In this document: piece after piece, positions 1 through 57,987 of the stretch
Layout of the letters: every line of letters begins with the position of its first letter
Numbering within the stretch: the stretch's first letter is position 1
Origin: a virus
Lineage: Duplodnaviria > Caudoviricetes
Length of the DNA: 57,987 bases
Direction: 5' to 3' (one strand)
Virus record (IMG/VR): IMGVR_UViG_3300043411_001582
Span: 1-57,987 of that record
Made by a program: the position numbers and the translations under genes
Notes under the pieces: generated by a model
Seen by the model: only the letters and a program-made list of their open reading frames with translations
What the model was told of the DNA's origin: nothing
Database searches by the model: none

Positions 1-45
1 CTGTCGGAAATGCTTCAAAAAGTTGACGAAAACTGAAGAAAACAG

Positions 46-74
46 TGTACTTCTGTGCAGTTTTGAGTTAAAAT
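46..74 (+). promoter_or_regulatory. putative early sigma70-type promoter (TGTACT-17-TAAAAT)
   Basis: -35/-10 boxes with 17-nt spacer; same form as 40032-40060 and 40538-40566. Confidence 0.55.
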
Positions 75-106
75 AAATCATCAAGGAATAATTTATAGGA
101 TTTCTG

Positions 107-442
107 ATGATTCATCTTACTTCAGTTAGGTTTCGTAATCAAAGTTTTTCTGTTCTGGTGCGAAGCCAGATAGATGGCAAAATGAAAATCGAATCTATAA
201 ATGGGTTTGATTTAAAGTGTGTGCCTAATCTGTTGGTTCAGAAGGCTGCGGCGAAATTAGCCAATCTTCTAGACTCCTACAATAATCCAAAACAACCTGA
301 AAATATCACCATTCAATATGGTTATGATGATCGGTTTGATATTAAACACCCAACTACTAAAAAGACCGCCCCAGACATTGAAGACGAATTCGATGCGAAA
401 TTTGAAGATTATTTTTCTACCCACCCTGATTTAAATTTCTGA
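107..442 (+). CDS. hypothetical protein
   Basis: 111-aa ORF with AGGA SD, after a putative early promoter. Confidence 0.6.
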   Translation: MIHLTSVRFRNQSFSVLVRSQIDGKMKIESINGFDLKCVPNLLVQKAAAKLANLLDSYNNPKQPENITIQYGYDDRFDIKHPTTKKTAPDIEDEFDAKFEDYFSTHPDLNF

Positions 443-448
443 TTATCT

Positions 449-988
449 ATGTCTAAAATCTTCTTCAGTTCAGATTTGCATCTGAGCCATACTAACATTA
501 TCAAGTATTGCAATCGGCCATGGGAAACGGCCGAAGCAATGAATGAGGCTCTGATTATAAATTGGAATCGAACCGTTGGACCGGACGATATCGTTTATCT
601 TCTTGGTGATGTTTTCTTCTGCCAAGCCCAGGCGGCTATGCACCTCCTGTCAAGACTTAATGGGAAGATCCGTCTGGTTCTCGGCAATCATGACAAAGTG
701 ATTCGGAATCATGTACCACTTCAAAAGATGTTTGATATGGTTCTTCCGGCACTCTATGGAGAAACCATTGACGGTATCCATGTAGTGATGTGTCACTATC
801 CAATGCTGTCTTGGGATCGATCTGGACGTGGAAGCTTTTGCCTGCATGGGCATGTTCACTCTAGTACCCCAAATGATGGAAAATACCGTCGATATGATGT
901 TGGTGTAGATGGCAACGGATATGCACCGGTATCATTTGAGCATATCAAATCTGTTCTTACTAAGATTGAACCGTCGGTTCATCACTAA
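449..988 (+). CDS. calcineurin-like metallophosphoesterase
   Basis: motifs SDLHLSH, LLGD, GNHD, CHYP, HGHVH. Confidence 0.9.
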   Translation: MSKIFFSSDLHLSHTNIIKYCNRPWETAEAMNEALIINWNRTVGPDDIVYLLGDVFFCQAQAAMHLLSRLNGKIRLVLGNHDKVIRNHVPLQKMFDMVLPALYGETIDGIHVVMCHYPMLSWDRSGRGSFCLHGHVHSSTPNDGKYRRYDVGVDGNGYAPVSFEHIKSVLTKIEPSVHH

Positions 989-1220
989 CTTCTGGTTCTG
1001 GCGGTGTCGTGTCAACTACATTGCCATGATCATCTGTCACCTCAAAGGGGCAGGGTATCTTGAATGTAGACCCTTGTTTTGGTACGACCTTCCCATTTAA
1101 ATCATCAAAGGCTTTTAAGAGGTGTTTCATCTCCGGCTTTGTGAGGTTGTGTCTGCCTAAAAGTCGGATCACTCCACAAATAGTTTCTGTTGGTCTGAAA
1201 GTATGTAGTACGTATCGCAT
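960..1220 (-). CDS. small protein with possible LysM-like fold
   Basis: HTFRPTETI...LNG..VPKQGSTFKIP resembles the LysM pattern; AAGGA SD and late promoter upstream on minus strand. Confidence 0.5.
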   Translation of the reverse strand: MRYVLHTFRPTETICGVIRLLGRHNLTKPEMKHLLKAFDDLNGKVVPKQGSTFKIPCPFEVTDDHGNVVDTTPPEPEVSDEPTVQS

Positions 1221-1239
1221 GGTTTAGTTCCTTAAGTTA

Positions 1240-1261
1240 GTCTATTTATCCATAAATAGAC
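1240..1261. promoter_or_regulatory. back-to-back divergent T4-type late promoters forming a palindrome
   Basis: GTCTATTTAT-CC-ATAAATAGAC gives ATAAATA on both strands between divergent genes. Confidence 0.75.
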
Positions 1262-1289
1262 GCATCGCCTTTTGACTTTAGGATACTGA

Positions 1290-3167
1290 ATGAGCACCAA
1301 CGATATTAGCGCTAAATCAACTCATACGCTTTGGGTTGAGTCTAGATTATTTCAACTAGATATTTCTAGACCTACACCTACGACTATTGCTTTAACAATC
1401 ACTAGACCTACATCAACGACTATAGTTGATGGGGCTATAATCCTGTTAAATGATCGGCCTATTTCTGGAAATAATTTCCCAGTAGATGGAACACAATATA
1501 TATCTTCGGCCGATTTTGCAGCTCCTGCCGATTTGTTATATGGACCACAGGGTGCACATGTCGTAGCATATTACTCGGAAATTTTAGGTATTCCTTGGCC
1601 AGTAGGTGTAGATGACCTTTCTACCGGATTAACATCCTTCACGATCACGATTGCCAATACTTTACCAAATGTATTGTATTATGCCTCTGTACACCCTAGT
1701 ACTAATATTCTTCAGTACTATCCAATTGGAGTGCAATCTTATCCTTTAGAAGCTTCAAGAATCGAGAAAGATTCTTCTACTTATACTGGGAACATCCCAT
1801 CACTGTCTGAAGCACCACTTGCACCTACAGTTGGATTAGTTTATCACGATCAACAATTAAATCTTGTTCAGTACTGGACAGGCACTCAGTGGATACCTAC
1901 AAGATCAGATGCTATTCTTACTGGACCAGTTAATCCAGGTATTGCCGGACACTCTTATATTCTTTCAGGTGGAGTATTAAAAACGTTCGACGGGGTTAAA
2001 TGGGTTTCGGCAGATCCATTGAATTTCCAATTTAGAGTTGGGGCTGGTTGGGTTCCATTTGTTAAAGTTTCTGCTGTAGTTAAACTTCCGGCCGTCCCAG
2101 TTGTAGGAGAATTAGTTTGGGATTATACAACAATGCGTGCCCAATATTGGGACGGCACTACTTGGGTATATCCAAATTCTACAAATTGTTTATTCAACAC
2201 CGGCACTGGTATAATTCCTGCAGCGGTATTGCCTCTATCCATAGAATCTTCTGAACTTCCAACACCAGTTCTTGGACAACTATTCTACAACACTACTTCT
2301 AAAGTTTTGAACGTTTGGACTGGGACAATCTGGAGACAGGCTAATACCGATCAACAGGGAACAGTTTCTACCGATAAGATTTCTATTGGTACTGATGGAT
2401 CATATGACGAACGTGTTCGTTTGATCAATATTTTAAAAGGGCAACTAGGTTGGCCACAGACATGTGTGGAATTAAAAGAAGAACAATTTAATATTGCCAT
2501 TGACAATGCTTTAGATAATTATAGGATTTGGAGTGCAGGTGCCTACACGACAAATTATGTAATGTTTCCATTAGTGTCTGATCAGCAAACTTATTATTTG
2601 AATAGTGCAGTCGATAAAACTGATCGAATTGTAGATGTTACTAAAATTCATAGATTGAATGTTCTTGGGATTCAAGCAGTAGCAGGTAATGATGCAATCT
2701 GGTCGTCTGGTATTCTGACCTCATATTATTCTGCTGTGACAGTCGATATATTATCTATGCACCTGATCAGTTCATTGTCTGAAGAATTTCAACGTTTGTT
2801 TGCTGGTGACCTAACATTTAATTGGAATGAAGCAAGGCGCGAATTGTTTATTACAAGAAAGATTTCTAGACCAGAAAAAGTGATTATTGAATGCATGATG
2901 GAGAAGACTGAACAAGAGATTCTTCTCGACAGATGGGCTAAACAATTTATACAGAATTGGGCCGCAAGTGAAGCCAAATATCAGCTCGGAATGATACGTA
3001 GTAAGTACTCGTCTGGAACGCCTGGAGCGGCTGGTTCAATCACGTTGAATGGCGAAATGTTGATTGCTGAAGCAAGGCAAGATCAGGCTGAACTAAAACA
3101 AAGTTGTCTTGATTATGAGTTTGGTGGTATGGTAGGAAATGGCAATTGCTCATTTTTGTTTGCCTGA
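1290..3167 (+). CDS. neck protein (gp13-like C-terminal domain) with N-terminal fibre-like repeats
   Basis: C-terminal LGWPQTCVEL..QFNIAIDNAL...LG..RSKY...G..G.ITLNGE resembles gp13 neck proteins; upstream of gp14/gp15/gp18-like genes. Confidence 0.75.
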   Translation: MSTNDISAKSTHTLWVESRLFQLDISRPTPTTIALTITRPTSTTIVDGAIILLNDRPISGNNFPVDGTQYISSADFAAPADLLYGPQGAHVVAYYSEILGIPWPVGVDDLSTGLTSFTITIANTLPNVLYYASVHPSTNILQYYPIGVQSYPLEASRIEKDSSTYTGNIPSLSEAPLAPTVGLVYHDQQLNLVQYWTGTQWIPTRSDAILTGPVNPGIAGHSYILSGGVLKTFDGVKWVSADPLNFQFRVGAGWVPFVKVSAVVKLPAVPVVGELVWDYTTMRAQYWDGTTWVYPNSTNCLFNTGTGIIPAAVLPLSIESSELPTPVLGQLFYNTTSKVLNVWTGTIWRQANTDQQGTVSTDKISIGTDGSYDERVRLINILKGQLGWPQTCVELKEEQFNIAIDNALDNYRIWSAGAYTTNYVMFPLVSDQQTYYLNSAVDKTDRIVDVTKIHRLNVLGIQAVAGNDAIWSSGILTSYYSAVTVDILSMHLISSLSEEFQRLFAGDLTFNWNEARRELFITRKISRPEKVIIECMMEKTEQEILLDRWAKQFIQNWAASEAKYQLGMIRSKYSSGTPGAAGSITLNGEMLIAEARQDQAELKQSCLDYEFGGMVGNGNCSFLFA

Positions 3168-3211
3168 CTGAACAGTTTATTCAAATACTTCAAAACAATT
3201 CATACAGAAAC

Positions 3212-3240
3212 TATAAATACTCCTATAAATCTAGGAGTAT
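3212..3240 (+). promoter_or_regulatory. late promoter TATAAATA overlapping an SD-sequestering hairpin
   Basis: ATACTCCTA-taaatc-TAGGAGTAT; the 3' arm contains AGGAG, ATG at 3244. Confidence 0.75.
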
Positions 3241-3243
3241 GAG

Positions 3244-4797
3244 ATGGCATCTGTAGTTGAATTATTATTGAAAGCGAAAGATAAAATCGACAATGATCAA
3301 TTTTATTTAATAAAAGAAGCCTTCAAACTAAATCCTGTGGCGGCGTCAAGATCTTTTAAACATCATTTTAAAGATCTTTATCAAAGTCTCCCACAGTATA
3401 AATCACCTCCAGAAACTATCTTCAGATATCTTCATCCTGAAAGATGTCAAAGATTAACTTGTCATTGTGGGAAGGCTTTAAAATTCCACAATCCGCAAAG
3501 AGGATATGGAAAATTTTGTTCTACTAAGTGTTCTGCCATAAGTGAAGAAGTTAGACAAGGTTGTATTGAAACCGTCTTATCCCGATACGGAGTAGCACAC
3601 GTGAATCGAGTTAAATCAATAAAAGAAAAAACTGAAAAAACAAATTTAGAAAAATATGGGAATAAATGTTCGGCACAATCGAAAGAAATCTCTGAATTAA
3701 GAAATAAGATCTTAATTCAGAATAGAGAAGTCATTTCATTTAAACGAAAAGAAACTAATTTATCTAGATTTGGAATAGAAATCCCATTACAGCGTGAAGA
3801 AATAAAATCGAAGACACATAAAATTAATAAAGCTTTATTCAAAGAACGTCGAGATAAATCTTTATCTAAGATGCCTGATCTTGAATTTGTTTCTGGGGAC
3901 CCAGGTGAAGAAATCATGGTAAGACATACTTGTGGTCACGAATTCAGTATTGGGCCCTTTATCTCAGAAAAGTCTATTGAAAATAGAGGCTTAAGACTTT
4001 GTCCGCAATGTCACCCAAGAACTTCTAAGCCTGAAGCTATACTGGTGGAACATCTTAAAAAGAATAGTGTTTCATTTGAACTTCATAATAGAGATCTGAT
4101 AAAACCATATGAATTAGACATCGTATTCCCTGAAAAGAAATTAGCTATTGAAGTGAATGGGATTTATTGGCATCAAGAAAGTTCAAGAGCTTTACCGCTT
4201 TTAACAAAATTTGAAATGGCGGAAGCCGTTGGATATCGAGTACTCCATTTTTGGGATTTTGAAATAATCGATAAAGAAGAAATTGTTCAAAAACTTATTT
4301 TTTCAAATCTTGGATTATCACCAAAGTGTTCTGTTTTAGATTGTGAATTTAAAGAAATTAGCACAAAAGAAGCAAAATCTTTTTTAGAGAAAAATCATCT
4401 TCAAGGATATGTGAAAGGGGCAGCTCGATTTGGTTTGACTTATAAAGGTGAATTAAAAGCCTGCGCAGTTTTTACAAAATCTAAAATTGACAAAGGAATT
4501 TATGTGCTTTCGCGATTTGCATCTGATGGAACTACTATTGAAGGTGGATTAAGTAGAATAGCTTCAGAATTCAAGATTAAATTTAAAGATATAAAATTAG
4601 TATCTTATGTAGATCTTCGTTATACAAATGTTGATGAGTATCTTGAAAATGGATGGATCCTTGAAGGGCAAACAGCGCCACTCCAATTTTGGTATTACAC
4701 AAAATTAAAAAGGATTCTTTCTAAAGAAATATCTTTAGAAAAAACAAACATCTTTAAAGCAATAGATTGTGGTTCTCTAGTATTTGTTCATAAATAG
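3244..4797 (+). CDS. Hef-like/DUF559-type homing endonuclease with Zn fingers
   Basis: CHCG/FCS..C motifs, TNLEKYG repeats, ELDI...KLAIEVNGIYWH nuclease motif; paralogous to 16688-18301 and 19073-20458. Confidence 0.75.
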   Translation: MASVVELLLKAKDKIDNDQFYLIKEAFKLNPVAASRSFKHHFKDLYQSLPQYKSPPETIFRYLHPERCQRLTCHCGKALKFHNPQRGYGKFCSTKCSAISEEVRQGCIETVLSRYGVAHVNRVKSIKEKTEKTNLEKYGNKCSAQSKEISELRNKILIQNREVISFKRKETNLSRFGIEIPLQREEIKSKTHKINKALFKERRDKSLSKMPDLEFVSGDPGEEIMVRHTCGHEFSIGPFISEKSIENRGLRLCPQCHPRTSKPEAILVEHLKKNSVSFELHNRDLIKPYELDIVFPEKKLAIEVNGIYWHQESSRALPLLTKFEMAEAVGYRVLHFWDFEIIDKEEIVQKLIFSNLGLSPKCSVLDCEFKEISTKEAKSFLEKNHLQGYVKGAARFGLTYKGELKACAVFTKSKIDKGIYVLSRFASDGTTIEGGLSRIASEFKIKFKDIKLVSYVDLRYTNVDEYLENGWILEGQTAPLQFWYYTKLKRILSKEISLEKTNIFKAIDCGSLVFVHK

Positions 4798-4819
4798 ATT
4801 GTTTAATCCTTACGCAATC

Positions 4820-5365
4820 ATGAAACTAAAAGAATTATTTGAATCTTCAGAAAAATCTATTCTTTCTGAGTATGGTGGACAACCAGAACATAACGTTTTA
4901 GGTTTTGATTGCAGTGATAAAGGCATGACATCTCTTGAGGGTGCGTCAAAATCATATTCATCGGGATTTTATTGTTTTAGCAATCATTTGAAATCTTTAA
5001 AAGGTGCTCCAGAAAAGGTAAATGGTACTTTTGATTGTTGTGATAATCAGATCGATTCTTTAGAATTTGCTCCTTCTTATATTAAAAATGATTTCTACTG
5101 TATAGACAATCAACTTACTAACCTCCATAATATTCATAAGATCATTAAGCACGTTGGTGGTGAAATTCATTTCACCAGCAATCCAATTGTTTCACATGTA
5201 CTTGGTCTCCTTTTGATCGAAGGTGTAACTTATGTTAATCTTGGTGCAAGTGGACCTAAGGGTCTGGTACAAAAAATTATCAACAAGCACTTAGATGAAA
5301 GAGACGTCTTTGCTTGTCAAGAAGAACTGATAGATGCTGGTTTAGAGGAGTTTGCACAATTATGA
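4820..5365 (+). CDS. LRR family paralogue 1
   Basis: MKLKELFE leader, FxCxxNxLxSLxGAP repeats, C-cap RDVFACQEELIDAGLEEFAQL; late promoter CATAAATA 4789-4796. Confidence 0.85.
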   Translation: MKLKELFESSEKSILSEYGGQPEHNVLGFDCSDKGMTSLEGASKSYSSGFYCFSNHLKSLKGAPEKVNGTFDCCDNQIDSLEFAPSYIKNDFYCIDNQLTNLHNIHKIIKHVGGEIHFTSNPIVSHVLGLLLIEGVTYVNLGASGPKGLVQKIINKHLDERDVFACQEELIDAGLEEFAQL

Positions 5366-5955
5366 AAGTACATGAATTATTTGAAGCAAAAGAAAGAAGC
5401 ATTCTTTCTGTAATGGGCAAGCAACCAGAACACGTTGATGGTGATTTCTATTGTTCTGACAATAAGCTTACTTCTCTAGAAGGTGCTCCATCTTCAGTAG
5501 GTGGCAACTTCTCATGTTCTGACAATAAGCTCAAAAATTTAATAGGCGGACCTAAACGTGTAGATGGTGATTTCTTTTGTGGCCGCAATGAATTAGAATC
5601 ATTAGAAGGATCGCCAGAAACTGTAGGGATAGATTTCTATTGTCAGGCTAACAAGTTAAAGTCGTTAGTTGGTATTACAAAAAAAGTAAAAGATTTATGT
5701 GTTAATGGGAACCAATTGACAAACTTACATAACATTCATAAAATGGTTGATATTGATGGAGCTGCAGATTTTCTTGCAAATCCAATAACATCACATGTTC
5801 TCGGTTTATTGATGATGCCAAAATTAGAAGAGGTTTATCTTGATAATGTTAAAGTTCTTAGGATCATTAACAAGCACATTAAAGGAGACAAAGACATCTT
5901 TGCTTGTCAAGAAGAATTAATCGAGGCTGGTCTAGATGACTATGCACAACTATGA
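5362..5955 (+). CDS. LRR family paralogue 2
   Basis: MKVHELFE leader, about 5 LRRs, same C-cap; ATGA overlap with paralogue 1. Confidence 0.85.
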   Translation: MKVHELFEAKERSILSVMGKQPEHVDGDFYCSDNKLTSLEGAPSSVGGNFSCSDNKLKNLIGGPKRVDGDFFCGRNELESLEGSPETVGIDFYCQANKLKSLVGITKKVKDLCVNGNQLTNLHNIHKMVDIDGAADFLANPITSHVLGLLMMPKLEEVYLDNVKVLRIINKHIKGDKDIFACQEELIEAGLDDYAQL

Positions 5956-6518
5956 AAGTACATGAATTATTTGAAGAATCAAAGCCAGATTATTTTAATC
6001 GGCTAGAACAAGAACTAAAAATTAAACGTATTGGTAAAGGTGCTTTTGCCAGAGTCTTTCAGCATCCAACAGAACCTAATATTGCCGTCAAGGTCTTTAC
6101 TGATGAAGATCGTGCATTTAGACACTACTTAAAATTTTGTCAAGCTCATCCTGACAATAAATACTTACCTAAGATTTATAGTGTGGTGAAGCATCGCCAC
6201 AACCCCGCAAAGAAAGACAAAGACTTATCGATAGATGAAATAGTAGATTGGAAATACTCTATTGCCTTTATGGAGAAGTTAAAGCCTGTTACTAAAGAAA
6301 AACTCGTGAAGTTTGTATCAACTTTTGGAATTTATAATAAAGAGTTTGCTGATCTTACTGCAGGTGAATGGAGAATTTTTGCTTATAGGCAAGACGAAGA
6401 TCCAGATCTTGCAGAATTTGCCAAGTACTTGCTTAAAACAAGTTATATGCCAGATCTTCATACACAAAATGTAATGCTACGCGGTAATCAAATTGTTTTC
6501 ATAGACCCTATATCCTAA
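5952..6518 (+). CDS. minimal protein kinase-like protein with MKVHELFE leader
   Basis: GKGAFARV glycine loop, AVK, MEKL hinge, DLHTQNVM catalytic loop, terminal IDP. Confidence 0.8.
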   Translation: MKVHELFEESKPDYFNRLEQELKIKRIGKGAFARVFQHPTEPNIAVKVFTDEDRAFRHYLKFCQAHPDNKYLPKIYSVVKHRHNPAKKDKDLSIDEIVDWKYSIAFMEKLKPVTKEKLVKFVSTFGIYNKEFADLTAGEWRIFAYRQDEDPDLAEFAKYLLKTSYMPDLHTQNVMLRGNQIVFIDPIS

Positions 6519-6519
6519 A

Positions 6520-8385
6520 ATGCCAAACCTTACTACTTGCCCAGATGCAGCAGGTTCATTTAACAATCCAAATGATCCTACAGGCGGAATTACACCACCG
6601 CCTAAAGCTCCATTAAATCCTTACGTTGCACCTGACCTGTGTGTAGGTGATTGGTCACTTACAAATAATACAAGCACCACCGAAGAAAATCTTTATCAAG
6701 AAAGCTTAGCAGCCGAGAATCTGAATATTTCAGGTGCAGAGGTAAATGTGTTCAAGCTTTTAGGTATTCACGAACAAGGCAAATTATTAGATCTGACCGG
6801 TGCTGGTCAGGCTTTAGGCTCTGGTACACCGGCATTAGCCTTTGACGCTTTAGCCAGCGCTTGGGTTTCTACTGAGACAGGTGCAGCAGTTACTCAATCG
6901 GCATATCTTGGATATGACTTTGGTATTAGAAAAACATCTTTCGGCCAGCCTGAAGTTGCACCGGATGCTAATAATACCATGCATATTACTTCTCTTAGAA
7001 TTCAACAGGGAGCTATCGCCACTACGCGCGCTCTTCAAGTTAGAGTAGATCGAAGCAATGGCGGATACAAAATTGATCCATTAAAGATTCAGTTTTCTGG
7101 ATCAGGTACAGGTGGCTTAGGGTCGTTTGTTGCAGGTCCGTCTCCTAAGCCAGGTACCTTTATGGTGACTGCTACATCTTCGACGGTATTCACAGTAATG
7201 TTTACCAGCGCAGCCGGAACCTCTGTTATTGGGATTGCTAATGTTGGGCAGCGATTTAATTCGCCATTAGGTTCATTTACTATTTCTCCTGGTCTTGCAC
7301 CCTTTGCACCTGGTGATATGTTCTCTGCTCCAGTAGAGCTTGAATGGTTTAGAGTTGATGTTGTTAACTTACCAAATGTCCCAACAGCGGCTTTGATCAG
7401 GATTAAACAATCCTCAGCAAGTCGGTATTGGAGATTAGTTCCACTTAGCTTTGCCGGCGTTCTGTCTAATGATTCATGGGTTGTAGAAAAATTAGAGTTA
7501 TTCGACTTCCAACAAACCAGACTTGATGATATTCAGGATACTCTGTATCTTGAGAATCGCGATCGTGACTATGCAAAAGCCTCAATTCATATAAAAGCGG
7601 CATATCAACCTTTTGATGCTACTAGTGATCTTTCTAAATTTGGATTTCAGATCGCCGATATCTTTACCTTTACGGCTAGCTTTGCCACTATAGTTAAAGC
7701 CCTTGGACGTCCAATAGTTGTCGGAGATATTCTAGAGCTTCCAAGTGAAATGCAGTATGATCATAATCTAAGACCAGTTAGAAAGTTCTTAGAAGTGTCT
7801 GATGTAAGCTGGAGTTCTGAAGGGTATACCGCGACATGGAAACCAATTCTTTATAAATTCCAAGCGCAACAATTAATTCCGTCTCAAGAGAATCGTGACA
7901 TTATTGGCACTGCCGATACTCAGAAATACTTGATTGAAGATGGTAAGTTCTTTGAAGGCATTGAGCAAATTCAAACTGCACCGCTAACTGCATCAGAAGC
8001 AAATAAAGCCGATGCTGAAAAAGCCGTTCCAGAAAAAGGAACCAACGTTCGTGAATTAGCTTCTGGCACAAATATTAATGGTGCACCAGGATCATATGAC
8101 GGTCGGCAGTATTTTGTGGAAGATGGACTTCCACCTGATGGAGCACCTTATACTACTGGCTTTAAATTGCCAGATGTTGGAACTGCAACTGACGGTCAGT
8201 TCTTTAGATTAGAGTATGATCCAGCTCTTAATATTGCTGCTAGATTATATAAGTTTAGTGCAATTAAAAACAAGTTTATATTCGTAGAGAGCGACCGTTC
8301 CTCCAAGACTAGTTCTCATAGACCTTCTCAATTAGAAGTCTTAAATAGGACTCAAAACATGTCTCTAACTTCTAAGGTCGTTTAA
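6520..8385 (+). CDS. neck/head-closure protein (gp14-like) with large inserted domains
   Basis: IQDTLYLENRDRDY, DLSKFG, GRPIVVGDILELP motifs; position directly before the gp15-like gene. Confidence 0.65.
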   Translation: MPNLTTCPDAAGSFNNPNDPTGGITPPPKAPLNPYVAPDLCVGDWSLTNNTSTTEENLYQESLAAENLNISGAEVNVFKLLGIHEQGKLLDLTGAGQALGSGTPALAFDALASAWVSTETGAAVTQSAYLGYDFGIRKTSFGQPEVAPDANNTMHITSLRIQQGAIATTRALQVRVDRSNGGYKIDPLKIQFSGSGTGGLGSFVAGPSPKPGTFMVTATSSTVFTVMFTSAAGTSVIGIANVGQRFNSPLGSFTISPGLAPFAPGDMFSAPVELEWFRVDVVNLPNVPTAALIRIKQSSASRYWRLVPLSFAGVLSNDSWVVEKLELFDFQQTRLDDIQDTLYLENRDRDYAKASIHIKAAYQPFDATSDLSKFGFQIADIFTFTASFATIVKALGRPIVVGDILELPSEMQYDHNLRPVRKFLEVSDVSWSSEGYTATWKPILYKFQAQQLIPSQENRDIIGTADTQKYLIEDGKFFEGIEQIQTAPLTASEANKADAEKAVPEKGTNVRELASGTNINGAPGSYDGRQYFVEDGLPPDGAPYTTGFKLPDVGTATDGQFFRLEYDPALNIAARLYKFSAIKNKFIFVESDRSSKTSSHRPSQLEVLNRTQNMSLTSKVV

Positions 8386-9176
8386 TGGCTATTCATAATT
8401 ATTTTTTCGACAATCAGATTCGTGCCTATATCCTGCAGGTGGCTGCAATCTTTAATGGGTTGCAGGTACAAACTGGAATCGGAGAATGTGGAGAAGCTGA
8501 ATTTATTTCAGTGCCTATTGTAATTGGACATAAAGATCGTGTTGTTGCAGCACTGATGGCTGGAAATACTTCTAATAGAATGTTTAGTCTTCCGACTATG
8601 GCACTTCATCTTTCGGCCTTGGCTATTGCGCCAGAACGTCGCAAAATTCAAGCCTATGTGGATCAACGTGTTACTTTAAAAGCCGGTGGGGTCTTTCCAG
8701 ATGATCTTACCGTTGTAAAACGTGCCATGCCTATTCCATATAATGCGACAATGGAATTGTCTATTCTGGTTTCTAACTCACAACAACGGGATCAGATTCT
8801 AGAACAAATTCTAGTTTTGTTTAATCCAGATATTCAAATTCAAAAGTCAGATGGCCCATTTGATTGGACTAAACTTACCAAAGTAGAGCTTACTGACATT
8901 GCTAATGAAGAGAACTATCCAGCTTCTACTGATCGTCGAATAATTAATTGGACTCTCACATTTGAGCTACCAATATTTTTAAGTATTCCAATGGGCACTA
9001 AAGATGATCTAGTCAGAAAGATTATCATTCAACTTGGCGACTTAAATTCGATGAACCTCAACGAGGTGGATGAGAACGGTGAATTAACACCATTTGGAAC
9101 ACCATTTGCTAAGATAGAATATTCTGGTAGACCTCCTGAAGGTCCTATTCCACCTGAGCCTATTCCAGTACCATGA
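8385..9176 (+). CDS. gp15: tail sheath stabiliser/terminator (gp15-like)
   Basis: YFFDNQIRAY, VPIVIG, PIPYN, QILEQILVLFNP, RRIINWTLTF. Confidence 0.85.
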   Translation: MAIHNYFFDNQIRAYILQVAAIFNGLQVQTGIGECGEAEFISVPIVIGHKDRVVAALMAGNTSNRMFSLPTMALHLSALAIAPERRKIQAYVDQRVTLKAGGVFPDDLTVVKRAMPIPYNATMELSILVSNSQQRDQILEQILVLFNPDIQIQKSDGPFDWTKLTKVELTDIANEENYPASTDRRIINWTLTFELPIFLSIPMGTKDDLVRKIIIQLGDLNSMNLNEVDENGELTPFGTPFAKIEYSGRPPEGPIPPEPIPVP

Positions 9177-9357
9177 TAAAACGACTTGGAATTACTTTAG
9201 TTGATCTTCAAAACGGAAATTCAACAGTAAGACAGATAATTAAGATGTTTGGGTTTAAGTGAAGAAAGACACTCAAAATTTGGAGCAAAAACTGCATTTT
9301 CCATAAATACTCTTATCATAAACAGTAATAGCCTTTTGCTATTTTAGGAGATTCAAT

Positions 9358-11196
9358 ATGTCAAGTCTAGTTTCAGCAGGTGTAAGTGTTTCGGTTATCG
9401 ATGACTCATTCTTCATCGCCACTTCAAGTGCCACCGTCCCATTGATATTTTTGGCATCCCGCGCAAACAAAGTTCAAGCTGATGGCATCTCTCCTGCCTC
9501 TGGAACTTTAGAGTCCGGTGTCGTTCGTACCATTACTTCTGTAAATCAATCGCTATCCTTATATGGTGTTCCATATTTTCAGAATGATGTTTCTGGAAAT
9601 GAATTCCACGGTGATGCACGTAACGAGTATGGTCTTCTTGCACTTAACAACTACTTGGGTGCCGGTGATCGTGCCTATGTTGTTCGTGCTAATGTTAACT
9701 TAAATGATAGTCCAGAAACCTTCATCAGCCTTGGTACCCCTGTTGCTGGTACTCCTTCTGTGATTGGAATTGGCAATGGCGTTATCTCTGGTATCACTGC
9801 ATTCTCTTCACAAGTGAAGCCACAAACCATTACTGTTACCTTTACATCGCCTACATCTTTTGGTGTAACTGGAACAACTTCTGGGCATGTTGGATCTGGA
9901 CTTGTTGGAACCCCATTTGCTTCTACTGTTGTCGGATTCAATATTGCCGCAGGTGCAACGCCTTTTGTTTCTGGAGATAGAATCGTATTCGCTCTGAACT
10001 ATGCTGCAGTTGCAGGTGGTGGTAACGTTGGCAATGGTGTGTTGTCTGGATTGCAGACTGATGTCTTAGCTGTCCCAGAAGTCATTACAGTCTCCTTTAC
10101 TTCGCCAACAGCCTTCACTGTTTCTAATGCCTTTGGGCCTGCTGGAGTTGGTGCCGTTAATACTCCTTTTGATGACAATCGTGTAGTGTTCACTATTACA
10201 ACTGGTGCAACACCTTTCGCCATTGGTGATACTTTCACTATTACTGCAACTTCAGTCACTATTACAGCTCCTTTAGGTACTTCTGACGCACAACGCCGCG
10301 TGACTATTGTGGCGGCTCTTCAAGCAGCTATAAACAGCAATGCTGAAGTTCGTTCTGAATTGTATGAGTACAATTTGATTCTTTGCCCTGGTTATTATGA
10401 AGTTGCCGATGAACTTGTTTCGTTAAGCAATGACATCTTCGAAGAAGCATTCGTGATCGCTGATACTCCTTGTAATCTGAATACCGATCAAACTTGCCAA
10501 TGGGCTTTGACCTCTGCACGTCAATCTAAGAACTCTATTGCATACTACTATCCTTGGGCTATTCAGTCTAACCTGGACGGACGTGACGTTCTTGGTGCAC
10601 CATCTGGTGTAGCTCTTAGAACCATCACCAACAGCGATAACATGTCCTATGTCTGGTTCGCACCAGCCGGTGTTACTAATGGCTTGACCTTTGGTGTGTC
10701 TAAGGTCGGATATGTAACTGGAACTCTTGGAACAGCTACTACATTTATCGAGACCAATTTGAATCAAGGTCAACGTGATAATTTGTATGAGTACTTCAAG
10801 AACATCAATCCGATTGTGTTCTTCCCGGGTCGTGGTATTCTTATCTGGGGTCAAAAGACTTCTTCTCCAGCTACATCAGCACTCGATCGTATCAACGCTG
10901 TCCGCTTGGTGATGTTCTTGCGTAGGACCTTAAGAAAAGGTGCTATGCCGTTTAATTTTAAACCAAATGATCAATCCACACGAGATGACTTGAAAGCTGC
11001 TGCTGATGGCGTGTTAGGTGATATTTTGACTAAGCGTGGCTTGTATGACTACGCATCATATTGCGATGAGAGCAATAATACGCCAACTCGTATTGATAAC
11101 AATGAATTATGGATGGATATAGGGATAAAAATTATAAAATCCGCCGAGTTCATATATATACCGATCCGAGTAGTAAATACCGGAGGAACTTTGTAA
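9358..11196 (+). CDS. gp18: contractile tail sheath protein
   Basis: LVSAGVSV N-terminus, WFAPAG, INPI, IWGQKT, ALDRINAVRL, AEFIYI; late promoter CATAAATA 9302-9309. Confidence 0.95.
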   Translation: MSSLVSAGVSVSVIDDSFFIATSSATVPLIFLASRANKVQADGISPASGTLESGVVRTITSVNQSLSLYGVPYFQNDVSGNEFHGDARNEYGLLALNNYLGAGDRAYVVRANVNLNDSPETFISLGTPVAGTPSVIGIGNGVISGITAFSSQVKPQTITVTFTSPTSFGVTGTTSGHVGSGLVGTPFASTVVGFNIAAGATPFVSGDRIVFALNYAAVAGGGNVGNGVLSGLQTDVLAVPEVITVSFTSPTAFTVSNAFGPAGVGAVNTPFDDNRVVFTITTGATPFAIGDTFTITATSVTITAPLGTSDAQRRVTIVAALQAAINSNAEVRSELYEYNLILCPGYYEVADELVSLSNDIFEEAFVIADTPCNLNTDQTCQWALTSARQSKNSIAYYYPWAIQSNLDGRDVLGAPSGVALRTITNSDNMSYVWFAPAGVTNGLTFGVSKVGYVTGTLGTATTFIETNLNQGQRDNLYEYFKNINPIVFFPGRGILIWGQKTSSPATSALDRINAVRLVMFLRRTLRKGAMPFNFKPNDQSTRDDLKAAADGVLGDILTKRGLYDYASYCDESNNTPTRIDNNELWMDIGIKIIKSAEFIYIPIRVVNTGGTL

Positions 11197-11220
11197 GAAG
11201 ATAATTCTTCAACCTAAATG

Positions 11221-11247
11221 AAAGGACTGCCTAGGCAGTCCTTTTTT
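11221..11247 (+). terminator. intrinsic terminator after sheath gene
   Basis: AAAGGACTGCC-TA-GGCAGTCC followed by T6. Confidence 0.85.
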
Positions 11248-11303
11248 GTTTCTGATCTACTTAAAGTATAAATAGATTTGATCTTAACTTCAAGGAACAT
11301 TAC

Positions 11304-12254
11304 ATGATATACTGTGCCGTTTGCAATAAGCCATTTAAAGGGATTAATAAGAGACATCTGTTTCACCATAATCTTACAAGAGAAGAGTATATTCAAAAAT
11401 TTCCTGATTCACCTCTACAATCGCCTGAAAGTGCTGAAAAGAGAAAGTTGGCATCTCTTAAAAGAGAGACAGCTATGTTAGAAGAAACTAAAATCAAAAG
11501 AGCCGAAAAGATTTCAAAATCCAGAATTGGAATAGATCCTTGGAACAAAGACAAACCAGGTTATAAATTAGAGTGGTCCGATGAGGCTAGAGCTAGAGTC
11601 GCAGAACGTGGACCATATAATAAAGGTGTCCCGAGATCTGAAGAAGATAAAAGGAAACAGTCTATTACGATGAAAGCCAAATTTGCTTCAGGTGAATTGG
11701 AACATTGGAATAAAGGAAATCACTGGTCTGAAGAAGTTAAGAATAGGATTAGCACAAGCAATTTAGGCAAAACTTATACTGAAGAACAGTCCGCAAATCA
11801 TTTAGCCGCTATAAGACGAATCGTTTCTTCTCCTGATTATGTTTCGCCAATGAAAGGCAAATCTCATAATGACGAAACTAAAAAGAAACTTTCAGAAGCT
11901 AGCTTAAGAAATGCTGCTGCCGTAAGAAAGAAACATGAAGAAGCCGGACGGTGGATCCCAAAAGAGAATCTTTCAGAGATGGAACGATTCAGACAAGAGG
12001 TTTGGAAACTTACTAACAGGATAGTTCATCTGATAGAGGGTTTTGACGAATCTAAACGAGGAGTGAATAGTCTTACTGCGGATAATTATCAAGTTGATCA
12101 TCGGTACTCTATAACTCAAGGTTATCTAGACGGACTTTCTCCTGAACAACTAAGTCATCCGGCAAATCTACGATTCATTCCTTGGCGAGATAATGCTAAG
12201 AAAAGTGAAAGATGTGATTTTACACTTCATGAATTTCTAGAGTTGATCAAGTAA
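11304..12254 (+). CDS. NUMOD3-repeat HNH-like homing endonuclease
   Basis: N-terminal CxxC..HL..H finger, PWNK/H.EETKKKLS repeats, C-terminal QVDH...HPANL...DN..K; late promoter 11267-11274. Confidence 0.7.
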   Translation: MIYCAVCNKPFKGINKRHLFHHNLTREEYIQKFPDSPLQSPESAEKRKLASLKRETAMLEETKIKRAEKISKSRIGIDPWNKDKPGYKLEWSDEARARVAERGPYNKGVPRSEEDKRKQSITMKAKFASGELEHWNKGNHWSEEVKNRISTSNLGKTYTEEQSANHLAAIRRIVSSPDYVSPMKGKSHNDETKKKLSEASLRNAAAVRKKHEEAGRWIPKENLSEMERFRQEVWKLTNRIVHLIEGFDESKRGVNSLTADNYQVDHRYSITQGYLDGLSPEQLSHPANLRFIPWRDNAKKSERCDFTLHEFLELIK

Positions 12255-12261
12255 ACGCAAA

Positions 12262-12285
12262 AATGGGATTCATTTGAATCCCATT
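12262..12285 (+). terminator. stem-loop, probable terminator
   Basis: AATGGGATTC-attt-GAATCCCATT just after the stop codon; weak U tract. Confidence 0.5.
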
Positions 12286-12410
12286 CCTTATTCTCAAACT
12301 AGTGCTATTAAATTAGCGTTGCATTAGATTGGTGTGAGAGTTCATCTTAAAAAATTAGATACATGAATCAAATATCTATAAATAGATAATCATATAAAAT
12401 TAAAAAAATC

Positions 12411-13286
12411 ATGTCTAGAATAACGCAGCTCAAGAGATCTCTGACAGATAGACGCACTCATGTTGAACCATGGGACGGGGAAGAGCGGCGAACTAGAATA
12501 GAAGGTACCCGAAGGTTTCCAGACGTTGCGGCACCTTCAATGTGGTTGCTAGCAAGTGAATATAGATCCATCTTTGAGATCTGTGCAGGCCTAGCATCAA
12601 TAAAAACTCTAAGTCATTTAACACCAAGAGGTGATGGGCATCCGGTAATGGTTTTGCCAGGACTTAGTGCGGCCGATGGTTCAACTTCATTGCTTAGAGC
12701 ATTTCTTGATGCACTTAGATATGTGACTTTTGGCTGGGGCTTTGGTCGCAATACTGGAGTTACTGAAGAAAGAATCTTAGAACTTCGGGATAGACTAGAT
12801 TACATATACGAGTTGCATGGGAAAAAAGTTAGCTTGATAGGACATAGCCTTGGCGGAGTTTATGCCAGAGAATTAGCCAGGCTTAGACCAGATCTAGTAC
12901 GTCAAGTAATAACATTAGGGTCGCCATTTACTGGGCATCCTTTAGCCAGCACTGGAACTTTGTTATATGAGTTCTTATCTGGAACCAAATTAAACACATT
13001 AGACTTTAATAGACATCTAGATATGCGCATTAAGCCACCAGTCCCTGTGACGTCAGTATATTCTAAGATGGACGGCGTGGTGGCTTGGCAGTGTTCTATA
13101 GAACAAAGAACCGAAACAAGTGAAAGCATTAATATAAGAGGCTGTAGCCATATTGGTATGGGCAGTGCACCAACTGCATTATATCTGATAGGCGAAAGAT
13201 TATCTCAAGAAGAAAATAAATGGATGCACTTTAAACCAAATGGTGTACAACAAATACTTTATGGTATCTACGATCATTTAATATAG
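12411..13286 (+). CDS. alpha/beta hydrolase (lipase/esterase)
   Basis: VLPGL oxyanion region, GHSLGG nucleophile elbow, TLGSP, DGVV, SHIGM; late promoter TATAAATA 12377-12384. Confidence 0.9.
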   Translation: MSRITQLKRSLTDRRTHVEPWDGEERRTRIEGTRRFPDVAAPSMWLLASEYRSIFEICAGLASIKTLSHLTPRGDGHPVMVLPGLSAADGSTSLLRAFLDALRYVTFGWGFGRNTGVTEERILELRDRLDYIYELHGKKVSLIGHSLGGVYARELARLRPDLVRQVITLGSPFTGHPLASTGTLLYEFLSGTKLNTLDFNRHLDMRIKPPVPVTSVYSKMDGVVAWQCSIEQRTETSESINIRGCSHIGMGSAPTALYLIGERLSQEENKWMHFKPNGVQQILYGIYDHLI

Positions 13287-13292
13287 TTCTTT

Positions 13293-13838
13293 TTATTTAT
13301 GAATGAAGCTATTGCACTTTGCCATTAACTGATGGTGAACGTGTTCATTTAAGACTGTTTTTCCATCGTGTCGATCAAGTAAAAACCAGGCTGGACCATA
13401 TTCATGATATTCATCAATGATAGCATTGAATTTATCTTTTGGGATGCTGATTCTATCATCGACAAAGTCTTCTGTTATTTTTTCTCTAGAAAGAAAAATT
13501 TCAAGAACATCGAATCGAGACTTCAATTCTTCATAGTATTTTTTAGATAGTGCCAAATATTCTGGACTGGCATTTCTAAAAATTTTATCATAGACCAGAT
13601 TAGAGACTATGAATCTATCTAAAATATAAGTCTTACGCTTGTCAAGTAATTCAAACATGCTGAATAGCAGTTCAAAATCTTTCTCAGTGTTGATTCGAAG
13701 TAATTCACCAGACGGCAAAGTCTTTTTGAATTTAATTTCTTGAACGCGATCATAATGAAAAAGAAGATCCTGAATGAAGGTGGACTTACAACACTCGTCA
13801 GGCCCATCCAATATAATGAATTTGGTTTTAGCGCCCAT
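13293..13838 (-). CDS. dNMP/thymidylate kinase-like protein
   Basis: IILDGPDECCKST P-loop variant and ILDRF motif; start chosen from GAGAGG SD. Confidence 0.7.
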   Translation of the reverse strand: MGAKTKFIILDGPDECCKSTFIQDLLFHYDRVQEIKFKKTLPSGELLRINTEKDFELLFSMFELLDKRKTYILDRFIVSNLVYDKIFRNASPEYLALSKKYYEELKSRFDVLEIFLSREKITEDFVDDRISIPKDKFNAIIDEYHEYGPAWFLLDRHDGKTVLNEHVHHQLMAKCNSFIHK

Positions 13839-14868
13839 GAATAAACCTCTCATTCAAATAACTATCAACTTCGTCTTTTGAATATACGAATGAATGCATA
13901 CTTGTTCTATTATACACTACATTTGACAAGGCCATTGGCAGTTGATTCAGATCAGTAATAGAATTTTTATTACCAATCAATGCTGCATTAAAGGCGATTA
14001 CTGGGCAACCATAGTGGAAGAATTCGATTGTGCCAGGATGAAGAACCGTGTCAATATCATCCAACATTACAACTATTGGTTTAGATTGTAGAATTTTGTA
14101 ATATTCTTCTTTTGTCGGTTTGATCTTAACAACATATGGCGGAAGATCTCCACTTGTTTCATTCGGATCTGTAATTACGACAGTGTAGCCTTTATATATA
14201 GAGCTTTCAAAGACCTCTTTAAATTCTTCCCACTTATAGGCTTTATCAGAAAGCCTAAAAGGCCAGAAGATCATTTTACTAGGAAGCTCTTCAACATCTT
14301 CAGAAATAGGCAACAGGTTTTCATGTGCGCATTTAGTATGTACCAAGACTTTGTCTGCTAGATCTGGTCTAACTTCTACAATATATTCTTTCTGCCTCGG
14401 ATTCAAAACCGTAGTAAACAGACTGTGTTCAATAGACCAGAGATCCGTTTCAAAGAACTTATCAATATACGGACGATCCAGCTCAGGCAATTTAGTGATA
14501 TTGAAGTTATAAATTACAGGCAAAGTTCCAGGATAGCCTGTAATATCTGTGATCAGAACATCACAACCTTTTTGTGCAAACCAGATAGCACACCAATTAG
14601 TTCCCCAAAATACTTCTCTAGTGTTAGCTGCATTTACACCATAAGTAAAAGGAATAAAGACAAATTTTCCAGAATCGATTTCAACTTTAAACTTTTCTAA
14701 AGTTTCCTCAATATCGCAGGCATCATGTGGAAGGGCAATTCGTACTTCTTCAAAATCACTCGCATAAGCCCTGGCAATAGACAACTGAAAGTTTCCGTCC
14801 TTAAGAACTGAATACTTTCCATCAGTGTATCGCCGCATGGAAAACATGCTTAGAAATAAAGCTTTCAT
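13828..14868 (-). CDS. putative GT-B DNA glycosyltransferase
   Basis: WPFRLSDKAYKWEEF, TKEEYYKIL, GTIEFFHYGCPVI resemble a GT-B C-terminal domain; neighbours a thymidylate synthase (TS) homologue. Confidence 0.6.
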   Translation of the reverse strand: MKALFLSMFSMRRYTDGKYSVLKDGNFQLSIARAYASDFEEVRIALPHDACDIEETLEKFKVEIDSGKFVFIPFTYGVNAANTREVFWGTNWCAIWFAQKGCDVLITDITGYPGTLPVIYNFNITKLPELDRPYIDKFFETDLWSIEHSLFTTVLNPRQKEYIVEVRPDLADKVLVHTKCAHENLLPISEDVEELPSKMIFWPFRLSDKAYKWEEFKEVFESSIYKGYTVVITDPNETSGDLPPYVVKIKPTKEEYYKILQSKPIVVMLDDIDTVLHPGTIEFFHYGCPVIAFNAALIGNKNSITDLNQLPMALSNVVYNRTSMHSFVYSKDEVDSYLNERFIHGR

Positions 14869-14874
14869 AAAATC

Positions 14875-15642
14875 CTAAAGTTTCTTTTGAATCATTCCAA
14901 CTTCGCCGGCTATGTCAGCCGCAAGAATCTTATCAACCAACGGTTGCTCACGATCAAAGTAGTGTGCACTCATCATTGTATGATGATATGAACCCAATTT
15001 CAAATCTGGGTAAGTTTTCTTCAAAACTCTATACAGATGCTCTTGCAACATAGTCATATTGAAAATGTCAAAGCAAATAGTTAAGCAACAGTTATTAGAT
15101 CGCATGTTTGAGTACATATGCAATGCGTCGTTGCGAATCATGAAACTAAATGTCATTGAACATGGATACTCTTCCTTAGTATCTGTTCCAAGCATGTCAA
15201 GATCGCCTTCATTTAGAATGTGAATTACAGCTCTACGCGAACTTGAGTCTCGCACAAGTTCATCAACAATATACGGCAATTGCTTCAGAATTCTAGGCCC
15301 ATATGCTGTAGAGAAATTAGTCGGCATGACCTTTTCGTCTTTTGGCTTGTCAATGAAATTGGCAGCGTTCTTATTTGAACTAAACACGTACGAAAAATCA
15401 GTGTCACCATTAATCATCCAGAGCCAGAATTTGGTCGCGAAGACATAATCTACTTCACGAGCCTTGTTCCAGATATAACGGTCGCGCGGATTGGTCAGTT
15501 CAAATGAAAGATTGGTAATCTCTCGAGATCCAATGCCACGCGGATTAGGTGTGAACTCTGGATTATCATTCAGCTCTTGTAAAATTGAAATGTAAATATC
15601 TTCAAAAGAATCGCCACTCAAGTGTTTCATAACATTACTCAT
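14875..15642 (-). CDS. thymidylate synthase superfamily enzyme, likely dCMP hydroxymethylase-like
   Basis: AYGPR, SRRA, PC catalytic Cys, MRSN, H.F/Y; Asp (CFD) at the position of the dUMP-specifying Asn (PFN). Confidence 0.8.
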   Translation of the reverse strand: MSNVMKHLSGDSFEDIYISILQELNDNPEFTPNPRGIGSREITNLSFELTNPRDRYIWNKAREVDYVFATKFWLWMINGDTDFSYVFSSNKNAANFIDKPKDEKVMPTNFSTAYGPRILKQLPYIVDELVRDSSSRRAVIHILNEGDLDMLGTDTKEEYPCSMTFSFMIRNDALHMYSNMRSNNCCLTICFDIFNMTMLQEHLYRVLKKTYPDLKLGSYHHTMMSAHYFDREQPLVDKILAADIAGEVGMIQKKL

Positions 15643-16135
15643 CTTGATCCTTATAAGCCTTTTGGCTATTAATTTGTTCTGTCACAGCATCAATCATAAA
15701 CTGATTCAAAGTGACATTCAGTTTATGTGCGGCTAATGAAATTGCTACAAGCTCACTTTGTGTTAATTCAATCGGAATCAAAATTCCCTGATCATACTCA
15801 CGTCCTTCAATTATAGCTGTAGCTTTTTCCATAAAGTCTTCTTCAATGATGTCGATGTAATCTACTTCTTCCCAGGCAGTGTTATCGTTCTCATCAAACT
15901 CAAACTTTTCGTTCTTCCATCGAAAAGCTTTTTCCAAAGCATAATCACAGACTTCCATCATAATGACGTCTTGTGTTGCACAATCAAAAATACAGGCAAT
16001 GCTGAATCCACCATCGCTGTGTTTGCCATTCCAATAGTCAAAGTTATAGGCGGCGTTACTTTGAGTACAATTGTAATCACAACCCTCAGATAACTTATAT
16101 CCGGTTAATTCAAAAAATGTTTTTATCGTAAGCAT
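15635..16135 (-). CDS. hypothetical protein
   Basis: 166-aa ORF overlapping both neighbours in the minus-strand operon. Confidence 0.65.
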   Translation of the reverse strand: MLTIKTFFELTGYKLSEGCDYNCTQSNAAYNFDYWNGKHSDGGFSIACIFDCATQDVIMMEVCDYALEKAFRWKNEKFEFDENDNTAWEEVDYIDIIEEDFMEKATAIIEGREYDQGILIPIELTQSELVAISLAAHKLNVTLNQFMIDAVTEQINSQKAYKDQDE

Positions 16136-16629
16136 AATTTATCCCTTAATTTTGATCCGCTGTGATAAGCCATATTCAAATACTGTTCTTTTTTCACTTG
16201 AGGCAAGTCTGGACCTACACCATTAAAAATGTAGAAGTGTGGATACAATCCACAGTACCTCATTGCATCTCCCATATTGTAGCTATTATAATCCTTCTTT
16301 TGACCCATGCTGACCAAACACGTGGTTGTAAGATCAAGCAAAGGTTGCATTCTACCATTCTTTAGATCAAAGGCAAAACCCTTAACAAAGACCGTTTGAA
16401 GTAATTCGACCAAAGGCGCGGGTGGCATCTCCCACCAAGAAGGCCAAGCAAAACACAAATGGTCGGCCGCTAGAATCTGATCTTTAACATCTGCCTCTGT
16501 CCATCGATCATAAACATCTATCAGAGAAATAGAATGACCTTTGCTGATAGCACCATCTGCAAATGATTTGGCTAAAGCTCTTGTAAAACTTAGATCAGCA
16601 GGATGTGCAATGATTTGAAGGATTTTCAT
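16123..16629 (-). CDS. flavodoxin-like fold NAD(P)H oxidoreductase (MdaB/KefF type)
   Basis: IIAHP..SFT.ALA, AD.L.FAWP.WW..PA.L...L..VF..GFAF. Confidence 0.85.
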   Translation of the reverse strand: MKILQIIAHPADLSFTRALAKSFADGAISKGHSISLIDVYDRWTEADVKDQILAADHLCFAWPSWWEMPPAPLVELLQTVFVKGFAFDLKNGRMQPLLDLTTTCLVSMGQKKDYNSYNMGDAMRYCGLYPHFYIFNGVGPDLPQVKKEQYLNMAYHSGSKLRDKLCLR

Positions 16630-16687
16630 AGACGAGAAAAGATTGAGAATGCACTATTGTACCATGTCTAAGACCGAAAAGGAAAGC

Positions 16688-18301
16688 TTATTCTAGGATC
16701 CAAGTAGATGTTCCTCTGTCAAAGTTCTTAAGAAACCTGTGGGATTTCATGTTATCCTCTTCGCTGAGATGTTCTGAAAACCGTAAATTTAAGTTCTCTA
16801 ATAATCTTGGCAATTTTGATCGTTGAGTTTGATAACGAGAATAAACACCATGCTTTCCAGAAATCCAGAAATACGAAGGTTCATTATTACTAATAAATCT
16901 AAAACCACACTCTTTATATAACTGACCTTGACTCCAACACCTATCAGCATATCCGATTATGGAACCTAAATGATCATTTCTAAAAGTCTTTATTAATGTT
17001 GTTTCGCCACCAACTACCTTTACACCAGGCAAGGTCGCCACCCTTAAAAGTTCCCATTTGGCTTTTCTATTAAACCTTGGCTTGCCAAATGACATTAATG
17101 AGATTAAATTATTCTGTTCGAACAAACCATAAAAACATGTAGCACTTTTGCTTGTATTTTGCAAATGGTACTTATTAAGAAAATCACCACTTTCCTCTTT
17201 AGTCATTTCTTTTACCAAGAGAGTTTCGGCAAGTATTTGTTTATCGAAGATATCTAATGCACACTTTAAATGCTCTCGTGCTTTTTCTTTTTGGAGAAAC
17301 CAAAGGTGTTCTTGAATTGTAATAAGCCTATAACCACGTGCCTCCATTTTACACAGTTTTTCTTGAGATTTTGTCCTTGAAACAAAATCAGCAGAATGCC
17401 AATAGGTCCCGTCAAATTCTATTCCAATTTTCAAAGATGGAATCCATATGTCAATCTCTTGTGGTGCTATAACTTTCCTATCTCTTCTAACGATTTCTAA
17501 ACCTAAACTTTCAATATAGTCACCAATTTCTTGTTCGCCTTTTGAAGTGCTGCCACTGCATCTTGGACATTTTTTAAGTCCTCTTATACTAATATTTGAT
17601 TCATAAGTTTTTCCGCAGGTGTGTTCCCATTTAAACTCGTGATCATAAATTCTATAAATTTGTCCAAGATCTGATAGATTTGAAATACACTTAACATCAA
17701 AAAGCTTTTCTAATTCTTTAATTTTCGTTGGGAGATGTAGTGTCGTTTGTTTAGAAATAGATTCTATAATTTTCTTATGAACACCAGCCATAGCTCTGAT
17801 ACTTTCAACACCGTGATTTTCTTTTAATTTTTCTCTAAATTTAGGTGAACTCCATCTCATTGGCCATTCTTCGCCAGTTCTTTTCAGATTAGTTTGTTTC
17901 AATATTTCTACTACAACTGGAGATTGCATAGCATTTTCTACACCATATCTTTCCAGGGTAGTGGCTTTCATCTTTGCTAGTTTTATTCCTTCAAAGGTAT
18001 AGGCACAACTTCTACTACAGAATTGTCGATATCCTGATTTTAAATTTTGATTTTCTCGAAATTCAGGTTTCAGGAAGGGACACCAATGAAATGAATTTAA
18101 TGTTTTTCCACAGGCCTTACATTGCGGATAGTCTTTTAGATTATTCTGAATCCAAAATAATCTTTCTGGATTAGTAGCATCTGCATCACACAGTGAAGTA
18201 AGTCTCTTCAATTCCGCGAGTGCAGCTTCTCCAATATAGCGAGTATGATTTTTACTAATGAAGTGAGAAAGTGGAGCTTCACTTTTATTTATTTTTCGCA
18301 T
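16688..18301 (-). CDS. Hef-like homing endonuclease
   Basis: CxxC motifs, LERYGVEN, EIDIWIPSLKIGIEFDGTYWHS, C-terminal YADRCWSQG. Confidence 0.8.
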   Translation of the reverse strand: MRKINKSEAPLSHFISKNHTRYIGEAALAELKRLTSLCDADATNPERLFWIQNNLKDYPQCKACGKTLNSFHWCPFLKPEFRENQNLKSGYRQFCSRSCAYTFEGIKLAKMKATTLERYGVENAMQSPVVVEILKQTNLKRTGEEWPMRWSSPKFREKLKENHGVESIRAMAGVHKKIIESISKQTTLHLPTKIKELEKLFDVKCISNLSDLGQIYRIYDHEFKWEHTCGKTYESNISIRGLKKCPRCSGSTSKGEQEIGDYIESLGLEIVRRDRKVIAPQEIDIWIPSLKIGIEFDGTYWHSADFVSRTKSQEKLCKMEARGYRLITIQEHLWFLQKEKAREHLKCALDIFDKQILAETLLVKEMTKEESGDFLNKYHLQNTSKSATCFYGLFEQNNLISLMSFGKPRFNRKAKWELLRVATLPGVKVVGGETTLIKTFRNDHLGSIIGYADRCWSQGQLYKECGFRFISNNEPSYFWISGKHGVYSRYQTQRSKLPRLLENLNLRFSEHLSEEDNMKSHRFLKNFDRGTSTWILE

Positions 18302-18308
18302 ACCTTTT

Positions 18309-18335
18309 CCTAAACTTATTCTTTAGGTATTTATT
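18309..18335 (-). promoter_or_regulatory. late promoter AATAAATA plus SD-sequestering hairpin
   Basis: minus strand reads AATAAATA-CCTAAA-gaataag-TTTAGG-aaaaggt-ATG. Confidence 0.6.
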
Positions 18336-18418
18336 CATTTTTACGAAAAGAATTCTTCAATGCACTAAATAATTTTAGGTTAGAAAATCTAAAACACTTC
18401 TTAAAAAGGAAAATCACC

Positions 18419-19012
18419 ATGGCTACTCTATCCAATTTTGGTATACCCGGCGTAGGCTCGGGTATACTTCATCCTCGCCTCAAGCATAAGTTCAGAATCA
18501 CTTTCACAAAAATGGCTGCGCTTATTTCTGGAACTGAATCTAACAATTTATCGATGCAAGTAACTAACATTACTCTGCCTAACTTGACATTTGAAGAAGT
18601 TACTCTTCATCGTTATAATTCTACGGCTTATGTTGCTGGCAAACACTCATGGGAGCCAATCAGCGTTACACTTGAAGATGACATTAACGGTGTTGCTGCT
18701 TCTGTCATTCGTAATCAATTAGAAACGCAACAACGTATTATTGGCGCCGATTTAGACGGCCGCTGGTTGAATACTGCTGCTACTGGTAGTGACTACAAGT
18801 TTGGTGTTAAGATTGATCAACTAGATGGTGACGAGACCGTTGTTCAACAATGGTTGCTTGAAGGTGCACAAATTATGAGCAGTGATTATGGTGATCGGGA
18901 TTACAGTGCATCAGAATCGGCAACGATTACCTTGAGCATTAGATTCGATCATGCCCGCACGATCGAAATGGCTCCAGGAAAAGGTACGGCTTTGGGAGGT
19001 CATATTTCGTAA
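18419..19012 (+). CDS. gp19: tail tube protein (gp19-like)
   Basis: PRLKHKFRI, LPNLTFEE, YVAGKHSWEPI, W.LEG, Y.ASE..TI...IRFD. Confidence 0.85.
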   Translation: MATLSNFGIPGVGSGILHPRLKHKFRITFTKMAALISGTESNNLSMQVTNITLPNLTFEEVTLHRYNSTAYVAGKHSWEPISVTLEDDINGVAASVIRNQLETQQRIIGADLDGRWLNTAATGSDYKFGVKIDQLDGDETVVQQWLLEGAQIMSSDYGDRDYSASESATITLSIRFDHARTIEMAPGKGTALGGHIS

Positions 19013-19028
19013 AAGTTTTACGACTTAT

Positions 19029-19055
19029 AAAAAGGACTCGAAAGAGTCCTTTTTT
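19029..19055 (+). terminator. intrinsic terminator after tube gene
   Basis: AAAAAGGACTC-GAAA-GAGTCC followed by T6. Confidence 0.9.
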
Positions 19056-19072
19056 GTTTCTGTAAATAACTA

Positions 19073-20458
19073 ATGAACATTCTTTCTTTACTTGACAAAA
19101 ACGGTAATCTTAGCTCACGAAAGATTACAAAAGAAATTGCTGAAGAAGCTATTTCAAAAACCGAATGGCTTCCTTCTACAGCCACCACTTGTGAGCGTCT
19201 TTGGAACTTACACCATTCATTCACTGGATACGAAAAATTCTGTCAATGTGGATTTCCAATAACCACATTCGAATCATGGAAATTAGGCTATCGTCCCAAT
19301 TCATGTTCTTTCGAATGTGGAATGAAATATGCAAATAGACCTGGACTTTCTGTAGAAGAGAAACAGAGACGACAACTAGAAAAAATTGAGTCGAATAGAA
19401 CAAAGAACACTCGTGCAAAAGAGACTAGATTAAAAACCAATCTAGAAAAGTATGGTGTTGCTTTACCGTGGATGATGCCTGGTGCAAAAGAAAAGATTCT
19501 GAAAGACAAACTATTTAGATTTGCTGAAAAATGGATTACTGAATTAGAACAAGCTGAAACTAAAGCCTTGTTTGATCCTAAAGACTACACTTCAAATAGG
19601 CTTCGCTATCAAGTTCAGTGTCTGAAGTGCAATTCGGAATATGGTTTACATCGCCTGCATTGGACAACAGATAAAGGCAAAACTTGTCCTACTTGTTATT
19701 CAAAGAATTCTAGTTCTGGCCAACATGAGATGAATGATTGGATTAGAAGCCTAGGCGTGAAAACAAGGTTAAATGATCGTAAGGTCTTTAAAGGCAAATT
19801 TGAAATAGACATCTATGTAGCATCGGCTAATTTGGCTATTGAGTTTGACGGATTGTACTGGCACTCTGAAAAAGGTAGACCTAATATCAAAGAAGAAAGC
19901 TTTGCTAAATTTTTAGCATTTAGAAATAAAGGTCTAAACCATTTGATGATTTTTGAAGATGATTGGAATGACAAGAGGGATCAAGTTAAAGAACTAATTA
20001 AAGAAGCTTTAGGATTTAACGAGGAAGTTGAAGCAGAACCTGAATTTATTAAAAAGGAAGAAGCTAAAGCCTTTCTAGAAAAATATCATATCAACGGATT
20101 TGTGGAGGCTGATATATTTGTTGGGCAAAAACTTAATTGGCAAATTAGAACGCTAATGTCATTTTCTGCTAGTGGATTAGAAATTAAACAAATCTATAAA
20201 CCAAATACAGAGCTTTTAGAATTTGCCATTTATGAACTAGAGGTCAATAAAGTAATAGCATTAGAAGATAATCGTTTGCCGAGAAGGTTCTTTAGAACAA
20301 ACTTTGTCGAGACAGAACAAATTCAGCAAGTCTGTTTCTATATCAATTCCAGTGGCAAAAGATTCAAAACTAAAGAATCAGAGAAGCACTATAGAGTTTG
20401 GGATCTTGGACACACAAAATTAGAATTATCCATAAATACTTCTTTTAAGAATCATTGA
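19073..20458 (+). CDS. Hef-like homing endonuclease (C-terminal domain degenerate)
   Basis: TNLEKYG, CPTC, EIDIY...LAIEFDGLYWHS. Confidence 0.75.
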   Translation: MNILSLLDKNGNLSSRKITKEIAEEAISKTEWLPSTATTCERLWNLHHSFTGYEKFCQCGFPITTFESWKLGYRPNSCSFECGMKYANRPGLSVEEKQRRQLEKIESNRTKNTRAKETRLKTNLEKYGVALPWMMPGAKEKILKDKLFRFAEKWITELEQAETKALFDPKDYTSNRLRYQVQCLKCNSEYGLHRLHWTTDKGKTCPTCYSKNSSSGQHEMNDWIRSLGVKTRLNDRKVFKGKFEIDIYVASANLAIEFDGLYWHSEKGRPNIKEESFAKFLAFRNKGLNHLMIFEDDWNDKRDQVKELIKEALGFNEEVEAEPEFIKKEEAKAFLEKYHINGFVEADIFVGQKLNWQIRTLMSFSASGLEIKQIYKPNTELLEFAIYELEVNKVIALEDNRLPRRFFRTNFVETEQIQQVCFYINSSGKRFKTKESEKHYRVWDLGHTKLELSINTSFKNH

Positions 20459-20460
20459 TT

Positions 20461-20934
20461 ATGAAACTACACGAATTATTTGAAGACCAAGAAAGATCTG
20501 TTCTTTCAGTAATGGGCAAGCAACCAGAACATGTTAATGGCTCCTTCTTTTGTTCTTACAATAAGCTTACTTCTCTGAAAGGCGGCCCATCTTCTGTAGG
20601 TGATGATTTCAATTGTCACGGTAACAATCTGACTTCACTAGAAGGCGCGCCATCTTCGGTAGGTGGTAATTTATCTTGTTTCAACAACAAGCTTACATCT
20701 CTACACAACATCCACAAGCAAATTAAGCACATTGGTGGCTTTGCCACATTTAATGATAATCCGATTACATCTCATGTGCTTGGATTACTTTTGATAGATG
20801 GTTTACAGAAAGTTTTTCTTGATAATATGAAAGTACGTGTCATTATCAATAAACACTTGAAAGGCGATCGAGACATCTTCGCTTGTCAAGAAGAATTGAT
20901 CGAAGCCGATTATGAGGAGTATGCGCAATTATGA
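20461..20934 (+). CDS. LRR family paralogue 3
   Basis: MKLHELFE leader, 3 LRRs, C-cap; late promoter CATAAATA 20431-20438. Confidence 0.85.
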   Translation: MKLHELFEDQERSVLSVMGKQPEHVNGSFFCSYNKLTSLKGGPSSVGDDFNCHGNNLTSLEGAPSSVGGNLSCFNNKLTSLHNIHKQIKHIGGFATFNDNPITSHVLGLLLIDGLQKVFLDNMKVRVIINKHLKGDRDIFACQEELIEADYEEYAQL

Positions 20935-21485
20935 AACTACACGAATTATTTGAAACCACTGGCAAAAGCTTTAGAGACGTCTATGGTGATGAACTCGGCG
21001 AAGAACCCGACCAGTATAATGGAAGTCTCAGCTGCAATAAAATGTCTCTTACTTCTTTAGAAGGCTGCCCAAGGAAGATCATGGGCGATTTCTCATGTTT
21101 TAATAATCAGCTAACGTCATTAAAAGGCGGACCCGAATATGTGGATGATATTTTTACATGTACTAATAATGAGATAGAGACTTTAGAAGGATGTCCGTCT
21201 TATCTTGGCAATGATGCTTATTTTAATCACAACAATCTTACGTCACTTCATAATGTCCATAAGCATATAAAAACGTTAAAAGGGTCATTTATTAGTTTTG
21301 CCAACAATCCAATCAAGTCACATGTGCTAGGATTACTTTTGATCGATGGGTTATATGGAGTAATTCTTGATAACGATGAAGTTAGTGAAATTATTGATAA
21401 GCATTTAGCACCAGACATGCGTGATGTCTTTGCTTGTCAAGAAGAATTGATTGAAGCGGGATATGAGGAGTTTGCACAGCTCTGA
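20931..21485 (+). CDS. LRR family paralogue 4
   Basis: MKLHELFE leader, 4 LRRs, C-cap. Confidence 0.85.
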   Translation: MKLHELFETTGKSFRDVYGDELGEEPDQYNGSLSCNKMSLTSLEGCPRKIMGDFSCFNNQLTSLKGGPEYVDDIFTCTNNEIETLEGCPSYLGNDAYFNHNNLTSLHNVHKHIKTLKGSFISFANNPIKSHVLGLLLIDGLYGVILDNDEVSEIIDKHLAPDMRDVFACQEELIEAGYEEFAQL

Positions 21486-21541
21486 TTGTCCTGAATTACA
21501 TAAATAGACTTATCTATCATTTTACTTGGTAAGTTTATCCT

Positions 21542-22993
21542 ATGGCTTTTTCAGTTGATTCACTTTTAAAAGACGCAAAAGTCTCTCTTGAAAAAACGGC
21601 AGTCGATCAGTTTGGTGCCGTAGTTGAAGACTTTGGCAAACAGGTTGGGTCTGTCTTTGGGGACTTAGAAAAGGGAATCTTTTCTGCTAAGGGTGGCAGA
21701 CCTAAATCAGCAAATTCAAATCCACAGAGATCCTGGGATGCTACTTCTTATGCAGCTCATCTTGCAGGCGGAACAGATTATCGACCTAAGTTAAAATTCT
21801 TATTCAAAGTCGAATTCATCTTTAATGCCGAGGCATTAAAGATGATCAATAAGATAGATCCACTTTTTGTAAAAAAGTCTAAAGAATGCACCTTTATGAT
21901 CAAGTCTGTAGATCGTCCTAAGATCGACTTTGAATATGAAGAAGAAGTGAATATGTATAACTTCAGAACCAAGGTTCTGAAGAAGGTTCGCCACCGCGAC
22001 TTGACTGTTGTATTCATGGACGATACTGGAAATCGGGTATTTGATTTCTTTAGAATTCTGATGATGATCCATTCTCCCATTACAACACGCCAGTTGTCCC
22101 GTGACGGAACGATGACACAGCCGAATGCATCTTCTCTTTTAAACGGTTCTGGCATGGCATTTACTGGCACCAACACAGATAATGCACATCGACAAGTAGT
22201 TAATTCAGAATTTGGAAATTCAATTGAAGCTATTAGAGTAAAACAAATCTTTATTGATCCTAGTCCGACAGAAGGTGTTGAGACCATGCTGAAGATGGTC
22301 TCCTTTGATTTTATGAATCCAAGAATTGTATCATTTGATTTAGATGATCTATCTCATGAATCGAATGAGGTTGTTTTGATGACTATGGTTTTTGATTATG
22401 ACTGGATGGAGATGGTTAAAATCGGGTCATTAGGTGCTAATGGGAATACCTGGGGTGACGATCAAAAAAATGTTATCGTATCGCCCAATATCACTCAGGC
22501 ACCGAGCGATATTTCATCACATAAAACTTCAGGTGGAAAGGCTAAGGCACCTGGTGGAAATGCGGCTTCAAATCCGAATGGACCAAAAGATGCAGCGGCA
22601 CTTGGTAAATCAAACAATAAAAGCAATCCATTTGCTGATACATTGTCAAGTCTCCTTGGACGTCAGATGACTAACATTACCAACGATGCTATTAATAAGA
22701 TCATTCCACAAGGTGGGGGCGGTCTTCAAGGTAAGCTTTCAGGCATTCTTGGGGATCAATCCAAAAAACTTCTTGCACCTATTACTGGAATTATTCAGCG
22801 AACAGCTAATGAGAAGTTAACCTCAGTAGCTAATGGCGTTGTGGATTATGGTAAAGAAACTTTTTCTAGCATTAAAAATAAAGTCATAGTAAATGATTCG
22901 TCTACGCCAGGGCCAGATACTCCAACAGCCGTAGTCTCATCGACTCCGGCAATAATACCTGTTCAACCAGTGTCGCCTTATCCAATAGCATAA
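21542..22993 (+). CDS. tube-fold baseplate protein (tail tube initiator, gp54/gp48-like)
   Basis: PKLKFLFKVEF, KSVDRPK, N.YN, FMDD, M.FDYD pattern parallels the tube protein; late promoter 21499-21506. Confidence 0.6.
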   Translation: MAFSVDSLLKDAKVSLEKTAVDQFGAVVEDFGKQVGSVFGDLEKGIFSAKGGRPKSANSNPQRSWDATSYAAHLAGGTDYRPKLKFLFKVEFIFNAEALKMINKIDPLFVKKSKECTFMIKSVDRPKIDFEYEEEVNMYNFRTKVLKKVRHRDLTVVFMDDTGNRVFDFFRILMMIHSPITTRQLSRDGTMTQPNASSLLNGSGMAFTGTNTDNAHRQVVNSEFGNSIEAIRVKQIFIDPSPTEGVETMLKMVSFDFMNPRIVSFDLDDLSHESNEVVLMTMVFDYDWMEMVKIGSLGANGNTWGDDQKNVIVSPNITQAPSDISSHKTSGGKAKAPGGNAASNPNGPKDAAALGKSNNKSNPFADTLSSLLGRQMTNITNDAINKIIPQGGGGLQGKLSGILGDQSKKLLAPITGIIQRTANEKLTSVANGVVDYGKETFSSIKNKVIVNDSSTPGPDTPTAVVSSTPAIIPVQPVSPYPIA

Positions 22994-23006
22994 CTTCGGT
23001 ACAAGA

Positions 23007-23465
23007 ATGGCTACTAAATTTGCAAATGGAAGATTCATTCCACAGAATCCACAGAAGTATGTGGGCGATGTTCGCCAGATTTTCTGGAGGTCAAGTTGGG
23101 AATACAAATTTATGTTGTGGCTTGACAAGAATAATGCTGTGCTGCGCTGGGGTTCGGAATCCTTAGCAATACCTTATATCAATCCACTTGATAATAAAGT
23201 ACATAAATACTATCCGGACATGATTATTATGTATATTGATAATAGTGGTCAAGTTAAAAAAGAAATCATTGAGATCAAACCTTACAAACAAACAGTTGCC
23301 ACTCCTAAAATGTCAGAACGTGATAAACTTGCTGTGATTGTGAATCAAGCTAAATGGAAGTATGCTGCCGAATGGGCACAGCGAAATGGGGCCGAATTTC
23401 GTATATTAACGGAGCGGAACCTATTTTTACAGAAGGCTAAGAAAGTCAAAGGAACTTCAGTATGA
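23007..23465 (+). CDS. gp4: head completion protein (gp4-like, TnsA-type nuclease fold)
   Basis: P.NPQKY.GD, RSSWE, WGSE...IPY, YYPD, EIKP, NQAKW, FRILTE. Confidence 0.9.
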   Translation: MATKFANGRFIPQNPQKYVGDVRQIFWRSSWEYKFMLWLDKNNAVLRWGSESLAIPYINPLDNKVHKYYPDMIIMYIDNSGQVKKEIIEIKPYKQTVATPKMSERDKLAVIVNQAKWKYAAEWAQRNGAEFRILTERNLFLQKAKKVKGTSV

Positions 23466-23896
23466 AAAAAATGGTTAATCCACTAGATACCTTCTTCGAT
23501 ACTCCGCCTATCGATATAGAAGACAATGCAATTGTGACTACTGAAGGTGCTCTTGCCAATATTCAAGGTACCGAAGCTCCTCCTGAAAAGGATGCTGAAG
23601 ACGTTCAGATTGATAGTAAAATTGATGAAGTATATGATGCAGCTATGCAAGCGTATAATACTCAAACTCAATTTGCTAAAATTCTAGAACCAAGATATGC
23701 GGCACGAAACGGTGAGGTCGCAGCTAACTTTCTAAACATCGCTCTGAATGCTGCCTCGGTTCGTGCTAAAGTCAAAGGCGATCGTAAGAAGAATGCCCAA
23801 TTTATTCCATTCACTAATAACAAAGCCAGCGGAACCGTAGTAGCTTCTAGAGAAGATATTATGAAGATGCTAGCTATCGATGCTGATACAAAATGA
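23462..23896 (+). CDS. putative terminase small subunit
   Basis: EPRYAARNGEVA helix and C-terminal ASREDIMKML resemble gp16-like proteins. Confidence 0.5.
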   Translation: MKKMVNPLDTFFDTPPIDIEDNAIVTTEGALANIQGTEAPPEKDAEDVQIDSKIDEVYDAAMQAYNTQTQFAKILEPRYAARNGEVAANFLNIALNAASVRAKVKGDRKKNAQFIPFTNNKASGTVVASREDIMKMLAIDADTK

Positions 23897-25026
23897 TTAC
23901 TTTCAAACAATTCCTTACTGAAGAATTCCTGATAGAAGCTTCCTCAGGCGAAGCAAAATGGGATAAGTATTTTGGCAATGTAGATGTTGAAACCATTGCT
24001 AAGAATGATTCTAAGCTTTATGATGTCTTTGGGAATTTGGTAGACAAAGAAATAAAGAAAGGCGATACACTTACCGTTCTTGCTGCTGATTACGATACTA
24101 AGCCTAGAATTAGAATCGGCAAGGGCGAGTATAGGATGAAGTTTGCTGACATCGACAAACCATTCAAAATCAATCTTGCTGTTCGTGGTAATTTAAAACC
24201 AGATGTCTTAAAGATCACCGGCAAAATTAAATTGTCAGATTTAAACAAACGGATTAAGAAAGCTATTGATGCTGATTCAGGAATTCCTGATGCGCAAGGA
24301 GAATATCTAAAAGCTTTAGTTGATCTTGCCGAAGATATGGATGATAAAGATTTTGCTGATACAGTAAAAGAATTATTCGAATCCGCCGGAGTAAAGGAAG
24401 ATAAGGCACTTCAAAATACTATCAACAATGATTTTATGGAATGTCTTGGACCATTCTTTGTAGCCGATGAAATGTCTGAATATAAAAATTCAGATGTATT
24501 ATTTCCGACTTCTGGAAGTGAACCGCTATATGACTTCGAAATGATTATTAAAGATCCAACTCAGTTCTCGTCTAAGCGAAGTGGCGGACATTCTAATACT
24601 CTGAAGGCAGCTCAAGTGTTTACTGCTGCATCTAAAGACTCTAAGCTTAAAAAGAAATATTCTAAAGAGCTAGAGCTTCTTAAAATCATCACCGAAAATA
24701 CTGTTCGTAATGCACCTGGTCTAATCAATACCTGGCTTGCTGAAAACTTTAGGGATTATAAAATTGCTCCAGCACCTACAGACAATACTACTATTGCCAG
24801 ACTAGAGGCAGCAGTTGTAAAGTTTATCACCTTACATTCTAAGTTGAATTTTGTACCATTAGTTAAAGAAGCAATTCCGGATCTTTGGTACGTCAAGTCT
24901 AAATTAAAGGCGGATGGGACTATTAAAGTAGAACCTTTAAAGAATGGACGAGACATTGATAAGACAGAATTGAGAAGTAAATCTTCTCCGGGCCATCTGG
25001 CTGATAAGCTTGGATTTGTGGTCTAA
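23893..25026 (+). CDS. putative internal head protein, possible PD-(D/E)xK-like fold
   Basis: MITFKQFLTE leader; FMEC...FP....EPLYDF...SSK pattern. Confidence 0.45.
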   Translation: MITFKQFLTEEFLIEASSGEAKWDKYFGNVDVETIAKNDSKLYDVFGNLVDKEIKKGDTLTVLAADYDTKPRIRIGKGEYRMKFADIDKPFKINLAVRGNLKPDVLKITGKIKLSDLNKRIKKAIDADSGIPDAQGEYLKALVDLAEDMDDKDFADTVKELFESAGVKEDKALQNTINNDFMECLGPFFVADEMSEYKNSDVLFPTSGSEPLYDFEMIIKDPTQFSSKRSGGHSNTLKAAQVFTAASKDSKLKKKYSKELELLKIITENTVRNAPGLINTWLAENFRDYKIAPAPTDNTTIARLEAAVVKFITLHSKLNFVPLVKEAIPDLWYVKSKLKADGTIKVEPLKNGRDIDKTELRSKSSPGHLADKLGFVV

Positions 25027-25075
25027 AGACTTCTTTTTCCAATAAATAAAGAACACATCCATTTGAAAGATTACT

Positions 25076-26629
25076 ATGAGCATTCTGAAAGAATTATCAC
25101 AAATCATTAACCCTATTACCGAAGGTGTTGATAAACCTACTTGCTGTAAAGTCGGAGATACCGTCTGGGCTAAAGATCCTTTTAACAAAGCAAAAACTGT
25201 TACTGGCAAAGTTAAGCGCGTCGGACGGACCTCTTATACACTAACCTTGAAAGATGGATCAGAAGAAACTTATCCGCACAAAGATGTAAGCGCCGATTAC
25301 GATATAGTGAATCCAAAAACCAAACGCAAGATTGATGAGGTGTCGACCGCAGCACTTGGAAGATACAAGAAAAAAGCCGGAGAAGATGCCAGTTCCAAAG
25401 ATAAAGAAGCCGATATTGCTTTTAAGGACGGTGATCTTGAGACTGGAAAGAAACTGACTAAGAAGGCAGACAAAAGGTTTTCTGGTATTGTTAAAGCTAC
25501 TAAAAAACAATTTGACAATGACAAATCATTAGAAGAACAATTGCTTGAAAATGCCGAACTTCACAAGTTAGGCAAACAATTAAAAGGGGATAAGGAAGAA
25601 GGTGCCACTGGCGACGTAGAGGCTGAAGAATCTAAACCAGCACCGTATGGTGTCGAAATTGGACAAGTCTACGTACCAGCCGATGGATCTACAGGAGAAC
25701 TTACTGTAGTCGGATTGGACATTGAAAAGGACGATGCAATAGTTCAGGATTCTGATACGGGCGAAGAACGCAATATTGATTTGTTTAAGCTAGCCAAAGT
25801 TCGTTATAAACTTAAAGACGAACAGGCACCATCTGAAGAAGAACCTGTTTCTGATGAATCAACCGCTGAAGTACCTTCAGAAGAGTCTGAATCAACAGAA
25901 GCTGATCCAAAAGCTTTTGACATCGGTGACATCGTTATTCCGAATGCAGGCAATCATAAAGGCGAACGTCATGAAATCACAAAGATTAAAAGCGACGGAC
26001 GTTTAGTAATCAAACCAAAAGACCTAGAAGGTGAAGCTGTAAAATACCGTAATGGTGCAATTATCGCTAAACCAGAAGATGTGGTTCTGGCTGAATCTTA
26101 TAAGGACGCATTCAAAGGTTTTAAGTTATTTGACAAGAACGCAACTTTGATGTCGCAGGTAAATGTTCCACTTAATGAAGCGGATAAGAAAGCCGAATGG
26201 GAAGCCGAAATTAAAAAGGTTCATCCAGATTTAGTAGGCAAGATGAAGTTTAAGAATCGTATCGAACAAGGCAAAGATACTACCTCTGCTGAAATCGGTG
26301 ATCGTTCCTATGGAGTCTTTGATAACGATACTAATAAAGGTAAAGTTTTCAAGTTGAATGAAAGTGTCAAATCTGTAAAAGACTCTAATAGGTTTATTTC
26401 TAGACTTACTGCTAAATTGAAACCACTTGGATTTGAATATGACCGAGATAGTTGGGTTGATTCAAATAAAAACTTCGTCAAAATGGCCATTGATATGGAT
26501 GAAAAAGATGGTTGGATTACTTGGTCTGCCGGCAAAAAAGCTAAAGTTATTTTTAGAGGAAGTGTAGGCTTTGATAAGGCACAAGACGTATTAGACAAAA
26601 TTATAGCATTTGCTAATAGTGCAAAATGA
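25076..26629 (+). CDS. multi-module acidic/lysine-rich putative internal head protein
   Basis: three SH3/KOW-like G(D/Q)xV modules separated by ITE/IDE/LLE/LAE/LNE sites; late promoter 25041-25048. Confidence 0.5.
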   Translation: MSILKELSQIINPITEGVDKPTCCKVGDTVWAKDPFNKAKTVTGKVKRVGRTSYTLTLKDGSEETYPHKDVSADYDIVNPKTKRKIDEVSTAALGRYKKKAGEDASSKDKEADIAFKDGDLETGKKLTKKADKRFSGIVKATKKQFDNDKSLEEQLLENAELHKLGKQLKGDKEEGATGDVEAEESKPAPYGVEIGQVYVPADGSTGELTVVGLDIEKDDAIVQDSDTGEERNIDLFKLAKVRYKLKDEQAPSEEEPVSDESTAEVPSEESESTEADPKAFDIGDIVIPNAGNHKGERHEITKIKSDGRLVIKPKDLEGEAVKYRNGAIIAKPEDVVLAESYKDAFKGFKLFDKNATLMSQVNVPLNEADKKAEWEAEIKKVHPDLVGKMKFKNRIEQGKDTTSAEIGDRSYGVFDNDTNKGKVFKLNESVKSVKDSNRFISRLTAKLKPLGFEYDRDSWVDSNKNFVKMAIDMDEKDGWITWSAGKKAKVIFRGSVGFDKAQDVLDKIIAFANSAK

Positions 26630-27192
26630 TTACGTTTAAACAATTTCTGTTAGAAATTACGGCCTCCACTAAAGATGGCCATAAAATTACTACTTACTTT
26701 GAAACTGCACAGGGATCAAAATATGTTTTGTCAGAAAAAGGTGAAAGCAAACGAATCAAATCATTACACGACAACACCGGCCCTGATGATGTAGGCCTTA
26801 AAGATTGGATGCAACATTGTGTGTTTGCCGATCCAAAGGATGAAAAGTCGGCTAATGCATTTCAATTTTTAATGAATTATCATGATAACATTTTAATTTC
26901 GGCTAAAAATGGTAAGATTACTTTTATGGTTGTCGATAATAAACAATGGCGAAATGCTACATTTGGGGATGCTTATCCTAAAGCAGCAAAAGAACCTGAA
27001 CATAGCGATAAAAAAGATAATATCCTTTCATTTACCTACGTCAAAGATCCAAAAATGGGTTATCTTTGTGTAGAGTTTGATGTCAGAACAAACCAAACTG
27101 TTTCTAGTTATCATTGCGGTAGCCCAGTATCAAAGATTAAAAAACTTTCTGATATGTCTGAAACAGAGTTAAGAGCATTTCAAACAAAATAA
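26626..27192 (+). CDS. putative internal head protein
   Basis: MITFKQFLLE leader. Confidence 0.55.
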   Translation: MITFKQFLLEITASTKDGHKITTYFETAQGSKYVLSEKGESKRIKSLHDNTGPDDVGLKDWMQHCVFADPKDEKSANAFQFLMNYHDNILISAKNGKITFMVVDNKQWRNATFGDAYPKAAKEPEHSDKKDNILSFTYVKDPKMGYLCVEFDVRTNQTVSSYHCGSPVSKIKKLSDMSETELRAFQTK

Positions 27193-27193
27193 T

Positions 27194-27541
27194 ATGATGA
27201 CCTTTAAACAATTCCTGTTAGAAGCTGTTAAAGGCGATGAAGGCCATTATCCTGAAGATACTTCAGAACGAGCTATGATTCATCGAATCATTCAGTTGAA
27301 TAATCTTGGTGGCAAAACCAAAGAGAACTATGATACGGCATATTCTTTTTTAGAGTCTGACTGGGGTGGTCAACTCTGGGACAAATACTACGAATTGTTC
27401 CATGAGAAGAATCCTAATTTTGAAGGACCAGCCAATATCCGAAGATTTTCTAAGTTCAAGAATGATTGTGTTGCTTGGTTCAACCACTGGAAGAACAATC
27501 GAACATTCAAGGGAACAACTCTAAGTAAACTAGACAACTAA
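27194..27541 (+). CDS. putative internal head protein
   Basis: MMTFKQFLLE leader. Confidence 0.55.
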   Translation: MMTFKQFLLEAVKGDEGHYPEDTSERAMIHRIIQLNNLGGKTKENYDTAYSFLESDWGGQLWDKYYELFHEKNPNFEGPANIRRFSKFKNDCVAWFNHWKNNRTFKGTTLSKLDN

Positions 27542-27546
27542 TAATC

Positions 27547-27903
27547 ATGTCTGAACTCTTAACACTTCTTTTCCAAGCAAGAAATATTGCTCATGTACTT
27601 CACTGGAAGTCTAAATCGTTTTCAATGCATCTAGCATTAGGTGAGCTATATGAAACCCTAATTTCTTTTGCTGATGACCTTGCTGAAATGTATATGGGAC
27701 GCCACGGTACTGATTTTGATATCGACGCAAATGCTACTTCTGATCTTGATCAACATGATGCAGCGAACTTCATAAAACAATTAGATGACAAACTCGAAGG
27801 AATGAAATCTACATTTGCACAAGAAGACTTCTTAATCAATAAGTTCGAAGAGTTGCAAGCTGTAGTTTCTCAAACACGTTACAAACTCGAAAATTTACGC
27901 TAA
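27547..27903 (+). CDS. ferritin/Dps-like four-helix protein (DUF5856-like)
   Basis: H..HW...SF..H.AL.E.YE.L...AD..AE...G pattern. Confidence 0.7.
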   Translation: MSELLTLLFQARNIAHVLHWKSKSFSMHLALGELYETLISFADDLAEMYMGRHGTDFDIDANATSDLDQHDAANFIKQLDDKLEGMKSTFAQEDFLINKFEELQAVVSQTRYKLENLR

Positions 27904-27912
27904 AGGTTAATA

Positions 27913-28278
27913 ATGTCAGAATTCAAAAAACTTGATGACCTTCCTAAAGGTAGACCAAATTCTTATGAAGAAGTTATGAAGGCTATGTCTGTACTTCATA
28001 AGTTATTGTTAAAGCAATCCGAAGCCTATGGTGGAAAGAACTCTAAGTATCTTCCGGCACAAGTGGTAGAAGGATCATTATTAAAATCCTTTGCAAATGA
28101 AGAGACTGAACTATTTGAAGGTTCAGAAGTAGATCGTTTACTAGGGATAGCCCATGATCGTGCTGAAGCTTTAAGTGATCATCTAAAATCTAAAGATGAT
28201 GAAAAGGCTATGAGGCTACTCGGTAGTCTTTTAAGAATGATTGGCGCCGCAATGGGTGCTAATCACGACGACAAATAA
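27913..28278 (+). CDS. hypothetical protein
   Basis: 121-aa ORF with AAAGG SD; internal ELFE motif. Confidence 0.6.
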   Translation: MSEFKKLDDLPKGRPNSYEEVMKAMSVLHKLLLKQSEAYGGKNSKYLPAQVVEGSLLKSFANEETELFEGSEVDRLLGIAHDRAEALSDHLKSKDDEKAMRLLGSLLRMIGAAMGANHDDK

Positions 28279-28303
28279 ATTGTATTTTAAGGAACCGCTA
28301 CAA

Positions 28304-28906
28304 ATGACAACACAACATTTAAAAACCATGCTTCAAGACATCATTAACGATCGTCCTGAACAAGCACAAGCCGCAATGCACGAGTACTTTATTGCTAAGT
28401 CACGTGAGTTGACGGAAGGTAGTTCATCAATGATTAACGAATCATCAGGAGGATCAATTCTTACGGTCTTAGGTAAGCAACCTGAAATATATAATAAATC
28501 ATTTAATTGTTCTGGAAAAAAGCTTACTTCATTAAAAGGGGCTCCAAAGGAAGTAGGCGGCGATTTTGATTGTACCGATAACGAACTTACTTCGCTAGAA
28601 GGAGCACCATCTTCTATTGCACACACTTTTAGATGTGCCGGTAATAATATTGATAATCTTTACAATATTCATAAGATTATTAAACATATTGGCGGTGATG
28701 CTGATTTTAGAAATAATCCAATTAACTCGCACATACTCGGATTATTTCATATAGGCGGGCTTGAAAGAGTATGGCTTAATCACAAAGGTGTTCAAGAAAT
28801 TGTTAATAAGTGTTTAGCTTTAAAGCCTGGTTCAGAGGTGGATAAGATTGATCGTTGTAGGGGTGAATTGATTGCCCATAACCTTGATGACTTTGCCAAG
28901 CTGTAA
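28304..28906 (+). CDS. LRR family paralogue 5, with a different (prohead-core-like) N-terminal helix
   Basis: ATG after AAGGA SD; MTTQHLKTMLQDIIND...HEYFIAKSRELTE...INE, then SILTVLGKQPE, 3 LRRs and a divergent C-cap. Confidence 0.8.
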   Translation: MTTQHLKTMLQDIINDRPEQAQAAMHEYFIAKSRELTEGSSSMINESSGGSILTVLGKQPEIYNKSFNCSGKKLTSLKGAPKEVGGDFDCTDNELTSLEGAPSSIAHTFRCAGNNIDNLYNIHKIIKHIGGDADFRNNPINSHILGLFHIGGLERVWLNHKGVQEIVNKCLALKPGSEVDKIDRCRGELIAHNLDDFAKL

Positions 28907-29005
28907 ATTTAAAAATCAGTATTTGAAAGTGAACTTTAGTTCCCTTTCTTGTTTATAAATTGTAACAACCGAACCTAAACTCAAAAATCATGATAGAATC
29001 TTATC

Positions 29006-29446
29006 ATGATTGAAATAGATGGCTCATGTTATGAAACCTACATTAGGATAGATCAAGATCATCCAACATTAGCTTCTGCTTGTAGATTAATTCCAAATCA
29101 TGTTAAGATAAATTATGACTTGATTATTAGAGACAATAATCTATCGTCTCTAAAAGGTATTTCTCCAAGAGTTGGACATAATCTTTGGGCGGCAAGAAAC
29201 AATCTCACTTCACTTCATAACATACATAAACACTTAAAATATGTTGGGATTTCAATTGGATTTAAACACAATCCTATCAAATCGCATGTTCTCGGATTAC
29301 TTTTGATAGACGGTCTTCAAAAAATCTTCTTAGATAATAAAGAAGTAGAAGACATTATCAATAAACATCTGAAGAACGGTAGAGACATCTTCGCTTGCCA
29401 AGAAGAATTAATTGAATCAGGTTTTGAAGATTTTGCTCAGTTGTAG
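29006..29446 (+). CDS. LRR family paralogue 6 (no ELFE leader)
   Basis: 2 LRRs, LHNIHK, SHVLGLLLIDGL, C-cap. Confidence 0.8.
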   Translation: MIEIDGSCYETYIRIDQDHPTLASACRLIPNHVKINYDLIIRDNNLSSLKGISPRVGHNLWAARNNLTSLHNIHKHLKYVGISIGFKHNPIKSHVLGLLLIDGLQKIFLDNKEVEDIINKHLKNGRDIFACQEELIESGFEDFAQL

Positions 29447-29495
29447 TCAGGATTTCTATAAATATCTCATTGATAATGTCATTGAGGGGTTTATC

Positions 29496-29675
29496 GTGAA
29501 ATTGACTGATTTATTTAAAAACGTTCCAAAAAGCAAAGACGAAGTAGTCACAGAGGATACACATGACTATTCGGCAAAAGCCAAAGTAGATGAAGATCCT
29601 GAATTTGATCAGTGGCTTGAAGGCTATAAAGATCGTAATCCACACGCTCATCATAAAATCTCCAACTTACACTAA
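29496..29675 (+). CDS. small protein with MKLTDLF leader variant
   Basis: GTG start, GAGGGG SD, late promoter TATAAATA 29457-29464. Confidence 0.6.
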   Translation: MKLTDLFKNVPKSKDEVVTEDTHDYSAKAKVDEDPEFDQWLEGYKDRNPHAHHKISNLH

Positions 29676-29684
29676 GCAATCAAA

Positions 29685-32201
29685 ATGACAAACGAATTTA
29701 AAGTATCTAATAATGTAGTTGCCAAAACCAGCATGGTTGAACGCATACTAGCAAATAGAGAAGAAAATAGTTCTTCAACAGTTGGTATGTTACTCGCCGG
29801 AGATCCAGGAACCGGCAAAACATCTTTTGTCAGATTTTTGGCTCATCTTTTAGGTATGCAACTTATAGTAATTGAAGCTCCACATATTACTGAAGAACAT
29901 ATTATCAATATCCCATTTATTGTTTTTAATGACGATAATTCACCAGGGGTTAAAGGGGAGCAAAAAGTTGAAGAACATGGACCAACTATCGAATTAGCCG
30001 ATAGTTATTTATTCTCTCAATTAAATAGGGCCAAAGGTATTGATGATTCAACTTTGCTGAAGAATATCTATAAAGGACATGACCAATATCAACACGTTTG
30101 GGAAGAACTTGGCGGTGATGAAACTACCATACCAGAGCCAGTTGCCGAATTTCGCGCTCATACCAAGGTGATGTTATTTATTGATGAGTTCTTCCGCAAT
30201 CCATCAAATAGAATTAAGAATATTTTGCGTGGTATTCTAAATGGCAAATTAGGCACACATAGTCTTCCGCAAAATGCGTATGTTATTTATGCATCAAATC
30301 TTAAAGATGAAGGTGTAACGGATATTCCGAAAAACACAGATTTTGTAAAAATTAAGCTTGAAGTTCCTGACAAAGATGAATGGTTCTCTTGGCTCGTGAA
30401 TAAGTATAAAGACTCAGAAGAAGTTCATTTAAATATGGACATTATTAATGCTTTCTATAAACTTCTTAAGCAAGAGCATTTGAGTTCACACGATTTAGAG
30501 GCCAATGTTCGTGCTTCGCCACGTTCATGGGAACAAATTTTACTTTATATCAATAGCTCTTTACCTGCTGAAAATGAGAAGGATGCAAAATCGTTAATTT
30601 CAAATATTAGATCTAAATTCTCTAATTATCAAACAGGTGAAGAACATACGATTGCGGCTGGTGTTTTAGATGTAGTTTCTAAATTGATTAAAGAAACTAG
30701 TGATTTTGAAGTTGGTACTGCTGGTAATACTGAAGAAGAATGGCGTTCCACTTTTGAACACCAAATTAAACAGAAAATGAAACTTGGTAATGCACGAACT
30801 TATGTACCAATTGTTTCAGGCCCTCCTGGGATCGGAAAGACTTCGGAGATGGCACTTACTGCATTGAATTTAGATCTTCGCTATATCTATGTTGATTGCT
30901 CTACGTTAGATCCAGAAATGACCTTGGGCATCCCACTGCCAGATAATCCAAAGGGGTCAAAGACGAGAGCCGTACGATTTTCCTTCCCGCAGCTATATAC
31001 TCAGATAATGAACGATATTGCTAAAGAGGACGCGGCACATATCAAGAATATGTCATCCGCTGAAAAGAAAGCTTATTCTAAAAAGAAATACAAGTACATG
31101 ATTTTCTTTGATGAATTTAATCGTACTTCTGTAAAAGTCTTCAACGGGCTTCGTCGTGTTCTGCTTGAAAAAGATTTTGGTCCAGGACTTGAACTTCCGG
31201 ATGAAGCCATTATGGTCGCCGCCATTAATCCAACAGATGTTGGAACACAAGAGTTGACCATGCACATGCGTGACGTGGTTGATATTATTGATTCCCAACC
31301 AAGCTGGAAGTTGGCATTAGGATTTATTGATAAACTCAAAGTTAAAGCATTACCTGTTGCACTTGAAACTGCAAAGAACACCGTTATTAAGATGATGCTC
31401 AATTTTAAAGAGACCGATCCAAAGAGATCTGCCGATCAGCGTCCATTCTATATGGGTATGGGTGAAACACCTTTGTATGTTTCACCGCGCGAAATAGTTA
31501 CCATGATCAGAAATACGGCCAGAGTTCTTTCTTTGAAACTTAACAATAAACGGTTGAAAGCAATGATCGAGACTGATGATGTAGAACAACGCAAACAGGC
31601 CTTCGATGCCTTGGCTTTGGCCACTTTTACGACGATAGATGGTGTTTTGTCTATTGGTATGGATAAACAAGGTATTGATGCACCAGAGTTCCTGCACGAT
31701 TTAGAAAACTGGATTCATGAACATCTTGACGTAGCCGGTATCTTTGTAAAGAAGAATAAGACACTCGGGCTAGAATCTATTATTGATCCGTACTTTGGCG
31801 ATTCTAAAAAGGATATGACCAAAGAACTCGAGTTGATTAATTATGTCGAAGGCAATGACATTCAAGTCTTCAAGGATGAATTGAGTCAATATCTGGTCGA
31901 GAAGCTTAAAAATGATAAAACTCATTTGACAAACAAGAAGCATCATATCCGCGGGATTGCTGATGGTAAACTTACTAAAGACGAAAACGTTTTAGTTTCT
32001 AACCTGGAACATCTCGTACGTGATATAATCTTAGCATTCAAGGTTAATAAGGTTAGCTCTGAAATGTTTGATGGTGTTAAGTTTGCAACTCGTGATGCTT
32101 TGAAAGAACTTATTCGAGTTCTTAAAGAAGCCGATGAGGGTGATCTTAATGCTGAAGCAGTTGAATTGAATGGGCGTTTGTTTAGATTGTTTAAGGCTTG
32201 A
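29685..32201 (+). CDS. tandem double AAA+ ATPase (MoxR/dynein-related type)
   Basis: two Walker A (GDPGTGKT, GPPGIGKT), two Walker B (FIDEF, FFDEF), two SPR sensor motifs. Confidence 0.85.
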   Translation: MTNEFKVSNNVVAKTSMVERILANREENSSSTVGMLLAGDPGTGKTSFVRFLAHLLGMQLIVIEAPHITEEHIINIPFIVFNDDNSPGVKGEQKVEEHGPTIELADSYLFSQLNRAKGIDDSTLLKNIYKGHDQYQHVWEELGGDETTIPEPVAEFRAHTKVMLFIDEFFRNPSNRIKNILRGILNGKLGTHSLPQNAYVIYASNLKDEGVTDIPKNTDFVKIKLEVPDKDEWFSWLVNKYKDSEEVHLNMDIINAFYKLLKQEHLSSHDLEANVRASPRSWEQILLYINSSLPAENEKDAKSLISNIRSKFSNYQTGEEHTIAAGVLDVVSKLIKETSDFEVGTAGNTEEEWRSTFEHQIKQKMKLGNARTYVPIVSGPPGIGKTSEMALTALNLDLRYIYVDCSTLDPEMTLGIPLPDNPKGSKTRAVRFSFPQLYTQIMNDIAKEDAAHIKNMSSAEKKAYSKKKYKYMIFFDEFNRTSVKVFNGLRRVLLEKDFGPGLELPDEAIMVAAINPTDVGTQELTMHMRDVVDIIDSQPSWKLALGFIDKLKVKALPVALETAKNTVIKMMLNFKETDPKRSADQRPFYMGMGETPLYVSPREIVTMIRNTARVLSLKLNNKRLKAMIETDDVEQRKQAFDALALATFTTIDGVLSIGMDKQGIDAPEFLHDLENWIHEHLDVAGIFVKKNKTLGLESIIDPYFGDSKKDMTKELELINYVEGNDIQVFKDELSQYLVEKLKNDKTHLTNKKHHIRGIADGKLTKDENVLVSNLEHLVRDIILAFKVNKVSSEMFDGVKFATRDALKELIRVLKEADEGDLNAEAVELNGRLFRLFKA

Positions 32202-32204
32202 TAT

Positions 32205-32816
32205 ATGAAAGTATCTGATTTATTTGAAGCCGAAGAAAAAAGCATCTTGTCTGTAATGGGCAAACAAGAAGATCAGGTCGCTGGTGACTTTTCTTGTTAC
32301 AACAATAATCTTACGTCTCTAGAAGGCTCGCCAAAAGAAGTAGGTGGCATTTTCTTTTGTTCCTACAATAATCTTACGTCTCTAGAAGGCTCGCCAAAAG
32401 AAGTAGGTGGCAACTTTTCTTGTTACCACAATAAGCTTACGTCTCTAGAAGGCTCGCCAAAAGAAGTAGGTGGCAACTTTGACTGTTCCTACAATAATCT
32501 TACGTCTCTAGAAGGCTCGCCAAAAGAAGTAGGTGGCAACTTTGACTGTTCCTGCAATAAGCTTACGTCTCTTCGTAATATTCATAAGCATGTAAAGAAG
32601 ATGATTGGTGAAGCCAATTTTGAAGATAATAATATTAAGTCTTGTGTTCTTGGATTACTTTTAATAGATGGATTAACAGTAGTACTTCTTAAAAATAAGA
32701 AAGTACAGAAGATTATCAATAAACACTTGAAAGGTGATCGTAAAGGTGATCGAGACATCTTTGCTTGTCAAGAAGAATTAATTGAACATGGATATGATGA
32801 GTTTGCAAAACTATAG
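32205..32816 (+). CDS. LRR family paralogue 7 with near-perfect internal tandem repeats
   Basis: MKVSDLFE leader, 5 LRRs, C-cap. Confidence 0.9.
   Translation: MKVSDLFEAEEKSILSVMGKQEDQVAGDFSCYNNNLTSLEGSPKEVGGIFFCSYNNLTSLEGSPKEVGGNFSCYHNKLTSLEGSPKEVGGNFDCSYNNLTSLEGSPKEVGGNFDCSCNKLTSLRNIHKHVKKMIGEANFEDNNIKSCVLGLLLIDGLTVVLLKNKKVQKIINKHLKGDRKGDRDIFACQEELIEHGYDEFAKL
32283..32572 (+). repeat. 63-bp in-frame tandem repeat, about 4.6 units
   Basis: identical 40-nt block CTTACGTCTCTAGAAGGCTCGCCAAAAGAAGTAGGTGGCA at 32310, 32373, 32436, 32499. Confidence 0.95.
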
Positions 32817-32826
32817 GATTTTATAA

Positions 32827-34572
32827 ATGGCTAATCTCGCCTCAAAAATTAAAGCCGATATCGGCGTAGTCAAATTTCTAAAGTCTGCTTGGACCGACAA
32901 AAATATTTCTGACTCTCTTGATCTTATTGCAAAAGAACAAAAGGTTACTGTTCAAGATGTAAAAGATAAAATTCAGAAAAAGATTGATGAATTTCAAGAC
33001 ATCGCAAAATATTCTAAAATGCTTTATGAAACTATTGCATTGAATATTATCGAGTCTGAAATCTTCAATATGCTTACTGACCTTACTCATAAGGCCGAAG
33101 AAGAACAGAAATTTGATCCAGCCACATTTATGGCGTTGATTCGTGCTGTCAAGGCAGAGCATGCTCGATTTTTTCCGCTTCGCAATTTTTCTGATTCTAA
33201 GCATCTACACAATCCTCGCTGGATTCTTGTGCCGAGTGATAAAGAAGAAAACAAAAAATACAACAGCATCACTACTGCTGCTGCAACTCCAAAAGGCGAG
33301 TTTATTTTCTGTGTACCTTTCATGCAGAAACTTTTAGACTATGCACGAATTAAAGGTCTACAACCAAAGAGTAAAAAGTATTCTAATAACGGTGGTCCAT
33401 TTCCACCAGGCTATGCGTATATTGAATTTCTGATCATTCATGAATTGCTTCACTATACTCAGTCGGACTTTCATTACGGAAAGATCTACAAAGAAGTAAG
33501 TCCACAACTCCTTAATTGGGTCGGCGACTTCAGGTCTAATTACGAATTAGTAAAGGGTGGATACGAACAACTCCCAATCGGACTTTATAGCGATCATATC
33601 AACTATGATCGTCAGAACACCTATAAAGAAATGATCGATATTGTCAAAGCCGAGATGGATAAGCTTCCTAAGAAGGAACAGGACAAAGTCAAGCAACAGA
33701 TGGATGAGATGACCGATGAACACGGCGAAGGCGAAGAGGAAGAAGGCGAAGGTCCTGACATGGAAGGCAAGGAAGGCGAGGTCGATAAAGCTGGAAAAGC
33801 TACCAGCAAAGCCATGGGCGAAAAGAAAGATTCTAAAGGTGAAGGTGAAGGCGAAGGTGGTGATAAACCTTCTGACAAAAAAGGTTCTCAACCTGGCAAA
33901 GGTAATGTTACTACAACTTCTAAGTTTGATCCTTCATCTATTAAGCCAAGATATTCTTGGCGCGATCTGATTTCTAAGGCTGTTAAGAGCTCTGCCGAAA
34001 CCGAAGAAACTTACATGAAGCCGAATCGTCGTGGCATTACCGGTGCAGTACTTGCACACACCCGTGGTTCAGCAGCTGTAAAGCCTGGTGATATTGAGAC
34101 TCAAGTCAATGTCAAGCTATTAGTTATTGTCGATTCGTCTGGATCAATGGGAAGTGAACTTGGCAAGGTCTATGCTAATATTAAAAATCTTTTGAGCAAT
34201 CGCGAAGTTGGACACACGTTCTTGTTGACTAGATTCTCTGATGTATTTGATGAATGGGCATGTAATGTCAAGACTGATAAGGCTGTTAATACTGAAGATA
34301 AAAAAGTAGATAAAGTCTCTCATGTCTTTACCACCACCTACGGTGGTGGAACACAATTACAAGCTGATATGGTAGAACAAGCCAGACAACGTATGTCTAA
34401 AGGATATAATGTACTATTCTTTAGTGATACCGATGTATTGGCCTCTTCAAACTTCACTCAATTGAAAGCTCTGCTTGACATGAAAGCTTTTGTAATCTTT
34501 GATAGCAAAGCCACATTTGAACAAGCCGTTGGAAAATTAAAATCAGTTCCATTTGGTATGTCACACTTATGA
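32827..34572 (+). CDS. HExxH metallopeptidase-like + vWA domain protein (DUF2201-like architecture)
   Basis: TAAAT, HELLH, N..GD..SN, acidic/Gly linker, W..L, VIVDSSGSM MIDAS, GGGT, SD. Confidence 0.85.
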   Translation: MANLASKIKADIGVVKFLKSAWTDKNISDSLDLIAKEQKVTVQDVKDKIQKKIDEFQDIAKYSKMLYETIALNIIESEIFNMLTDLTHKAEEEQKFDPATFMALIRAVKAEHARFFPLRNFSDSKHLHNPRWILVPSDKEENKKYNSITTAAATPKGEFIFCVPFMQKLLDYARIKGLQPKSKKYSNNGGPFPPGYAYIEFLIIHELLHYTQSDFHYGKIYKEVSPQLLNWVGDFRSNYELVKGGYEQLPIGLYSDHINYDRQNTYKEMIDIVKAEMDKLPKKEQDKVKQQMDEMTDEHGEGEEEEGEGPDMEGKEGEVDKAGKATSKAMGEKKDSKGEGEGEGGDKPSDKKGSQPGKGNVTTTSKFDPSSIKPRYSWRDLISKAVKSSAETEETYMKPNRRGITGAVLAHTRGSAAVKPGDIETQVNVKLLVIVDSSGSMGSELGKVYANIKNLLSNREVGHTFLLTRFSDVFDEWACNVKTDKAVNTEDKKVDKVSHVFTTTYGGGTQLQADMVEQARQRMSKGYNVLFFSDTDVLASSNFTQLKALLDMKAFVIFDSKATFEQAVGKLKSVPFGMSHL

Positions 34573-35105
34573 AAGTATCTGAATTATTTGAAGAGACAGA
34601 AAGATCAGTGACGTCTGTGATGGGACAGCAACCAGAACATATAGCACGTGATTTCTTTTGTAGTTACAACAAGCTTACTTCTCTGAAAGGTGCTCCAATA
34701 TCTATAGACGGAAATTTCAATTGCAGTAATAATAATCTCACATCATTAAAAGGTGGACCTACCTCTGTTAGTGGTTATTACTATTGTTATGAAAATAGCT
34801 TAACTTCTTTAGAAGGGTTACCTTCTTCAATGGACAGTTTATCCATTTCATGTAATAAGATTACGTCACTTCACAACATCCATAAGATTATTAAACGAAT
34901 AAACGGGGCTGCAAATTTTAGTAATAATCCAATTAAGTCACATCTATTAGGTTTACTTCTAATAGATGGGTTAACTAAAATTTGGTTTGATGATAACTGG
35001 CCATTAGTTAGAATTATTAACAAGCACTTACAAGGCGAACGAGACATCTTTGCTTGTCAAGAAGAGCTAATTGAGAATGGCTTTGAGGTCTTTGCGCAAT
35101 TATGA
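34569..35105 (+). CDS. LRR family paralogue 8
   Basis: MKVSELFE leader, 4 LRRs, C-cap. Confidence 0.85.
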   Translation: MKVSELFEETERSVTSVMGQQPEHIARDFFCSYNKLTSLKGAPISIDGNFNCSNNNLTSLKGGPTSVSGYYYCYENSLTSLEGLPSSMDSLSISCNKITSLHNIHKIIKRINGAANFSNNPIKSHLLGLLLIDGLTKIWFDDNWPLVRIINKHLQGERDIFACQEELIENGFEVFAQL

Positions 35106-35341
35106 AAGTGTGTCCTTACTTCAAGGATGAACTCTGTAGCATCTACGATCAGAGACCACAGTGTTGTAGATCATTTCCGAATAGAACTAGTGGCATGTTC
35201 TGCGCCGATTCTAAATGTGATGAAGATTGCATTAGCTGCAAAGATAAATGCTGTAGGCACATCGAAGGCGAAGGTACTGATGTTTTTGAATTGCTAAACA
35301 TCAGCTGTTCTGAATGTCAGAACAAATATTGCCTTAATTAA
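35102..35341 (+). CDS. Cys-rich YkgJ-like metal-binding protein
   Basis: CPYF....CSIY..RP..CR.FP plus C..C...CC. Confidence 0.7.
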   Translation: MKVCPYFKDELCSIYDQRPQCCRSFPNRTSGMFCADSKCDEDCISCKDKCCRHIEGEGTDVFELLNISCSECQNKYCLN

Positions 35342-35363
35342 AATCTGGTGAAATTAGAATGAT

Positions 35364-35387
35364 AAATAGGTTCTAATGAACCTATTT
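35364..35387 (+). terminator. stem-loop overlapping a GATAAATA late promoter motif
   Basis: AAATAGGTTC-taat-GAACCTATTT(T). Confidence 0.55.
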
Positions 35388-35489
35388 TGAAGGGCACGCG
35401 TAATGAACCTAGAAATAGTCAATAGGAATCATGTGAAGGTTATTTCATCTAGCATAAATACTAATGGACTAACCCCTTAAGGAACTATT

Positions 35490-36575
35490 ATGCTAACCTA
35501 TGAAGATTTTGGACAACCTACACGTCATCTTAAACGCTATTTGAAATTGATCGAATCACAAGCTTTACCTAAGAAAGTTAAGGGCGATTATCTGGAAGAA
35601 CATCATATCTATCCTCGCTGTATTTTTGGTGATACTGATCAATTAGTGGTATTGAACCTACGTGCACATTTTATTGCACATGAACTTATCTGGAGACACT
35701 ATAAAGAAATTAAACATCCAAAAGCCAATAAGCTAGCTTATCCTTTAAACAGAATGAAGAGCGCTGTAAAGAATCAGCATTCTACTACAGAAAAGTTAAG
35801 GGTCACTAGTCGCATGGCTGAGATAGCTAGGAGATCGATGCACGAAGCTTTAATTGGGAAGAATAATCCTTTCTACGGTAAGAAGCATTCACCTGAAGCT
35901 TTAGCTAAAATGAGTGCGAAAAATGTTGGGAGGAAAGTATCACCAGAAACCCTCACAAAGATGAGTGAGGCGACGAAGGGGTTTTGGAAAGACGAAATTT
36001 ATCGTGCTACTATTTGTGAGGCACTCCGTAACAGAGAGATTACTGAGGAAACTAGGGAAAAGATTAGTAAAGTACATAGAGGAAAAGTTCTTTCAGATGA
36101 AACTAAACAAAAATTAAGTATAGCACATAAAGGTATTAGACTTGGGTGGAAGGATAGCAAAGAAACACTTGAGAAAAAGAGTAAGTCACAAAAAGGTAAA
36201 AAGAAATCAGAAGAGCATATTAACAAAATTAATAGAAATCCTGAGAAAATTAGAAAGACTGCTGAAAAACATCGCGGCATGAAACGAAGCGAAGAGACGT
36301 GCCGCAAGATTTCTGAAAAGGCAAAAGGCCGCATTTCTAAAATTAAAGGATTAAAAACTTTTTACCATCCGATAACTTTAGAGGTGATAAAGATAATTGG
36401 GGATCAAGAAATTCCAGAAGGATTCATAAAAGGATATCCTCTGATGAGGGATTCTAATGGAATGAAAGGAAGAGAATGGTGGTTTAACCCACTCACAAGA
36501 GAAGTAAAACCATTTTCTAGAGATGAAACAAAGCCAGATGGATGGCAACGCGGGAGACCAAAAAAGGTAAAATAA
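35490..36575 (+). CDS. HNH homing endonuclease with NUMOD3 repeats
   Basis: EEHHIYPRC...LVVL..RAHFIAH, NPFYGKKHS, repeated EET..KIS; late promoter 35453-35460. Confidence 0.85.
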   Translation: MLTYEDFGQPTRHLKRYLKLIESQALPKKVKGDYLEEHHIYPRCIFGDTDQLVVLNLRAHFIAHELIWRHYKEIKHPKANKLAYPLNRMKSAVKNQHSTTEKLRVTSRMAEIARRSMHEALIGKNNPFYGKKHSPEALAKMSAKNVGRKVSPETLTKMSEATKGFWKDEIYRATICEALRNREITEETREKISKVHRGKVLSDETKQKLSIAHKGIRLGWKDSKETLEKKSKSQKGKKKSEEHINKINRNPEKIRKTAEKHRGMKRSEETCRKISEKAKGRISKIKGLKTFYHPITLEVIKIIGDQEIPEGFIKGYPLMRDSNGMKGREWWFNPLTREVKPFSRDETKPDGWQRGRPKKVK

Positions 36576-38095
36576 TGAAAAATGAACAGATTAAGAGAGC
36601 TTATGCAGAGGATGAATATACCCCATTCATGATAAGTGAACTTCGCAAATGTAAAAAAGATCCTATTTACTTTATGCGAAACTACATAAAGATTCAACAT
36701 CCAACAAGAGGAACAATACCTTTTGAGATGTTTGAATTTCAAGAACGATATGTTAGGAGTTTACACGAGAATAGATTTGTGGCGTGTTTAATGCCCAGGC
36801 AGTGCGGCAAGACTGTTACAACGGCTATGTATCTTTTGTGGTTTGCCTCTTTTAATCAGGACTCTACAATTCTTATTGCTTCAAAAAATCAAAGTCATGC
36901 TTTAGAAATTGCAGCAAGAATTAGATTTGCCTATGAAGAACTTCCAAACTGGATTAAACCAGGAATGAAGTATTATAACCGGCATAATCTAGAGATGGAC
37001 AATAAATCAAGGATTATTTCTGAAGCTACAACTGCAAAAACAGGTCGAGGCACATCACTCACTAAGCTATACCTTGACGAGCTCGGATTTGTAGACAAAA
37101 GGATTCAGGATGAGATGTGGAGTTCTTTAGCACCTACGCTTTCTACTGGTGGTTCTGCTATTATTTCTTCAACCCCAAATGGTGATACTGATCTTTTTGC
37201 TTCTCTTTGGCGCGGTGCTATGTCAGGAACAAATGGCTTTGTGCCATTTCAAGTACATTGGAGAGAACACCCAGAACGATCTGATGCCTATTGGGATGAA
37301 ATGGTCGGTCAATTAGGAGAATTGAAGTGTCGGCAAGAAGTAGGAACAGAATTTTTATCTTCCGACGCCCTCCTCATCAACTCGATGAAGCTGCAGCAGC
37401 TTAAGTACTCACGTCCTTCATTCGAAGACATGGGCTTCAAGTTCTGGGCCGATCCTAATACTCTAGGTGGTCAAGGCAAAACTTATCTTGTCTCTTTAGA
37501 TCCCGCTACAGGCAATGGTAAAGACTTTTCAGTAATTCAAATCTTTGACTTTCCAAAGCTTACACAGATTGCCGAATGGCGAAGTAATGAGATTAATATT
37601 CCGTTGCTATATGCTAAATTGAAATGGGTCCTTAATAAGCTTACTATGCCTGTAGGTCGTGGTCGAGCCGAAGTATTATGGACCTTCGAGCGTAATGGTA
37701 TTGGTGAAGCCATGAGTGCATTGTATGTAAATGATGAGAAGCCACCAGAATTTGCAGAACTATATAATGATGCACCTGGCAAATACGGTGTATATACTTC
37801 TGGCAAATCGAAAATTTTGTCTTGCTTACAATTGAAGACGTTAATCGAGAAGGTTAATAATGGCTTCACGATTAATTCTGAGATATTGTTATTTGAATTG
37901 AAGAATTTTGTTGCGAAGGGCGGAAGCTATGAAGCAAAATCTGGTTGTACTGATGACTGTGTCATGGCGACTGTTGGGATCACGAGGTTGATTAAACGAT
38001 TAGCAGAGTATAATGATGAAGCGTTTAAACGAGTAAACGAATACGTCGAGGCGAATGATCCGAGTGACGATGAGCCATTAGGAATGGTTTTTTGA
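36575..38095 (+). CDS. gp17: terminase large subunit
   Basis: PRQCGKT Walker A, LYLDE Walker B, SSTPNG, nuclease DPA.G.GKD.S, ERN, DDCVMA. Confidence 0.95.
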   Translation: MKNEQIKRAYAEDEYTPFMISELRKCKKDPIYFMRNYIKIQHPTRGTIPFEMFEFQERYVRSLHENRFVACLMPRQCGKTVTTAMYLLWFASFNQDSTILIASKNQSHALEIAARIRFAYEELPNWIKPGMKYYNRHNLEMDNKSRIISEATTAKTGRGTSLTKLYLDELGFVDKRIQDEMWSSLAPTLSTGGSAIISSTPNGDTDLFASLWRGAMSGTNGFVPFQVHWREHPERSDAYWDEMVGQLGELKCRQEVGTEFLSSDALLINSMKLQQLKYSRPSFEDMGFKFWADPNTLGGQGKTYLVSLDPATGNGKDFSVIQIFDFPKLTQIAEWRSNEINIPLLYAKLKWVLNKLTMPVGRGRAEVLWTFERNGIGEAMSALYVNDEKPPEFAELYNDAPGKYGVYTSGKSKILSCLQLKTLIEKVNNGFTINSEILLFELKNFVAKGGSYEAKSGCTDDCVMATVGITRLIKRLAEYNDEAFKRVNEYVEANDPSDDEPLGMVF

Positions 38096-38120
38096 TAAAT
38101 AGATGTTTTAATGGTAGCCT

Positions 38121-38594
38121 ATGAAAGTAAGTGAATTATTTGAAGACGAAGAAAGAAGTGTCTTATCTGTAATGGGACAGCGGCCAGAACACTGTTATGG
38201 TAATTTTCGTTGTTCAGATAAAGATATTGAATCGTTAAAAGGGGCACCTAAATCAGTGTCTCACTCAGTATTTTGTTCTAGAAATAAATTTTCTTCGTTG
38301 GATGGTGTACCTTCTGAAATAGGCGATAACTTATATTTTGAGTACAACAATTTGACCACACTTCATAATATTCATAAGTACATTAAAAAGATTGGGAATG
38401 TTGCTGATTTCAGATGGAATCCCATCACCTCGCATGTACTTGGGCTACTTCTAATAGATGGTCTGAAGGTATGTTTTCTTGACAATACGAAAGTAGAAGT
38501 CATTATCAATAAGCATCTGAAAGGCGAACGAGATGTCTTCGCATGTCAAGAAGAATTAATTGAAAATGGATTTGAGGACTTTGCGCAATTATGA
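38121..38594 (+). CDS. LRR family paralogue 9
   Basis: MKVSELFE leader, 3 LRRs, C-cap; late promoter GATAAATA 38094-38101. Confidence 0.85.
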   Translation: MKVSELFEDEERSVLSVMGQRPEHCYGNFRCSDKDIESLKGAPKSVSHSVFCSRNKFSSLDGVPSEIGDNLYFEYNNLTTLHNIHKYIKKIGNVADFRWNPITSHVLGLLLIDGLKVCFLDNTKVEVIINKHLKGERDVFACQEELIENGFEDFAQL

Positions 38595-39061
38595 AATTAC
38601 AAGAATTATTTGAAGAAGAAAGAAGTGTTCTTTCGGTCTGTGGTCGATTTCCAAGGGTGTTTACCGGAATATTTGTTGCCAACAATATAGAGCTGACATC
38701 TTTGAAAGGATCTCCTGAAGAGATAATAGGCGACTTTGATTGTAGTGCTAATTATCTGACTTCATTAGAAGGTGCTCCATCTTCAATAGGCGGTAATTTC
38801 GTATGTGATTATAATGCTATTACTTCATTACATAATATCCATAAGCAAATTAAATATATTGGAGGATATGCAAATTTCGAATATAATCCAATTAAGTCAC
38901 ATGTACTTGGATTACTTCTAATAAAAGGATTAAAGTATGTTTATCTAACCAACGGAAAAGTGGCAGACATTATTGATAAGCATCTATCTGGTGATCGAGA
39001 TGTCTTCGCTTGTCAAGAAGAATTGATTGAAGCTGGTTTTGAGGACTATGCACAATTATGA
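38591..39061 (+). CDS. LRR family paralogue 10
   Basis: MKLQELFE leader, 3 LRRs, C-cap. Confidence 0.85.
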   Translation: MKLQELFEEERSVLSVCGRFPRVFTGIFVANNIELTSLKGSPEEIIGDFDCSANYLTSLEGAPSSIGGNFVCDYNAITSLHNIHKQIKYIGGYANFEYNPIKSHVLGLLLIKGLKYVYLTNGKVADIIDKHLSGDRDVFACQEELIEAGFEDYAQL

Positions 39062-39531
39062 AGGTGCACGAATTATTTGAAGCTGAAGAAAGAAGTGTTC
39101 TTTCGGTAATGGGAAAGCAAAAAGAACATTACATTGGTGAATACTCTTGTTCTAGGCGTTTTCTAACCTCATTAAAAGGTGCACCAACATCAATAGACGG
39201 TAAATTCTATTGTATGGATAATAAGATTACTTCCCTAGAAGGTGCACCGTCTTCAATAGAAGGTAATTTCTATTGTACAAAAAACAAGCTTACTTCTTTA
39301 CACAATATCCACAAGCACATTAAACATATTCGAGCCTTTGCGGGTTTTGGCAATAACCCGATTACTTCCCATGTCCTTGGTCTACTTCTAATAGATGGTC
39401 TTAAGGGAGTTTATCTTGATAATAACGAAGTAACAGACATTATATGTAAGCACTTACAAGGCGATCGAGATGTATTTGCCTGTCAAGAAGAATTGATTAA
39501 TGCTGGATATGAGGACTTTGCTCAATTATGA
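39058..39531 (+). CDS. LRR family paralogue 11
   Basis: MKVHELFE leader, 3 LRRs, C-cap. Confidence 0.85.
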   Translation: MKVHELFEAEERSVLSVMGKQKEHYIGEYSCSRRFLTSLKGAPTSIDGKFYCMDNKITSLEGAPSSIEGNFYCTKNKLTSLHNIHKHIKHIRAFAGFGNNPITSHVLGLLLIDGLKGVYLDNNEVTDIICKHLQGDRDVFACQEELINAGYEDFAQL

Positions 39532-40014
39532 AAGTACACGAATTATTCGAACAAGAAGAAAGATCTGTTCTTTCTGTAATGGGCAAGCAACCAGAACTAA
39601 AAACTTCATCTTTCTTTTGTAATAACAAAGCCCTAACCTCTTTAAATGGATCACCTTCTACAGTCGCGGGTGATTTTGAATGTTTTAACAATGAGCTCAC
39701 TTCATTAGAAGGTATTGCATCTCATATAAGTGGTAACCTAACATGTTATAATAACGCATATCTTACATCTTTACATAACATCCATAAACAAATTAAACAT
39801 ATCGGACGAGAGGCTAATTTTTTGGAATTGTCCAATTACTTCACATGTGCTTGGATTACTTCTGATTGATGGACTTAAGGCAGCTTTTTTCTCTCAAGGG
39901 TGGAATGACGAGCTTCAAACAATTATTAACAAACACTTAGCCGGCGAACGTGACGTCTTTGCTTGTCAAGAAGAATTAATCGAAAATGGTCTAGAGGACT
40001 TTGCTCAATTGTAA
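39528..40014 (+). pseudogene. LRR family paralogue 12, frameshifted at a T6 run (39818-39823)
   Basis: removing one T restores ANFWNCPITSHVLGLLLIDG...RDVFACQEELIENGLEDFAQL-stop. Confidence 0.85.
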
Positions 40015-40031
40015 CGGTTACGCTTTCATTG

Positions 40032-40078
40032 TTTACATTCTTTTAGGATTAGAGTAGAATCAGCTCTAATCCTAAAAG
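40032..40078 (+). promoter_or_regulatory. T4-like early promoter (GTTTACA-17-TAGAAT) embedded in a 15-bp inverted repeat
   Basis: CTTTTAGGATTAGAG-tagaatcag-CTCTAATCCTAAAAG. Confidence 0.7.
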
Positions 40079-40087
40079 GGCTTTAGC

Positions 40088-40537
40088 ATGGAACTCCAAG
40101 TACATATTAGAAAAGGTAAGAGGCAAAGCCTTGTTAGGAACATGGTCATGTTCTACATGCACCATTTGAAAATTCAAAATAGCAGATTCAGCTTAACAGT
40201 AGTTTCTCAAATCAACTTGCAAAAAGATACTGGTGGGTGGGGTCGTACTACTCACACAGATACAGATATTGTAATGTGTATAGACGCACGTTTAAATATG
40301 CAAACGTTAATGACCACCTTGGCACACGAGATGGTTCATGTCAAACAGATTGCTACAGGACTTTTAAAGTTAGACATGATACGTAATAAACCTGTAACGA
40401 TCTGGAAAGGCAAAGTTCACAAAGAGGTAGATTATCTAGATCAACCTTGGGAAATCCTGGCCTTTTCGAAACAAGAGATCATGACACAAAGACTTTACAA
40501 TTTTATGATAAAAATTGCATTTGACTTCACAAAGTGA
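40088..40537 (+). CDS. HExxH zinc metallopeptidase-like protein
   Basis: TLAHEMVHVKQ and Y..QPWEI.A. Confidence 0.75.
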   Translation: MELQVHIRKGKRQSLVRNMVMFYMHHLKIQNSRFSLTVVSQINLQKDTGGWGRTTHTDTDIVMCIDARLNMQTLMTTLAHEMVHVKQIATGLLKLDMIRNKPVTIWKGKVHKEVDYLDQPWEILAFSKQEIMTQRLYNFMIKIAFDFTK

Positions 40538-40566
40538 TGTACATTTCCTAGGTTCTAGAGTATAAT
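40538..40566 (+). promoter_or_regulatory. early promoter TGTACA-17-TATAAT
   Basis: consensus -10, 17-nt spacer, upstream of a small-ORF cluster. Confidence 0.7.
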
Positions 40567-40596
40567 TACTTATCGGAAACAAAACAGGACTTTAAT

Positions 40597-41019
40597 ATGT
40601 TTTATGTTCTTTTTAAAGACAATGTTGTAGTAGGTACCACTCAAATGTACCCAACTACAGAATGTCCTATTGATTTTAATCGTGTTGAAACATCTATTGA
40701 TTGGGCATCATTTGATCAAGTTACAGCGATTGCAGCAAAACTTACTGAATTGACTGGTAAAACTTATCTGCCAACAGATAGTGGCCATGGACATTACCGA
40801 TTTGGGATGACTCAAGCACCAATGATTGGCGATGAAGTTTCTTATACTTTTAACGGTGACTACTATCCATGCGGTAAGGTTGAAAAGATTTCTAAGACCT
40901 ATCTGATTACAGTTTCTGGTGGCAAAGTCTTTCGTTGGCATCAAAAAACTTCTAGCTGGCTTCATCATGGCTGGACTCTTATTAAAGGTCATCGTTCAGA
41001 ACAAAATCCTTCTTTCTAA
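40597..41019 (+). CDS. hypothetical protein
   Basis: ORF with CAGGA SD. Confidence 0.65.
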   Translation: MFYVLFKDNVVVGTTQMYPTTECPIDFNRVETSIDWASFDQVTAIAAKLTELTGKTYLPTDSGHGHYRFGMTQAPMIGDEVSYTFNGDYYPCGKVEKISKTYLITVSGGKVFRWHQKTSSWLHHGWTLIKGHRSEQNPSF

Positions 41020-41030
41020 GAAAGCCTATC

Positions 41031-41255
41031 ATGAAATTCGAACATCGCGTTTATTTTCAAGAACATGATAGGGATGTTCAAGATCCTATCGTTTCAATTG
41101 ATGTTCCATTTGTTCCAAGAAAATCTGATATACTGATTGTCAAAGGGCAAAATTATCGTGTTCTGGATATCGAAATTGAGTATGGGCCACGTTCCGTGTA
41201 TGCAGTTAACTTATCAGTCACTATCACCATCCGACTTGAAAAGACCATGAAATGA
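41031..41255 (+). CDS. hypothetical protein
   Basis: 74-aa ORF in operon. Confidence 0.55.
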   Translation: MKFEHRVYFQEHDRDVQDPIVSIDVPFVPRKSDILIVKGQNYRVLDIEIEYGPRSVYAVNLSVTITIRLEKTMK

Positions 41256-41332
41256 TTTTCTACGCACTCTATCTGTTTGTTACTTTTATTATTTTTTATT
41301 TTTATCTAACTAAAGGTGATTATGATGTCTAA
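41252..41332 (+). CDS. 26-aa hydrophobic micropeptide (not in ORF track)
   Basis: ATGA overlap with upstream stop; MIFYALYLFVTFIIFYFYLTKGDYDV. Confidence 0.45.
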   Translation: MIFYALYLFVTFIIFYFYLTKGDYDV

Positions 41333-41654
41333 GTTTCAAAAAGAAAAAGAAATCATTCAAGCTGCAATTATGCAGGCTGCTCAGGCTGCAAAAAACTTAG
41401 TTGATGAAAATCCAAATGTTTGGTATCCTTGTGGTATGGCCGGGATAAAGATTAAGCCTGCACGAGGCAGATTTGTAAGTGCTTTGAAAGAGCTTGAGTT
41501 AGGTTGGACTAGCGAAGAAGGCGGATATGTTGTATCAAATCCTAGTATGGCCTGCACCCAATGGATGCCTGCTCAGGAACTTGGTGCCGAAGTATTTGCG
41601 GATCTTCTTAAGGAACACGGCGTTGGTTGTAGAGTTTATACTAGGATTGATTAA
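41322..41654 (+). CDS. hypothetical protein
   Basis: ORF with AAAGGTG SD; WYPCG.A motif; exact start uncertain (41322 or 41325). Confidence 0.6.
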   Translation: MMSKFQKEKEIIQAAIMQAAQAAKNLVDENPNVWYPCGMAGIKIKPARGRFVSALKELELGWTSEEGGYVVSNPSMACTQWMPAQELGAEVFADLLKEHGVGCRVYTRID

Positions 41655-41656
41655 GA

Positions 41657-42265
41657 ATGTTCTCAATGACAAAAATTAATTTTGAAGAGTTCCTCGAGGG
41701 ATTTAAACTCGGGCGACTCTGGTACGATATGGAGAAGACCGTTGAGGGGAGTAAATGGCACAAGGAGCCGAATGTTTCCTGCCATACTCAAATGCTGATT
41801 GATTGGTACTATAATAACCTTTTTGATCTCCGTACAGAACATCAGCGGATGCTTTCTCTTGTAGCTTCTACATTTCATGATGTGGGAAAGCCTAGAGCTA
41901 TGATCATGAAGTTCTCAGAAGAACGAGGACATTATAAAGCCTTTCATGGGCATGAGCAGATTTCGGCCAGACTTTGGATTGACTATGCTTATTCAAATCC
42001 TGAAATTGTAAAAGATCTTCTCAACCTTGGAATTTACGATGTGCATAACATCGCACAGATGATAGAATATCATTTGCCATTCGAATTGAAGAATAAAGAA
42101 AAACGTAAGGCCTTGAAGACATCGTTTTTGAATCGATGCGGGGCTGCGAATCATCAAGCCTGGCTTGATTTTATTCTGAGTGATCAGAACGGTAGGATCG
42201 CCGAAGATCAAGTTACAAAGCTTGCTAAGGTTGATGTTTGGATTAAAGAATGGGAAACCGTATGA
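41657..42265 (+). CDS. HD-domain phosphohydrolase
   Basis: WH.E..V..HT, FHDVGK, FHGHEQISA, H, SD..GR. Confidence 0.85.
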   Translation: MFSMTKINFEEFLEGFKLGRLWYDMEKTVEGSKWHKEPNVSCHTQMLIDWYYNNLFDLRTEHQRMLSLVASTFHDVGKPRAMIMKFSEERGHYKAFHGHEQISARLWIDYAYSNPEIVKDLLNLGIYDVHNIAQMIEYHLPFELKNKEKRKALKTSFLNRCGAANHQAWLDFILSDQNGRIAEDQVTKLAKVDVWIKEWETV

Positions 42266-42483
42266 GAGACTTTTTTAAAAATCCTTTGATTGGGGAAGCA
42301 CTGCTCGTTTCGGCAATACTTCTAATTCTAGTCTTAGGAGTTTTCTTTGGACAAATGAGAACTTCCAGGGTCGATTATAAAGACTGTGAAAATAATGGTG
42401 GAAAACTTGTAAAAGGTCTAAACTATACAGTGGTTTGCATTAAATCAGAAGCGATCATTCAACTTTCAGGTCAATCAAAATGA
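42262..42483 (+). CDS. small membrane-anchored protein
   Basis: N-terminal hydrophobic helix, C...GG........C; ATGA overlaps at both ends. Confidence 0.55.
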   Translation: MRDFFKNPLIGEALLVSAILLILVLGVFFGQMRTSRVDYKDCENNGGKLVKGLNYTVVCIKSEAIIQLSGQSK

Positions 42484-43013
42484 AAACTGCATTTATTCTC
42501 TCAGGTGTTCCTGGGGCTGGTAAGTCGACTTTTATTCCTCGAATCAAAGAGATTAATAAGTTGGCAGCCACTTCGGATATTGCGACCTTCTCGCTTGATA
42601 CTTGTCGCCTTGCCTTTTTCGATCGGCAATTTCGCGACAAAGAAATGAATGCCGCCTTTTATAAAGCAGCATTTGATAATGCTAATGAAAATAAAGTCAA
42701 GTTCGATGCTTTTGTAATCTCGCAATGGAAACGTTTTCTTGAACGTGATTTCGTAGTTGTAGATAACACAAACTTGACACGTAAGCCTCGTGCTCGTTGG
42801 ATCAATGATCTTCGTGCTAAAGGCTTCACTATTGTCGGTGTTCAAGTTAATGTACCATTGCAAGTTGCACTTGATCGACAGGCAACTCGTGGCGATAAAT
42901 CGGTCCCATTGAAAATTGTTGAGGACATGTATATGCAACAACAAGAATTTTTGCTTGGGTCTGAAGTTGATTATGTAATGTATGTTGATGGCGTTACTGG
43001 GTCAGTGACTTAA
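42480..43013 (+). CDS. polynucleotide kinase-like P-loop kinase (AAA_33)
   Basis: GVPGAGKST, SLD..R, VVDNTN....R, R...R.DKSVP. Confidence 0.85.
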   Translation: MKTAFILSGVPGAGKSTFIPRIKEINKLAATSDIATFSLDTCRLAFFDRQFRDKEMNAAFYKAAFDNANENKVKFDAFVISQWKRFLERDFVVVDNTNLTRKPRARWINDLRAKGFTIVGVQVNVPLQVALDRQATRGDKSVPLKIVEDMYMQQQEFLLGSEVDYVMYVDGVTGSVT

Positions 43014-43030
43014 CTTATTTGGGATTGTTT

Positions 43031-43252
43031 ATGACACTCGAAGAATTTGCTAAGAAGGCCGGTGTTTCGGTTTTCAAATGCGATCCAGATTGGGGAGGGA
43101 GCATTGGTTATAAATGCTTGGATTATCCTAATTCACGTGTTTGCGGTTTTAGATCTGAAGCTGCCGCCTACAAAAGCTGGCTCGAAGATTCATTTGGCAC
43201 AAATACTGCAAAGGCGGTGATGACACTATTAAAACAAACCAAGTCCGTTTAA
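43031..43252 (+). CDS. hypothetical protein
   Basis: ATG after GGGA SD. Confidence 0.55.
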   Translation: MTLEEFAKKAGVSVFKCDPDWGGSIGYKCLDYPNSRVCGFRSEAAAYKSWLEDSFGTNTAKAVMTLLKQTKSV

Positions 43253-43268
43253 CTTCATCCACAAAAGA

Positions 43269-43406
43269 ACTTGCACAAGTATCCTAATCTTAGGATGCGA
43301 AGATCAAAAATCTTGTTACAATAACCATATCGACATGAAAATTGTCGATAGAAATTTCAGCTTATACTGAAATTCTCTATAAATAGACTGTCACGAAAGA
43401 GTGACA
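43269..43406 (+). other. chain of tandem stem-loops upstream of the SSB gene, including late promoter TATAAATA 43378-43385
   Basis: inverted repeats at 43269-80, 43281-96, 43300-14, 43328-50, 43353-74, 43389-406. Confidence 0.65.
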
Positions 43407-43445
43407 AACTTTATTATTTTTAATCTTTGAAAAGGAAATTTTATT

Positions 43446-44324
43446 ATGACAAAACGTACACTTGCTGCTTTGGCCGAGCAATTCAAACAAAAGACCTCTG
43501 ATACGAATGACGCGGCGGATTGGAGAAGGTTTTTTCCATTTTGGAAAGCAGAAATGGACACCGTCTCGGTAGTTCGTTTCCTCCCTGATGCTGATGAAGA
43601 AAATCCTATGGGATTCCTTGTTGAGAACCATTCTCACGAACTTACCGTTAATGGTAAGCGTGAAAAGGTCCCTTGTCTTAAGATGTATGGCGAAGAATGC
43701 CCTGTCTGCCAGCTCTCACAAAAATACTACGACGAAAAATCTCCTGACCATAACGAAACGCTTGGCAAGAAATACTATCGCAAGAAATCCTATATCGGAC
43801 AAGTTCTGGTGATGGAAACTTCTATTCCACATGATCAAGAACAATTGGTTAAGCTTATTGACTTTGGACCAGCGGTCTTCAAAGCTATTCAAGCTGCATT
43901 CCAATCTGGTGATCTTGAGGAAGCTCCTTCTGAATTGAAAGGTGGATACAATTTCCGGATCAAGAAAACCAAGTCTGGTGAATATGCTTCTTACACAACT
44001 TCGAGCTTTGCACCTAAAGCTTCTGATGTTGGTGATGATGTCATTGAGCAACTTAACCTGTATGATTTGAAAGAGTATCGTACTGCAAAAATGTCTCGTG
44101 ATGTTCTTGAAGCTATGTTGATGGCCGATCAAACTGGTGCACAATTTGGTAATGCACCTAAAGCTGCACAAGAGGCTCCTAAGGCTGCTGCAAAGGCACC
44201 TGAAGCGCCAGCCGAGCAATCTGCTCCTTCAGCTGATGCTCCACCTCCTGCAGAAAAGAAGATGTCTGTAGTTGAAGCTCTCCGTGCACGCGCTGCGGCT
44301 GCAAAGGCTGCGCAGTCGGATTAA
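43446..44324 (+). CDS. gp32: single-stranded DNA-binding protein (gp32-like)
   Basis: VRFLP, H..., C....GEECPVC Zn site, GYNFRIKK...YASY..S.F. Confidence 0.85.
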   Translation: MTKRTLAALAEQFKQKTSDTNDAADWRRFFPFWKAEMDTVSVVRFLPDADEENPMGFLVENHSHELTVNGKREKVPCLKMYGEECPVCQLSQKYYDEKSPDHNETLGKKYYRKKSYIGQVLVMETSIPHDQEQLVKLIDFGPAVFKAIQAAFQSGDLEEAPSELKGGYNFRIKKTKSGEYASYTTSSFAPKASDVGDDVIEQLNLYDLKEYRTAKMSRDVLEAMLMADQTGAQFGNAPKAAQEAPKAAAKAPEAPAEQSAPSADAPPPAEKKMSVVEALRARAAAAKAAQSD

Positions 44325-44343
44325 TGTAAGAGAAAATTGAGAG

Positions 44344-44370
44344 ATGTACCTACCATAAAGGTAGGTACAT
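44344..44370 (+). promoter_or_regulatory. 11-bp hairpin covering the probable SD of the downstream endonuclease
   Basis: ATGTACCTACC-ataaa-GGTAGGTACAT, 6 nt before ATG 44377. Confidence 0.65.
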
Positions 44371-44376
44371 AAAATC

Positions 44377-45264
44377 ATGTCCTCAAAAGATATTTGTCTA
44401 GCTAAGTTCAAGGAGCTAAATGGGGCTAGGGTAGATGCTGAACACGTCATTTGGCTAAAATCTAACCTGATAAAGGTAGCTGTTAGATTTATTTTTTCTT
44501 TGCCAGAATATACCGAATTGAGAAAAGAATTAAATGACATTTTACAGAATGGGGCTAAAAGCCGATCTGAAGCTGTTTATCTTTTTACAATAGGAAAAAT
44601 AGAACCGTTACGATGTGCTTGTGGCAAGTTTAGAAGTTTTTCAATTGGCGGTAAGGATAATTATCCAAAGGTACTTTGTCCTAGTTGTGCTAATAAACAA
44701 GCCGTTTTAAATGGTATTGCTACAAAAAATAAAATAGGTGAGGATGGATTAACATCTCATTCTCGGGCTGCGTTTAAAGCCTCAAAGACTAAAAAAGCTA
44801 CTATTCACGAAAACGGATTAAACACAATCCAACAAATTCAAGCAAAGTGTGCCGATAAGAAAGCAATGGCTATGAGTAGGTTTATGGCCGAACTTCAAGC
44901 TAAATGCTCTACTAATGATATGTCTGATGCGGCTTTGTATGTTGTTTTTGATCCGGCAATCGATGCTTATAAAATTGGGCGAAGCAAAGACCCTGGGCGC
45001 CGCGTATGCGATATGATGAAACAAATAAAAAGGCCGCTTTCATTAGCCTATATCGGCCAAGGCAAACTTTGTGACATCGCTAAAATTGAACTTCAGCTGC
45101 ATGAATATTTTGAAGAAGATAATGTATTACAACCCAAAGGGTTTCCAGGGAGAACAGAATGGTTCTCATCTAAAATCAAAGATGAGTTGGCACTGATTTT
45201 AGAAGACTTAACTTTAACGACTTTATTTTTTAAAGGAAAATTTTATGGCACTAGCATTTCTTAA
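44377..45264 (+). CDS. GIY-YIG (T5orf172-like) homing endonuclease
   Basis: LYVV...YKIGRS.DP..R, E..LH..F, GRTEWF. Confidence 0.8.
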   Translation: MSSKDICLAKFKELNGARVDAEHVIWLKSNLIKVAVRFIFSLPEYTELRKELNDILQNGAKSRSEAVYLFTIGKIEPLRCACGKFRSFSIGGKDNYPKVLCPSCANKQAVLNGIATKNKIGEDGLTSHSRAAFKASKTKKATIHENGLNTIQQIQAKCADKKAMAMSRFMAELQAKCSTNDMSDAALYVVFDPAIDAYKIGRSKDPGRRVCDMMKQIKRPLSLAYIGQGKLCDIAKIELQLHEYFEEDNVLQPKGFPGRTEWFSSKIKDELALILEDLTLTTLFFKGKFYGTSIS

Positions 45265-46300
45265 AACTTTCAGAAAGGACCTTGAAAAGGCCACTGATAT
45301 AATTACATCATTTGAACCTCCTACATTTTGGTATTCTACTGGCAATTATGCAGTAAACAAAATTGTATCAGGATCATATTTCAAAGGCATCCCACAGGGT
45401 CGTATCACTTGTGTGGCCGGACCTTCGCAAAGTGGAAAATCCTATGAATTGTGCAACATTCTAAAAAATGCTCAGGATGAAGGTGCTTTTGTTTTGGCAT
45501 TAGATTCTGAGAGCGCTTTGGATCGGGCATATATGAGCAAGATCGGTATGAAGCTAGATCCTGATAACTTCCAATATGCCGGTGTTTCGAAATTCTCAGA
45601 TTGCGTTAGTGTCATTTCTGACTTCATTAAAGCCTATGTTAAGGAATATGGGAATGATAAACTCGATTCGCCAAAAGTGATTATTGCTCTAGATTCGCTT
45701 GATATGTTATTGACTGATTCTGAAGAAGCTCATTTTAATTCTGGGGAACAGAAAGGTGATCAAGGTCAGCGCGCCAAACAAGCGAAGCACATGCTTCGCA
45801 CCATTGTGTCACGAATCAAACGTCTCCCAATTGCCTTTGTTGTCACACATCAAGTATATCCAAATTCAGAGCTCACTAATGGGCAAGGGATGTGGATCAT
45901 CAACAATGCCATTAAGTATTCTGCATCTCAAATCTTTCTGATTACTGCAACTAAGCTGAAAGAAGGAACAGATATTAAAGGTATGAAGATGAAGATTGAA
46001 TCTTACAAGAGTCGATTCTCACAACCTGGACGTAAAGTTGAAGTCGAGGTTCCATATACTGCCGGCATGAATAAATTCTCAGGCTTTCTTGAGTTGATGG
46101 AAGAGCTCGGAGTTGTACAATCAGCCGGCGCTTGGAAGAAGCTCCAGTTGCCAAATCAAGAGGTAATTAGTTTCCAAACTAAAAATCTTGACGAGGAACT
46201 CTTCAAAAAGATTATGTCTCACCCATTGGTCTCTAAAGAGGAACAAGAAATTGCTGCTCTTCTTGACAATGACGTTGAAACCTTAGACTCTCAATCCTAA
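45245..46300 (+). CDS. uvsX: RecA-like recombinase
   Basis: STG..A.N...SG, G.P.GRI...AGPSQSGKS, DSE, IALDSL, GDQGQRAK, KSRF. Confidence 0.92.
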   Translation: MALAFLKTFRKDLEKATDIITSFEPPTFWYSTGNYAVNKIVSGSYFKGIPQGRITCVAGPSQSGKSYELCNILKNAQDEGAFVLALDSESALDRAYMSKIGMKLDPDNFQYAGVSKFSDCVSVISDFIKAYVKEYGNDKLDSPKVIIALDSLDMLLTDSEEAHFNSGEQKGDQGQRAKQAKHMLRTIVSRIKRLPIAFVVTHQVYPNSELTNGQGMWIINNAIKYSASQIFLITATKLKEGTDIKGMKMKIESYKSRFSQPGRKVEVEVPYTAGMNKFSGFLELMEELGVVQSAGAWKKLQLPNQEVISFQTKNLDEELFKKIMSHPLVSKEEQEIAALLDNDVETLDSQS

Positions 46301-46304
46301 TCCT

Positions 46305-46337
46305 ATTATACTACCTAACCAAAAAAGGTAGTATAAT
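46305..46337. promoter_or_regulatory. 12-bp inverted repeat carrying TATAAT in each arm
   Basis: ATTATACTACCT-N9-AGGTAGTATAAT right after the uvsX stop. Confidence 0.55.
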
Positions 46338-46365
46338 GCTCTATCTCTTATAAAGGAATTTTATC

Positions 46366-46545
46366 ATGCAAAATGCAACTATTACTATCCAAATGGTCAA
46401 AGGCGGTTATGTAGTCGAAACAGTCGCTGAAGATACAAATACTGAAGTCTTTACTTCTACTGCAAAGATGTTTCGCGCCGTTCGTGCTGCTGTTGACGAG
46501 TTCACCTTGGTTCCTAAGAAATCAGCAGATAAAGACGAAGATTGA
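46366..46545 (+). CDS. 59-aa hypothetical protein (not in ORF track)
   Basis: AAAGGA SD; MQNATITIQMVKGGYVVETVAED...KDED-stop. Confidence 0.7.
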   Translation: MQNATITIQMVKGGYVVETVAEDTNTEVFTSTAKMFRAVRAAVDEFTLVPKKSADKDED

Positions 46546-46558
46546 ATGGATTTTTGAG

Positions 46559-46984
46559 ATGGCGACTCCTATAGCTTATCAAGGCAACTGGAATTATTCT
46601 AGAAATGAACTTTACACATTAGGCCTCGAAAATATACCGAGTCGTATTTCTGGTTATTTCTATTGTTCTGTCAACAAGCTTACTTCTTTGGAAGGTGCAC
46701 CATCTTCTATAGGCGGAGATCTAGATTGTTTTAGTAACTGTCTTTCGTCCCTTCATAATATCCACAAACAGATTAAACATATCGGTGGCTATGCTGATTT
46801 CCGTAAAAATCCAATCACCTCTTGTGTCCTAGGATTACTTTTGATAGATGGATTAGAGAAGGTTTATCTTAACACGAATGGAGTAGAAGACATTATCAAT
46901 AAGCACCTAAAAGGCGATCGAGATGTCTTCGCTTGTCAAGAAGAACTGATCGAAGCGGGATATGAAGAATTTACACAATTATGA
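46559..46984 (+). CDS. LRR family paralogue 13 (no ELFE leader) inside the recombination operon
   Basis: LRRs and C-cap; first in-frame ATG, start uncertain; ATGA overlap with uvsY. Confidence 0.75.
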   Translation: MATPIAYQGNWNYSRNELYTLGLENIPSRISGYFYCSVNKLTSLEGAPSSIGGDLDCFSNCLSSLHNIHKQIKHIGGYADFRKNPITSCVLGLLLIDGLEKVYLNTNGVEDIINKHLKGDRDVFACQEELIEAGYEEFTQL

Positions 46985-47442
46985 GCTTTCTATTAGAACT
47001 CGATGAGCATAAGCTGATTGAGCAATTGCCTCCTATCTTTGAAAAGGCTGAACTGGCTATTAAGAATGCCGAACCGCTTTTCAAGATAGAGGGCCAATTA
47101 CTCGAAGTCTTATCTCGCAATGTGCCTATGCATCAAGCACATTTTGATTTGAAGGCACAAGAGATGAAGCAACTTATGAAGTGGCTCGAGAATTATAAGG
47201 GCAAACTAGAAGCTATTCACCTAAAGAATTATAATAAAGGACAACGTGCACTGTCAGCAACCGATCAGCGAATTTTAATGGGTGGTGAACGTGATATAAT
47301 TGAAGTCAATCAGTTGATTATTGAAGCGACTTTATTCTATTCAAAGTTTGATGCCATTACTGAAGCATTCAAACAAATGGGCTGGAGTTTGTCGTCTATT
47401 GTGAAATTGAGAATTGCCGAATTGCATCAAGTTATTATTTAG
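46981..47442 (+). CDS. uvsY: UvsY-like recombination mediator
   Basis: helical 153-aa protein, RALS..D, C-terminal F.QMGW.L..IVKLR; between uvsX and uvsW. Confidence 0.7.
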   Translation: MSFLLELDEHKLIEQLPPIFEKAELAIKNAEPLFKIEGQLLEVLSRNVPMHQAHFDLKAQEMKQLMKWLENYKGKLEAIHLKNYNKGQRALSATDQRILMGGERDIIEVNQLIIEATLFYSKFDAITEAFKQMGWSLSSIVKLRIAELHQVII

Positions 47443-47455
47443 AAAGAGAATAATC

Positions 47456-48046
47456 ATGGAACGAAAAGAAGTTAAAATCGATTTTGATCGTATGATCAAC
47501 GTTGAGATTAAGCCGGATCTAACTACTAAGGATATTGTTAAGGCGTTGAATCTTGACTCGCCGCCATGCCTCTACTTTTATCTTGGCGGATCTCGAGCAA
47601 TGGCAAAACGCGCTGCGCTGGATGATTTCAGTGAGGTTCAAATCGATATCAAACCATCGACTGATTTTGATTACTATGCTACTAATAGTCCTCAATCTGT
47701 TGATTATTTAATTTCGCTAGGTTTTAAAGAAAAGACCATTAAAAGAAAAGAATATATGGACGATGAAGCCATTGCCATCTATGAAATAAATACCAATCCG
47801 AAAGTACAAGTAGTGCTTCGCAAAGATGCAACCTTTTATCAAAAAGTCTTTCAAAGTATTTCACTTAAGTTCTACTACGATCATCTTTGGAAGTCTGCAC
47901 CTCATTTTGCTTCAAGGCTTGAACGAGAACATTCGAAAATAAAAGATATAATGAATCAACTGTTTGCTATAGGCCGAGCATTTATGCCTATAGAAGAACG
48001 TGGCAAGATTCCTGAAGGCCCTATTAATCGAAATCACAGCCGATGA
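47456..48046 (+). CDS. nucleotidyltransferase-fold protein
   Basis: YLGGSR...TDFDYY (GS..DxD) motif. Confidence 0.55.
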   Translation: MERKEVKIDFDRMINVEIKPDLTTKDIVKALNLDSPPCLYFYLGGSRAMAKRAALDDFSEVQIDIKPSTDFDYYATNSPQSVDYLISLGFKEKTIKRKEYMDDEAIAIYEINTNPKVQVVLRKDATFYQKVFQSISLKFYYDHLWKSAPHFASRLEREHSKIKDIMNQLFAIGRAFMPIEERGKIPEGPINRNHSR

Positions 48047-49506
48047 AAAAATGCACCATTACCGTTAAAGACGAAGTCTATTGCACGATAGGTGGCTTAG
48101 ACCCTCAAGATCATGCCTATATAACTGAGAAATTTTCTTATTATGTAGAGGGATATCGGTTTATGCCTCGCTTCACTTGCGGTTCCTGGTCCGGCAAGAT
48201 CGCCTTCTTCAGTGCTACAGGCAAAGTTTACTTCAGGCTTCTGGATCAGATTGTCCCTTATCTAGAAGGTTGGAACTATGAAATTGATTTAGTAGATCTT
48301 CGTGCACCTGTAAACCTAATCGAAGGCAGAGTAGATACTGATTACTTCAAAAGAAATCCTGAAGTAGAAGTTCCTATTACATTAAGGCCATATCAAGTCG
48401 AAGGTGTAAACAAAGCACTTGATGCCGGATCTGGATTTATTCTAGCCGCAACATCGGCCGGCAAAACAATTATGATCGCCGCCCTTTGTGATATTTTGAA
48501 TAAAGAAGGCGTCCGCTGTTTAATCATTGTCCCAAGTGCTGATCTCGTAGAACAAACTGCTATCACCTTAAGATTAACTAAACTTGATGTTGGCACTTAT
48601 TCTGGATCTACAAAAGATTTTAATCATGCAACTGTTGTAGCTACTTGGCAATCATTACAAAATAATCCAGGATTAGTAGAACAACTGGCCACACGTGCAG
48701 AATTTGACGCAGATGGAAAACAGATAAAGTCAGCAAATGGCGGGGCTTTGATAATTGACGAAGCACACGGATTGCGGGCCGACTCTATAGGCAAATTAGT
48801 TAACGAACATGGTAAAAATTGTCCGTATCGTTTCGGCTTTACTGGAACAATGCCAAAGCCTTTAATTGACCAAGCCACCCTCAAAGGATCTGTTGGAGAG
48901 GTCATTTATGAAATTAGTGCTTCGGATTTAATGAAGATGGGTTATGTAGCACAGCTAGAAATTCAACCTATTCAGATTATAGATGATGTTGCTGAAGAAT
49001 TTCCTGATTATGCTTCAGAGAAAGCTTTTATAAGTAAGAGCCCAAAACGCATTGATCTATTGGCTGACTTAATTATTTCAAAAGCCGAGAAACATGGTAA
49101 CACTTTAGTCCTTGTAAGTAATATCAAACAAGGACAACAACTCCAAAAGCTTATTAAAGACAGTGTCTTCCTGTATGGCAACTCTGATAATGATGTGCGA
49201 GCCGAATGGTATTCCATGTTTGCAGAGCGCGACGATCTAATTGTGATTGCGACATACGGAATAGCGTCGACAGGGATTTCAATTGACCGAATTTTCGCAT
49301 TGTGCATGATAGATGCTGGCAAGTCATATATCCGCGCAATACAGACAATTGGGAGAAGTTTACGCAAAGCCATCGATAAGAATGAAGTAACAGTATATGA
49401 CATCCACTCCAAATTAAAATGGTCACGTAAACATTTTAATGAACGGAACAAGTATTACAAAGATGCAAAATATCGCGTTTTGCCTACTGTTAAACTTTCT
49501 GTATAA
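48043..49506 (+). CDS. uvsW: SF2 DNA helicase
   Basis: LRPYQ, ATSAGKT, DEAH, GFTGT, STGISI, QTIGRSLR. Confidence 0.92.
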   Translation: MKKCTITVKDEVYCTIGGLDPQDHAYITEKFSYYVEGYRFMPRFTCGSWSGKIAFFSATGKVYFRLLDQIVPYLEGWNYEIDLVDLRAPVNLIEGRVDTDYFKRNPEVEVPITLRPYQVEGVNKALDAGSGFILAATSAGKTIMIAALCDILNKEGVRCLIIVPSADLVEQTAITLRLTKLDVGTYSGSTKDFNHATVVATWQSLQNNPGLVEQLATRAEFDADGKQIKSANGGALIIDEAHGLRADSIGKLVNEHGKNCPYRFGFTGTMPKPLIDQATLKGSVGEVIYEISASDLMKMGYVAQLEIQPIQIIDDVAEEFPDYASEKAFISKSPKRIDLLADLIISKAEKHGNTLVLVSNIKQGQQLQKLIKDSVFLYGNSDNDVRAEWYSMFAERDDLIVIATYGIASTGISIDRIFALCMIDAGKSYIRAIQTIGRSLRKAIDKNEVTVYDIHSKLKWSRKHFNERNKYYKDAKYRVLPTVKLSV

Positions 49507-50218
49507 AGCACCCTTTTAATGGGCCGGTTTTAAGAAAAATCCCTAAATTTGGTCTTTTAGCATTTACCTCTTCACAGTATTTGCTTAAATTTTTAATTAT
49601 CTTTTCAGATTTGTCAGGAAAAATGATTTTATATTCTTTTGATAAAGCCTCAGATAATACGGCTTTGTGTTTATCAGAGACTTTATGATTTTTTCCTTGT
49701 GTATTTCCGATTAACCGCTTAGACATAGCTTTTTTAAATTCTTCGGTATGCTTTTGCCCAAGACCAGCATCGGCTTTCTGTTTTAAAGTATTTTTATGTT
49801 TTTGTTTTGTTTCATCGGTTCTAACTTGTTTCCATCCAGCCTCTCGTCTTTCGGCCCAAGCTTTTGATATTTTTTTATTTCTTTCTTCAGTGTACATTCC
49901 ATCTTTACAAATTCGACGTGCCAAGTCATAATCTCTAGCTGATACCGACCTATTCAAACGTTTATTGTTTGTTGTGAAAGCCATATAACAAAAAGCATTT
50001 ATCATCTTCTTGAGAGCAAGCCCTGTGAAAAATTTAGTGAGTAATTTATGAACTAGAAAATGTTCTCGAGGTGTTAGAAAAACTAAATTCTCAGGATCAT
50101 CTTTGCCACCTACCGATTTGGGAACAATATGGTGTTTTTCAAAATTCTTTCTTAATACCGGTAACCCTCTATTTTTAGCATTGACAATGATAGAATCGTG
50201 AATTTTTTGATAATTCAT
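49490..50218 (-). CDS. HNH homing endonuclease with NUMOD3-like repeats
   Basis: MNYQKIH..II, EKHHIVPKS.GG.D..ENLV.LT.REHF.VH.LL; late promoter TATAAATA minus strand 50245-50252. Confidence 0.9.
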   Translation of the reverse strand: MNYQKIHDSIIVNAKNRGLPVLRKNFEKHHIVPKSVGGKDDPENLVFLTPREHFLVHKLLTKFFTGLALKKMINAFCYMAFTTNNKRLNRSVSARDYDLARRICKDGMYTEERNKKISKAWAERREAGWKQVRTDETKQKHKNTLKQKADAGLGQKHTEEFKKAMSKRLIGNTQGKNHKVSDKHKAVLSEALSKEYKIIFPDKSEKIIKNLSKYCEEVNAKRPNLGIFLKTGPLKGCFIQKV

Positions 50219-50351
50219 CAATGAACTCCTTTGATAGTATATTCTATTTATAGGATTATTTTTAGTACCGAACCTATGAAATAGATAAAGCTTATTATAA
50301 AAGTCGTATAATGTTATTAACTGTCAAAATTAAAACTTAAGGAATATTAGA

Positions 50352-50861
50352 ATGTTGACCCTCTCAGAAATTTCGCGCCCATATTTAATCGATTCATTTA
50401 CAGCACCTCTTGGTGTCACTCATTTCTGGACATTTAGTGGACACATGCTCGACTTCAAGCTAGAGGAGATGCAGTATCTCGAGGAGATTGTAGGTCAAAC
50501 TATTCGAATTCGAGTAGAGAACCTAGAAATAGATTTACCGGCTTCTTGGTCTGTTATGGCTGTAGAGAAGGAGAACTATACAGTGGATTTTGTACCCATT
50601 GCTCGGTGTGCTACTTTTGATCAAGATATTTTATTGTTCTCACCTTATGACAGCAAGCTAAAAACGTGCAAAGTGAACGTAATCGACTTCAAAAATAAGG
50701 GTATTTGTATCGCTCCTGAAATTCCTAAAGGCTCTGCCTTAGTTCATCCGGTCTGCCAAGATATGCTTCATGGCAAAATGCTTCACTACGGCATTGTAGT
50801 GACACCACATGATCTCTGGAAATATGTGGGTGGCAAGACCGTCGGTGATATTTTGGGATAA
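50352..50861 (+). CDS. hypothetical protein
   Basis: 169-aa ORF with AAGGA SD. Confidence 0.7.
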   Translation: MLTLSEISRPYLIDSFTAPLGVTHFWTFSGHMLDFKLEEMQYLEEIVGQTIRIRVENLEIDLPASWSVMAVEKENYTVDFVPIARCATFDQDILLFSPYDSKLKTCKVNVIDFKNKGICIAPEIPKGSALVHPVCQDMLHGKMLHYGIVVTPHDLWKYVGGKTVGDILG

Positions 50862-50921
50862 AAGCCGTCTATTCCATAGTCAAAAAACTATAAATAAATC
50901 TCATCTAAAGGAGAATTATAA

Positions 50922-51482
50922 ATGGTTTCTGAACAAGGTTATATTGACGCAGCTAAAGTGATTGGATGCAACGTTGCTGCTGTAAAGGCAGTAGCTGTAG
51001 TAGAGAGTTCTGGCGGAGGATTTGATCCTGAAGGATTCCCGAAGACATTATTTGAAGGTCATTGGTTCCATAAACTTACTAATGGTAAGTTTGCAGCAGA
51101 AAATCCTACACTGAGCTATGCAAAGTGGACTAAGCAATTCTACGGTAAGACGTGGCAAGAAGAAAAGGCACGTCTTGCAAAGGCTGCAGAACTAGATAAA
51201 ACTTCGGCACATATGTCTGCCTCTTGGGGCATGTTCCAAATCATGGGATTCAATTTTGCTAAATGCGGGTTTAAAACCATTCAGCAATTTGTAAATGCGA
51301 TGTGCAAGGATGAAGATTCACAAATGACTGTATTTGCTGAGTATATTGTTAATGCTGGATTAGCTGACGAACTTAGAGATCAGCGTTGGGCAGACTTCGC
51401 TAGGCTGTATAATGGACCTGAATATGCTAAAAACAAATATGATACCAAATTAGCAAAGGCCTACGAAAAAGCAAAAGGCTAA
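50922..51482 (+). CDS. N-acetylmuramidase endolysin (DUF3380 family)
   Basis: AV..VES.G.GF, LFEGH.F, SASWG.FQIMGFN, W..FAR.YNG..Y..N.YD; late promoter 50889-50896. Confidence 0.92.
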   Translation: MVSEQGYIDAAKVIGCNVAAVKAVAVVESSGGGFDPEGFPKTLFEGHWFHKLTNGKFAAENPTLSYAKWTKQFYGKTWQEEKARLAKAAELDKTSAHMSASWGMFQIMGFNFAKCGFKTIQQFVNAMCKDEDSQMTVFAEYIVNAGLADELRDQRWADFARLYNGPEYAKNKYDTKLAKAYEKAKG

Positions 51483-51582
51483 AAATATTCTTAATTATTC
51501 TTAAAATAATAATTATACCGAACACTAATAATTGACGGACGAAGGTCCGTCATCGTATCAATCTCATCTTCAATATTCTATA

Positions 51583-53433
51583 ATGGACATTTCACAAAAA
51601 ATTCTTTCAGACATCACAGCCTTTTCAAAATACGCTAAACATCTCCCAGCAAAGAAACGTCGAGAGACATGGGAAGAAGTATGCGATCGTAATTTAGCGA
51701 TGCACGTTAAGAAGTTTCCTATTATAGCAGATGAGATTACTGAGACATATAAAAAATATGTTTATACAAGGAAGGTATTGCCTTCGATGCGATCGATGCA
51801 ATTTGCTGGTCGTCCGGCAGAGCTTTCAAATAATCGAATCTATAATTGTGCATACTTAGCTGTAGACAGCATAGAGGCATTTCACGAAACGCTATTCCTT
51901 CTTTTAGGTGGAACAGGTATTGGCTTTTCTGTTCAACAACACCACATTGCTAAATTGCCAATTGTGGTTGGTACTAGGAAGCAGACTCGTCGCTTTCTTG
52001 TTGGTGATTCTATCGAAGGATGGGGAGATGCCGTCAAAGTTCTAGTTAAAGCCTTTTTTCAAGGCAAAGCCGAACCGACTTTCGATTTTAGAGACATTCG
52101 ACCAAAAGGGGCTTTACTTGTTACTTCTGGCGGCAAAGCTCCAGGCCCAGATCCACTTAGGATTTGCATTGAACATATTCGCGCTATTCTTCATAATGCT
52201 GTAGGACGTAAATTAACATCATTAGAAATCCATGATATTATGTGTCATATTGCTGATGCAGTTTTATCTGGCGGGATTAGGCGTGCGGCATTAATTTCGT
52301 TGTTCAGCCCAGATGATCTTGATATGATCTCGTGTAAATCTGGGGATTGGTGGGAACTGAATCCACAACGCGGACGCTCAAATAACTCTGCGGTATTACA
52401 TCGTGAGCACACTACCGAGGACCAATTTAAAGCCTTGTGGGAACGTATTAAAGATTCTAATGCCGGCGAACCTGGAATCTTTTGGACGAATGACTTAGAT
52501 CTTGGTACGAACCCATGTTGCGAAATTTCCCTGAACAGCAATCAATTTTGTAATTTGACAGAGATGAATGTCAGCGATGTAGAGACACAAGAAGAATTAA
52601 ACGATATGGCCAAAGCCGCATCTTTAATTGGAACTCTCCAAGCAGCGTATACCGACTTTCATTATCTTCGTCCTGAATGGGAAGAGAATACTAAGCGTGA
52701 AGCCTTGATTGGTGTTGGGCAAACTGGAATTGGATCTGGGAAAGTTTTAAAACTAGACTTGGCACAATCTGCTCAAGTTGTCAAAGACGAAAATGAACGT
52801 GTTGCAAAATTGCTGAATATTAACCCAGCGGCAAGAACGACGGCTGTAAAACCGAGTGGCTCCAGTTCCCTTATTGTAGGTTCTTCTTCAGGTGTTCATG
52901 CCTGGCATAATGACTTTTATATTCGAAGAATGCGTGTTGGAAAGAACGAAGCACTTTATTCTTACATGGCTAAGAATTTTCCTTCGCTAATTGAAGACTG
53001 TAAGTTCAAACCTCATCTTGACGCAGTCATGTCCTTTCCTCAAAAGGCGCCAGAAGGTTCTATTCTCAGATCAGAATCGGCGCATGATACACTAGAACGT
53101 GTCAAAAAGTTTAATAAGGAATGGGTACAAAACGGACATCGTACTGGTAAGAACTTCCATAATGTTTCTTGTACTATTTCTTTAAGAAATAGAGAATGGG
53201 AATCCGTCCAACGCTGGATGTGGAAGAATCGTGCTGATTATACTGGCATCTCTGTTCTGCCGTATGATGGTGGATCTTATGTACAAGCACCTTTTGAAGA
53301 TTGCACTGAAGAAACATTTAATGAGATGATGAAACACCTTCATAATATCAATTTGGCGGATGTTATCGAAATCGATGATAATACGGCTTTAAATGATCAA
53401 GTGGCATGCGGACAAGGCGGATGCGCTATTTGA
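51583..53433 (+). CDS. nrdJ: class II (adenosylcobalamin) ribonucleotide reductase
   Basis: RRETW, PSMR, YNC, G.G.GFS, GGIRRAA, TNPCCEI, TT.VKPSG, C-terminal CGQGGC. Confidence 0.88.
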   Translation: MDISQKILSDITAFSKYAKHLPAKKRRETWEEVCDRNLAMHVKKFPIIADEITETYKKYVYTRKVLPSMRSMQFAGRPAELSNNRIYNCAYLAVDSIEAFHETLFLLLGGTGIGFSVQQHHIAKLPIVVGTRKQTRRFLVGDSIEGWGDAVKVLVKAFFQGKAEPTFDFRDIRPKGALLVTSGGKAPGPDPLRICIEHIRAILHNAVGRKLTSLEIHDIMCHIADAVLSGGIRRAALISLFSPDDLDMISCKSGDWWELNPQRGRSNNSAVLHREHTTEDQFKALWERIKDSNAGEPGIFWTNDLDLGTNPCCEISLNSNQFCNLTEMNVSDVETQEELNDMAKAASLIGTLQAAYTDFHYLRPEWEENTKREALIGVGQTGIGSGKVLKLDLAQSAQVVKDENERVAKLLNINPAARTTAVKPSGSSSLIVGSSSGVHAWHNDFYIRRMRVGKNEALYSYMAKNFPSLIEDCKFKPHLDAVMSFPQKAPEGSILRSESAHDTLERVKKFNKEWVQNGHRTGKNFHNVSCTISLRNREWESVQRWMWKNRADYTGISVLPYDGGSYVQAPFEDCTEETFNEMMKHLHNINLADVIEIDDNTALNDQVACGQGGCAI

Positions 53434-53444
53434 AAGGAATAAAA

Positions 53445-53726
53445 ATGAATTCAAAACACTTTACAGTATATTCAAAGCCGGCTTGCCCGGCTTGTGTTGA
53501 AGCCAAGAATATTCTTACTTCAAAAGGGCTTCCATTTACAGAGATCAGTCTTGATGTAGGACAACCGAAATCTGCTGATAAATTTTATATTTCTAGAGAA
53601 GATCTAATGGTCTTATTTCCAGAGGCTAGAACTGTTCCTCAGATTTCTTTATACGAAGACCATGAGGTTTTCAATATTGGCGATATTTCTAATCTAAAAG
53701 AATTCTTGTCAAATGCTTGTGTCTAA
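53445..53726 (+). CDS. glutaredoxin
   Basis: YSKPACPAC..AK and ARTVPQI; follows the RNR gene. Confidence 0.9.
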   Translation: MNSKHFTVYSKPACPACVEAKNILTSKGLPFTEISLDVGQPKSADKFYISREDLMVLFPEARTVPQISLYEDHEVFNIGDISNLKEFLSNACV

Positions 53727-54126
53727 TTCAAGTGGGTTATATGTTGCTGTAAAGCCCACACTGGAAACAAAGATCAAGTTATATGAGTGGGCAGCACCTA
53801 CTGGACTATTACTAGATCTAGATTTACATGTCACGTTGTTATATTCTAGAAAGAACTTTCCAGTAGTATTAAGTCCAGGTATTCTATTTGCAAAGCCAAA
53901 GCATATTTCTTCTTTAGGATCAGCAGCTGTAGTTTTACATCTAGATTCTTTAGCTTTAATAAATCGTCATAATCACTTTATAGCACATGGCCATACTCAC
54001 GATTGGGAAGACTATACTCCGCATATAACTCTTAAGATGAGTGACTTCGATTATCGAAAGCTTCCACCTATTTTATTCGATCTGACATTTGATAGTGAAT
54101 ACCAAGAAGAATTGATGGATCCTTAG
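53713..54126 (+). CDS. acb1: 2H phosphodiesterase, Acb1/T4 gp57B-like anti-CBASS nuclease
   Basis: GLYVA.K, HVTLLYSR, L.LDS..L..RH, THDW.DYTPHITL, D.EY.E.L. Confidence 0.8.
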   Translation: MLVSNSSGLYVAVKPTLETKIKLYEWAAPTGLLLDLDLHVTLLYSRKNFPVVLSPGILFAKPKHISSLGSAAVVLHLDSLALINRHNHFIAHGHTHDWEDYTPHITLKMSDFDYRKLPPILFDLTFDSEYQEELMDP

Positions 54127-54181
54127 TGTATTTTAAGGTTAGGTTGCTAAATAGGTCATTCGACTAGTTTGGGGGTGATCT

Positions 54182-54550
54182 ATGGCTAATGCTACGTATA
54201 TAACAATTTTCGGTGCGTCTATTAATGTCATGGCCATTGCAATGCTGTGCATTGTTGTTGGTTTGATGGTTCTGTTCTATAGAATTCAATCTTCAAAGAA
54301 GCTTGATTTCGCTGACATGATCACAAAAAATGGAACTTCGGTTTCATTGACCAAGGTTCTTCAATTAGTTGGTGGCCTTACGGCCACCTGGGTCATTGTC
54401 AAACTCACACTCGGTAATAATCTTACCGAGGCGGTATTTGGGTTGTATTTAACTTATGTTGGGGCTGTTGAAGGCTACAGCAAATATCTTTCCGCAAAAC
54501 ACGGATATAATGAAAATTCTGTAAAATCCGTTGCAAAGAAAGAGGAATAA
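54182..54550 (+). CDS. membrane protein, possible holin
   Basis: three hydrophobic segments, charged C-terminus; GCTAAATA upstream. Confidence 0.5.
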   Translation: MANATYITIFGASINVMAIAMLCIVVGLMVLFYRIQSSKKLDFADMITKNGTSVSLTKVLQLVGGLTATWVIVKLTLGNNLTEAVFGLYLTYVGAVEGYSKYLSAKHGYNENSVKSVAKKEE

Positions 54551-54551
54551 A

Positions 54552-55583
54552 ATGAACGAAGAATCCTATACCACATTAGACAATTTGTCGATTCACGACA
54601 AAATTAGAATAGCAATGTTGGAATCTTCAAAGGCAAATGTTGCCCACCAACATCTAATAACTGATGTTCAAGATTTAAAAGATACCTTGGCTGGCAAGTC
54701 GACCGTAGGTCACGATCATGACGTTGCTAATATTACAGAACTTCAAAATCTCTTAGATAGCAAAGCTGACTTAGTACACACTCATCCTGTAGTGTCTATT
54801 CAGGTTAAGGACGATACACCACATATAGCATCGGCAAGCCTGTCATTTCCAGGTTCTACTGTAGAAGGTCAAGGCGATGTTGTTATACATCCTCAGCAAA
54901 TAAGCATTTATGAAGGCCAGACTCTTGTTGGAATATTCCCAAGAGAGATTAAAGTTCAATCTAAATTAATCTTTAATTCTGGCTTACGTGTTTCAGCTTC
55001 AGGCGATCAAAATGAAATTATCACCGTAGATGTTTCTAATTCAGCACTTGGAGATTATTTGAATCTTACAACTGGTGGGACAATTGAAGGCGATCTATTC
55101 GGAAAGTCTTTTAGTGTCTTGAACGACTTTTTTGACGGAGTCTTAATTTCTTTGAACAACTCTGGGTCTATTACTGCAAAAGGGTCTGAAGGGGAGTTTG
55201 GGCAAGTTTTAACTTCTGGTGGCGCAAATTCCGCTGCATTCTGGTCCAGACCAGCTTCGTCTACAAGTGGTGTCTCGACAATTAGGTCTGGCGAGTTTAA
55301 TGATATTTCTATTGGGTCAGCCCAAGATCTAAATGTTCAGATTAGACATTGTGGAGTTAAGAACATAACCTTGACTTTACAAAATGATTCAGTCTGGTAT
55401 GGTGCAGACTCGGCTATGCCTATTGGCGGAAGTTTTACTATAGGCAAACATGGATTTGGTAATATTTTAATTCAAGCAGGGACAGGCGTTACTATCAATG
55501 CTGCAGAATCGTTGTCACTTACAAGACCACATGGTAAATTAACGTTGCTTAAGGTGTCTCAAGATACTTGGGATCTGTTCTGA
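54552..55583 (+). CDS. tail fibre/fibre-associated protein
   Basis: H.H....(V/I)..L...L..K repeats, YLNLTTGGTI.G, G..GQVLTS.G motifs. Confidence 0.6.
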   Translation: MNEESYTTLDNLSIHDKIRIAMLESSKANVAHQHLITDVQDLKDTLAGKSTVGHDHDVANITELQNLLDSKADLVHTHPVVSIQVKDDTPHIASASLSFPGSTVEGQGDVVIHPQQISIYEGQTLVGIFPREIKVQSKLIFNSGLRVSASGDQNEIITVDVSNSALGDYLNLTTGGTIEGDLFGKSFSVLNDFFDGVLISLNNSGSITAKGSEGEFGQVLTSGGANSAAFWSRPASSTSGVSTIRSGEFNDISIGSAQDLNVQIRHCGVKNITLTLQNDSVWYGADSAMPIGGSFTIGKHGFGNILIQAGTGVTINAAESLSLTRPHGKLTLLKVSQDTWDLF

Positions 55584-55624
55584 TTCTGTGTTATAATTCC
55601 TCTACATTGTTAGAGGAATTCTTT

Positions 55625-56062
55625 ATGGCAGATAAACAAAAATTAGATACTCTTTACCTAGACATTGCTGAACGTGTAGCCGAAATGTCTGTTGCCCAAC
55701 GACTTAAGGTCGGCGCCATCATTGTTAAAAATGATAATATTGTTTCGATGGGCTGGAATGGAAGTCCTTCTGGATTTGATAATTGTTGTGAAATTCAAAA
55801 TCCTGATGGCACTTTAACTACGCGGCCTGAAACAATTCATGCTGAAAGCAATGCACTTATGAAGTTAGCACGTAGTGGAGGTGTTGGATCTTTAGGCGCT
55901 ACCATGTACACATCTTACTCACCTTGTCCTGAATGTGCAAAGCTTATCAAACAAGCTGGAATAGATCGTGTAGTCTATAAACACCAATACCGGTTAACAG
56001 GCGGCCTAGATATGTTAAAATCACTAGGTGTGACAGTAGAACATTTAGAATCAACTAACTGA
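55625..56062 (+). CDS. cd: dCMP deaminase
   Basis: KVGAIIV, GWNG.P.G, HAESNA, SPCPECAK. Confidence 0.92.
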   Translation: MADKQKLDTLYLDIAERVAEMSVAQRLKVGAIIVKNDNIVSMGWNGSPSGFDNCCEIQNPDGTLTTRPETIHAESNALMKLARSGGVGSLGATMYTSYSPCPECAKLIKQAGIDRVVYKHQYRLTGGLDMLKSLGVTVEHLESTN

Positions 56063-56076
56063 AAAAGAAGGACATC

Positions 56077-56445
56077 ATGCCAGACATTTTGAAACAAGTT
56101 TTTATTGAACGTGTATATTTTGATCCAAGTAATGCCGCACATGTTGAATCATTTAAATGCTTCATCAGTACTGGCAACTGGGGAGACATTCAATTTTACC
56201 CAGAACTTCCATACATCGAAGTTCCTATTACTGTCTTGATGAAGTTCGCCTTACACCAATTGAATACAAAACGCGAAACTGAAGAAGAACGAGTTCTTCG
56301 GCATTCTAAAAAGAATCTTGTTCCTTGGGACACTATTGAAACCCGTAAAGAACGACGTCGTCGCCTTGAAGCGACAAACATCAAAATTTTTGATCAGCTT
56401 AAGATTAACGCTGAGCAACTAGCCCGCGAAGATGAAGACTCTTGA
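56077..56445 (+). CDS. hypothetical protein
   Basis: 122-aa ORF with AAGGA SD. Confidence 0.65.
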   Translation: MPDILKQVFIERVYFDPSNAAHVESFKCFISTGNWGDIQFYPELPYIEVPITVLMKFALHQLNTKRETEEERVLRHSKKNLVPWDTIETRKERRRRLEATNIKIFDQLKINAEQLAREDEDS

Positions 56446-56986
56446 GACACAGTTAAAAGATCGAACTTTAAGGTTCGATGGTGTTTCAATTGTTAGTCCA
56501 AATTTATTAGCCGATCTTTTAACTCGTGGGATTCATCCTTCTTTACTTAGAGTTTCTTCTACCTCTTCTGAGGTAGAAGCCTTTAATCTTCAGGTCGCCG
56601 ATTCAGAAAAAATAAATGAATCTAAATTAGAGCCTTTGAAATTTAATTTAGAGTGGCGCCTGCCAGAATACTATAAAGTCTTGCCGCTAAATGAATATGT
56701 GATTGATATTTTTTCATCTAGAATCAATCATCTAGACTATTCTAATCAGATGAAAGAACTAGCCTTTAGTAGAATAGCTGATGAGCTAGAAGAAATTCAA
56801 ATACGTGGAATGACAGAGTTTTTTAAATCTATCATTTACGTGTTAGATTCATTTAAAGAAAAAAACATAGTCTGGGGCGTTGGTAGAGGTAGTTCGTGTG
56901 CATCGTATATTTTATTCATCCTAGGTTTACATGTTGTAGACTGTGTAAAATATGATGTTCCCATGGACGAATTTTTTCACTATTGA
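56432..56986 (+). CDS. stand-alone fragment of DNA polymerase III alpha (DnaE)
   Basis: RI..EL..I, GVGRGSS.AS...F.LG...VD..KYD...E.F. Confidence 0.8.
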   Translation: MKTLETQLKDRTLRFDGVSIVSPNLLADLLTRGIHPSLLRVSSTSSEVEAFNLQVADSEKINESKLEPLKFNLEWRLPEYYKVLPLNEYVIDIFSSRINHLDYSNQMKELAFSRIADELEEIQIRGMTEFFKSIIYVLDSFKEKNIVWGVGRGSSCASYILFILGLHVVDCVKYDVPMDEFFHY

Positions 56987-57038
56987 AAATTTTTTGATAA
57001 ATAATACTACGGCATTTGCCGATTTTTCTGGAGAAATT

Positions 57039-57281
57039 ATGGCTAAACTTATTCGGAGTGCTAGAGGCGAGGTTATCGATTTTGAATTGATGGCTATCAA
57101 ACAACAATTGGCCTCTGCCCCAGTCCCAAAAGTTGTTGAACAACGAAAACAAGCTATCGATGAGAAGGATGGAATTCGGACTACAGTAACCCAGGATTCA
57201 GATTTTCTGGCTATGGCTTCTGAAGCTGCAGCAGTGAGTGCCTCAACTAGCACTCAAGGCAAACAACTCAATAAAAAATAA
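57039..57281 (+). CDS. hypothetical late protein
   Basis: GGAGA SD; late promoter GATAAATA 56996-57003. Confidence 0.65.
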   Translation: MAKLIRSARGEVIDFELMAIKQQLASAPVPKVVEQRKQAIDEKDGIRTTVTQDSDFLAMASEAAAVSASTSTQGKQLNKK

Positions 57282-57296
57282 ATTAGGAATACTATA

Positions 57297-57611
57297 ATGA
57301 ATATTAAGCCTTTGGGAAATAATGTGATGTTTCGTTTTCTAGATATTACAGGTGGTGCAAAAGGCCGCTTTACCGATACACATCGTAGTGGTATTATTTT
57401 AGTTCCTTCTGTATCTAGTCAGAAAGTTCATCGTTGGGGTCAGGTCATTGCCGCTGGTCCTGACGCTGCTGTAAAGCCTGATGATTATATCCTCATTGAA
57501 AGTTTGATGTGGATGGAAGGAACTAAAGTTGACGGTGTTGCTATGTGGAAGACCGACGATAGTAAAATCTTGGCTGTCACAGACGATATCGATTCTTGTG
57601 ATAGGCAATGA
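57297..57611 (+). CDS. groES: co-chaperonin GroES-like
   Basis: MNIKPLGNNV, SGIIL mobile loop, G.VIAAGP, VK.DD.I, ILAV. Confidence 0.85.
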   Translation: MNIKPLGNNVMFRFLDITGGAKGRFTDTHRSGIILVPSVSSQKVHRWGQVIAAGPDAAVKPDDYILIESLMWMEGTKVDGVAMWKTDDSKILAVTDDIDSCDRQ

Positions 57612-57673
57612 TTCTAAATAGATTTTCTATTAATTGGCATCGATGATGCCAATGTTGTTTATATGGATCCAAA

Positions 57674-57987
57674 ATGATTTTTATTTTACTTACTTTTTTA
57701 GCTGCTTTTTCTATTGAGGCTTTAGGGACCCTAGTTTCTATTTTAGGTCTCACTTCCTTGTTTGGAATGAATGCCATCATTGTTTCACTGGCCATTGCTC
57801 TCGACCTTGGAAAAATCGTCGTTGTAACACTCCTTTATTCGTATTTCAGGCAATTAGGCCTCATGATGAAAAGTTATGCTGTCATCGCTTCAATCATCAC
57901 AATGGTTATTACATCGGCAGGCGCTGGTTCGTATCTCACAGCGGAGTTCCAAAAAGCTATGCTTGGAACACAAGAAGGATCTTTGAA
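57674..57987 (+). CDS. multi-pass membrane protein, truncated by window end
   Basis: open frame MIFILLTFLAAFSIEALG...ALDLGKIV...ITSAG..SYL running off the end. Confidence 0.7.
   Translation, partial: MIFILLTFLAAFSIEALGTLVSILGLTSLFGMNAIIVSLAIALDLGKIVVVTLLYSYFRQLGLMMKSYAVIASIITMVITSAGAGSYLTAEFQKAMLGTQEGSL

Follow-up and report, generated by a model that had tools for sequence, protein, structure and literature searches.

The proteins described here form a family of small, modular leucine-rich repeat (LRR) proteins of an RsoM2USA-like jumbo phage, which we read as late-made binders that are packaged in the head and probably ejected, extending the internal-protein strategy of phage T4 in modular fashion. 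We put the probability of this reading at roughly 0.58. In the proposed mechanism the proteins would be produced late as internal head proteins, a short N-terminal leader would direct their loading into the prohead, and the prohead protease would clip this leader after L-x-E. The packaged binder would probably leave the head with the DNA at ejection. The LRR face in the middle of the protein, which differs between paralogues, would then bind a factor of the host; a defence or regulatory protein is the most plausible candidate. The conserved C-terminal module would cap the solenoid and could also serve a common function. Cleavage, ejection, targets and an anti-defence role are what we infer for these proteins.

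The window, meaning the whole stretch of 57,987 nt that was analysed (Duplodnaviria; Caudoviricetes; IMG/VR record IMGVR_UViG_3300043411_001582, positions 1-57,987), comes from a T4-like jumbo phage, the closest cultured relative of which is Ralstonia phage RsoM2USA according to terminase comparison. No tRNAs were found in the window. All 13 starts listed in the preliminary description are real open reading frames (ORFs) on the + strand with the 21-aa repeat and the C-terminal block, apart from 39528, and a profile search of the record led to these 13 places and none further. Since the record is estimated to be only 19% complete, 13 paralogues is a minimum count. Twelve of the 13 are intact (profile E-values 1e-57 to 1e-85) and the proteins have 141-203 aa. 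The family and its neighbours are arranged as follows:

4820..5365, + strand, LRR family member with leader and 4 repeats; late-promoter-like TAAATA 29 nt upstream
5362..5955, + strand, LRR family member with leader and 5 repeats; mosaic
5952..6518, + strand, protein kinase (phrog_15752) carrying the family leader; its first 25 nt equal the start of 5362
20461..20934, + strand, LRR family member with leader and 3 repeats; modelled; TAAATA 28 nt upstream
20931..21485, + strand, LRR family member with leader and 3-4 repeats
23893..27541, + strand, block with three non-family ORFs (23893, 26626, 27194) that have the full T4-type 10-residue leader; candidate head proteins
28304..28906, + strand, LRR family member with a different N-terminal module and a divergent C-terminal module
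29006..29446, + strand, LRR family member with 2 repeats and no leader; the AAA gene follows 239 nt downstream
29685..32201, + strand, double-AAA (MoxR-like) ATPase, homologue of RsoM2USA ORF86
32205..32816, + strand, LRR family member between the AAA and VWA genes; 5 near-identical repeats
32827..34572, + strand, single DUF2201_N metallopeptidase-VWA protein with invariant residues
34569..35105, + strand, LRR family member with leader and 4 repeats; overlaps the VWA stop
38121..38594, + strand, LRR family member with leader, opening a tandem array of four genes; preceded by TAAATA at 25 nt
38591..39061, + strand, LRR family member with leader
39058..39531, + strand, LRR family member with leader and 3 repeats
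39528..40014, + strand, broken family member whose ORF stops at 39869, before the out-of-frame C-terminal module
46559..46984, + strand, LRR family member located among recombination genes; neither a leader nor an upstream TAAATA

Some details of the preliminary description needed adjustment. The total length had been given as about 7 kb, but the coordinates sum to about 6.7 kb. The stated two to five repeats per gene were recovered by pattern in 12 of the 13 paralogues, the exception being 39528 with one by pattern and three by eye. The common N-terminus ascribed to most copies is present in ten of the 13 and missing from 28304, 29006 and 46559. A C-cap had been reported for all copies and is found in the intact ones, but the frameshifted ORF 39528 stops before its C-terminal block, which lies in another frame and ends at 40014, with the shift at a six-T run (39818-39823). 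A Logan contig (run X1, possibly the source sample) covers 39568-39971 with neither differences nor gaps, and the break is thus not specific to a single assembler.

The window paralogues are predicted to fold as LRR solenoids, in agreement with the fold proposed earlier: AlphaFold modelled 20461 with a pLDDT of 93.9 and a pTM of 0.86, and LRR proteins were the top structural matches. Tandem LRR-type repeats were confirmed by a repeat profile, and the Pfam LRR_4 match to the window family is below the cut-off. The searches were headed by bacterial-type LRRs of IpaH/SspH/YopM, internalins and lamprey VLRs, with E 0.06-0.2 in Foldseek and, in VIA, Z up to 10.9 (rmsd 3.4, 117 aligned); in the PDB no match reached E ≤ 0.001. 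For a member without canonical repeats from the related genome G018, the single-sequence fold had a pLDDT of 40 and the ESM Atlas matches were below 0.9.

Variation had been proposed to concentrate on strand-face positions with aromatic enrichment, and both the site comparison and the residue composition bear this out. In 21 disjoint pairs of close homologues, 171 of 372 face sites differ (46%) against 100 of 659 other exposed repeat sites (15%), so that face sites vary three times as often, and the divergence in the C-terminal module is 8%. Face sites are rich in Y/F/W/H (25.8% versus 1.9%), and the five near-identical repeats of 32205 differ mainly at face positions.

A leader resembling the T4 capsid-targeting sequence opens ten of the 13 paralogues compared to 6 of 61 other window ORFs, and 134 of 216 ORFs of the wider family compared to 119 of 1582 other ORFs in related loci, all counted with a pattern written post hoc, after the sequences had been seen. 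Three window paralogues and 82 of the 216 wider members lack it. In the T4 leader, positions 4 and 7 serve targeting and positions 8 and 10 processing (PMC9026906). The short leader form, found in ten of the 13 window paralogues, is one residue shorter than the T4 register, while RsoM2USA ORF89 and window ORFs 23893, 26626 and 27194 have the exact register. By inspection there is no letter-for-letter match to T4 IPI/II/III. Within one array, some paralogues have the long leader type and others the short one, in alternation. In the model of 20461 the leader has a pLDDT of 52 versus >90 for the rest. The L-x-E motif is present in the leader. The different N-terminal module of 28304 is homologous to a 50-aa RsoM2USA ORF located between portal and prohead protease (E 2e-08), and modules of this type are reused on other cargo in two loci (L001 and L003).

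RsoM2USA ORF89 is homologous to the window family (hhalign E 3e-14, about 35% mean identity in the C-terminal part) and its N-terminus has the T4 pattern with an aromatic residue at 4, F7 and L8-x-E10. Section 25 of the RsoM2USA paper (PMC8504454) lists ORF89 among ten virion bands, with assignments worded as 'most likely', and the same list includes the AAA protein ORF86 and a putative transposase. The computed mass of ORF89 is 28.56, the reported one 28.57. Two of the ten virion bands, ORF89 and ORF132, begin with the long leader, which is too few for statistics. The analogy to T4 together with this one homologue suggests head packaging. Packaging alone is no proof of ejection, and the tail channel may be narrow for a folded LRR.

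The genomic context would fit late production. TAAATA is positioned 25-29 nt before all three cluster heads, covering 8 of the 13 genes. It also precedes the genes for neck, sheath and tube, whereas ssb, recA and RNR have none. Only its position is informative, as ATAAATA is not enriched in the window (27 occurrences versus 21.4 expected).

Judged from sequence, it is the conserved C-terminal module that defines the family. Among the 216 wider members, 182 are without the canonical repeat, whereas the module sits at the extreme C-terminus in 214 and is kept where canonical repeats are absent (conservation: Q 0.91, A 0.98, terminal L 0.90). The modules are most similar within their own genome, in 28 of 28 cases in genome G032, 32 of 36 in G018 and 10 of 12 in the window. 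RsoM2USA has four copies (ORF88-90 and a fourth one at 47.3-48.0 kb; annotated hypothetical), with the same C-terminal module, leaders and an adjoining AAA/VWA pair; their repeats are degenerate, whereas the window has 13 copies with canonical repeats in a 19% fragment. The main text of PMC8504454 mentions neither ORF88 nor leucine.

The expansion is lineage-specific. A search with 20461 matched eight phage records, with the C-terminal module covered in RsoM2USA alone; the other seven matched in the repeats only (query residues up to 104) and were not counted as members. None of 12 terminase-related records carries members, and this patchy distribution is as for an accessory gene. Related phages have 4 to at least 36 members per genome, or 0 to at least 36 with non-carriers included. 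A metagenome scan for relatives found one distant locus, and a weak GTDB scan using two patterns found no relatives among 51 pattern matches. No published description of the family was found in the literature, with mainly open-access coverage, and no described family matched in Pfam, PHROGs or NCBIfam, the NCBIfam matches being weak. The preliminary description had missed the leader, the RsoM2USA virion evidence, the majority without repeats and the link to the AAA/VWA-peptidase operon.

The link to this operon makes it conceivable that a phage directs proteolysis through adaptors. In the VWA-peptidase 32827, the residues H205, E206, H209, D436, S438, S440, T509 and D534 are invariant among 95 sequences. 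The VWA gene has family members no more than 10 kb away in 25 of 39 loci, or 16 of 25 distinct groups, compared to none of 22 terminase loci. In 12 of the 25 groups, by our count, a member lies no further than one ORF from AAA or VWA. The paralogues might be an adaptor library, in which the constant C-terminal module docks on the double-AAA ATPase or the VWA-peptidase and the variable part recruits host proteins for unfolding or cleavage. We regard this as possible but improbable. It is in line with the linkage and with the module being terminal, conserved, retained without canonical repeats and most similar within a genome. The double AAA matched one of 50,697 phage records, RsoM2USA, which was also the only match to the C-terminal module in its search, and both ORF86 and ORF89 are among the RsoM2USA virion bands (PMC8504454, section 25). 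However, 7 of 18 VWA-bearing records, including two that are 85-87% complete, have no family match, so the linkage is not obligate. It may only mean that a late or virion gene block is inherited together. Furthermore, the module's first half can be aligned to common LRR caps (U2A', SDS22, ANP32). Jumbo-phage MoxR/vWA-peptidase pairs have moreover been proposed to serve virion assembly (PMC7824862). As in the window, the AAA gene of that pair adjoins the peptidase-vWA gene in a T4-like jumbo phage, but the window ATPase differs from the MoxR AAA+ protein in having two AAA modules; the main text of PMC7824862 has no mention of LRR, leucine-rich or RsoM2USA. The adaptor idea is compatible with head packaging. 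In its fullest and more speculative form, heads would pack up to dozens of interchangeable adaptors, each consisting of leader, hypervariable binder and constant C-terminal tag, with the double-AAA unfoldase and the metallopeptidase-VWA protein, as a phage-encoded means of programmable, targeted proteolysis or remodelling of host defence proteins after ejection.

It is distinctly unlikely that the proteins are head-packaged or late structural, assembly or filler proteins, or clients of an AAA/VWA chaperone, with variability due to relaxed constraint and easy repeat recombination. The late-promoter context, the broken copy, the three copies without leader and the assembly role given to the AAA/VWA pair in PMC7824862 would fit. 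The selection estimates would fit as well: pN/pS exceeds 1 only in a small, non-independent sample, and the all-pairs value at face sites within the window is 0.94 (saturated), so that dN/dS >1 and formal positive selection are tentative at most. Against this reading, change is confined to one aromatic-rich face while the other exposed sites and the C-terminal module are conserved, and copy number differs widely among related phages.

Even less probable are outward or rival-directed binders, either surface adhesins or superinfection-exclusion factors against other phages. The variable aromatic face, structural neighbours including internalins and Leptospira LRRs, and weak NCBIfam matches to InlJ, far under the cut-off, point that way. 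However, the leader looks like a targeting signal of internal proteins and also occurs on the kinase, no hydrophobic signal or anchor segment was seen by inspection, and the proteins have only 141-203 aa.

The family owes its diversity to the gain or loss of repeats and to swapped segments rather than to a retroelement. The mosaic 5362 has its first 45 aa identical to P0006 and an 82-aa middle part identical to P0086, and the 32205 allele P0032 has one repeat fewer. Contig joints between paralogues at 85% likeness were ambiguous and were discarded as proof of recombination. A diversity-generating retroelement was rejected as a very remote prospect: D, S, N, Y and F are frequent among the face residues and C or T is the last base of 133 of 160 face codons, but the changes are not adenine-specific (A takes part in only 38 of the 68 base differences seen at face codons), and the reverse transcriptase model PF00078 matched none of five records, including two complete family-bearing genomes, one of them RsoM2USA, in a search with positive controls in 3 of 14 and a window record that is itself 19% complete. 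The term 'antibody-like' overstates the case: the genes are germline paralogues that are fixed and become reshuffled from one strain to another, and the five records searched yielded no reverse transcriptase. New specificities would come from duplicated genes, from the addition or removal of 21-aa repeats and from paralogues exchanging segments.

If the packaged-binder reading is true, jumbo phages without a protective nucleus could counter many defence systems at entry, using one loading signal and one scaffold with a single face diversified by recombination. Hundreds of 'hypothetical' genes would become a testable pool of anti-defence candidates, whose partners point to host defence components, and with the leader as a sequence rule, the head cargo of uncultured T4-like phages could be predicted.

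The LRR solenoid is common to the window family, the bacterial-type LRRs of IpaH/SspH/YopM, internalins and lamprey VLRs, but the repeat of the window family is longer by one residue and carries a Cys ladder. Unlike IpaH/SspH, the family has no NEL ligase domain and no secretion signal; Pfam gave no match to the NEL catalytic domain and the proteins end about 76 residues past the last repeat. Lamprey VLRs undergo somatic assembly, which is not known for the window family. Poxvirus ankyrin-PRANC and F-box/LRR adaptors are also expanded families with a variable repeat face and a constant terminal module, and they need host ubiquitin ligases; this is an analogy only and no homology is claimed. 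The closest parallel to our preferred reading is T4, in which the internal proteins are diverse, only the targeting sequence is conserved and IPI* inhibits GmrSD (PMC3012670). As would be the case in the window family, IPI, IPII, IPIII and Alt carry diverse cargo behind a conserved short leader with hydrophobic i/i+3 residues and L/I-x-E, are non-essential and vary between phages. The T4 internal proteins are a few unrelated proteins, whereas the window family has one scaffold with a shared C-terminal module and a hypervariable LRR face in at least 13 copies.

All 13 LRR genes claimed in the preliminary description were found in the window, and 12 of them are intact; gene 39528 (genes are named by their ORF start positions) has a frame shift at a T run, and a spanning Logan contig reads identically to the window. 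The confident AlphaFold model of 20461 (pLDDT 93.9, except for residues 1-10 with pLDDT 52) predicts an LRR solenoid with helices closing the end, which bears out the claimed fold. Foldseek found no match to this model in the PDB at E <= 0.001, and the top VIA structural match has a Z of 10.9, a middling value for repeats. Four matches at E <= 0.001 were found in BFVD, all unnamed; their lengths (288, 253, 236 and 288) equal those of four family members of Ralstonia phage RsoM2USA, and we therefore infer that they are these proteins. In the ESM Atlas, a search with the C-terminal 78 residues gives unnamed neighbours, which are 82-100% viral clusters, one of them just 88 aa long. No curated family reaches its own cut-off for the family proteins and no published description was found in literature searches, so the view that no such system has been described stands.

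The established LRR geometry places the concave face, which was assigned to positions 4, 6, 8 and 9 of the numbered 21-aa repeat (around F-x-C, before N). Among 268 distinct internal repeats, mean entropy is 3.05 bits at the face versus 1.97 at eight other non-core sites, with a Y/F/W/H content of 25.8% versus 1.9%. In 21 disjoint pairs of 75-99% identity out of 123 sequences, 171/372 face sites differ, compared to 100/659 other exposed, 41/795 core, 122/1598 C-terminal module and 42/635 N-terminal sites; the sites are non-independent, and repeat shuffling is able to inflate the face contrast. Variation is thus concentrated at the face, as had been claimed. Face pN and pS are 0.376 and 0.138 between repeats within 32205, and 0.445 and 0.187 in 14 pairs from four genes, where pS is about 0.26 if restricted to synonymous sites within face codons. 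This small, dependent sample suggests diversifying selection on the face; among all pairs of window paralogues, face pN/pS is 0.94 with saturated values.

The window sequence, 58 kb long, is a piece of a T4-like jumbo myophage genome (estimated completeness of the record 19%) and has genes for head-tail adaptor, sheath stabiliser, sheath, tail tubes, terminase and gp32-type SSB. RsoM2USA is the top cultured match of the terminase (47%), followed by XacN1 (41%), and near-identical DNA is listed for freshwater, wastewater and sludge runs. Other features are:

3244, 19073 (both from a profile), 11304, 16688, 35490, 44377 and 49490 (by inspection): about seven homing-endonuclease-like genes, two of which directly precede the LRR cluster heads 4820 and 20461
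12258-12334: about 59 nt immediately 5' of the hydrolase gene, repeated in loci L001 and L030 of related phages with 93-98% identity
12411-13286: alpha/beta hydrolase, PGAP1-like
13293-15642 (-): single operon of a thymidylate-synthase homologue, phrog_3891 (unknown protein) and a thymidylate-kinase homologue
27547-27903: Dps/ferritin-like protein (phrog_858)
41278-41313: short repeat, breakpoint of contigs from sequencing run X1

The operon may be a DNA base-modification pathway, in which case modification-dependent nucleases would be likely targets.

A profile covering the final 62 residues matched 216 distinct ORFs within loci retrieved from related phages, with the C-terminal module at the extreme end in 214. 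At least two strict repeats are present in 13 of them, one in 21 and none in 182, and the repeat-free middles are either degenerate LRRs or other folds. RsoM2USA has four copies, and the retrieved parts of records G004, G005, G032 and G018 have 16, 17, 28 and 36; no member was found in the 12 terminase-selected records searched (of 22 selected; 5-70% complete). The family is therefore accessory and repeatedly expanded, and the LRR-rich form in the window is one branch. Long tandem arrays are seen in L019 (G005:1-12000; 17 members), L131-L133 (G018; 36) and L134-L135 (G032; 28), with highly diverse middles mostly lacking canonical repeats.

Ten of the 13 paralogues start with M-K-(V/L)-x-(E/D)-L-F-E. 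The kinase gene 5952-6518 has the same leader, with 25 identical bases, and is a candidate injected kinase by this likeness. A longer leader form is found in window ORFs 23893, 26626 and 27194 and many relatives, and both forms alternate inside a single array. We compared these with the IPII/III, IPI and Alt starts from the T4 record. According to PMC9026906, capsid targeting depends on residues 4 and 7 and processing on residues 8 and 10, with cleavage after L/I-x-E; this register is exact in RsoM2USA ORF89 and the three window ORFs, and the LRR genes match it with one residue fewer. The leader pattern, written post hoc, occurs in 134/216 family ORFs versus 119/1582 others, and in 20/486 RsoM2USA ORFs versus 4.5 in shuffles. 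Gene 28304 has no leader; its N-terminal module is homologous to a small RsoM2USA ORF between portal and protease (14/38 identical). The copies of this 38-aa module (window 28304-28420; L001:5162; L003:3905) are 91-97% identical in DNA but are each fused to a different downstream sequence, and the L003 copy lies two genes downstream of a prohead-protease-like ORF.

TAAATA, the T4 late promoter core, lies 25-29 nt upstream of 4820, 20461 and 38121; neck, sheath and tube genes have it upstream as well, whereas ssb, recA and RNR do not. The C-terminal module is also carried by RsoM2USA ORF88-90. ORF89 and ORF86, the latter a homologue of the window double-AAA ATPase (29685), are "most likely" assignments among ten bands of purified RsoM2USA particles in PMC8504454, so that the virion evidence for the family is one homologue in one study. 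A second virion-reported protein, ORF132 (L035:7582-9606), has a long leader at its start.

We favour, with a probability of roughly 0.58, a reading in which the proteins would be made late in infection, loaded into the head by the T4-type leader, clipped of it and ejected, the variable face of each paralogue binding a different host factor. Anatomy, variation and expansion of the family are direct observations; head packaging is putative, by motif analogy and the one homologue, and ejection, targets and function we infer.

The possible but doubtful alternative is that the C-terminal module docks on the AAA or VWA-peptidase protein and the variable part recruits host proteins. In the window, two members are followed by a small ORF, the double-AAA gene, another member, the peptidase-VWA gene (32827) and a further member, in this order, and peptidase HExxH and MIDAS residues are invariant in 95 sequences. 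Members lie within 10 kb of VWA in 25/39 VWA-selected loci (16/25 distinct groups) compared to 0/22 terminase loci, and the sole family match of G023, G030 and G035 is near the VWA gene. However, 7 of 18 VWA-bearing records have no member, the initial half of the C-terminal module is like ordinary LRR caps, and MoxR/vWA-peptidase pairs of jumbo phages have already been noted, with a proposed assembly role, in PMC7824862. In L081, L086, L087 and L089 the member immediately 5' of the AAA gene, possibly the founding one, has a Cys/His motif at its N terminus and a linker rich in Pro/Ala/Thr. Compared to the head-loaded reading, it is quite improbable that the family has a structural or neutral role, and still more so that its members are outward or anti-phage binders.

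Alleles differ in length by multiples of 21 residues (20461 vs P0019; 32205 vs P0032), 5362 is identical to P0006 over its initial 45 residues and to P0086 over 82 residues in its middle, and exact 22-30 nt tracts are common to window paralogues. The nearest C-terminal module is a same-genome sister in 10/12 window members, 28/28 in G032, 32/36 in G018 and 15/17 in G005, and more rarely in G004 (5/16) and RsoM2USA (0/3). Together these sequence patterns make gene duplication, a repeat accordion and the exchange of segments the probable origin of the diversity. A diversity-generating retroelement is most improbable, since none of five records has a reverse transcriptase and A is involved in only 38/68 face changes.

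The antibody-like nature first proposed goes too far: the family is not a somatic system like the VLRs. IpaH-type ligases share the LRR, but the family is not such a ligase. The protein described in PMC10945359 is an unrelated tail protein. The family would work like the T4 internal proteins, of which it is a putative member by analogy. On the favoured reading, the strategy of T4 IPI* (PMC3012670) would here be rebuilt on one scaffold with a variable LRR face.
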